Below are positions 1 to 64,000 of a DNA stretch of 64,000 bases, one piece after another. Location: the NCBI RefSeq assembly GCF_040938485.1, contig NW_027270922.1:2418001-2482000 (forward strand). Reading direction: 5' to 3'. This DNA is from Diadema antillarum. Its lineage: Eukaryota. The notes beneath the pieces are model-generated. The model saw nothing but the letters and a program-made list of their open reading frames with translations. It was not told the origin of the DNA and searched no databases. Each line of letters begins with the position of its first letter. Position 1 is the stretch's first letter. Both the position numbers and the translations under genes were made by a program.

Positions 1-122
1 AAAAAGACATAACTTTTGAACGGATTGCCTGATTTTCCTCAAACTTTCATTGATGCTTTCTACTGATATTGCTGCAGTCACTCAATCCATATATGTGTTT
101 GGGTTTTCATCCTCCTGGTTAA
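1..122. mobile_element. Right end of a TTAA-flanked MITE (same family as 8098-8665), truncated by the window edge
   Basis: 'cataacttttgaacggattgcctgattttcctcaaactttca' matches 8558-8600 and the segment ends in TTAA (119-122). Confidence 0.5.
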
Positions 123-2251
123 GGTGTGTTACATTCATGACTGTCTCTGGTTTATATACATACATTTAGAGTTGAATGTATTACAATTAGCGTTTTTATT
201 ACATTTGGGGGTAATAAAGGTTTAGTTTTGCAGTGAGCGCCCGCTCACCCTTGAATAATCTATGATATAGCATACCGCAATCTATTGGAGCAAATGTGTG
301 AATTGATTTCACTGACATATTTGTTCATATTTGTTCATATTTGTTCATATATTCATATATGTAAATGGAGAGAGGGGGGTGAGTGAGAGAGAGAGAAAAA
401 TAATGCATTTGCACCTTGCGTCAACTTAAGCAGTGAGCAAAGGTGTGTGCACAGATGCCTGATATAAGAGATGATCGATACAAATTACAGCAAACATATA
501 CATTTCACAGTTTGCGCTGTATCATCGGTAGCAGGGTGCAATGTGTACACTTCATGCATCGAATAGCAAAGATCATTCCCAATCTAATCGCTCCTTCACT
601 CTCAAAATATTCAAATATGTACAAAAGAAGTCAGTACACTATGTTGGAAAGGTTGCGCGGATGGTTTTTATTGACATCTTTTGTTTGTTGTTGTTGATTT
701 ACTTATATGTCATATGCTGGTCGATTGTAATCATTTGCAATCATCTCTTAACCTGTGCTCTCCTTCACAACGCAAAAAGGAGAAAATTTTACGTCCATGC
801 ACGTAAACAAACTATATCTTTATTTGTTTCGAGAAATATGGCATCGTGTGACAAGTCTTATAGTGTCTTAGGCATTCATACGGATTCGCAGGAGCAGAAT
901 ACGCAATGTCAGTGAGTATGGCATTTGGAATGCTGTCACGACGGTTCTCATGATTTACCTCATTTGTACAGAGTATGTATTTCTTTATCACTACATTGTC
1001 CATTTCTCGCGTATCAGAGCGTAAACGGTACGGCTTTGAAGTTGTCAGGACAGAATGTCACTGGTAGACAAATTAGTCACATTTGAATAAACTAACAAAC
1101 ATACACATCTTGCAAGTAAGTCCATCATCATAGAGCAAAACAAAATCATTCTAGTGATACCTCACTTGATACAAACAAGGAATATTCTTGAAGTCTTGAT
1201 CCTTCCAAGCAGACACGGCGAGCTAAAATCCTTAAGAATGAGAGAAAGTACCCATATAATACATTGCTGTGGTATGTAGAGTTGAAAAATGTGACCTAGC
1301 TTCACATATATCCATGATATTTTTAGATAGCCCGGGAAGAATGGTTTGGTAAAATGATTTTGGAAGCCTGTAGCTGTGAAACCTATAGTATCCACTGAGC
1401 CGATCAGTGTCAATACCCCGGCATCGCTGAAGTACAAGTCAAGCATGCGCCCTGCATGTACTCTCGCTCGACAGCCAGTAACCCTTTAGCAAGGCAACAA
1501 GCTCAAGGCTACAGACCAGTTTCAGAGAGTATTCAATTCATAGTGACTTCATGATGGCCAACATATCATGTAAATCACATGTATCTTTATATATGTTTGT
1601 AGGAGCAGCTGTACATGTACTATACTTTTGTAACATTATTGTTTGCATTATTTTGTATCAGTGTTTCAAGACATTTCACTTTTTCACCTGTTTGAAGGAA
1701 TCGATTATGCTACTTTGCAGTTATTTTGTATTATTTGAATATGGAAACAAATAAATGAAATGAAATGAACCCCAGAGATCGAGACTCTGCCGTATGTCGG
1801 TACGATGGTTCAGTTGAATAAATCCTGGACTTATAAGATCTCGCGAATCCTTGTGTCACTGACACTTTTAAGACATATAATTATTCATACTTTCAGATTG
1901 TTTTTAAGCATAGATACACATTTAATTGTCTTGCAACAATTTATGATGTTTTTTACTTCACTTTAAACCCCGCAGTTCATTCACACCCAACACTGTACAG
2001 TACAGTAGTCGTCAGATGACTATCCTGAAAACCCCAGAATCGCCACAACCCCCAAATCATTAAAGCATCATGGGCAATATGTCTGGATCTCTTTTCAATG
2101 TACAACATTGCACATCAAAGTTCTTACATCTTTAAAGGGAACTAAAGAAAATCGTACCTTGTGCCCTAAATATTCTGATTCATAAATGATTATTCTACAC
2201 TCATACCAAAAGTCCCGGTGACTCTATTAGCAATAAATTTACGTCTAACAT

Positions 2252-2386
2252 AATGTAAGACGGAAAGATGGTACCCTAAACATTGGTTCATTTAGAAATC
2301 CAGTCCATTCCAAATCCTGTTTACAATTCCCACAGTTGCAAAGTTCCTGTATCCTTTCATTAGCAATGTCATGGAACTTCTCAGTA
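2252..2386 (+). repeat. 135-bp direct repeat, copy 1 (copy 2 at 7157-7291; shorter copies near 7295 and 7485)
   Basis: Near-identical sequence 'aatgtaagacgg...ggaacttctcagta' at both positions by direct comparison. Confidence 0.85.
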
Positions 2387-2543
2387 CATCTTACAGATTT
2401 TTGCAAACCCTGCCTCCCATGCCAAACGCGTCGTGCCCCTGTCCCAGCGTTTCGCGCTCCCCTGCAACCGATCACCTCCTCGCGACCTTTTCAACGAATT
2501 GGTGTAGATATTACCGAAATGCCCCTCTCGCCTCGAGGAAACA
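2387..2543 (+). mobile_element. Ty3/Gypsy LTR retrotransposon integrase, 5' part (zinc-binding CxxC and first catalytic Asp), interrupted by a LINE
   Basis: Translation DFCKPCLPCQTRRAPVP...PLQPITSSRPFQRIGVDITEMPLSPRGN is typical of Gypsy integrase. The frame rejoins 4521 exactly. Confidence 0.85.
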
Positions 2544-4520
2544 GTGCATCTGACTCTGCGGAGAAGAAAATAAGGTATCCCCAAACACCCCAACTGTTTA
2601 CCAATACGTTCCTTTTTTGACAAGGTAATGCCCAAAGACACTGAGGAAATACTACGGAACCTCCCATTTATAATAAATCTACTGGACCAGACAATTTCCC
2701 CGCAAAGCTCCTGAAACCAATAGCCTCCATTATTGCACCCCCACTGACACACATTCTTAACCAGTCACTGCAACTAGGTATTATACCTAGTCAGTGGAAG
2801 TGCGCACGCATCACTCCAATTCACAAAGGCGGCAACAAATCAGACATTGAAAATTATCGCCCTATATCTGTTATTTCGATTTTGGGCAAAGTAATGGAAA
2901 AAGTTGTATGTAATCAAGTTAATAATTTTTTGAATGAAAATAAGATATTAACAGAATGTCAATCAGGTTTTAGACCAATGCACTCAACGCAAACTGCATT
3001 ATTAAACGTAACAGAAAAATGGTTGGATGCGATTGATAAAGGTAATATTGTTGATCTTGTGACAATCGACCTCAAGAAAGCGTTCGATACTGTCGACCAT
3101 TGTATATTATTGCAGAAGTTAGAAATGTATGGATTTGGTCAACATGCACTGAGGTGGTTCAGAAATTATCTTGAAGATAGAAAACAATATAAGTCTGTGA
3201 ATGGTTATATATCTACTGAATCTGATTTGAAATGTGGTGTACCCCAGGGCTCACTTCTAGGCCCTTTATTATTTTCTATTTTTGTTAATGATATGCCATA
3301 CAATGTAAATCATTGCGAGCTATCTTTGTACGCAGACGATACCTGTTTGTTTACTGCATCGAAAGAGCCAACTGATATTACCAGGAAATTGAATGTTGAT
3401 TTGCTTAGGTTATCCAGCTGGTCTAAACAAAATAAACTCACCGTGAATGCAAAGAAATGTGAAGTAATGTTTCTCGGTACACATCAGCGATTGAAAGAGT
3501 ACCAAACAGTACTTAACAGTTGTCATATTTATATAGATGATAATGAAATAAAGAGAAATGAATGTTGTAAATACTTAGGTGTTATTATTGATCAGAATTT
3601 GTGTTGGAAACAACATGCTGATTATGTGAAGAAAAAAGTTGTTATATCTATTTCGTAGAATAAGATTGTATATTGATAGACGCACGGCATTATTGTTTTA
3701 CAAATCAATTATTTAGCCTAATTTTGACTACTGCGATGTAGTTTGGGCAAACACATACAAGTCCTATCTTAATGAATTACAACTATTACAAAATCGGGCA
3801 CTTCGGATTGTACTGAATGTAGATTATCTATTTCCTTCGCAAAATTTGTATGATGTACTTACACTAGAAAGACTTAGTGTGCGTTGGAGAAAACACTCAG
3901 CATGCGTTATGTACCAAATAACCCATCATATTTAAGCAGTATGTTTCATGTGCGTGAAACCCCATATGTAACGAGATCTGGCAAACATAAACTCAAACTC
4001 CCCCAACCCAAAACTAATTATGGTATACGATCTTTGATCTATCGTGGCGCAAAATTATGGAATGACCTAGATATGATGGTAAATTTGTTTCAGTTGAGAG
4101 TTTTAAACGTTATTTGAAGACCATTCCAATTGCATTGAATGCTTTATATTATTGAGTTTATGGCATTTTGATTTGGTACAATGTACGAGATATTGTTTTT
4201 GTTTAGCTCTTTTTTTTCTCTCTCTCTTCTTTTTTTTTTCTCCCTACCTCTGATTTTTTTTGCTCCTTATTGTTTGAGTTCTTTTTTTCCTTATATGTAC
4301 CTCGCGTATACTTATATTTGTTTACTGTTTCAGCTAAATTTGTGTATTTCTTGTACAGTCATTTTTTTCATTTGTTGTTGTTGTTTTTTACTACTCTCCC
4401 TATTGAATGTTTTGTGTATTGTTATGTTGCTTTTACTTTGGTTGGACCCCTTCGAAAAACAGCAATTTGCTGAAAAGGCTATCCATCCCACAAGTGGTAA
4501 ATAAATCAATACAAATACAA
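2544..4520 (+). mobile_element. 5'-truncated CR1/L2-group non-LTR retrotransposon (LINE) with 3' UTR and short-repeat tail
   Basis: KSTGPD...LKPIA...WKCARITPIHKGG...NYRPIS, DLKKAFDTVDH, GVPQGSLLGPLLF, LYADDT, KYLGVIID, then frameshifted FDYCDVVW...LQNRALR and RGAKLWN. Ends in AATAAA plus (CAAATA)-like repeats at 4498-4520. Confidence 0.92.
2882..3658 (+). pseudogene. LINE ORF2 reverse transcriptase domain (open segment; homology extends 5' to ~2670 and 3' with frameshifts)
   Basis: ORF track 258 aa containing the QGS and YADD RT motifs. Confidence 0.9.
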
Positions 4521-5545
4521 AACATATACTTGTAGTCGAAGACTACTTTACCAAATATATCAACCTATATCCCCTACCCCATCAGACAGCTGATGCTGTT
4601 GCAAGCTGCCTCTTCGACAAATTCATTTGCCATCATGGCATCCCTGAATCCATCTACTCCGATCAGGGTCGTCAATTTGAGTCCCGGGTTATGAGTACAT
4701 TGTGTCAAAAGCTTGACATCTCTAAGACTCGCACCACCCCATACCATCCTCAGTCTGATGGCATGGTGGAGCGACACAACCGGACCTTGAAACTGGAAAT
4801 TGGTAAGCGCCTCTCCTCCGCCCTCACTGACTGGGACCTTGTCCTCAGTCAACATCAATTCACATGCAATACGACACATCACTCCACTACTGGCTTCACC
4901 CCCTTCTTTCTAGTCCACGGTCGTGAGGCAAGGCTGCCTCTCTCCCTCTTCACATCATCAGACCCCGTTGTCCCTTCTCATACACCAGATGATTATGCGA
5001 AGACTCTCCTCATCCGCCTGCACTCTGCATTTGAGCATGCTGACGCCAAAACAGCAAAAGCGCGGAACTCACAAAAGTCCCACTATGACAAGTCAGTGCA
5101 ATTTGTGCCATACAACATAGGTGATAAGGTACTAATGACAAATCCAACTGCATCACGAGACAAGCTAGGTGAAAAATGGAAAGGCCCATATTGCATTGTG
5201 CGTAGAGATGAGCAAGGCATCATATACCACCTTTCGTGCATGTCTTACCCAAACTCCCGTCCAAAGGGCATTCACTACAATCGTCTCAAGCCTTATCTTG
5301 AGCCTCCACCATCCCCACCTCAACCTGAAAACCAAGTACCACCAACTACCAATGATCAATCGACATCTGTCCTTGTCCCGGTTTTCACAGACACCACTTT
5401 ACCATCTCAGGAGTTGCCTACAACCCCTACCCCACCTTCCCCCTCCCAGGATGCTCACTCTCGAAACCATGACCCCAGATATCAAACCTAATCAGGCCGA
5501 GTTATGTACGACCGCCTGATTATTTTGGCAATCCAGTTCCCTCCG
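4521..5545 (+). mobile_element. Ty3/Gypsy integrase, 3' part (rve core and C-terminal domain; ORF stop at 5491)
   Basis: HILVVEDYFTKY...HGIPESIYSDQGRQFES...TTPYHPQSDGMVERHNRTLK...HSTTGFTPFFLVHGRE...KWKGPY...IHYNRLKPY. Open from 4523 to 5491, followed by a frameshifted RPPDYFG tail. Confidence 0.93.
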
Positions 5546-7156
5546 ATTTATAATGTTATTTTTCGTCTATTTCCTTGTATCCCCAGGTAACTTTTTCCTT
5601 GGAGTCTCACTTACTAACCTCTTTTCTATAATGTGTCACCCTCTTATTACCTTTCTTTCCCCTTTTTTCTATTTATCCTTACATTCCTATTTCTCATCAC
5701 ACCTTGCAATTCACGTCGACCATTTTTTGATGCTTTATGATTTTTGTAATTGTTTGTGAAGAGCTTTACTTCCAATGTTTTGCATCTCTTTTGAGTTGGT
5801 GCAGTAATTGTGTATTTTGGTTATATGAATTTTAATTGATCATACCCATATTATTCGCTGAAGCGCTCATTTCCTCCTGTTTGTTTTTTTGTCAATGGAC
5901 TAGTGATTAGTACTTTTGTTATGTATAATGTATATATTACATGACTTCACTTTCTCTCATATTTGTACGATAATATTGTTGTGATGTAGGCTTAGAGCAC
6001 TGTGCATTTTATCATATGATAACAATATTTTTTTTTTCACCAATGCATTGCATTTTTTTTTTGAAGTTATTACAGGCATGCTTTCCTTTGTTGGATTTGC
6101 CTGTGTCTTTCATTCGGTGTGATACACACGGACAACATAGTTTGAAAGTTGATTGTTGAACATGTGATATCAACATAATTTATGTTTGAACTGTATCCCA
6201 CCAAATTTAGTGTCTATCATTTGCCACCACACAACTTCATAATTATATGCTACATATATTTACATTAAACTCTATTTAGAAGTTTTATCTAATAATCATA
6301 TTATATTTGAGCCTCACCATCTGTCTCGTTTCCATGATACTTTAAGAAGCTGACCTTGCCCAGTACAACTAACCTTTCATTGCTACCTCCTCATGTTTTA
6401 CCTTTGCCAAGTGATCACAATATGTCTGTTAGTTTACACTGATTTTTTTAATGAATTTTAAGGCAAATCCAGTACTTTTTATTTTTTTGATAACATGAGT
6501 ACCATATGATTTCTTGTTTCTATTGACTAATTGTTAATAGTTTAATGATGACAATGTTTGTTCTGTAGTTTTTCATTTTAATCACAGTTGATGTTATTTT
6601 TTTTTTTTAGTTGAGTATTTTGGTTGTTGGTATTTCTCTCCTGAGAATTCTCATGAATTTTGATATTGCGTTTTAATGTATCCTTTAGTGTTTACCATTT
6701 TTTTTAAAAATTCTATATGAGCATTTTCCTCACACTGTTTTTTCCGTCTTGCTACAGACAGTTATTGCCCCAATCTATTCCACTTTTGGTTTTCCTTAGT
6801 CCACCAAAGTGATTACCTTCAGTGTTTAATTTCATTTTCGACATTCGTGGATATCTTGGGTTCGTCTGCTTGCGTTCTGTATATCTACATTCATTGCATT
6901 CCCTTAATAGGTTGATGGAATGTCTCATAATTATATATACTACATCGGATTCAATTGAATCCTAATTTCTCATAATTTTTATGATTTTAGTTGTGTTTTG
7001 TATTTTCCACATCTCCTGTTAATATGTTTTTTTTATTTATTTCCGTTCCTAGTTAGATTTCTTTTGGGCAATGCCCTTATTAAGCGATTTTTTTTCTTCA
7101 ATATCCATCAGTTTGTAATCATGAAACGAGGACGTTTCTTTTTGAAAGATGGAACG

Positions 7157-7291
7157 AATGTAAGACGGAACGATGGTACCCTAAACATAGGTTCATTTAG
7201 AAATCCAGTCCATCCCAAATCCTGTTTACAATTCCCACAGTTGCAAAGTTCATATATCCTTTCATTAGCAATGTCATGGAACTTCTCAGTA
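7157..7291 (+). repeat. 135-bp direct repeat, copy 2
   Basis: Matches 2252-2386; followed at once by a shorter, more diverged copy (~7293-7360). Confidence 0.85.
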
Positions 7292-7687
7292 AACTCCTGT
7301 TTACAATTCCCACAGTTTAAAAGTTACTATATTCTTTCATTAGCAATGTCAGTGAATTTCCCAACAAACTTGTCAAGTAATAGTCCACCATCACAATATA
7401 CCATTTCCTCTAGTAAACCCCCATTAAACTGATTCTTAATCCTTTCCTTTGTTCTCCCGGTCAAGCCAAGTCAATCCAGACTCCTGTATTTACAATTCCC
7501 ACAGTCAGTCCTTTGTCTCATAGTTTTATTACAGGTAACCAAAGTAATTCTTACATCACAGACCCCTTGCTTACTGAACCTGATATATCTGACCCTCACA
7601 TGTTGAGAGGGATCATTCTGGACGCCCCCGTCTTGGGCAGAAGTCCTCAACTCTGATTCTCCCTGGCCATCAGATATATGGCTTTGT

Positions 7688-7899
7688 TGTAACCTTATAG
7701 GGAGTGCTCTTATATATTCGCTGTCATTTTACGCTGGATATACAGATTGTGTATATCTACTATCAATAAATATACATACGTTATGAACTGAATATCGAAC
7801 TGTGTACTTCGCATTTCTTCGCGTCTGAATGTACAGTAAGAGTTGTGATTGTACCACGCTACATCACCCGACAAGGGACTCACAATTCACGCTCTTACA
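7688..7899 (+). mobile_element. Possible LTR (TGTAA...TTACA termini, internal AATAAA)
   Basis: Starts tgtaacc, ends ttaca, AATAAA near 7766. No TSD, PPT or partner LTR seen. Confidence 0.35.
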
Positions 7900-8097
7900 G
7901 TAATATGTTAGAATGTACTTTACGATACGTTACCCACATACTCAGTTCGCAGCCCTTTACACAGCCTTTGTACAGTGCCAAGATACATAATATACCTTTA
8001 CTCGTAGTATTGCGATAGCTTATTATTATATTTCATGTTGCGACATTGCATATAAAACCCGCCGCACACTATACGACTCACGACTATACAACCTTAA

Positions 8098-8665
8098 AGG
8101 ACAAGTTCACCTTCATAAACATAAGGATTGAGAAAATGCAACAACATTAGTAGAACACATCAGTGAAAGTTTGAGGAAAATTGGACAATCGATGCAAAAG
8201 TTATGAATTTTTAAAATTTTTGTGTTGGAACCGCTGGATGAGGAGACTACTACAGCTTGTGAGTCATATGCGTACAACAGGATAAAGAAAATGTAAAGAA
8301 AATTCAACATATTTTCACTTTTTTCGCATAATAAAAGAGCACTTGACTTGTCTCTTTCTAAAAGCAGGGGGGATAATATTACCCCTAACATATGTCGGTA
8401 ACGAGTCAAGGGAATATGTACTTTTTTCAAAAGATGGAATTTTGTGAAATTCTCTTTATATTTTCCTTATATTGTTGTACGCATGTGACATCTGAGTTAT
8501 TCATACACTGCAGTACTCTTCTCATCCAGCGGTTACTACACAAAAACTTCAAAAATTCATAACTTTTGAACGGGTTGTCCGATTTTCCTCAAACTTTCAA
8601 TGACGTGTTCTCCTAATATTGCTACATTCTCTCAATCCTTATGTTTATGAGGGTGAACTTGTCCT
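8098..8665. mobile_element. Non-autonomous DNA transposon with long TIRs and TTAA target duplication (Kolobok-like)
   Basis: TTAA|AGGACAAGTTCACC...GGTGAACTTGTCCT|TTAA; imperfect inverted arms of about 200 bp. Confidence 0.85.
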
Positions 8666-8985
8666 TTAAGACCATGAGACCCGGTCGTACGACCTAGCAA
8701 CGCTCTATACGATCAGACCACACAACGAGGCTTACGACCTTTCTGGCTTCATTTTTTTTTTTTTAAACCAATGAATATGGAAGAGTACGCAGTGCCCATT
8801 GCGTGCGCTTTTATATTCATTGCATAATACTGTATCGTGACTGGCTGAAAGTCCATGACCGGTCGTGGAAATTCAACATGTCAAATCTCTACGACTGGCG
8901 CTAAGACCCAGTCGTACGACTGAAACGGGCAACGCTGGTTACGTCACACTTCCGGTCTTAAGGTCGTACAACCGATCCGAAGCGT

Positions 8986-9225
8986 CAGATACATATCTCG
9001 ACCTATTGAAAAGAAACAAAGAAACAAACATTGTACAGATGGACAGTTTACTACTGCGCGCGTAAAAGGTGACCTTACCTCTTTCACTTGACTTCCTCGT
9101 CGAAAATCAAATTGTGTGCGCTCAATGGGGCTAGATCTACCGTAACAACATGCATAGTGGAAAACTGTCCATCTGTACAACATTTGTTTGTTTGTTTCTT
9201 TTCAATAGGTCGAGATATGTATCTG
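8986..9225. mobile_element. Small foldback element (~80-bp inverted arms)
   Basis: cagatacatatctcgacctattgaaaagaaacaaa is mirrored by tttgtttcttttcaataggtcgagatatgtatctg. Confidence 0.75.
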
Positions 9226-9293
9226 TATTGTCCGTAGCCTATAGGATGTGGGAAAAAATATACTCGCTTTGATTTCTTTTTATCTATTTATTT

Positions 9294-9435
9294 NNNNNNN
9301 NNNNNNNNNNNNNNNNNNNNNNNNNNNNNNNNNNNNNNNNNNNNNNNNNNNNNNNNNNNNNNNNNNNNNNNNNNNNNNNNNNNNNNNNNNNNNNNNNNNN
9401 NNNNNNNNNNNNNNNNNNNNNNNNNNNNNNNNNNN
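9294..9435. other. Assembly gap (N run)
   Basis: Run of N. Confidence 0.99.
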
Positions 9436-10849
9436 GCAAGCACGCGTTATAGCGCATGCGCAAAACGGCCCGCATAATGTTATAGGTGCTGACCTTGGAA
9501 TGCTTCCCGGGATTTTACCAGCGATGCCTATCATACTACTGCGTCACCCGACAATTCCCGCGAGATCTTGGGTAAAATTTGCGAAGACTGAAAGAGGTGT
9601 TAGAGGGCAACGGGCACCAATCGCATTTAATTTGCGGAAGAACAACAATGATTGCCAACAACTGTCAGAGTCGCAAAAAAAAAAAAAACACGGAAAAACC
9701 TAAACTATGAGGAACGTAGACGCGCCGGAACACTAGTCAAATTTACCCGAGTGATCTCCCGTAGTGCAGTAGGGATATCATTAGTCTTCATTATCTTAAT
9801 ACCTTACGTCAAACAAACTTAAATTTTCGGTTACCTCTCAAATAAATGATATCGATTATTTTTTCTCTAGTCCAGAAATCAATCATACGTTGCATATACC
9901 CAATGTCTGGACTAAACCGCATGCTGAAAACCTATCTGCACACACGTAGACAAGAAATTAAAACCTCTATTGTTGCCTTTCCCTTGCTTAATATATAATT
10001 AACCGGGGTAATAATTCTAATGAATATGCAATAAACGGTATACTCCCAGGGAGTATGACCCCAGCTTGAGAAGGATGGGCTTAATCTTAGACTTTTAGTG
10101 ACTGTATAAGATCTCGATCTCCTGTAGTGTTTTTCTCTCTTGATTGTGTATGGTCATAATATGCAAAGTCGCTACTTTCGTAGATGTTATGACTAGAACA
10201 TTACTTTTTTTGTTATAGCATTGGCATTTACATCTCGTTTATCTGTTTGTATCTTTTTTTCTGACATACTATGTATCCATTTTCATACAGAATAAAACAA
10301 GTCAAATCAAATCAAATCAAACGTAATTTTTATAGAATGTAAGTGTGCCAAACCACTCCTTATATCACCTTATCGTGGTTAAAGCGCATGACATTGAAAA
10401 GTTTTACACAATCATTGTATCAAGTCTATGACATCACTGAAGAGTCAGATATTGTCTTGTACGGCAACGAGGAAAAATGAAAACGCTTTATTCAGAGAGC
10501 TCTCCATCCAATAAAAGATATGGATTTTCCATGTTATTGATGAAGGGTTGTTTAATGTTTGCCATTAAATCTGGAGCAATCGTTCGTCTTCAAAGGGGCT
10601 ACATGTGATATTGATTGTTCTTCTGTGCGATGTGTCATTTGGTTACTAATAAAAAAAAATCTCTAATGATGCAAAGTTTGTATATAATATATGTTCGAGA
10701 ATCGAGCTGGTCAAAACATACGTTACTATAAATTGTGTTTTCGTACGATATCCGTTGTAACATGACATACAACAATCCATTTTCACAATTGTTATTTTCC
10801 CAAGTGAAATAGTCCATAAGTAACCAGTGTACAAGTACATGATATCTTA

Positions 10850-12150
10850 CATGTTTTTATTGGTTCCTGTATCATCATTGTACTTGAGCATACATATACA
10901 TACACTGTTGGGGCCACACATTGTTTATACATAAACATCAGTTGTTAACAAGATATTTTTCTTCATTGTCTTTACACAATGTTAGTACAGCAGAAACGTA
11001 TCAGCAATACAACCGTACAATGAATGATATGACTACTTGCGTGCAGCCTTCATACATAATACACCTAGAAAAAATAGGAGGGAGGGATGACTTGCGTAGA
11101 GATAGGATAGTAGCATAAAGAAATGGGAAGGAGAGGTCTGTCTGCTTTCACTAAAGGCTTACGCAAATTAGTTCACCTGGATCACTCATCAGTAAGGCAT
11201 GACAAAATATTTCTCACCGAGGTACAGGTGAACAATATTACAGTTCATGGTTGGTTATATGATTACGCAATAGATGAAATGTGGCGAAATTTCTACGAAA
11301 GAATTTCGTATATCATACACTAGCAAAATGACAACGAAGTAACTGATATCCAGAGAGCAACATTGTTTTTACAGCTTTCCTAAAAGAGTACATGGACTTT
11401 CATCTTCGAATTTCAGAAGGAAGAGAATTCCAAACATCGGATCCAGTGTGTCTGATAGATTTCAGAGCCATCACTGTTTTAGGATTATAAAAATGAAATT
11501 TATCAGATTGTCTTGTGGGATAAGAATGACATTGTATGTCCTTGTTTGATTGAAATAGTGAGAAGAAAGAAGATGGCAACTGACCATTATCTAAGCGAAA
11601 CATAAAGAGTGAGTTTTGCAAAAAATTAATGTAATTTATCTTGAGTCTTTTTATTTCAGCGAATAAAGGATCTGAATGGTCTCGATAACCTGGGCTGGTG
11701 CACATACGTATAGCTTTCTTTTGTAGAAGTAATAGTAATGTGACTTTTTGAAGTTGCCCATACAATGTTGCAGTATGAAATGTACGGTGATATCAACGAG
11801 TTACATAGCATGAATAAAATATTCTTAGGGACATAATACTTAAAAGGTTATGGAGTATACCAACGTTACGAGACACTTTATCAGAGATGTATTGCACATG
11901 AGTGTTCCATTTCATATTTTCATTTACATGATATTCCGAGAAATTTGATACTTTCTTTTTGTTCCAGTGATATACCATCCACCGTAATATTCAAATGTTG
12001 CATTTCATTTTTATGCTTCTTATTATGAAAATAAATAAAATTTGTCTTTTCAAGTTAAGTGATAATCTATTACTCTTAAACCATACAGACAATTTCAGTA
12101 ATTCAGTATTAAGGGTTCTTAGGAGTAAATGAAAATCAGAATTTGAGCAG
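10850..12150 (-). mobile_element. Degenerate 5'-truncated CR1/L2-group LINE inserted in the 3' flank of sulfotransferase copy 1 (boundaries approximate)
   Basis: Minus-strand LNTELLKLSVWFKSNRLSLNLK, LLLQKKAIRM...HSDPLF...WNSLPSEIR. Flank homology to copy 4 stops near 12150 and resumes near 10830. Confidence 0.8.
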
Positions 12151-13108
12151 AATACATACATATCTGCCTGGTGAAACATGAATCATCTTAAAGCTAAAGA
12201 GCTGTAGCAGCAATATCTCCTCTGGCATAGTAGTACTAAAACAGTCGAGTAATGTGACGTACATTATCAACTCTAAGAATCTTAGGCATTCTTTGCATTT
12301 TATAAAGACTAATACCTATGAAATGGAATTCCTCAATTGTAAAAATGCAAGAGTCTACACTATAGGCTCCTATCTGAGTACGTGACAAGTGAGTTACGAT
12401 AACTTTTGGAAGAACTTTTGATTTGCCCCCAAAACCAACGATTCCGTGGGATACTATAGATTTGAACATGATAGTACCATGTAGTGATTTAAAATCTGAT
12501 AGCATCGTAGTCATGGCTGGAATTCATGTCAACCAAACAAAGGAAAAACAAGGTTACCACTATTCCATTTCTGTAAAACACTTTAATATCTATAGCAATT
12601 CACATTTTACGTAATTGTATAGCAAGCGGTTGCTACTTAGGTCTAGTTACCCACTATTTAATGAATCTTACGCGTTCAATGGATTTCGTCATGGCTTAAT
12701 TATGAACTGCATTTCATCGATTTCAGCTAAGAATGGAGAATTCTGCGCTTTGCAAACCTCAATACGTCTTTCTGAGTATGTGGCAAGTAGATACGACTTT
12801 TTAAAGAGCTATTGGTCTGTGCCAGAAACCAACAATTTCATGTAATGATATCTTTGAAAATGATATTAATATGATTTCAAATCTGACAGCATTTTAGTCA
12901 TGGTCACATTGAAACGTGTCTGGAACTCATGTTTAGCAAACGAAGGATGTAACACTACTTCATTCCTGTAATTCATATTCTACGCTCGTATTATAGGAAA
13001 TTGTCAAGTGGGGGAAATTACATGCACGAGGAATACCACGATTAATGACGCAAACCTAAGTCAATAAGTTTATTTTCTAGCTGAGGTGTAATTACTGTCC
13101 CGAACTTA

Positions 13109-14663
13109 CTAAGGTGTTATTCTAAACTTGTACATTTCCTCGTAGTAGGGCATTTCCTTCTCGGCAACCTCCCTGATATCATTTGTCACCCCATCAAGAG
13201 AAGCGGAAGTGGAGGAAGGTTTAAAACAAGTACTCTTAAAGGCGTTGGCAAACCACAGGTTATAACGCGGAGCCTCGAGGACGTTCGAACACACACTGTG
13301 CCACTTCAGGACCACATCGGATGAGGCGTCCCAAGTTACGTAATCCTCGGAGTACGGGATACCCAGTGCGCGGAAGAGCAGTGGAAGTATGATTGCCGGA
13401 TCCTCCATGAGTTCATCGATGTCGACAATGACCGGGTTGTTATCGACGTTTTCTCGAATGTGGCACCACAATTTGTGGATTTCCCTAAAAGCGTAAAACG
13501 TTCCTTCCTCCGGGGGTGGTGCAAAATCCATAATATGGAAGTTTTCCGGGTCCACTTTCGGTATGCCCCATGGTAGGTCTTCTGGATCCACTCCTTCTAC
13601 TGATTTCAGGAATGTCTTCCGAAGAGATTTGTACGCCTTCACAGGATGTCGTATGAGGAAGCAATGTCGAAAACCACTGGATGGATCAGGGAGGTACTTG
13701 TATCGGCTCGGAGGCATGCCGGTGGCCATGTCTTTGATGAAGACAAATTTCGTGGTGGGAAGAATTGAGTCGAATTTTTGCTTTAGCCTAACAGGTCTGT
13801 GGATAAGGACAGGAGTAATTGTAGTAATGAATCCTCTTTGACTTCTCATACACGATTAAAGATCATTAAAATACAACGCTTAAGATGTTGATTATGCAGA
13901 ATAAGAATATTTGAAGATGAATAACATTTTCACTGCATCCTAATTGATATCGACTTACTTAAAGGGTAATTGTAATTTAGATCAAGTTCGCTTGGTATAG
14001 TTCTTTAGGTTTTGTAAGCCATTGGCTGATTGGCATTGTTTGAGTCTAGGAGGAAAGGGAAGTAGTGAGTATTCTACCTCATTCCTAGTTTTGAATTCAA
14101 TATTTTTATAAGTTGCTGAACGTACTAAACAGAATCGACGCAATCACGCCATTGTCTATTGCAACAAGTGCTTATTTTCTCCAAGGATTTAGGATTAAGG
14201 TTAGGGTTGTGATAACGGTTTAGGTTTGGTTTGATGTAATGATTAGGATTGGATTGAAGATTACGTTGGTGGGAAGGATGTTTGGCTTAGCGTGCAGATA
14301 TTTTATGGGAGCAATTCTCGCAGGAGTTAATGTCATGGAATCCATACAGACATGGTACGTTTCGTGGAAAAAAAAAACCACTTACGACAATAGATCGAGA
14401 TTGAAGCTCTGTGTGTCGACGCCCAAATTCAAACTTTTTGCAGCATCCAGGTAAACCTCTTCGTTACCAGCAATATCAAGAGGAAGCGGATCGGATTTAT
14501 ATAGTTCCCTGGCAAACCTGGAAATGACATACGGCTCGAGCCAGACTTCGGCGCCGTCAACGAAGCTCATGCATTTTGTCATCGCTGTCGACACCGAGCG
14601 GGGAACGCACCACATGATGACTCGTGCACGCCCGTCTTCGGTCGTTTTGGGGTCAGTAGCCAT
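13109..14663 (-). CDS. Sulfotransferase-fold protein copy 1 (Sulfotransfer_5 / BCAT-like N-terminal family); exons 14663-14386 and 13796-13109, 321 aa
   Basis: P-loop-like WCVPRSVST, 3'-phosphate motif FLIRHPVKAYKS, IVDIDELMEDP...LGIPY. GT-AG phase-2 intron gives an in-frame spliced ORF (278+688 nt). Confidence 0.88.
14135..14342. mobile_element. MITE in the coding intron of copy 1 (same insertion as in copies 4 and 5; left boundary approximate)
   Basis: gacattaactcctgcgagaattgctccc arm and TTAGGG-like core; site empty in copies 2 and 3. Confidence 0.6.
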
Positions 14664-14995
14664 TTTATTGCTCCTACAAAGAGTTTTAAGCAGTTTCAAG
14701 AAGATATTGTTACAGAGAGAAGGAAGTGCCTCAAACGCAGTAATAGAAAGTTAACATTCACTAGACAATATTAATGTTGCAATACTGGTTCCTTCAAATG
14801 ATCGAATAAGTGGTAACCATTTTCAGCATCTAAACTGCACCTTTCATTATCATAATTCGAATAAAGATGTAGAGTTTCACAAATCTAATGAACGTTAGTG
14901 ATCTAAATAGATACCAGTTTGATCGGTAGTTTTGTTTCGAGCGGCTGATCTCCCAGTAGCAACATTTAGAATTAGGAACGTATATAAACCTGCAA

Positions 14996-15063
<68 letters not shown>

Positions 15064-15238
15064 AAATGTACATTCTGAATCGATGACCGAGCCCCTATAT
15101 CGTCGCTCAAGAAAAGACGAACTTCATCTGCATAGTTTCAAACAAGTGTATCAAATTCTTTGGTGAAGAAGCAAAACTATCTAATGGATATGTAGCAGTA
15201 GCTAAGCTCGATATCGTACCATGCGCTGTAAAGCTTAC

Positions 15239-15590
15239 CAGTGCACGCCCTGTTTGCGGGAAAAATTGTCCCTCTTCCCTTTGGGATCTCTTCGTGTCAG
15301 CAAACCTCCGACGAATGGTCCGATGTTAATTGTGTCTAGCGTTTTGAGTACAAGTATGTGTGTTCGATGTCTCGCAGTGGTACCTTCTATCAAATCTTGG
15401 CTCTTTGTTGTTGACACACAACGATCTTACAAACTTTGTGAAGTGGTTCGGTCTCACGGTGGCGTGATAGTAAAGTCAACGTGATTAACTTGCGATAGCT
15501 ACAAAGCATTTTTAGTTGTGTACCTGACCTTCGTCCGACATAACGACATGAATGTGTAAACGTCAAGTTATACGACCTTTTCAGAATTCA
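15239..15590 (-). promoter_or_regulatory. Conserved upstream module / putative non-coding first exon of copy 1 (donor GT at 15238)
   Basis: Homologous to the modules of all other copies; AGGTCAGGTACA at 15530-15519; ends CTG|GTAAGC. Confidence 0.6.
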
Positions 15591-15843
15591 TTAATCATAT
15601 TCTTGATGGTAATGACAATATCTGAATATGAATGTTTTATCAAATCCGTTTATTTGACATTACTTGTAATATATTTTAACCCTGATTGCAATATCCGCAC
15701 TAAATGAGATATTTGAAGCGTAATGGAAACAAAGACAACAGCTCTGCTCGGTTTCTCTTTCTTTGCTTGTCTCTGTGATGCCATTAATATCACTGACATT
15801 TTCTTTTTTATTGTGAGATAAGAATATGAATTAGACAAACATA

Positions 15844-16020
15844 GAGCAGTGATTTGGTTCAGTCGGTAGCGCGTTGTGCCTCCAGATAATGGACCCAGGT
15901 TTGATTCCCTATAGTCGATCTGAGCAATGCTGTGTGTCATCATATAGTGTGGGAGGGTCCCAACTCATGCACGTAAAAGATCATGATTTTACTTGTCGCC
16001 AAGAGCAGGGTGCGCACAAC

Positions 16021-16021
<1 letters not shown>
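15844..16021 (+). mobile_element. tRNA-derived SINE, 3'-truncated, abutting (TA)n
   Basis: A-box-like tggttcagtcgg and B-box-like ggtttgattcc; body matches 27078-27400. Confidence 0.7.
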
Positions 16022-16067
<46 letters not shown>

Positions 16068-16175
16068 CTGAATTGCTGACGGAAAAACGAACTTCACCTG
16101 TATAATTTACAGGTGAGGAAGCAAAAGTACTCTCTGCTATTCTCTTGATCTCGTGCCATGCGCTATATAGCTTAC

Positions 16176-16332
16176 CGGTACACGGCCTGTTGCGCTAAAA
16201 ATTGTCCCTCTTTCCTTTTGAGATCTTTTCGTGTCAGCAACCCTCCGACGAATGGTTCGATGTTAATTGTGTCAAGCGTTTTGAATGCAAGTGTGTGTTG
16301 ATATCTCGCAGTGGTACTTTCTATAATATCTT

Positions 16333-16369
<37 letters not shown>

Positions 16370-16545
16370 GGGCACAAGGTGATCTTACAAACTTTGTGAA
16401 ATGGTTGGTCTCACGGTGGCGAGATAGTAGAGTCAACGTGATTGATTTGCGAAAGCTACAAAGCATTTTGAGTTGTGTGTCTGAACTTCGTCCGTCATGA
16501 TGAGATGAATGTGTAAACTTCAAGGTTACAGGACCTTTTCAGAGT
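16176..16545 (-). promoter_or_regulatory. Orphan second upstream module pointing toward copy 1 (donor GT at 16175)
   Basis: Homologous to 15239-15590; ends CCG|GTAAGC on the minus strand. Confidence 0.55.
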
Positions 16546-16989
16546 ACATTAGTTTTCTTCTTTGTGATAAAACAGTGTGTATGTAGATATGTTTGTCAAA
16601 TTAAAAAAAAAACCTAGAGACAGATTTGCTTGATGCAAATTTCGCTATATCTGCAAGATGTATAATTCATTTCCAATTGACCAAAACACACCACGTGGAT
16701 ACCCCATCATTTACACATCAGTAACGTAGCGGTGTCGGCCTGTCCCAGCCTGTCCCAGCCTGTCCCAGCCTCTACGTTACTGATGTGAAGAGTCTATATG
16801 CCTGAAATCCACACACTGTGTTTGATCAAGTGCAAAGGAATTATGTATTGTTCCAGATATAGCGAAAGTTGCATGAGGAAATTCTGTCTCCGGGATTTTT
16901 TGATTTGTTCAAATAACTTCTACGAGTTATGTCTGGCCGAATAAACGGTTTTGAAAAGGCTATCTACTCAACATAAAGAAGATGACTAA

Positions 16990-17345
16990 TGTATTCTGAA
17001 AAGGTCGTGCAACCTTGGTGTTTACACATTCAATTCATTATGTTGGACGAAGGTCAGGTACACAATTGAATTTTTTTTTTTTTTTGCTTTCCCTATTACA
17101 GTAATCACATTGACTTCACTATCACGCCCCCGTGAGGTTGAACCACTTCACAAAGTTGTTAAGATCGCTTTGTGTCAACAAGAAAAAGACAAGCTATGAT
17201 AGAAAGTACCACCTCGAGATATAGAACACACTTCCATTCAAGACGCTAAACACAATCTGCATCGAACCATTCGTCGGAGGGTTGCTGACGCGAAAAGCTC
17301 TCAACGTGAAAGGGTGGCAATTTTAACGCAACAAGGCGTGTACTG
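16990..17345 (+). promoter_or_regulatory. Upstream module / putative non-coding first exon of copy 2 (donor GT at 17346, acceptor before 17739)
   Basis: AGGTCAGGTACA at 17051; ends CTG|GTAAGC. Confidence 0.6.
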
Positions 17346-17748
17346 GTAAGCATCATAGCGCATGGTACGAGATCAGTCGAATAGGAAAGGCTACTCTTAC
17401 ATCCATAAGATAGTTTTGCTTCTTGATAAAAAGTAATTTATAAGGAGAGAAACTTTGTAGAGTGATGAAGCAGTGTCGTTCGTCAACGACTAAGAAGTAA
17501 TCTATCTGATAGGCCACTATATGTTTTATACATGGTTGTGTAACTGAACTTTTTTTTTCGAACTGCAAAAATGTAAGAGGAGGTTAGATTCTTAAAATTG
17601 TAATTATTTGATCTTTTGAAGAACCATGTTTGCAACTCAACTCTTGTCGGGTGGATGTTAGCTCTTTTTCATTTCGTTTCAATCACTTTCTTTCCTCTGG
17701 AACAATATCGTCTTTAACCCGATGACCACCATTTGCAGAAGGAATAAA

Positions 17749-19045
17749 ATGGCCACTGACCCAAGAACGGCAGAAGACGGGCGCGCACGAGTCATCATGT
17801 GGTGCGTTCCCCGCTCGGTGTCGACAGCAATGACAAAATGCATGAGCTTCGTTGACGGGGCCGAAATCTGGCTGGAGTCATACGTCATTTCCAGGATGGC
17901 CAGAGAATTCCGTAAACTATATAATTCCGACTCCGACTCGCTTCCTGCTGAATTTGATGGTAACGAAGAGGCTTACCTGGATGCAGCAAAAAATTTGAAT
18001 TTCGGAGGTGACACACAGAACTTCAAACTCGATCTATTGTCGTAAGTGTTATGTTTTATTAAACTTACCATGTCTGTTTGGCAGTGTTTGTGTCAAATTT
18101 GTTTAATATACTCAGTAATGAAATAAAGAAACAATATAATGAAAAATAGGAGTGAGGACGAATACTTACGACTTGCCTTTCCTCCTAGACTCAAACAATG
18201 TCCAATGGCTTGCAAAACGTAAAGAGCTATGCCAAGTAAACTTGAACTCTTGATCTAAATTACAATTGCTTAATGGTTTTGTTTATCCTATTCGAGAAGT
18301 CAATAAAAAACAACAATAACAAAGCATGTCTATGATATCTTTTGTTCTTATCCACAGACCTGTTAGACTGAAGCAAATATTCGACTCGATTCCTCCCACC
18401 ACGAAATTTGTCTTCGTCAAAGACATGGCCTTTGGTATGCCACCAAGCCGATACCAGTATCTGCCTGATCCATCCAGTGGTTTTCGACATTGCTTCCTTA
18501 TACGACATCCTGTGAAGGCGTACAAATCCTTTCGGAAGACATTGCTGAAATCAGTAGAAGGAGTGGATCCCAAGGATCTACCACAGGGTATGCCGAAACC
18601 AGACCCAGAAAAATTTGATGTTATGGATTTTGCACCGGCACCGGAGGAAGGAACGTTTTACTTTTTCAGGGAAATCCACGAATTGTGGTGCCACATTCGA
18701 GAAAACGCCGATAACAACCCGGTCATTGTCGATATCGATGAACTCATGGAGGATCCGGCAACCATACTTCCACTGCTCTTCCGCGCACTCGGTATCCCGT
18801 ACTCCGAGGATTACCTAACTTGGGACGCCTCATCCGATGTGGTCCTGAAGTGGCATAGTGTCTGTTCGAATGTCCTCGAGGCTCCGCGCTATAAACTGTG
18901 GTTTGCCAACGCCTTTAAGAGTACTTGTTTTAAACCTTCCTCTACTTCCGCTTCTCTTGACGGGGTAACAAAGGATATCAGGGATATTGCAGAGAAGGAA
19001 ATGCCGTACTACGAGGAAATGTACAAGTTTAGAATAACCCCTTAG
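17749..19045 (+). CDS. Sulfotransferase-fold protein copy 2; exons 17749-18041 and 18358-19045, 326 aa
   Basis: Same motifs; intron 18042-18357 GTAAG...CACAG, in frame (293+688 nt). Confidence 0.88.
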
Positions 19046-19789
19046 TAAATTTGGTACACCAATCAAACCCCTACCAGAAGGTCCTCTTTTTGGCGTAAGT
19101 TTGCATTAAAAAAAAATCACTGTAATAATATTATGATCGTCCTCGTGTATGCAATTTCAACCACTTGCCACAGAAAATTTCAGTTAGTGTGAACTTAAAA
19201 TGCAATTTACAGGCATGAAATTGTGGTAACCTGCTGTATCCTTTGTTGACTAGAAGTAAATTCCAGACACTTTTCAATGTGACCATGACTAAAGTGCTGT
19301 CAGATTTGAATTCACAAATGTCATTTTCAAATCCATTATCACAGGAAATTGTTTGCTTCCGGAGCAGATCAATAGCTCTTTAGAAAGCTATCGTAACCTA
19401 CTTGTTCTCATACTCAGACACACGAACTGGCCGTAGGCACAGACTCTTCTATTTTTCACTGAAATCGATGAAATTCAGTTCATAATTCCGTCATTGTGAA
19501 ATTCTTGAATGCATGCAGTTTATAGAGTTGATAATGTACGTAGCTTTACTCAACCTGAAGGACTAAGAGGAGAAGTTGTTATAAATTAATTTAGAAAGCT
19601 TAGCGTGCTCTTTAACTTCGATATGAAATGTATAGAATGCATACATTTCATGGAGTTGAAAATGTACATCACATTACTCAACTATATGAGTACTAACATA
19701 TCAGAGAAGATGATGCTTTTACAACTTTTAATTTGATAGACATAACATTTTATAATTTTATAGTATTTATGATATAGTATTTATGATAC

Positions 19790-20110
19790 GACGAGTGCCA
19801 GGTGACTTTTCACAACTCGTTGAACCATTCCCGGCAAACTCCCCAGTTTCCCCGGAATGCAAAATCGAACTTAATGCTAAACATTTTCGCCCAAAATGAA
19901 TCGACCCTAAATGTATTACTTTTAAGTCTTACCCCCTGTTCAGACACAAAATTTTCATACCGAAACGTGATAAAGAAACGTCGTATAATTTTTAACCGTA
20001 GAGGTAACGGACCATTCGAACACATATCTCGACCTATTAGGGGGGAAAAGAAATTGTATAGATGCTTAGTTTGTCATTTATCATGTTGTCATGGTCGCTG
20101 TCACCCCGTG
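19790..20110. repeat. Interspersed repeat (copies at ~25425-25745 and, as an inverted pair, ~32510-33040)
   Basis: Shared 'gtgacttttcacaactcgttgaaccattc' and 'catgttgtcatggtcgctgtc' blocks. Confidence 0.6.
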
Positions 20111-20949
20111 GAGATAAATATGATATCGAACATAAATGTATTAACCTTAGTAAACCCTTAATTTTATACATTTTAACCCTGAATGATTTTTGTGTTTTGT
20201 CTCTGTTTGGAAGGGAAGGAAATCTGAGGTCAAATGATATGTTCGGAAAGCTGAGATGAGATTATTGTTATACACTGTATATGAAGAATGGATCGTGGGT
20301 GAATGGGCAACTGAAAAGGTAGAATTTTCTGCTTATAATTTTTGTTTTATGTTGAAAATGGTTTATGATATATTTGCAAAGATGGCTTTTGATTATTAAT
20401 AGGTGGTTGGGGGGGGGGGTATGGGGCACAGAGCCAAATAAAGATTTAAGTTGGTGAAGATGTGATGAGATGATGATGATGATGATGATGATGATAAGGC
20501 TTATTTATCATATGTTTGCATTATTTCATCATTTTTAATGAGGATTATTGTATTAATATAAAATTGTGGAATATAATTACACCACTGTTGTTATCATAAC
20601 GCAGGAACATTATATGTATTGATATTTGATTGACTGATTAATATTTGACTGTTTGTGTGTGATATATGTATATTTTGTGTTGCAGTAATGTAAACTTCAA
20701 TAGTGTTTTTTTTTTTTGTACACCATGTAGGTGCATTAACCTGCCATTCGTTTTGAATGAAACGATGGACCTGGTTTTTTGTATACATGTCATTCTAACA
20801 CTTCCTTGAACTCGAATAAAGTCATGATTAAACAAACCTGAGACAACCCTATAAATGTAAGACATTTCACCGCATTAACATCTAAAGAACCATCAATGTA
20901 ATTAAAAGACAAGGTACCATTTTATAATGTTCTGTTATTGGATTCTTTT

Positions 20950-21380
20950 TACCCTTTTTTCAGTTTTGGTAATTACAGGCAGCTGTTTTACATGACAGTA
21001 TTAAAACACGAATATTGTAGTTGGACATATAGGCAACCTTCAAAGGACCTACCGTATGAATTAAAGAAGAATCCGTTGAGTGAAAGAAAAAACCTGCTAG
21101 AAAGAACACTGTCCCACAGTGAGAAACACAATGTGAAACACGGAGTGAATATAGAACGAACACAGTGTGGAATCTCGTCACATTCTGTTAAATTAGAGCG
21201 TTTTAACGTCATGAGCACATTGTGAATCATCCTTTCACAGTACGGATTCACAGTGTGAAACAACATTACTATGTGAGCTTTCTGTGCAAAAGTACACCAC
21301 AATTCGCAATCATCTTCACACTGTTGTATTCGAGCGTTTTCGCATAACAGTCGACCATGTAAACACATTGTGAACACACT
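20950..21380. repeat. Unclassified repeat rich in CACAGTG/CACACTG motifs (second copy ~25935-26360)
   Basis: Direct comparison shows near-identity between the two segments. Confidence 0.7.
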
Positions 21381-21397
21381 GTACCGGTAAAACTTAC

Positions 21398-21760
21398 CGG
21401 TACGCGGTCTGTTGCGCTAAAAATGTCCCTCTTTCCTTTTGAGATCGTTTTGTGTCAGCAACCCTCCGACGAATGGTTCGATGTTAACTGTGTCTAGCGT
21501 TTTGAGTGTAAGTATGTGTTCGATATCTCGCAGTGGTACTTTCTATCATATCTTGGCTCTCTCTTTGTTTTGTTTTGTTTTTTGTTGTTGACACAAGGCG
21601 ATTTTACAAACTTTGTGAAATGGTTGGTCTCACGGTGGCGAGATAGTAAAGTCAACGTGATTGATTTGCGAGAGCTACAGAGCATTTTCAATAATTGTGT
21701 GTCTGAAGTTCGTCCGACATGATGAGATGAATGTGTAAACTTCAAGGTTACACGACCTTT
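21398..21760 (-). promoter_or_regulatory. Orphan upstream module in antisense orientation to copy 2 (donor GT at 21397)
   Basis: Homologous to 16176-16545; ends CCG|GTAAGT on the minus strand; no adjacent coding exon. Confidence 0.5.
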
Positions 21761-22359
21761 TCAGATATAGTTTTCTCCTTAGTGGTAAAGACAGTGTGTC
21801 AGTAGATATGTTTGTCAAATATGGCAAAACCCTAGAGACAGATTTGCTTAATACAAATTTGGCTATATCTGGATGATGTATATTTCATTTCCAATTGACC
21901 AAACACACCATGTGGGTAGAAAACTATCCCCTCTACACATCAGTAACGTAGCCGTGTTGCCCAGTTCCACCCATTGAGTCCCGCTCGTTGGGGGCACAAT
22001 TTCGTGAAAATGACTATGCATCCGCATTTGGGCCAACAGTGAAAAGCGAAGTCACAAGTGTTGCACATTCAGTTCAGTCATTTTCGAGAAATTGTGCTCA
22101 ACGAATAGAACTCGTTTAAATGGATGGGACAGGCCGACACTTCTACGTTTCTGACGTGAAGAGTGTATATGCCTCAAACCCACACCCTGTGTTTCATCAA
22201 TTGCAAAGGAATTATGCATGTTCCAGATATAGCGAAAGTTGAATGAGGAAATTCTGTCTCCGGGATTTTTTGATTCGTTCAAATAACTTCTACGAGTTAT
22301 GTCTGGCCGAATAATCTACTCATACACTGTCATTACCATAACGAAGATGACTAATGCAT

Positions 22360-22711
22360 TCTGAAAAGGTCGTGAAACCTTGGTGTTTACACATTCAATT
22401 CATTATGTCGGACAAAGGTCAGGTACACAATTCAAAATATTTTTGTTGCTTTCGCTATTAAAGTAATCACATTGACTTCACTATCACGCCACCGTGAGGT
22501 CGAACCACTTCACAAAGTTGTTAAGATCGCTTTGTGTCAACAAGAAAAAGACAAGCTATGATAGAAAGTACCACCTCGAGATGTAGAACACACTTCCATT
22601 CAAGACGCTAAACACAATCTGCATCGAACCATTAGTCGGAGGGTTGCTGACGGTCTCAAAAAGGTCTCAAAGTGAAAGAGGGGCAATTTTAACGCAACAA
22701 GGCGTGTACTG
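22360..22711 (+). promoter_or_regulatory. Upstream module / putative non-coding first exon of copy 3 (donor GT at 22712)
   Basis: AGGTCAGGTACA at 22416; ends CTG|GTAAGC. Confidence 0.6.
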
Positions 22712-22774
22712 GTAAGCATCATACCGCATGGTACGAGATCAAGCGAAAAGGAAAGGCTACTATTACATCCATAA

Positions 22775-22916
22775 NNNNNNNNNNNNNNNNNNNNNNNNNN
22801 NNNNNNNNNNNNNNNNNNNNNNNNNNNNNNNNNNNNNNNNNNNNNNNNNNNNNNNNNNNNNNNNNNNNNNNNNNNNNNNNNNNNNNNNNNNNNNNNNNNN
22901 NNNNNNNNNNNNNNNN
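22775..22916. other. Assembly gap (N run) in the 5'-UTR intron of copy 3
   Basis: Run of N. Confidence 0.99.
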
Positions 22917-23244
22917 ATAAGTAATCTATAAGGAGAGAAACTTACTTGAGTGATGAAGCAGTGTCGTCCGTCAAAGACTAAGAAGTAATCTACCTGATAG
23001 GCCCCCATATGCTTTTACTTGATTGTGTAGCTTAACTTCTTTGTTTTTTCAAACTGCAAAAATGCAAAAGCAGTTTAGATGCTGAAAATTGTAATAATTT
23101 GATAATAAATTGAAGAATATATTTGCAACATAACTCTTGTTGAGCGGATGTTAGCTCTTTTTCATTTCGTTTCAATCACTTTCTTCCCTCTGGAACAATA
23201 ATATCGTCTTTAACCGGCTGACCACACTTTGCAGGAGGAATAAA

Positions 23245-24682
23245 ATGGCCACTGCAGAAGACGGGCGTGCACGAGTCATCATGTGGTGCGTTCCCCGCTC
23301 GGTGTCGACAGCAATGACAAAATGCATGAGCTTCGTTGACGGGGCCGAAATCTGGCTGGAGTCATATGTCATTTCCAAGATGGCCAGAGAACTCCGTAAA
23401 CTATATAATTCCGACTCCGACCCGCTTCCTGCTGAATTTGATGGTAACGAAGAGGCTTACATGGATGCAGCAAAAAATTTGAATTTTGGAGGTGACACGC
23501 AGAACTTCAAACTCGATCTATTGTCGTAAGTGTTATGTTTCATTAAACGTACCATGTCTGTATGGCAGTGTTTGTGTCATATTTGTTTAATATACTCAGG
23601 AATGAATTACAGAAAAAAAGAAGATGTAGTTTAAAAGTAGAAATGAGGACGAATAATTACGATTTGACTTTCCTCCTATGTCAATGTCAATGGCTCGCAA
23701 AAGGTAAAGAGCTTTACCAAGTAAACTTGGAACTCTTGATCTAAATTACAATTACACTTAAGTAAAGTGATCGCATACCTACGTTCATACAGGTATATGC
23801 TCGTCATTATCCTTCTGTAGTGTTACTCTTTTAAGTCAATTAGGATTTGGTGAAAGGTTCTTCATTTTCACATAAAAAAATCTGTGTAACCAACATCTTT
23901 AGCGTGTCATCTTAATTGTTTTGTTAATCGTATATTAGAAGTCAATTTAAAAAAACACACACAATACTATGATATCTTTTGTCCTTATCCACAGACCTGT
24001 TAGACTGAAGCAAATATTCGACTCGATTCCTCAAACCACGAAATTTGTCTTTGTCAAAGACATGGCCTTCGGTATGCCACCAAGCCGATACCAGTATCTG
24101 CCTGATCCATCCAGTGGTTTTCGACATTGCTTCCTCATACGACATCCTGTGAAGGCATACAAATCCTATCGGAAGACAATGCTGAAAGCAGTAGAAGGAG
24201 TGGATCCCAAGGATCTACCACAGGGTCTTCCGAAAGTGGACCCAGAAAACTTCGATGTTATGGATTTCGTGCCGCCACCGGAGGAAGGAACGTTTTACTT
24301 TTTCAGGGAAATCCACGAATTGTGGTGCCACATTCGAGAAAACGTCGATAAAAACCCAGTAATTGTCGACATCGATGAACTCATGGAGGATCCGGCAACC
24401 TTACTTCCACTGCTCTTCCGGGCACTCGGTATCCCGTACTCCGAGGATTACGTAACTTGGGACGCCTCATCCGATGTGGTCCGTAAGTGGCACAGTGTCT
24501 GCTCGAACGTCCTCGACGCTCCACGCTATAACCTGTGGTTTGCCGACGCCTTTAAGAGTACTTGTTTCAAACCTTCCTCTACTTCCGCTTCTCTTGACGG
24601 GGCGACAAAGGATATCATCGAGGTTGCCGAGAAGGAAATGCCATACTACGAGGAAATGTACAAGTTTAGAATAACACCTTAG
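23245..24682 (+). CDS. Sulfotransferase-fold protein copy 3; exons 23245-23525 and 23995-24682, 322 aa
   Basis: Same motifs; GT-AG phase-2 intron, in frame (281+688 nt). Confidence 0.88.
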
Positions 24683-38826: not shown

Positions 38827-40424
38827 ATGGCCACTGACGCAAACATGGCAGGAGGTGACGGAAACGCACGAGTCATCATGTGGTGCGTTCCCCGTTCGGT
38901 ATCGACAGCAATGACAAAATGTATGAGCTTCGTTGACGGAGCCGAAATCTGGCTCGAGCCGTATGTCATTTCCAGGTTTGCCAGAGAACTATATAATTCC
39001 GATCCGCTTCCTCTTGAAATTGATGGTAACGAAGAGGTTTACCTGGATGCAGCGAAAAATTTGAATATGGGAGGTGACACACAGAACTTCAAACTCGATC
39101 TATTGTCGTAAGTCTTACGTTTTTGAAGCGTACCATGTCTGTATGGGTTTTATGACATTTGCTTCTGCGACAATTGCTCCCATGAAATATCTGCACGGTA
39201 AGCCAAACATAAATTCTATCCACAAACAAAACCTAAACCTAACCCTAATCTTCATATCAAACTATACCGAAACCCCTATCATAATCCTAATTCTAGCGCT
39301 AAGTCTTTAGAGATAATAAGACCGGAATAATTGTCGCAGGAGCAAATGACGACTCACCTTCTGAATGACAGTGCTTTCGTACCATTTGTTTATTAAACTC
39401 AGTAGAAATTAAAGAGAAAAAAACAAATTGAAAATAGGAATGAGGGCGAATACTCTCGACTTGATTATCCTCCTAGACTCAAACAATGTCAGTGTCTTGC
39501 AATACTTAAAGAGCTATGCCAAGTAAACTAGAACTCTTGATGTAAATTACAATTTTTACACTTTGAGTAGGTAATATGTATGTCAATTATAATGCGGTGA
39601 AATGTTATGAATCTTCACATTTCTTTTTAAATTCTATGTAGCTAACATCTAAAAAAAGCATTTCATCTTTTTAATCGTGTATGAGAAGTCAAAGGAGATA
39701 CGTAACTATAATCACTTCTCCCCTTATCCACAGACCTGTTAGACTAAAGCAAATATTCGACTCGATTCCTCAAACCACGAAATTTGTCTTCGTCAAAGAC
39801 ATGGCCTTCGGCATGCCACCGAGCCGATACAAGTACCTGCCTGATCCATCCAGTGGTTTTCGGCATTGCTTCCTCATACGACATCCTGTGAAGGCGTACA
39901 AATCCTTTCGGAAGACTTTGCTGAAATCAGTAGAAGGAGTGGATCCCAAGGATCTACCACAAGGTATGCCGAAACCAGACCCAGAAAACTTCAATGTTAT
40001 GGATTATGCACAGCCACCGGAGGAAGGAACGCTTTACTTTTTCAAGGAAATCCACGAATTGTGGAGCCACATTCGAGAAAACATCGATAACAACCCGGTC
40101 ATTGTCGATATCGATGAACTCATGGAGGATCCGGCAACCATACTTCCACCGCTCTTCCGCGCACTGGGTATCCCGTACTCCGAGGATTACGTAACTTGGG
40201 ACGCCTCATCCGATGTGGTCCTAAAGTGGCACAGTGTGTGTTCGAACGTCCTCGAGGCTCCGCGTTATAACCTGTGGTTTGCCAACGCCTTTAAGAGTAC
40301 TTGTTTCAAACCTTCCTCCACTTCCGCTTCTCTTGACGGGGCGACAAAAGATATCAAGGAGGTTGCCGAGAAGGAAATGCCGTACTACGAGGAAATGTAC
40401 AAGTTTAGAGTAACCCCTTCGTAA
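38827..40424 (+). CDS. Sulfotransferase-fold protein copy 5; exons 38827-39107 and 39734-40424, 323 aa
   Basis: Same motifs; GT-AG phase-2 intron, in frame (281+691 nt). Confidence 0.88.
39146..39358. mobile_element. MITE in the coding intron of copy 5, degenerate 9-bp TSD (Mutator-like)
   Basis: Flanks gtctgtatg (39137-39145) and ttctgaatg (39359-39367); the empty site gtctgtatg|gcagtg is present in copy 3. Confidence 0.7.
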
Positions 40425-40504
40425 ATTCGGGACACTAATTGAACTTCAGCTAGTGAACCTATATACTCATTGACTAGGTTTGGGTTGAAAATTTATTATA
40501 GTGA

Positions 40505-40653
40505 NNNNNNNNNNNNNNNNNNNNNNNNNNNNNNNNNNNNNNNNNNNNNNNNNNNNNNNNNNNNNNNNNNNNNNNNNNNNNNNNNNNNNNNNNNNNNNNN
40601 NNNNNNNNNNNNNNNNNNNNNNNNNNNNNNNNNNNNNNNNNNNNNNNNNNNNN
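40505..40653. other. Assembly gap (N run)
   Basis: Run of N. Confidence 0.99.
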
Positions 40654-43265
40654 CATATTATTGATATGAACTTAGAATATGATTTACGGGATTAGAATAG
40701 TAGTAACCTGTTGAATCTTTTTGTTTGTTAGACGTGAGATTCAGACATGTTTTAGCGTAGCCAGACTAAAATGATTTCAGATTAAAAATCACCAACATCA
40801 TTTTCGAATCCAGCATCACATGAATTTGTTGGTTTCTGGAGCAGAACAAAAGCTCTTTGAAAGGTTATTGTTATCTTTAGGCCTACTTGTCATATACTTA
40901 ATAGAAAGACGTATACTAGCCCTATAGTTAAAGGTATTGCTTACTATGCATTGGGAGCAATATGTGATTTGAAAAAAAAAAGTTTAAGTTATCACATTTT
41001 TATGCATACGTTTAGGTCAGTTGTATCACAAAACATCCTGCCATATAAAATTTTTACAATAAAGCCTGAACTATAATAAGATATCACTATTTTTGTCAAT
41101 AATTCATAACTGTAGACAGCTTAATCGTTCTAGAATCAATTTCATCGCAACTATATTGTTTATATAATTATCAAATACGTAACAATGACTATGCTGATAA
41201 ACAATTTTACAATGTTTGTTTCTATCTCTAACCCATATTCTAGAACTATTTTGAAGCACTAAAACTGGGTGTTTGTTTCAACTGCAAACGGTAAATAATG
41301 CTTTTAAGCGCAGACTCTTCCATTTTATCTGAATTCAATGAAATTCAGTTCGCGATTCATAAAAATCGTTATAAAATGCATTGGATACATAAAATTCATA
41401 GATTTGATACTGAACTATTTGAATACTGAAGTACCACAGGAGGCATTGCCGTTATAACTCCTGTTTGGATATAGACCAATAGCTTGCTCTTTAACTTTTG
41501 TATGGGCTGCATGGAATGAATGAGATTCATAGAGTTAATAATGTACGTCACATTGCTCAACTACTTGAGTACACTGAAGTACAAGAGGAGATATTGCTGC
41601 AATATCTTTTGTTAGAATGAGCCTGCTCTTTAGCTTAGGGATGAATGATGTGTTATGAGCCACATACTTAATAAGGTATGCTATCTGGTACACTTGTCAA
41701 TGGTGCATGTACTTTTTTTTTTTAATTGAATTAGGAATAAGTACATGTATAATGTTCTGTCATGTGACACAGAAGACCGTACTAAAATACAGGTTACGTA
41801 GATAGTCACGTATGTTTTGTCCAAATTGATACCGAAGAGTAAACATTTTGCATTATTTTTTGAATAAGTAATCCAATCACAAAACCGTAAGAAAAATAAT
41901 CAATACAACATGTGTCACATTTAATAATGGCTCCAGATATATCAAAAAAAGAATACCCCCTAAACAATATACCGTGGCAAATACCTAGTCAAAGTGAAAG
42001 ATATTTGACTGGCGCGCTTTCACTTTTGTCTCCCTATAGTAGCATCACATTGCAATGCCATTCAAATCGCGAACAGAATGACTCTTCATAAATAGTTTTA
42101 CTCACATTGAATAAATAAAATGATGATGGTTTCATGGAATTATTCAATGTTACGCGAATTTACCACCATGAGGTGACATCAGCCATGGTTTGACGCTGTA
42201 ACATTCCTTGCAAAATAATTGAAATTGAATTTCATTTGAGTTTGCCTCGTTTTATTTCTATGAAATAGGTACAAAATAGCTCTATGCATGAATACAAAAA
42301 TAAATTATATGAATACCGATACGAGTTGTCGCTTCCGTAACAAAACTGTCCCTTGTCACAAAACACGTAGGAAAATAGTGAATTGGCATAATACGTACAT
42401 TTATAACCACATAAAATCAAGGGAGAAAACACAACAGGGGACTGCCATCATATTCTAAGAAGATCTCTACTATGGTGGGCTCGATGTTTTACTAAATGTA
42501 CATTCAGTGAAGATGGGGCCATATCCTATTCAAACTAGTTATACATCCAAGGACAATTCCGTAGCTTGTTCATTTGAATCATAGATTTTTCCTGTCTGAT
42601 TTGTAAGCTCGCCAGTCGAGCTGATGTGCCAATCATTAAATTCAGGTTTTGACCAGACGTGATGGCTTTATTTCTGTGAAATGTATTTATTGATAACTCT
42701 CGGCTGTGTTCATTGGAATCAAATCTGAAATGTTTGTCAGATTCAGAAAAAAAAAGTAATCGGCGAAGCGGTCATTCAAAGTCCGCTTTTCGGTATTAAG
42801 TTTCTTTCTATGCACGTTTTGTTCGCAAAAGTTGCCCTAAGCAAGCAAAAAGATTGTCGGGAGCTAGCTCTACCCAGCAACAACTGAGTGAACTGAGTCG
42901 ATTTCTGCCTAAGGGGCTTAAGATGAAGGGACACGTAAATGAAAGGCCTCGTTACTAAGCTCTATGATCAGAAATATCCACGAACATGATGTGTGTTGTC
43001 ATACATTGCATAAACGGTGCATTTGTAAAGAAGATAATGTGATTACACAGAACGCAAGTGATACATGGATACGGAAGAGTATACCGGCTATTCAACGGGA
43101 TGCCTACGGGATGTGCAGCTGTGAAAATAATAATGTATCAAAAAAACAAACAACAAAACAAAACGGAAAATGTGAAAAAAAAACCCAACAGACGTCTAAG
43201 AGTAACGAGATCACAGCTAGCTACTAAATCATTTAGGAAAACATGACTTTCATTACTTGAATATA

Positions 43266-43507
43266 CACTCTTAAAACATCCGGTCAGAACTGACCCGGAA
43301 CTGGGTCCGTTGGGGTCACACACCGTTCCGGGTCAGAAATGACAAGGAATGGGGACAGATATGACCCATTCAGAGTCATGAATTGGGTCAGGGTGACCCC
43401 ATTCGGGGTCTTCATGACCAAATTCCAAGTCATTTTTGACCCGGAACGGCGTTTGACCCCAACGGACCCAGTTCCGGGTCAGTTCTGACTCGGATATTTT
43501 AAGAGTG
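43266..43507. mobile_element. Palindromic MITE, CACTC termini, TA target duplication (EnSpm/CACTA-like)
   Basis: TA|CACTCTTAAAA...TTTTAAGAGTG|TA with ~80-bp inverted arms. Confidence 0.8.
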
Positions 43508-44319
43508 TAATATTAGAATTTTACGAACGCAAGCAGTTTTTCCATTTCTAGAAATATGGTAACGTTTGAAAAGTCCTACATTATCAGAAGTATTCACAGG
43601 GATACCCATGCAGGTACAGCACACGAAATCAGTTAGAATGCCAGATGTATTACCAGCACATTACAATGAAGATGGAGAGGAAACAGACAATCTTTTCAAA
43701 AGTACTGATTTTTTTAAAGTTTAATGTTTATGTAAAGAAGATAATCCTTTGATATCCCATATACAAAATGTTTAGAGTAATATCATCCCTCCTGTTTTTC
43801 TGAAAGAGTCAAGCCAAGTGCTCTTTCATCATGCAAGAAAATGAAAATAATAAATGTGTTGAAGTAACCGCGTATAGGTTCATGACCCTGGGTGCTATAA
43901 AACGTGTGATCCCCTCTGAGTAAGAACAAACAAACAAGCAAACATACAAACAAAACAAATATCATGTGGTACTCTTTCTCCGAAGAGCGGTTGAACGTTC
44001 CAAATATGGCATGATATGGTGTCACATTGGCTGCTTTGGTTCGCTTTTGAGAGCTCGACGCGACCTGTGTCCGACTTTAATCCATCTCAGAAAACAAAGG
44101 ATGTAAAATTCCAAAGAATCGGAGATGATATCCTCAGTGGCTAAATGTGGTATGTAGAGTAAAAAAATGCGACATAGTCGCAAAAGATGTCAGGAACATT
44201 GTTAGACGATAATCCTAAGTGGAATAACTTGCATGGTCGAAGGATTTGGGGCAGCTGGAAGCTGTGCCCACCAAGGCAAAAAGTATCAATACCCACTGCC
44301 CAGGTTACAGACCTTGTAG

Positions 44320-44665
44320 AGTTGTGATTTGTCTCAGTCGATAACGCGTCTGTCTCCAAATCTAAGGACCAGGGTTCGATTCCCAGTTGTAACTGTGCGA
44401 TGTTGTGTGTGATAGTCTCATCAAGTAAGATGCCAAACACCCCAATATAAAATGGAGGTCCGATGTGAGCAACAGTCACAACTCATGTATAGGCCTACAT
44501 GAAAACATCCCGCTTCATTTATCGCATAGAGGAAGGTGTCTATAAACCGATGAAGTGGTCCCGCTTCATATCCAACTAGATCCCATGGAAGACCAGCTAG
44601 AACAGCTAAATATGGGCTGTCTAGCCATCTTCCTAGATGGAAAATGAAAAAAAAAATAGATAAAA
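44320..44665 (+). mobile_element. Diverged tRNA-derived SINE (same family as 27078-27400)
   Basis: B-box gggttcgattccc near 44372; 3' body gaagtggtcccgc...ccatggaagaccagctag; A-rich tail. Confidence 0.65.
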
Positions 44666-45029
44666 AATATCTAACCCCAGGAATCAAGGATCTGCAGTGA
44701 GCGGATATCATGATTCAAGTTGTTGAATAAAGTCCGGAAATTACTTTATTCAGAAACCCTGTGTTGTAGCAATTTAGGAACCCTTATAGAAAACAACAAG
44801 ATTTGCCATCCAGAATATGCTGTCATTATCTTGGCAAAAATGTACCCAGCCAATGGAGTTCATTGGGTAGAACAGTTTGACATCTACTCGTTAAATTGTT
44901 ACTGCCTATAATACGTAGAGTGGATATGCCCACCGGATATGCCCACCGGTGCTTTGTGGTCAGTTAAAAAGAATGATAGATATTACAGAATTTCGGACAA
45001 AGTTCAGGTAAACAGAGATCAAACTTTAT

Positions 45030-45340
45030 CAGCGGCGAAGCCAGGACATGGGGGGGGGGGGGGGTTAGGATGGGTCGTCCGTCTCCTACAGTTAAAACTT
45101 TTTGATAGAAATAGAAATATCTAATTTTCAAACCACTTTTCTTTCTTCTTCTTCTTTTTTTTTTGGCCAATTTGATTGCAGGGAGGAACAGTATTAAAAC
45201 ATTTTCATTTCCATATTAATTTCCTTTAATTAATGCTTGTACATTGTATCTCTTTGTTGAAAATAAAATAAAAGAAACGAAACGAAAGACCGAGAAAAGG
45301 AAAGGATTCATGCAAGGACATGTATGTGTGTATATTCCTC

Positions 45341-45384
<44 letters not shown>

Positions 45385-46150
45385 TTTCTTGTCAGAAACA
45401 TGCAATTGATATATAAGGTCCAATTAACGTAAAAATTAATATGAGCTCAAAATATTACAATCGTCTGGCGTCAATCCGTTTTCATAATTGTCATTCCAAA
45501 AAATGTACTAACTCTATACAGAGGACCAACTAATATCTCTCCCGTATCAATTTTGAGGGAGCTTTTGTACTGAAATTCAACGATCTGGCCAACACGTTTT
45601 AGTTGAATATTGAGAAAGTTTTCAATGAAGAACAGTAAGTCTGTGGAGGGAGACCAAGCAGCAGAAAGATGGCAGGAGGTAAACGCTGTTCCCCTCCCAC
45701 AAGAGGGAGATTATTTGTAATTCAATTCAATGATCTGGTGCATACATTTTGTGGAATATTTGGAAAATTGTCAATCTTCAGAGTGTAGCCTTATAGTGTA
45801 TAGATGGAGGGGGACGAGTATACAGGGGGACGCTGTGGGGAGGGCTATCAGCAAACCTTCCAATACGAGGGGTACGTGTGTACATACGAACGCACGCGTA
45901 ATACTCAGGATAGGCTTAACACGCGGGGTCTGCTAAACTTGTCACCGTAGTTTGATCACTTCTCACTTAATTTTATTTCATCCTGAAAATAAAAAAGAAT
46001 GAAAAATTCTAACAGGGAAAAAAAAAGGAGGAAAGGGTTTCAAATATCTCTGGGATTTCTTCTTGTATCTAAAGTTTATGGGATAATCTCACTTCTAAAT
46101 CCTGGGGGTTAGGGGCGAGCCCACCCCCCCCCCCCCCGGCTACGCCGGTG
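45030..46150. mobile_element. hAT-like MITE, degenerate 8-bp TSD, inserted inside the upstream module of copy 6
   Basis: TIR CAGCGGCGAAGCCAG / CCGGCTACGCCGGTG; flanks aactttat and aattctat (6/8 match). Confidence 0.65.
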
Positions 46151-46408
46151 AATTCTATTGTAAGCTTTGGAAAAACGACTTAACTATCACGCCATCACGA
46201 GACCGACCTACTTTACAAAGTTTGTAAAATCTCTTTGTGTCAACAAAAGAGAGGTTTAGATAGATAGATAATAGTGGCAAGATATCGAATACACACTGGC
46301 ATTTACAACACGACACGCATAAGATTTGAACTAAATTCGGGTTGCTAACACGAAAAACGTATCGAAGGGTATAGAGGGTCCGTTTTCAGCTAAATGCTAC
46401 GTGTATAG
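46151..46408 (+). promoter_or_regulatory. Diverged upstream module of copy 6, 3' part (donor GT at 46409; 5' part at ~44990-45029)
   Basis: ctatcacgcc...ctttacaaagtttgtaa...tgtgtcaacaa blocks shared with the other modules; ends TAG|GTAAGC. Confidence 0.55.
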
Positions 46409-46778
46409 GTAAGCACCAACTATTATATTACGCGTAAGACATTGCTACTGTTGACCTAGTACCGAACTGCTCTGCAAGTATAATGTTTGTACTTGTACAA
46501 AAAAAATTCAGAAATTTGTTTCCGATATTTCAAAGTCAAAACATTACATAACTAAATACTTAAAGCTCGCTTTTCAATGATAGATAACTATAATGGATGG
46601 ATCCGTCATTGCCTAATGCTATTGTACTTTGCCTTGAGAGTTTCTGTTTAAAACTTTGGGCAGAGGTGACGCCAAAATAATACTATTCACTGAAGGGCAC
46701 ACCCCCGAAGTAAAGAATATTTTTGGAGGCACCGAGGCTTAAAGTTGTGACGAGAATACCTTAAATGGAGTTTATACT

Positions 46779-46820
<42 letters not shown>

Positions 46821-47224
46821 ACAACAACATTATTATTCCTACCCTGAGAAATTATTAGTTTTGAGCCGATTTCTTACAAGTGAAGGATGGAGTGATGGTG
46901 ATGGGGTGTTAACTTTTTACTCTTATTCGTCCTCTATAAATTGACATTAATTACAGTTTCACATCATTTGTATAACAATAGAAATGTTAGGATATAACAC
47001 CCAATCACATCATTCAATCCTTTACTTGGGAGAAATCTGCTCAAAACTAAACATTTCCCAGGGGTATGACTAATGTTGTTGTTAACTGTATATATATATA
47101 TATATCTATATATATATTTCGGATCTGATACTTTAACAAAAGAAGAGAAAAGTGATAGGCGAGAAGTCGTGTGGTTGATGTGATGTTGCGGAGGGATCCT
47201 ACACTGACCGTACGCAGCAGCCAA

Positions 47225-47830
47225 CGATGTCAGTATTGCTTTTTTATGTCGCTTTTTTTTGTGCGAAATTGTAACAATTCACAGAGTGACGTTACGAAGC
47301 AGCACACAATGTCATCATTGCTTTGTTATGCCCCATTGTTTTTTTTCCGAAATTGTACATTTCATAGAGGGACGTTTCGGAGCAGTGCGCGATGTCAGAA
47401 GTGCTTTGTTATGTCACAATTGTTTTATTCGAAATTGTAATATTTCACCGAGTGACGTTACGAAGCAGTGCGCGATGTCAGCATTGCTTTGTTATGTCAC
47501 AATTGTTTTGTTCGAAATGGTAACATTTCACAGAGTGACGTTTTGAAGCAGCGCACGATGTCACCATTGCTTTATTATGTCACAGTTGTTTTGTTCGAAA
47601 TTGTAACATTTCACAGAATGACGTTACGAAGCAGCGCACGATGTCAGCATTGCTTTGTTATGTCACAATTGTTGTGTTCGAAATGGTAACATTTCGCAGA
47701 CTGACGTTACAAACCAGTGCGCGATGTCAGAAGTGATATGTGACGTCATAGCTTTTTGTTAGAAATTGTTATACTATTTTCACAGAGCGATGGTATACGA
47801 AGCAGCGCACGATGTCTCGCTTTGTGATGT
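47225..47830. repeat. Tandem array of ~83-bp units (~7 copies)
   Basis: Unit starts at 47264, 47348, 47430, 47513, 47596, 47679, 47761. Confidence 0.9.
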
Positions 47831-48089
47831 CACGATCGCTTTATGACATCGTTTTTTTTATAGTACAGTGTATTATACTCTTTACAAAATATCGTCATAA
47901 AGTGACGAGATTTTGCAAATGGTGTGCCATGGAGTGACAAACATGCCAACATTCTGACATACCATGATCAGGTGAAGCTCTCTCAACAAAATCAGTCTTT
48001 AAAAAATTATATTGATTTGAGCAACGTTATCGATGAAATATGTGTATCTGCTTTCCATAACCCGTTAGCCATCCTCTAGGAGAAATAAA

Positions 48090-49422
48090 ATGGCCACTGA
48101 CGCAGAAGCTGCATACGACGAACCAGCACGGGTTATCATGTGGTGCTCTCCCCGGTCGGTGTCGACAGGAATGACAAAATGCTTGAGTTTTGTTGACGGG
48201 GCAGAAGTCTGGCTGGAGCCGTACGTTATTTCCAGGATTGCCAGAGAAATTTGTGAAGAATATCTTTCCGTCCCGCTTCCTGCTGATATTGATGGTAACG
48301 AGGAGATCTACGTTGAAACAGCAAAGAACTTAAATTTGGGTGTTGACACAAAGTCCTTCAAGCTCGACCTGCTGTCGTAAGTGTCTTGTTTACAAACAAA
48401 TCATTACCGTATGATAGTAGGTGTATGTCCTACTTGTCTCAGAATTGTGTAGAGCCTAATGTACATTATGAAAATTTTTTGAAAGTACAAATATAGGAAT
48501 GGGAAAAATGTTTTGTATTACAACTTGGTCCGCTTATGCTAAAACAATCTCAAATGTTTGCACAACTTACACGACTTTACAAATACACTCAAAGAAAATG
48601 ATTGTTACATTCTTTGTACCCCAAATCTGAAGTGTATTACTTCATAATGATATTAGAAATTCAAAGCGTACACAAAAATATATAGAAACTAGAAAACTCA
48701 TCAATCATTATCTCTATCCCCATATCCATAGACCTGCTAAACTGAAGCAAATATTCGACTCGATTCCTCCAACCAAGAAATTTGTCTTCATCAAAGACAT
48801 GGCCTTCGGCATGCCACCAAGCCGATACAAGTACCTGCCTGATCCATCCAGTGGTTTTCGACATTGCTTCCTCATACGACATCCTGTGAAGACGTACAAA
48901 TCTTTTAGGAAAACACTGCTGAAAACAGTAGAGGGATCAGATCCCGATCAAGTACTATGGAATATGACGAAACCGGACCCAGAAACCTTCAATGTTATGA
49001 ATTATGCACCGGCGCCCGAGGAAGGAACGCTTTACTTTTTCAAGGCAATCCACGAATTATGGTGCCACATTCGAGAAAACGTCGATGACAACCCGGTCAT
49101 TGTCGACATCGATGAACTCGTGGATGATCCGGCAACATTACTTCCACTGCTCTTCCGGGCACTGGGTATTCCGTACTCAGAGGATTACGTAACTTGGGAC
49201 GCCTCATCCGATGTGGTCCGTACGTGGCAGAATGTCTGTTCAAATGTACTTGAGGCTCCACGCTATAATGTGTGGTTTGCCAATGCCTTTAAGAGTACTT
49301 GTTTCAAACCTTCTCCCACTTCCGCTTCTCTTGACGGGGCGACAAAGGATATCAGGGAGGTTGCCGAGAAAGAAATGCCGTACTACGAGGAAATGTACAA
49401 GTTTAGAATAACCCCTTCGTAA
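48090..49422 (+). CDS. Sulfotransferase-fold protein copy 6 (most diverged complete copy); exons 48090-48376 and 48732-49422, 325 aa
   Basis: WCSPRSVSTG, FLIRHPVKTYKS; intron GTAAG...CATAG, in frame (287+691 nt). Confidence 0.87.
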
Positions 49423-50281
49423 ATTCTAAAGACACTAGTTTATTCTTTATAAATACCTCAGGTAGAGAACCCACTTATTGATTTAGGTTTACTTTTAAAA
49501 TATGGTTACCCTCGGGTATACAAGTTTATCCACTTGTCACACAATTACGTAATCACGCAAAGTGATTTAACGGGAATAGCTCGTCTCTTTTCTTTCCTAG
49601 ACATGAGTTCTTAACATTAAATTTTGAAAGCCGTCCAGAAGTAAATTGACTTGGTGTTATACTGAGGTAATTACATTTCAGTGCGACCATAAGTAAAATG
49701 TGTCAGATCTTATACGCGTTACTGCTACGAAAGCAAAACATACACAAGTCAGTGTAGTGAATTTAAAATCAATACTTCTATTCGTCAGTGTACCATGGCA
49801 AGAAAGTATTGATTCCTCAGCAAATCAATAATTCTTCTTCAAAATTTTATCAGAAACAAAATGTTTCTGCTTGCAGTTTGGCAAATATTGAAAATATTCT
49901 TCCTTTTTTTCAGCGAACCCCCCCCCCCCCCCAACAAAAAAGCATAAAAGACCCCAAGTCATGAAGTACATTTTCTGCAAAGATATGCTAGCGAAAGGAT
50001 AAGAAATTGAATTCCAAATGTTTTTGATAGAATATTTTGTGGTATGGAAGTATGGTCCTTCATTGTTTAATAGTTGAGGATCGAATTTAACAACTACAAA
50101 TGAAATGGATATGTCTTGTCGCGAAGAGGAAAGCTTTCGATACATATATCAAATTTAACCCACGTATACTAGATTGTTCGTTCTGAAATGACAAGTAGTT
50201 GCGATATTTACACCTACAGATGATTAAGTCCATGTAAACTATTGAAGTAGTTTGTTATAATATTATGATTCATGAATCTAA

Positions 50282-50686
50282 TGCCCCAGTCACATATAAA
50301 CACGGATGCTCAAGGATCTACACGGTGAATCGGGGAAATCCGGGGACGTCCGGGGAGATTCGGGGAGATCCGGGATTTTGGTATGACTGTACACACGGTA
50401 TCAACACAGCAGCTACACGGATAAGGCCGGAAGAGCGCTGCGTCTACACGGACAAACACGGCATCTACACAGATCAACACGGCAGCTACACGGATCAACA
50501 CGGCATCTACACGGCAGCCACACGGACCACCCGGATTGCTCTGCCAACACGGCAATTCCCGGATGACGCCGGATGTTTTGACATCCAAAAGTTGCCGTGT
50601 TGGCCTCCCGGTGTCAACACGGATTTCTCCCCGGATCAGATCCGGGTTGGTCCGGGGTGATCCGGGATGTCTATGTGACTGGGGCA
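50282..50686. mobile_element. PIF/Harbinger-like MITE with TAA target duplication
   Basis: TAA|TGCCCCAGTCACAT...ATGTGACTGGGGCA|TAA; internal CACGG repeats. Confidence 0.8.
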
Positions 50687-51529
50687 TAACGTTTTGTAAG
50701 AAATTCAACATTATCGATGGAGGTGTTGTCAGCAAAGAGAATATGATTGACAAGGTTGAGGAATGTTGGTGATTTTATGATTCATATCATTAACTGTTGA
50801 ATAGCAACGGCTCCTAGATAGAAATTTAAAGTATCCCACATTATCATGATATGGTGATAAGGATCCTTTTTATAATGAAATATCTGGATGAGTATTACCC
50901 TTTTTATTTCAACTTAAAGACCATACCTACTGTTCACTTAGCTTAAGTTTGATAATGCCTGGTAATCATAACCTGATGATATGGATCCTAATCAAATGAT
51001 GGTGTAGTGTAAAAAGTTTGTTTGTTTGTTTTTAAAATCCAGTTTCTCGGTTTTTATGGTTACGGATGTAGCCACGAAGCCGGAGCAGATCTTCTTTCTC
51101 CATAGCTTGGAATCGATCAAAATGATAATGACAATGTCATCAAAGTCTCTCTTTATTCTTCATTTTGATTTCTCACTAGCTTAGGGTTAAGACAAATTCA
51201 GAAAAAAACAGATGAATTACTCTACAGTTGTTTTTATCTTATAGTCCTTAGTCGGAGGAATAGGTTTCCGTTACTGTCGTTGACAGGAACATGATATTCA
51301 CGATTGAAGGTTAAAGTTCGTGTGTGTGTGTGTGTGTGTTGTGTGTGTGTGTGTGCGTGCGTTTAAGTGCGTACAAATCTACATTCCTAATCCAAGGGAG
51401 AGTTGTACGGAAACGATATCATTCGCAAAGAAAAGATCACTTCAAGCATGCGCGATACAAATTTCCGAAGAAAGGTTTAAAAATAGTGCCCATGTATAAA
51501 TTGGTACTAAAAATTTTAGAGCTGGTACG

Positions 51530-51660
51530 AGCTCACATGCCTTTAGGCACGACAAATGCACAATTAGATTCTTTCAAGAAGGCACTGAAAACTTATCTGT
51601 TTAAGTACTGATGATTGTATATGTTATGTCAAGCGCACGGAGAATTTTGTTGTGAATTAT
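51530..51660 (+). mobile_element. Short LINE 3'-end remnant
   Basis: LDSFKKALKTYLFKY* is typical of CR1/L2-group ORF2 C-termini. Confidence 0.45.
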
Positions 51661-52756
51661 TATAACCATTATTAGACATTACACATAGATGATATATTGT
51701 GATATTAATCACAGATCAGTGTCTTGTTTTGACAATCATTAATTTTCAATAGTTACAAGAAAAAGATCATAAAGCGCATTTACAATTAAGTTTTTCATCT
51801 GTACCATTGATAGTTGCTAGGCTTTTCTTATATCATCTTTGGTGTTATCATGATATTAATGGTAATAGTTCTATTTTGCTGGTTGGAGTGCATTAATAAC
51901 ATAATTCATTAAATGTTTACAGACATTTTCACAGCACTGGACTGGATTCTGCGAGTACTTTCTTTCCAAGATCTTTGTACTGTGACTCATTTTGTATCGA
52001 TCTTTTCCATTTTTCGTTGCTTTTAGGTATCTAAGATTTATGTCGTATAACCCTGAATCAGTCATTCAAATTTCTTGATATCTTTGTAATCAGTCCTTGA
52101 ACCACAATACAGAATTTGTATGAGGTTACATCAATTATACACATACTCTAAAGGAACATTTAGACGTGTCGGGCTAAATTGTTAGACAAAAATAGAAAGT
52201 GCAAAAGCGGGTAAATAATTACTGAATAATTATGGATACCTAAGGTTGAAAATGTCTGTTACAAAAGAAAACGAAAAAAAAATCACAAAATCACAAAAGA
52301 GAGTAGCACAAAGTGGTTCATAATGAGAGGATGATAACAAAAAAGTAATTTGTCAAAGATTTCAAAATGTTCCAACTTTAATATGTTATGAGTTAATATT
52401 CAACATGTGCAAGTAATAACGCTCATTTTAAGACTTCCATGTCACCATGTATATTGACGTTTAATCCACCTTTAATACCATCAACATAGTTATTGTTGAC
52501 CCTTCGTACCATTCAAAAGGGCTAAACATCCAGATCCAGGATGTATAATAATTGTATTTAAAAAAAAAACTGTACAAAAGATAATATCGAAGATGATTTC
52601 CCCCTGGTCAAATGCAGTTGGTAATACAAAAGTCAATGGGGAAGATTCCTTACAATGAAGTCACTGTTATGCAGTCAATTATTATAATGCCCTCTTGTGC
52701 TAAGAAACGGGACAGTCATGAGGATTGTTTTAAGGCAGCTCCAAGCAGACGTTTAA

Positions 52757-53140
52757 AGGGATAAGTACAGTATTGGTGGAGATGAGAATTGGGCTTTCAA
52801 CTTTTTGCAAGATACCAAGAAAACACTTATGATATAGTACAGAGCATACCATTTTAAGAGGAATTCAAAGTTTATTTGATGGAAATCGGGTTTGGAATGA
52901 CTGAAACATCCAAAAACAAAGTAAAACAAAGCAATTGTAATGAAGTGTGGGTCCTACACTTTATTAGAATCGCTCTTTTTTGGATATCTCAGCCATTTCA
53001 AAACCAATTTTCATCAAATAAACGTTGAATTAATCATAGAATTACATGCTCTTTCATATTTCATAAGAAGTTTCGCATTATTTCACCAAAAAAATGTTAG
53101 AAACCTGAAATTAGGTCTGAACCAAAACTGTATGATCCCC
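52757..53140. mobile_element. TTAA-flanked MITE (Kolobok-like)
   Basis: TTAA|AGGGATAAGTACAGTATTGG...CCAAAACTGTATGATCCCC|TTAA. Confidence 0.7.
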
Positions 53141-53144
53141 TTAA

Positions 53145-55961
53145 GGTCCTGTCACACCTTTCAGCGTCAGGGTGTAAGCCATGCGTATGACTTGTCGTAG
53201 GCATTTTATTTTTGCTTTCCGGAGGTTCTCGCAGATGGCCCGCACATGACAGTGCCTAGTACGTATCTTTTTCAATTCAATTTATTTTCATATTTCTCAA
53301 TGGAGGAATGTACATCAAATATAATAAAAACATAGTGAATCATAATATCCGGCTTGGATGCACAGTAAGTTAATGTAAACATATAAAACATAGCGGTCAA
53401 TCATCGTACGTTTGCTCTATGTATAACGCTAAAGAAATATGATGGAACCTACTTAAAAGCGAGCTTGTTAAGCGTAGGTCCCAAATTCTGAATAGAGTGC
53501 AAGATACATATGAGGAGCACGGATGCAACGTAGGACCAAAATAAATAAAAACAAAAATGAAAGGCAAAATACCCGGGGCAATAACAGAATCTTCTCGATA
53601 CAAAATAGTGATATACAGACAACCACATTCTGCAGACGTAAGAACAGTTGATTTAGCAATGTTCACAATAGTGTAATAATACGATTTGAATAATGCTGAA
53701 AAAAAAAACAACTCGACATGCGAGTCCTCGGAAGAGATACGGGAAGCCTAAAGAGTGAACATACAAGTACTAACATTCAAAGAAAAATTAGAATTAGAAT
53801 TAGAATTACCAGCCATAGTGTGCACGCAAGTCCTATTTCTCCTCAGTCAAGTTTAAAGGCAGTGCCACACCTTTCCGGGCACGCCTTGCGTGCGACTTGC
53901 GAAGAACAATTTTGACTACCCGGAGGTCCCCGCAGATGACCCGCACATGACAGTACCTAGCACGTATCTCACCCGTAGTCGCCCGGAGGTGCGCACGTCA
54001 ATCTTTTTACTCGCAAACATGTTTAGGCCCTGTCACATCTTTCCGGGCAAGCTACGTGGGATTGTTGCGTGTAGGAATTTTCCAGCATACCAGACAATTT
54101 TCCGAGGGCGGACAAGGATTTGGGCGAGTCAGTGCATGTGTCTTAGTTGCTAGACGCGTTCTACTTAAATTCTATACTTGCGGGTATACTGTGTGACCTG
54201 TGTTCCAGGCACGTGGGGGCTGACAACTCAGTGATGGAATTCCTCTGAAGGAATGGCATAAGTCTGACAAAATGTCATTATTTTGACTGCATATATGGGG
54301 ACTGCGAAGTACCTGCGTGGGAGTTGCCTGCGAGATGCCTCCGCTCAGGGCCTCCTACTGGCGTTTTGAGTGGACCTCTCCGGGCATCCCCGCGACTCAC
54401 CCGGAAAAAGTTTTGGTCATGCTCAAAACTTGGCTGAGGTTAAATCGGACTTCGTTCGCACATCCGGGCAACTACAGGCGAGATATGCGCTAGATACTGT
54501 CAGGTGCGGACCAACTGCGGAGAGCTCCAGGTAGCAAATTTGTTTCCTCGCAAGTCAAGCCGCAAAACTTCCCCAGATACGGTATGATAAGGCCTTGAGT
54601 ATGCTCAAAACTTGTTCCGAGTGAGTCGTGGGGGTACGCTCGCAGAGGTTAACGCAGAACACCAGTAGGAGACCCATACCGGCATCATCTCTCAGGCAAC
54701 TCCAACGCAAGTACTTCTCAGTACCTGTAAGTCGCTCGTAACAGAAAACGGATCGGTCTCAAAGCTCTCACGTAAGTCATTACCTACTTACCTTCTACTT
54801 GCGTGTATCCCAGTTGACCTGCGTGAGAGCTTCGAAGCCGATCCATTTTCAGTTCCGAGTGACATACGGGCACTGCGAAGTACCTGCGTTACAGCTGCGT
54901 GGTAACTGCGTGGGTGTTGCCTGAGAGGTGCTGCCGCCAAGGGCCTCTTACTCGTGTTCTACGTTGACCTCTGCGGGCAAACCCCCGCTACTCATCTTTA
55001 ACAAGTTTTGAGCGTGCTTAAGGCCTTGTCACATCGTGTCTGGGGAAGCCTTGTGTGTTGACTTGCGGAAAACAACATTATTTTGCTACCCCGAGCTCCC
55101 CGCAGATGGCCTGCACCTAACAGTACCTAGCACGTATCTTGCCCTTCGTTGTCTGAGATGTCATGCTCAAAACTTGTTCCTGGTGAGTCGCGCGTATTGC
55201 CTTGCAAAGGTCCACGCAGAACACCAGTATGAGACCCGTACTTGCCGCAGGTCACAGGCAGTCAATCCGCTTGAAATACGTAAGTTGCCCGTGGGTTTAT
55301 GCCTACGCGCCAGACACACACGTCATCTGCCGGCATTCTTCGAGCATAATAAGGGTGTTTTACTGGCAAGGAATGGTGTCGATACTGTTAACATCCGTGA
55401 AGCTGGTGTGGAGCCAGCTATGCGAGCAAATTGCGTGGACGCTGAGGGTCAGTTATATACTGCCTTTCTGCTGGTTTACTTGAGAGTCGGCTGCTACCAA
55501 GATAATGACATTCTGTGCTACCTCTGGCATATTATATTCCTTCAGAGGGATTCCTTCAGCGAGTTGTCAGCCCTCACTCCATACTCATCCGCCTGACACG
55601 CAGGTCACACGGAATACATTAAGTACATAGATTGTAAGTAGCACTGGTCCAACAGGTAAGGTGCATGCGAAACGCCCCCAGATCCTTGCCCGCCCGCCCG
55701 CAAAAAAAATAAATAAATGAATAAAAATTGTCCATCATGGTGGAAAATCCCCACATAACAAGCCCGTGTAGCTTGCCCGGAAAGGTGTGACAGCTAGGGC
55801 CTAAACTTGGCTGCAGGTAAATGGGACTTGCTTGCTCAACTCAGGGCAACTACAGGCGAGATACGTGGAAGGTACTGTCATGTGCGGGCCATCTGCGGGG
55901 ACATTCGGATGGCAAACATTGTTCTTCGCAAGGCTTGCACCGGAAAGGTGTGACAGAGCCC
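53145..55961. mobile_element. Cluster of nested PIF/Harbinger-like MITEs (TIR GGCCCTGTCACACCTTTCCGG-like)
   Basis: TIR-like starts at ~53145, 53858, 54026, 55021; reverse-complement ends at 55801 and 55961. Arms 53858-54000 and 55835-55961 are inverted copies. Confidence 0.75.
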
Positions 55962-56109
55962 ACCAATCTCGAAGTCATATAAATCGTGGTCATGCATGGT
56001 TTTGATAGTTACGTGACAAAACTTTATACAACCAAGAGGAACACAATGGGTTAGACAGCCCGACACCACATTTATTGGCTTGTTGCGTATCAGCAGGGTA
56101 ACCCCTGAG

Positions 56110-56300
56110 GACAATTATCCCCCCCCCCCTCCCCGGCTAAATACGGGTTAGTGATAAGGTCAGAGCAAAGATTAGGGTTAGGGTTAGATTAAGGGTTAGA
56201 GTTTGGGTTACGGTTAGGATTAAGTTCAGGACTGGGATAAGGGTTTAGTGTCAGGGGAAGGGTCTGGGGTATATTTAATTGCCAAGGGGGTAATTGCCCT
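56110..56300. repeat. TTAGGG-like degenerate repeat, probable MITE core
   Basis: attagggttagggttagattaagggttagagtttgggttacggttagg; resembles the core of the intronic MITEs. Confidence 0.5.
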
Positions 56301-56549
56301 AAACACGCTTGTTGATGTGAGCAGTTGATATCCCCGAAAGCAACATGCACCGCGTGCAAGCTCAATTTCAAGGGAATAATGCACATTAGTTTAGAGACAG
56401 TGCAGTATAAGTTACACTCTGGAAATCTTTCCAGAGTGTACTTTAACTAATGCAAATAACTTGCATTGGCAATATCACATTTATATCATAGAACACTCCA
56501 GTTAAAACAGTCCATTCCATTGACAAGAGGACTGACGCATTCAGAAAGA

Positions 56550-56877
56550 AGGTCTTGTAATATAACCTTGAAGTTCATACATTCATTTCTTAATGTCGGA
56601 CGAAGGTCAGGTTTACAATTTAAACTGCTTTCCTAAGATTCGCAAGCCAAATATTGACTTACATACCACGCCACCGTAAGACTGGGCCACTTTACACAGT
56701 TTGTAAGATCGGTTTGTGTCAATAATATAGGGATACCACAGCAAGATATCGAACACACATTTGCATTCGAAGCGCCGAACGCATCGCCGTATTTGATCGT
56801 TCGTCCGAGGGCTGTTGACGCCAATACGTCTCAGAGGGAAAAACTAGAACATTTTGAGCGGAACACGTTGTGCACTG
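56550..56877 (+). promoter_or_regulatory. Upstream module / putative non-coding first exon of copy 7 (donor GT at 56878)
   Basis: AGGTCAGGTTTA at 56604; ends CTG|GTAAGC. Confidence 0.55.
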
Positions 56878-57383
56878 GTAAGCTTAATGATAAATGTTAT
56901 GAGATCAAGCAAAAAGCAAAGTTATGTATCGATATGACAGTTTTGCTTCGTTAGCGAAGAATATGCATCTGTGTTACAAGTCATTTATAAAAATAGAAGC
57001 TATGCATAATAACGCTTGTCTTTTAATTATCGGTAAAGCAGTGTGGTCCGTCATTGAGTAATGTGGAAGAGAAACCACATGAGTTTAAAGCTTGGTAATT
57101 TCAAGAGAGATTAGCTGGTCTACACAAAATCATTATCCAAAATAATTTGTACAGTAATTGAATAGAGACTCTTATTTTTTCTTTTCTAGGAAGGGATTAA
57201 TGTATCGTAAGTCCAGGTATTGAAAAATGTTAATCTTTTCTCTCGAATGTTAAAGAACCAATGATTATATCAACGTAACTTGTAGTTTGAATTTTGGAAT
57301 TTCTTTCACTTCATACAAAATGTTCCTCCCTCTAGAGTAAAATTTTAGACGGTCTGTTAATCACCCTTTGTAGGAGGGATAAG

Positions 57384-57676
57384 ATGGCCACTGACGCACG
57401 AACTGGGGGCGACGGACCCGCAAGAGTCATCATGTGGTGCGTTCCCCGCTCGGTGTCGACAGCAATGACAAAATGCATGAGCTTCGTTGACGGGGCGGAA
57501 GTCTGGTTGGAGCCGTACGTCATTTCCAAAGTAGCCAAGGACGTCCGTAAACTGTATCATGCTGACTCCGACCCGTTTCCTCTTGATATTGATGGCAACG
57601 AAGAGGTCTACCACGAGACAGCAAAAGATTTAAACTTGGGAGGTGACCTACAGAACTTCAAACTCGACCTGCTGTC
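57384..57676 (+). CDS. Sulfotransferase-fold copy 7, first coding exon only (98 codons, intact donor); last exon absent from the window
   Basis: MATDARTGGDGPARVIMWCVPRSVST...DLLS|GTAAG. No exon-2 homologue found in 57677-64000. Confidence 0.75.
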
Positions 57677-58199
57677 GTAAGTAATACTTTTTCCAGACGG
57701 ATCATGACTTTAATATTAATGTTCGTGATACACGTAAAACTGTCTTGTATACATAAAGACGAAACTTGGACCTTAGATACAGGAATGGGAACAAAAATAC
57801 CCTGTTACAACTTGTTCCTTCTTGACTGAACTGATGTCAATCGCCTGCAAAACCTTAAGAGCTGAAGTATGAAAACTGAACTTGAACTTGATTTTAATGT
57901 ACAATTATGCGTTGAGTACATTGCATACAATGCTCACCATTTGCCATTCCGTAGGATTGCTTTTCTTAGATCAATGCCGATGCAACGAACAGGCTATTTG
58001 TCACATAATTGCAAAATATCAATTAAAACATGCTCGATTTATAATCATTAATAAGGGGAAGGATGAGGCTGTTTCAAATGAGATATTAGTTCCATCATAG
58101 ATTGTTAGTGACAGAAACTAAAAAATAAAAATGATTGCTGGCTATATATTCCGCTAGCAAGAACCTTTTGATTAGATGAATCTTCATAGGAGAAATGAG

Positions 58200-58800
58200 A
58201 TGCATACTGTTTTTAGTTCATCAGGTAAGTTCTTCTAGAAGGTCTGCTTAAATTCTGGGCTAGAACAGTTTTTGGGTTAATGAGAGGATAGTCTTTCGAA
58301 CAGCGAATAAGATTATGATTGTATGGATGTTGAGTTTGCGCGAAATAATGTTGCAAAAGAATGAGGGCAGTAGATTTGATTTGTACTTTAAACATGAACG
58401 TGCATGGTTCTTAAACATGAATTCAATGAAGCTTTATGATGTTGCGATAAAAATGAGTTTCCTCGTGAGAAATACAATATTTAGATACATGGTGAGATAG
58501 TATTTAAGAATTTCAGAAAATAACCACTTTGTTCAGATAAAAGATCTTTTAGCTTTAACAGTACATAATTCACTATTCAAGCGATTAGCAAGAATTCCTA
58601 AATCTCAATATGAAGAAATGGCGAATGTATCGTCAGCAAGGAATTACGGATGAGAATTAGGGAAGACTTGATTATATCGTTTACGTAACTATTGAATAAT
58701 AAATAAGCTCCTTCATAGAACCTCACAATACCACACAACGTCCAGTCTGCAATACTTTGATATGAAACTGAAAAGCAAAGAATTGTTGATGCTATACTGT
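58200..58800 (-). mobile_element. Highly degenerate CR1/L2-group LINE RT remnant
   Basis: Minus-strand LLFNSYVNDII, frameshifted LADDT, and FMFK...NPKTVLA, similar to the LINE at 11400-11765. Confidence 0.55.
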
Positions 58801-59348
58801 ATTGCAAACACCCTGTCAACCAAAACGGAGCGTGAGACTTTCCTCGTACAAATCAGGTTTATGGATTATTACAAAAGTGGTATTTCGTAACCAGTCTTTC
58901 ATTTGCCTATTACGGCAAAATATTCTTTTCACCCGGCATTAGTTCACTCATGACTGGCATTTTAAAATGGAATACGGATCCTAATCAAAATTACTAATAT
59001 AATGTTATCAGTTCTATACTTTGCCTAAAGACCTAAATTTACTTTTCACTGGGCATTAATATGCTAATGTCCGGTAGTTATGACTTGTCGTATTATGTAT
59101 GGATTGCAATTGCTTTTGTACTTTATCTACTAGTATATGAAATACTATTACTGCTGAGTTAGCGAGAACAAGTATAGGTAAGAATCTTGAATGGAAATAC
59201 AGTGGCAGTGAACATAATGAAGATGAATATTGATAAGTATCGTAAAGAGCTATATGAGCATGCACAAGTGGCATGATTATGTCATAAGCTATAGACGCCA
59301 GTGCTGGCGATAAAAAAGAGAATGGGAGTATGACATTAATACTAGTAT

Positions 59349-59533
59349 ATAGATAATGACTGGCGGGGGAGGGAACATACCGAATGTTCCACCCGAAGGG
59401 TTTGAAATGCTGTTGAGGGAGGTTATAAGTCCCGAGACGAAGTCGAGGGACTTATAGCCTCCCGAAATAGCATTTTAAACCCTGAGGGTGGAACGTTTGG
59501 TACATGTTCCCGACAACAAAAGTCATCATCTGT
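59349..59533. repeat. Foldback/hairpin element
   Basis: gttccacccgaagggtttgaaatgct...gggaggttataagtccc / gggacttatagcctccc...agcattttaaaccctgagggtggaac. Confidence 0.75.
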
Positions 59534-59881
59534 TATCATATAGTTTAGTCAAATACGTCAACGTCAATCACCAAAGATCGTAGAGATTCAGTGTACGATC
59601 TTTACAACCACAGCATGCATGCAGCACAACGCACTCGATCGCTCGCTCGAGCAGAGCCAAATTCACTGTGCGCGCGCGGTCCTAGGCCTTCTGTCATTGC
59701 TACGTGAAAATTTTTCCCATGGGAGAACATTACCAAGAATGTTCGCCCATGGGAGAACATAACGAATGTAGGCGCCTACCTCCATCACGTGACTTTGTTT
59801 AGCCAATCACTAATCGGTATTTGACTAACCCATTTAATATTGCACATTGATATCCTCATTGGAGTGCTCTCAGGAACCATA

Positions 59882-60353
59882 CAGGGGCCGCGGAACGCTT
59901 TTCAGTGTGTGTGTGGGGGGGGGGGGGGGGGGGGGGGGGATTGCGGGACCGGGGGTGGAAATTATCCCCCCCAAAAAAATGATTGGGGAACTGAGAGAGG
60001 AGAGGGTTGTTTAAAAGGGGATATTCCCCTTGTACATGAGGGAACTATTGATTTTTCGGAATGTAAGTGATAAGTCTTGTGCACTCAGAATTATTCAGAA
60101 TCTTAAGGAGGGCGACCGCACCCATTGCCCCCTCCCCCTCCCCCTTTGCTGCGCCGCCGGTGCTTAGACGGGAACTTTATGTAAGGGCTGAATCTTTGGA
60201 AATTTAAATTCATGGGTGTTGTGATTTTTGCCCCGATTTTTTCCTCTTTTTTTTCTTTTTTTTTCACGAACCAAAAGTTAGTGTGTGTGTGTGGGGGGGG
60301 GGGGGAGGGGGCTGCACTCCCCCCCCCCCCCCCCCCCCGTTCCGCGGCCCCTG
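59882..60353. mobile_element. MITE with CAGGGGCCGCGGAACG TIRs and 5-bp TSD (CCATA)
   Basis: CCATA|CAGGGGCCGCGGAACG...CGTTCCGCGGCCCCTG|CCATA; perfect 16-bp TIR. Confidence 0.85.
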
Positions 60354-60999
60354 CCATATTACCAGGCCAGGAAGCCTACCTTGTACTAGCGAACGACGTA
60401 ATCACAATAAGAATAACATGCAACAGGATAAGACGGTGGACGAATAATCATTCCGTCCAGCAGTTCCACCATTGGTTGGACGTGCCTGCATTCTTCATCA
60501 TGTTTCGCCAATGTAATTCTGGCTGCCAAATTGTTGTGCATGCAGGTCTTAATTAATGCACTTGTTGGCGTTCGACCATTATTTCTATCTTCATCCTTAA
60601 TTATGAGGATCCTTCAAGAACGAGATGGGCCTGGCGCCTGGAGAGACGGAGAGGTAAGCGGTTTACCCCTGGAGGAACCGGTTGCCTATGGGTCTACTCA
60701 TATACGGAGTTGGTATTCTCTATAGGCCTGCAGTAGTTTATCATGGTCTATCATTCAAGAGAGTCTCATAATCGTCTTGATGCTAAAGTCAGATTTTAGA
60801 CCAAACCATGTTTTACCCTCCCCCAAATGTTTTTTTGATGGTCTTAGACTATTTCTAGGGTCTTAGGATACTATGGCTGCCAAACTCTGAAATTCTTATA
60901 CATAGGCCTACCGGTACATTTCCTTATACGCTCTAAGAAAAAAAAAAGTATCCCATCTTTGCACTTTTTTCAATGTCACGCTTGGAGTAAGGTTGTTTG

Positions 61000-62440
61000 T
61001 TGTCTTTTGTGTTGCAGTAACGACTGAATAAAGGAATAACATGATTTTGAATGTTACAAGTCTTACTGAATTTGTCATTTCAACAGGAAGAGAGTTCCAA
61101 ATTTTGGGTGCACGGTAAATAAACGTATTTTAGGCAAAAAAAAAACAACACCCAAACAAACACATAAACAAACAAAAAACTATGTTCACTTAAAGGGTAG
61201 ATGGTTGCAGCTAGAATGTCTTGAGGGGTATTTTTGTATTTAGTTATTAAAGGGGAAGGCTAGTAACTGTTCAGTGGGAATCAGTGCGAATGCTGGGGGA
61301 TGATTGTTCCAATTCTTGCGGGATTCATTTAAGAGTGCATTATATATCCATTGTTGTGTGAAAATTATTTGCTTCAGAACGGTCTCATATTCAAGTGATG
61401 TGCAGCTTAATACCCCGTCACTGACCAGGCATGCTAACATGGAAACATTAAACTGCCCATTACTTGAATATGAGACCATTCTGAAGCAAATGATTTTCAC
61501 ACAACAATAGATATATAATGTACTCTTGATTGAATCCCATAAGGATTGGAACAATCATCATCTCCCAGCATTTCCGCTGATTCCTACTGATCAGTTACTA
61601 GCCTTCCCCTTTAAGGACAAATGAATTACTGATGGAACATTATTGTTGTGAAGGTTGTATATGGATTAATAGTGTTGCATCTGATAAATATCAATTATTT
61701 TAACGGTTTTATTATGAATAAACAAATTATGAGTGAGTGCCTAAATAGCCATAAGATTTTGAAGAATCTTCTTCTGTGACAATAAGATCCTCTCGAGTAA
61801 TACGGAGAAATTAATGTAGAATAAAACAATAAAATTTTGCTGTTGGCAAGACATATTCAAGTTTAGCTGTTATTCCTATATAAACGAGAAATCACTTACA
61901 AATGTCATTAATACGAGCTTCTAAGGAAGTACCTGGAAAAACACCAAGACATTCAGAGAAAGTGAAAGCAACCTTTGTAAAAGGAATATCATCTAATCAT
62001 ACTGGATTGGAAAGATGTTCTGAAAGTCGTATTGGAAGTCTTTTCAAATTAATTGATAACTTGTTAGCTTTCATTCAAGCAATAACATGAAAAAGTGCGC
62101 ATTGTTTAATTTGGTAACGAGTTGAAAATGGTCGGAATAGGATTAGAATATGCTGGAATCATCAGTAAATGATAAACTGCAATATATTTGAGGATATTTG
62201 AACGTCGTTCATAATGTGGCCGAAGTGAGCTGCGTTCAGGTACACGGAAAGAGATAAATTGCTTGAAAGAAGAGAAACCGTTAACGTTTACATGATATTG
62301 CTTGTGGTTTGATAAATAATTTCTAAACCACTCTAAGGCCCTTCCTAGAATCCCATAGTGACATAATTTGTGGAGAAGTATTGCATGGTTTATGGTATTG
62401 ACGGCCTTGGAGAGACGAATACACTGAATTATCAATTTGG
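61000..62440 (-). mobile_element. Degenerate CR1/L2-group LINE fragment interrupted by a MITE
   Basis: LSKAVNTINHAILLHKLCHYGILGRALEWFRNYLSN, KANKLSINLK, and 3' FIYRAPKIWNSLP at ~61080-61130. Confidence 0.75.
61251..61610. mobile_element. Almost fully palindromic TTAA-flanked MITE (Kolobok-like)
   Basis: TTAA|AGGGGAAGGCTAGTAACT...AGTTACTAGCCTTCCCCT|TTAA. Confidence 0.85.
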
Positions 62441-63289
62441 TTAATAAATGTCAGAAGGGTATATTATGTAGTGTTGTGTTTCTGGCGAAAGATAAACTCT
62501 TTATTGCTTACAATGCTATGTTTTATATTTTTCAAGTACTTTAGACTAAGAAGTAAGTAACGATATTGGTCTCTAATTACTCACTGATTATTATCTTCTC
62601 ATTGTTATCATATTCATGACTGTGATTGTGAACAAAATATCACCACGAGCGCTCGATAGTTACATTCATTTTCGTGCTAAAAGTACTGCATTACACAGGA
62701 GACAATAAATGACGTTAAAATAAGTGTTGCTCTTTATGAATTTCTAGCCAATGATGAAAGATCTTATCATAATTTTAAGGCATATTTCATCAACATGTCA
62801 AAAGCAACTTGTCATGTTAAAGGTCAAGAAGTTCTAGCATTTTGTAGAGTACCCGCGCCTGCGGATGATAGCGCGCGTCCTGCTTGGAAGAGTCACCTAT
62901 ACAGACCACGCGGTGTTTCTTGGGTGATGCTGCTTTCGGTCCTGCAGATAGAGCGGGACGAAAACCTCCTTGGTGGATGGTCGGTGGTTGGTGAGGGCTC
63001 ACTTGAAGTCATCCCGCAGATTCTCTATCCGGTTAGCATCTGGTGATTGTACCGGGCACCTCATCCTGTTGACGCCATTTTCGTCATTACTACCGGTCTT
63101 TCTGGGCAACACTGTGCGGCGTTGCGTTATCATCCAGGAGTTGATTCGTGGGAGCCTGCAGCAATGACACTGGTATCAGTCGCGATGATATCAGTGTCAA
63201 CACCCACTGCCAAAGGAATGTGCCCTTGGATCACTTGCGTAGGAGCGATCTCGAATGCATGTACATGGTCATTCGATAAAAAACAAGGA

Positions 63290-64000
63290 AAAGTAGAAAT
63301 TACGCGGTGCGTAATATATGTCCCCGCCGGAAGTAGCATTTTGTAGTAAGATGTACAATATAGGTCAAAAATCAAGGTCAAAGGTCAAAGAAGTCAAAGG
63401 TCAAAATTCTGTGTAGAAGTTTTGAAGCGCTCACCTAGTGCCATCACATAAAGCAAACGGAATCGAAATCGGGTTAGAAATGGCGAAGGAGTAGCATTTT
63501 GTAGCAAAATGTACAACAAAATGTAGGTCAAAAATTAAGGTCAAAGGTCAAAGAAGCCAAAGGTCAAAATTCTGTGTAGAAGTTTTGAAGCCCTCACCTA
63601 GTGCCATCACATAAAGCAAACAGAATCGAAATTGGGTAAGAAATGGCGAAGGAGTAGCATTTTGTAGCAAAATGTACAATACAGGTCAAAAATCAAGGTC
63701 AAAGGTCAAAGAAGTCAAAGGTCAAAATTCTATGTAAAAGTTTTGAAGCCCTCACCTAGTGCCATCACATAAAGCAAACAGAATCGAAATCGGGTTAGAA
63801 ATGGCGGAGTAGCATTTTGTAGCCAATGTACAATATGGGTCAAAAATCAAGGTCAAAGGTCAAAGAAGTCAAAGGTCAAAATTCTGTGTAGAAGTTTTGA
63901 AGCCCTCACCTAGTGCCATCACATAAAGCAAACGGAATCGAAATCGGGTAAGAAATGGCGGAGTAGCATTTTGTAGCAAAATGTACAATACAGGTCAAAA
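63290..64000. repeat. ~155-160-bp tandem repeat (4 full units plus a partial fifth, runs off the window), probably inside a MITE/HINE
   Basis: Unit starts at 63333, 63491, 63654, 63809, 63963; preceded by a unique leader aacaagg...atatgtcccc. Confidence 0.9.

What the first reader, a model, noticed from the sequence alone, without database searches (positions are those of the whole stretch)
13109..57676. Seven-copy tandem array of soluble sulfotransferase-fold genes: candidate specialised-metabolite or detoxification cluster
Seen: six intact spliced ORFs of 321-326 aa plus a seventh first exon, all with the same phase-2 intron. All carry a P-loop-like PRSxST strand at the N-terminus. The six complete copies also have R-x7-S (RHPVKAYKS), matching the spacing of the sulfotransferase 3'-phosphate-binding motif, and a DELxxDP...LG segment. 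No signal peptide or membrane anchor is present. Established: these are PAPS-binding elements. The C-terminal W...WF...ST.F pattern recalls the Sulfotransfer_5 family (the N-terminal domain of plant BCAT-like proteins), not classical SULT1/2, and its substrates are largely unknown. Inference: repeated local amplification without ORF decay suggests selection for dosage or substrate diversity. If the host is an echinoderm, sulfated saponins or steroids are candidate products.
Basis: partly seen in the sequence, partly recalled or inferred. Interest (0 to 1): 0.8.

Follow-up and report, generated by a model that had tools for sequence, protein, structure and literature searches.

The report
Sea-urchin tandem array of sulfotransferase genes

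Summary
The window is Diadema antillarum contig JBFRCO010000034.1. It holds six intact two-exon genes of 321, 326, 322, 323, 323 and 325 aa plus an orphan first exon. All share one phase-2 GTAAGT...CAG intron.

- Every full-length copy passes Pfam's threshold for PF19798 Sulfotransfer_5.
- A family profile hits the CurM and OLS sulfotransferase crystal structures (E 1e-11 and 1e-8).
- An AlphaFold model (pLDDT 92) matches only PAPS-dependent sulfotransferases (Z 13.7).
- The donor-binding and catalytic residues R22, S25, T26, E43, K119, R147 and S155 are invariant in all paralogs.

Corrections:
- c1 is inverted.
- The array has nine loci. c0 lies just before the window and c8 just after it.
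- c7 is a haplotype-specific allele with a 1.1-kb deletion of exon 2.
- Both N runs are intergenic.

The array is monophyletic within Diadema. Its order and orientation are conserved in D. setosum, and it is under purifying selection (dN/dS about 0.36).

No other biosynthetic genes are linked. Expression and substrate are untested, so the saponin, steroid or detoxification role remains speculation. First-stage notes record similar arrays on other pieces of this genome. This is a new member of a known kind and of modest interest.

The parts
13109..13796 (-). c1 exon 2 with stop codon (gene c1, 321 aa, = XP_071509479/P0003)
14386..14663 (-). c1 exon 1. It holds the PRSVST loop and E43. It lies head-to-head with c2.
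17749..18041 (+). c2 exon 1 (gene c2, 326 aa, = XP_071509489/P0001)
18358..19045 (+). c2 exon 2 with stop codon
23245..23525 (+). c3 exon 1 (322 aa). NCBI's model P0188 starts 12 residues further in.
23995..24682 (+). c3 exon 2 with stop codon
28614..28894 (+). c4 exon 1 (323 aa, = P0195)
29528..30218 (+). c4 exon 2 with stop codon
38827..39107 (+). c5 exon 1 (323 aa, = P0189)
39734..40424 (+). c5 exon 2 with stop codon
48090..48376 (+). c6 exon 1 (325 aa, = XP_071509830/P0005), the most divergent copy in the window
48732..49422 (+). c6 exon 2 with stop codon
57384..57676 (+). c7 orphan exon 1. It is intact, with its donor site, but its own exon 2 is absent in this haplotype. NCBI model XP_071509842 (P0202, 427 aa) joins it to the next gene, c8.
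57998..58030 (.). Junction of a deletion of about 1.09 kb, relative to contig JBFRCO010000142.1 (L005 10638-11728). The deletion removed the end of the c7 intron, all of exon 2 and about 270 bp of 3' flank.
   Evidence: exon 2 of the intact allele lies at L005 10770-11460
22775..22916 (.). N run, intergenic, ending 329 bp upstream of the c3 ATG. Not read or filled.
40505..40653 (.). N run, intergenic, starting 81 bp downstream of the c5 stop. Not read or filled.
16972..17424 (+). Reference copy of a module of about 450 bp. It is found 0.3-1 kb upstream of the ATG of c1, c2, c3, c4, c5 and c7, in each gene's orientation: 15166-15608(-), 22337-22774, 27621-28018, 37918-38339, 56525-56949. Two extra inverted copies lie at 16117-16566 and 21393-21765. 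It may be a promoter, a 5'-UTR segment of the duplicated unit, or a repeat.

Best explanation
The region is a genuine, old, lineage-specific tandem array of stand-alone cytosolic sulfotransferase genes of Pfam family PF19798 (Sulfotransfer_5) in Diadema antillarum.

What each gene encodes. Each gene gives a protein of about 325 aa with the sulfotransferase alpha/beta fold. By homology:
- PAPS is held by the strand-loop-helix P21-R22-S23-V24-S25-T26 (5'-phosphosulfate site).
- PAPS is also held by R147-x7-S155 (3'-phosphate site).
- Sulfuryl transfer to a hydroxyl (or amine) of an acceptor is catalysed by an Arg22/Glu43/Lys119 set, of the kind used by tyrosylprotein and CurM/OLS sulfotransferases. 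This replaces the histidine base of classical SULTs.

Paralogs. They keep the donor and catalytic residues strictly and differ mostly in segments 44-80 and 160-200. I infer that these segments line the acceptor site, so the copies probably differ in acceptor preference.

History. The array arose by segmental duplication of a unit of about 5.5 kb, including one inversion (c1). This happened in the diadematid lineage, after it separated from the camarodont urchins sampled here. The array has since evolved by birth and death under purifying selection.

Shown: gene structures, family membership, fold, residue conservation, orthology and synteny, and selection. Inferred: PAPS dependence, the catalytic mechanism, cytosolic location, and acceptor diversification. 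Unknown: the acceptor(s) and expression.
For: Gene models:
- Models and shared phase-2 intron.
- Five copies are identical to RefSeq D. antillarum proteins.

Family and fold:
- All full-length copies score 26.8-33.4 bits against the PF19798 cut-off of 23.2.
- A 73-sequence family profile matches the CurM sulfotransferase 4gbm (E 1.4e-11) and the OLS sulfotransferase 4gox (E 1e-8). PRSxST aligns to PRSGST, E43 to the Glu of 'PPELHLL', K119 to the Lys of 'VDKSP', and RHPxxxxxS to RHPYSVIES.
- AlphaFold2 model: pLDDT 92.1, pTM 0.91.
- The Foldseek top 50 are all PAPS sulfotransferases.
- VIA-align gives Z 13.7 (4gox), 13.5 (4gbm) and 12-13 (TPST1/2) over residues 12-321.
- Arg78/Glu99/Lys158 are the catalytic residues of TPST2 (PMC10951654). 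The R-to-E spacing of 21 residues is the same here.

Conservation:
- R22, S25, E43, K119, R147 and S155 are at least 90% conserved family-wide.
- The same residues are invariant in all nine paralogs.
- No transmembrane or signal-like segment.

Selection and history:
- Paralog dS 0.15-0.44 and dN/dS 0.25-0.51.
- No 30-codon window exceeds 0.62.
- The Diadema array forms one clade (98/98), with one-to-one D. setosum orthologues for c0, c1, c2, c4, c6 and c7.
- Order and orientation are the same on the D. setosum chromosome.
- Ortholog dN/dS is 0.07-0.34.
Against: - There is no biochemical datum for any animal PF19798 protein. Literature searches found only family listings.
- Expression was not shown. 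The only run holding the sequence is contig data that covers the c2 intron, so it is DNA-like.
- The Pfam match is modest. Its best stretch covers only profile positions 138-222, and the N-terminal part scores weakly on its own.
- Foldseek TM-scores to solved structures are only 0.40-0.46, so acceptor-site geometry cannot be read from known structures.
- The correspondence of catalytic residues rests on a profile alignment and on spacing, not on a superposed ligand complex.
Confidence: 0.8

Rival explanations
1. The enzymes use PAPS, but the sulfate is a transient leaving group rather than the end product. Precedents for such 'activating' sulfotransferases are CurM/OLS, which sulfate a beta-hydroxyl to drive decarboxylative elimination, and also retinol dehydratase and LGS1. 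The products would then be olefins or rearranged compounds, not sulfate esters.
For: The closest solved relatives, by both sequence and structure, are the CurM and OLS activating sulfotransferase domains. Retinol dehydratase and LGS1 also appear among the fold matches.
Against: - CurM and OLS sulfotransferases work inside polyketide synthase modules next to an acyl carrier protein and a thioesterase (my own knowledge of those pathways). The Diadema proteins are stand-alone, and no PKS or thioesterase gene is linked.
- Sequence identity to them is only 12-14%.
- The tyrosylprotein sulfotransferases score nearly as high.
Confidence: 0.08
2. The array is a phase-II detoxification battery. It would consist of broad-specificity conjugating enzymes for dietary algal phenolics or terpenoids and other xenobiotics of a generalist grazer, rather than biosynthetic enzymes for an endogenous specialised metabolite. 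This is a rival about biological role and is compatible with the enzymology above.
For: - The array is homogeneous, with no linked biosynthetic partners.
- It shows birth-and-death evolution: a copy-number difference between D. antillarum (9 loci) and D. setosum (6 genes called), and a segregating deletion allele of c7. From general knowledge, this pattern is typical of detoxification gene families.
- Many further PF19798 paralogs exist across echinoderms.
Against: - There are no expression data from gut or digestive tissue.
- Some orthologue pairs are extremely conserved (c2: dN 0.005, dN/dS 0.07), which suits a fixed endogenous substrate better.
Confidence: 0.4
3. The copy number is an assembly artefact. 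The RefSeq assembly of D. antillarum retains both haplotypes, so apparent paralogs could be haplotigs or mis-joined alleles.
For: The assembly is 84% BUSCO-duplicated (PMC13511894). The locus is represented on three contigs: JBFRCO010000034.1, 142.1 and 164.1. Two N runs lie inside the array.
Against: - Copies within the window differ by dS 0.15-0.44 and by 9-22% of residues. That is far above the 2.5% heterozygosity, whereas the allelic contigs are about 96-99% identical.
- The independent chromosome-level D. setosum assembly has the same genes in the same order and orientation.
Confidence: 0.02
4. The proteins are catalytically inert PAP/PAPS-binding or scaffold proteins, or they have another P-loop-type activity such as a kinase.
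For: No activity has been measured. The Pfam score is modest.
Against: - All catalytic-site equivalents are invariant across nine paralogs and at least 90% conserved across 73 family members.
- Purifying selection acts on them.
- Every significant structural neighbour is an active PAPS sulfotransferase.
Confidence: 0.05

Closest known systems
Pfam PF19798 Sulfotransfer_5, including the N-terminal domain of plant 'branched-chain-amino-acid aminotransferase-like protein 2' and stand-alone proteins of bacteria, fungi, cnidarians and echinoderms
   Same: All copies pass the family's gathering score. The nearest ESM Atlas clusters are PF19798 clusters from Mucoromycota, Echinodermata, Cnidaria and bacteria. 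NCBI names the Patiria miniata relative 'BCAT-like protein 2'.
   Different: The proteins are stand-alone, 321-326 aa, with no aminotransferase domain. They form a Diadema-specific clade. In the papers I could search, no member of the family has a demonstrated substrate.
CurM and OLS 'activating' sulfotransferase domains (PDB 4gbm, 4gox)
   Same: These are the best solved relatives by sequence profile (E 1.4e-11 and 1e-8) and by structure (Z 13.5 and 13.7). They share the PRS(G/V)ST loop, a Glu 21 residues after the Arg, a Lys on the next strand, and RHP-x5-S.
   Different: They are domains of bacterial polyketide synthase modules acting on carrier-protein-bound acyl chains. Identity is 12-14%. 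The Diadema proteins are free-standing animal proteins with extra inserted segments at about residues 45-95 and 160-200.
Tyrosylprotein sulfotransferases TPST1/2 (PDB 5wrj, 3ap1)
   Same: Fold match of Z 12-13. Both have an Arg/Glu/Lys catalytic set (PMC10951654) and a PRSG(T/S)T-type loop.
   Different: TPSTs are membrane-anchored Golgi enzymes acting on proteins (my own knowledge). The Diadema proteins lack any hydrophobic anchor or signal. The profile search listed no TPST chain at E up to 10.
Classical cytosolic SULTs (Pfam PF00685), including the sea-urchin pigment-cell gene sult / sult1c2 (SPU_006187)
   Same: Both are soluble and PAPS-dependent and share the overall fold (Z about 10). 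Both are also multigene families in sea urchins.
   Different: There is no PF00685 hit. The known pigment-cell sulfotransferase is annotated as sult1c2, a name that points to the classical SULT type, although I did not compare its sequence. The array is therefore not that gene.

Membership tests
Pfam PF19798 Sulfotransfer_5 | Whole-protein HMM score at or above the curated gathering score (23.2 bits) | tested here: met
   Scores in bits: c1 28.4, c2 32.5, c3 model 26.8, c4 33.3, c5 31.0, c6 31.8, c0 30.7, c7 intact allele 33.0, c8 allele 33.4. Exon 2 alone scores 22.8-24.3.
Pfam PF19798 Sulfotransfer_5 | Match along the whole domain, both N-terminal donor loop and C-terminal part | tested here: inconclusive
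   The best stretch covers profile positions 138-222 of 226. The N-terminal exon matches positions 2-40 only weakly (12.2 bits, E 0.12).
PAPS-dependent sulfotransferase superfamily | Alpha/beta fold with central parallel sheet, shared with solved sulfotransferases | tested here: met
   AlphaFold2 pLDDT 92.1. All top 50 Foldseek and VIA matches are PAPS sulfotransferases. The best are Z 13.7 with 225 aligned residues and Z 13.5 with 244 aligned residues.
PAPS-dependent sulfotransferase superfamily | 5'-phosphosulfate-binding strand-loop-helix motif | tested here: met
   P21-R-S-V-S-T26 follows strand 13-19 and precedes helix 25-32. It aligns to PRSGST of CurM and OLS sulfotransferases and is invariant in nine paralogs.
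PAPS-dependent sulfotransferase superfamily | 3'-phosphate-binding motif (Arg ... Ser at the strand-helix junction) | tested here: met
   R147-HPVKAYK-S155 follows strand 141-146 and opens helix 149-164. It aligns to RHPYSVIES. R147 is invariant in 73 family members and S155 is at least 90% conserved.
PAPS-dependent sulfotransferase superfamily | Catalytic base and transition-state residues | tested here: met
   E43 and K119 align to the conserved Glu and Lys of CurM sulfotransferase. Both are at least 90% conserved family-wide and invariant in the paralogs. The match to TPST2 Arg78/Glu99/Lys158 rests on spacing and literature, not on superposition.
PAPS-dependent sulfotransferase superfamily | PAPS-dependent sulfuryl transfer measured in vitro | not testable with these tools
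   Needs recombinant protein.
Classical cytosolic SULT (PF00685, SULT1/2) | PF00685 HMM match and histidine catalytic base | tested here: not met
   No PF00685 hit at E up to 1 for c2/P0001 and four relatives, or at E up to 0.1 for the other copies. In a profile search, solved SULT chains appear only at E 0.4-0.8.
Tyrosylprotein sulfotransferase (TPST) | Type II membrane anchor or luminal targeting | tested here: not met
   The maximum 19-residue hydropathy is 1.29, and the N-terminus is polar.
CurM/OLS-type activating sulfotransferase domain | Embedded in a polyketide synthase module next to ACP and thioesterase | tested here: not met
   The proteins are stand-alone at 321-326 aa. No PKS or thioesterase is found in the window or in the 10-kb flanks.
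Plant BCAT-like protein 2 architecture | Fusion of the Sulfotransfer_5 domain to a class IV aminotransferase-like domain | tested here: not met
   PF19798 is the only Pfam family hit. The protein length matches the sulfotransferase domain alone.

The most novel reading that the evidence does not exclude
The Diadema array, and the much larger echinoderm-wide set of stand-alone Sulfotransfer_5 genes, could be the enzymes behind echinoderm-specific sulfated natural products. In sea urchins the candidates are sulfated polyhydroxynaphthoquinone pigments (sulfated spinochromes B and E are reported from Psammechinus miliaris; PMC9605347) or sterol sulfates. In sea cucumbers and sea stars they would be the still unidentified saponin sulfotransferases. 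Each Diadema paralog would be tuned to a different acceptor through the variable segments 44-80 and 160-200. This would give the first biochemical function to animal members of PF19798.
Probability: 0.15. Interest if true: 0.6.

Novelty: new member of a known kind. Interest (0 to 1): 0.3.

Why it matters
Sulfotransfer_5 is a widespread Pfam family. None of the papers I found by searching for the family's name or accession reports an acceptor substrate for any member, and its animal members are annotated only as 'uncharacterized protein'.

This locus offers a clean, well-resolved set for giving the family a function:
- Eight intact, selectively maintained paralogs and one natural null allele.
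- Invariant donor and catalytic residues.
- Variation concentrated in two segments.
- Orthologues available in a second species.

It also shows that sea urchins have a second expanded soluble sulfotransferase system beside the classical SULTs. That is relevant to echinoderm chemical defence and detoxification, in a keystone reef grazer of conservation concern. On present evidence it is an ordinary lineage-specific gene-family expansion, not a new kind of system.

Tried and rejected
1. RNA evidence. Its contigs are 95-99% alike and run through the c2 intron. It is therefore DNA of another haplotype or individual and says nothing about expression.
2. NCBIfam gave only a chance hit (AcsV, 13 bits against a cut-off of 800).
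3. Rfam found nothing in the window.
4. Other long ORFs in the window have no Pfam family, apart from a reverse transcriptase and a weak integrase fragment upstream. No linked partner genes were found.
5. I tested the idea that the array is the known pigment-cell 'sult'. That gene is sult1c2, SPU_006187. I rejected the idea on that annotation only; I did not compare its sequence with the array.
6. Searches for the S. purpuratus and L. pictus orthologue identifiers found no paper. The two D. antillarum genome papers do not mention sulfotransferases.
7. A search combining echinoderm, saponin, sulfotransferase and PAPS found nothing.
8. I could not open the CurM sulfotransferase structure paper. 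The identity of its catalytic Glu and Lys is therefore from memory plus the alignment.
9. I looked for positive selection with pairwise and sliding-window Nei-Gojobori estimates. No window exceeds dN/dS 0.62. No codon-site model program was available.
10. Model coordinates are not exposed, so I could not measure active-site distances or dock PAPS.
11. Locus L001 overlaps two N runs of the window, 9294-9435 and 22775-22916. I did not read it at those places.

Full report
**Observation**

The ORF table shows paired ORFs of about 95 aa and about 240 aa recurring seven times between 13.1 and 57.7 kb. A motif search for the shared donor and acceptor places a ..TC|GTAAGT donor and a ..CAG|A acceptor in each copy. 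Conceptual splicing then gives intact CDSs of 321, 326, 322, 323, 323 and 325 aa (c1-c6). It also gives a seventh first exon (c7, 57384-57676).

c1 is on the minus strand, head-to-head with c2. The others are on the plus strand. tblastn with c5 finds no further exon-2-like sequence up to the window's end.

**N runs**

The three N runs are at 9294-9435, 22775-22916 and 40505-40653.
- The second ends 329 bp upstream of the c3 ATG.
- The third starts 81 bp after the c5 stop.
- No exon or intron contains N, so no reading frame depends on them.

The sequences flanking 22775-22916 are collinear with two segments that lie 22 bp apart in the paralogous c2 unit (16771-17408 and 17431-18267). The flanks therefore belong together, although the true gap length is unknown. 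Similarity to other units ends 14-20 bp before the third run, so nothing can be said about continuity there. I did not fill or look up these letters.

**Identity of the DNA**

A protein search with c5 exon 2 returned Diadema antillarum RefSeq proteins. c1, c2, c4, c5 and c6 are identical, letter for letter, to XP_071509479, XP_071509489, XP_071509497, XP_071509516 and XP_071509830. Locus look-ups place the window at JBFRCO010000034.1:2418001-2482000.

That assembly retains both haplotypes: 84% of BUSCO genes are duplicated and heterozygosity is 2.5% (PMC13511894). The same locus does appear on contigs 142.1 and 164.1 as well.

**Family and fold**

- Pfam. Exon 2 alone sits at the threshold for PF19798 Sulfotransfer_5 (22.8-24.3 bits against 23.2). 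All full-length proteins pass it (26.8-33.4 bits). No Sulfotransfer_1 match appears.
- Family size. An exhaustive phmmer search found 454 cluster representatives at E up to 1e-3.
- Solved structures by sequence. A profile of 73 full-length members matches the CurM sulfotransferase domain 4gbm (E 1.4e-11) and the OLS sulfotransferase domain 4gox (E 1e-8).
- Aligned motifs. In that alignment PRSVST pairs with PRSGST, E43 with the Glu of PPELHLL, K119 with the Lys of VDKSP, and R147-x7-S155 with RHPYSVIES.
- Model. AlphaFold2 gives pLDDT 92.1 and pTM 0.91.
- Solved structures by fold. All 50 best Foldseek matches are PAPS-dependent sulfotransferases. VIA-align gives Z 13.7 and 13.5 for OLS and CurM, 12-13 for TPST1/2, and about 10 for classical SULTs, heparan sulfate and glycopeptide sulfotransferases, over residues 12-321.

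TPST2 uses Arg78, Glu99 and Lys158 (PMC10951654). The Arg-to-Glu spacing of 21 residues is the same here (R22 to E43). R22, S25, E43, K119, R147 and S155 are at least 90% conserved in the family and invariant in all nine Diadema paralogs. No segment is hydrophobic enough for a membrane anchor.

**True extent and state of the array**

RefSeq protein clusters and locus look-ups add the following.
- c0. An intact gene (P0199, 327 aa, plus strand) lies 1.5-3.3 kb before the window's start.
- c8. An intact gene lies at window-equivalent 69252-70656. This agrees with an earlier first-stage note of a sulfotransferase ATG beyond the window's end (s1-229955).
- Boundaries. No further gene is called within 10 kb outside c0 or c8. 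The array therefore has nine loci in about 74 kb.
- c7. Contig 142.1 carries an intact c7 (P0203, 327 aa). Aligning it with the window's haplotype shows about 98.7% identity up to window 57998. About 1.09 kb is then present only in 142.1, comprising the intron end, exon 2 and 3' flank. Alignment resumes at window 58030.
- c7 history. D. setosum has the intact orthologue, so the window's c7 is a deletion allele.
- NCBI model. XP_071509842 (427 aa) joins the orphan exon to c8.

**History and selection**

Copies in the window are 78-91% identical in protein. Pairwise dS is 0.15-0.44 and dN/dS is 0.25-0.51. This is far more divergence than between alleles, so haplotig artefacts are excluded.

A maximum-likelihood tree groups all Diadema array genes (98/98). 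Their sister group is the genes of Strongylocentrotus and Lytechinus. The tree pairs c0, c1, c2, c4, c6 and c7 with single D. setosum genes.

On D. setosum chromosome OZ188192.1 the genes lie in the same order and orientation: c0, c1 inverted, c2, a c4-like gene, c6 and c7. They have the same phase-2 intron and similar intron lengths. Orthologue pairs have dS 0.03-0.17 and dN/dS 0.07-0.34.

c3, c5 and c8 have no D. setosum partner among the proteins I sampled, which points to birth and death of copies. Across nine paralogs, overall pN/pS is 0.36 and no 30-codon window exceeds 0.62. The highest values and most of the amino-acid variation lie at residues 44-90 and 150-195. I infer, but did not show, that these segments line the acceptor site.

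**Context and function**

The window otherwise contains only retroelement fragments and ORFs without a family. It has no Rfam match. This is a homogeneous paralog array, not a mixed biosynthetic gene cluster.

The family is large across echinoderms. Many paralogs occur in Strongylocentrotus, Lytechinus, Holothuria, Patiria and Amphiura. Related clusters occur in fungi, cnidarians and bacteria.

The known pigment-cell sulfotransferase of sea urchins is sult1c2, so that gene is not the one seen here. The papers retrieved by the family's name or accession only list it and report no substrate for any PF19798 member. I found no paper on this array.

Sulfated spinochromes exist in at least one sea urchin (PMC9605347). 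Together with sterols and dietary phenolics they are plausible acceptors, but none is supported by data here.

**Expression**

Expression could not be tested. The only run found is DNA-like contig data.

**Verdict**

The fold and family interpretation is supported. The functional reading as a specialised-metabolite or detoxification cluster is untested.

The most likely mechanism is PAPS-dependent O-sulfation of small acceptors by cytosolic enzymes that use an Arg/Glu/Lys catalytic set. The paralogs probably differ in acceptor preference. The array is a lineage-specific expansion of a known but biochemically unexplored family: a new member of a known kind, of modest interest.

First-stage notes report several similar arrays on other pieces of this genome. 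Some of these may be the alternative-haplotype contigs of this same locus.

Noticed in passing
window 57384-58030; L004 10001-23273; L005 10001-11728: c7 is a segregating null allele. About 1.09 kb carrying exon 2 is deleted in this haplotype but present on contig JBFRCO010000142.1. RefSeq model XP_071509842 (427 aa) is a chimera of the orphan c7 exon 1 and the whole of c8.
   Followed up: yes
window 15166-15608, 16117-16566, 16972-17424, 21393-21765, 22337-22774, 27621-28018, 37918-38339, 56525-56949: A module of about 450 bp lies 0.3-1 kb upstream of most copies, in the gene's orientation. Two extra inverted copies lie between genes, and c6 keeps only a 70-bp remnant at 46177-46246. It could be a promoter or 5'-UTR block of the duplication unit, relics of lost units, or a mobile element.
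   Followed up: partly
window 20988-21377 (-) and 25965-26366 (-): A Cys-rich ORF of 129-133 aa is conserved between the c2-c3 and c3-c4 spacers (91.6% DNA identity). The one copy scanned has no Pfam family. It may be chance preservation within a young duplicated spacer, or an unannotated small gene or transposon remnant.
   Followed up: partly
window 2882-3658 and 4691-5491: Retroelement fragments lie between c0 and c1: a reverse transcriptase ORF (PF00078, E 2e-35) and a weak integrase-core ORF.
   Followed up: partly
window 53863-55955: This is the only G+C-rich stretch of the window (0.51 against about 0.38). It is bounded by an imperfect inverted repeat (53863-54285 and 55955-55498, 68%) and holds a 186-aa ORF without a Pfam family. 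It is possibly a transposon.
   Followed up: no
window 47205-47836 and 63332-64000: Two tandem-repeat blocks show up as self-matches: one offset by about 82 bp (81% identity) and one offset by about 158 bp (92% identity).
   Followed up: no
c1-c6 coding sequences: Synonymous divergence is lower in exon 2 than in exon 1 for most pairs, and strikingly so for several. For example, c4-c6 has dS 0.22 against 0.70. It is lowest around residues 210-254. This suggests gene conversion or codon-level constraint in the C-terminal half.
   Followed up: partly
contigs JBFRCO010000034.1, 142.1, 164.1: The locus is represented three times in the public D. antillarum assembly. Some proteins are identical between 142.1 and 164.1, and others between 34.1 and 164.1. 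One contig may therefore be a redundant or mosaic haplotig.
   Followed up: partly
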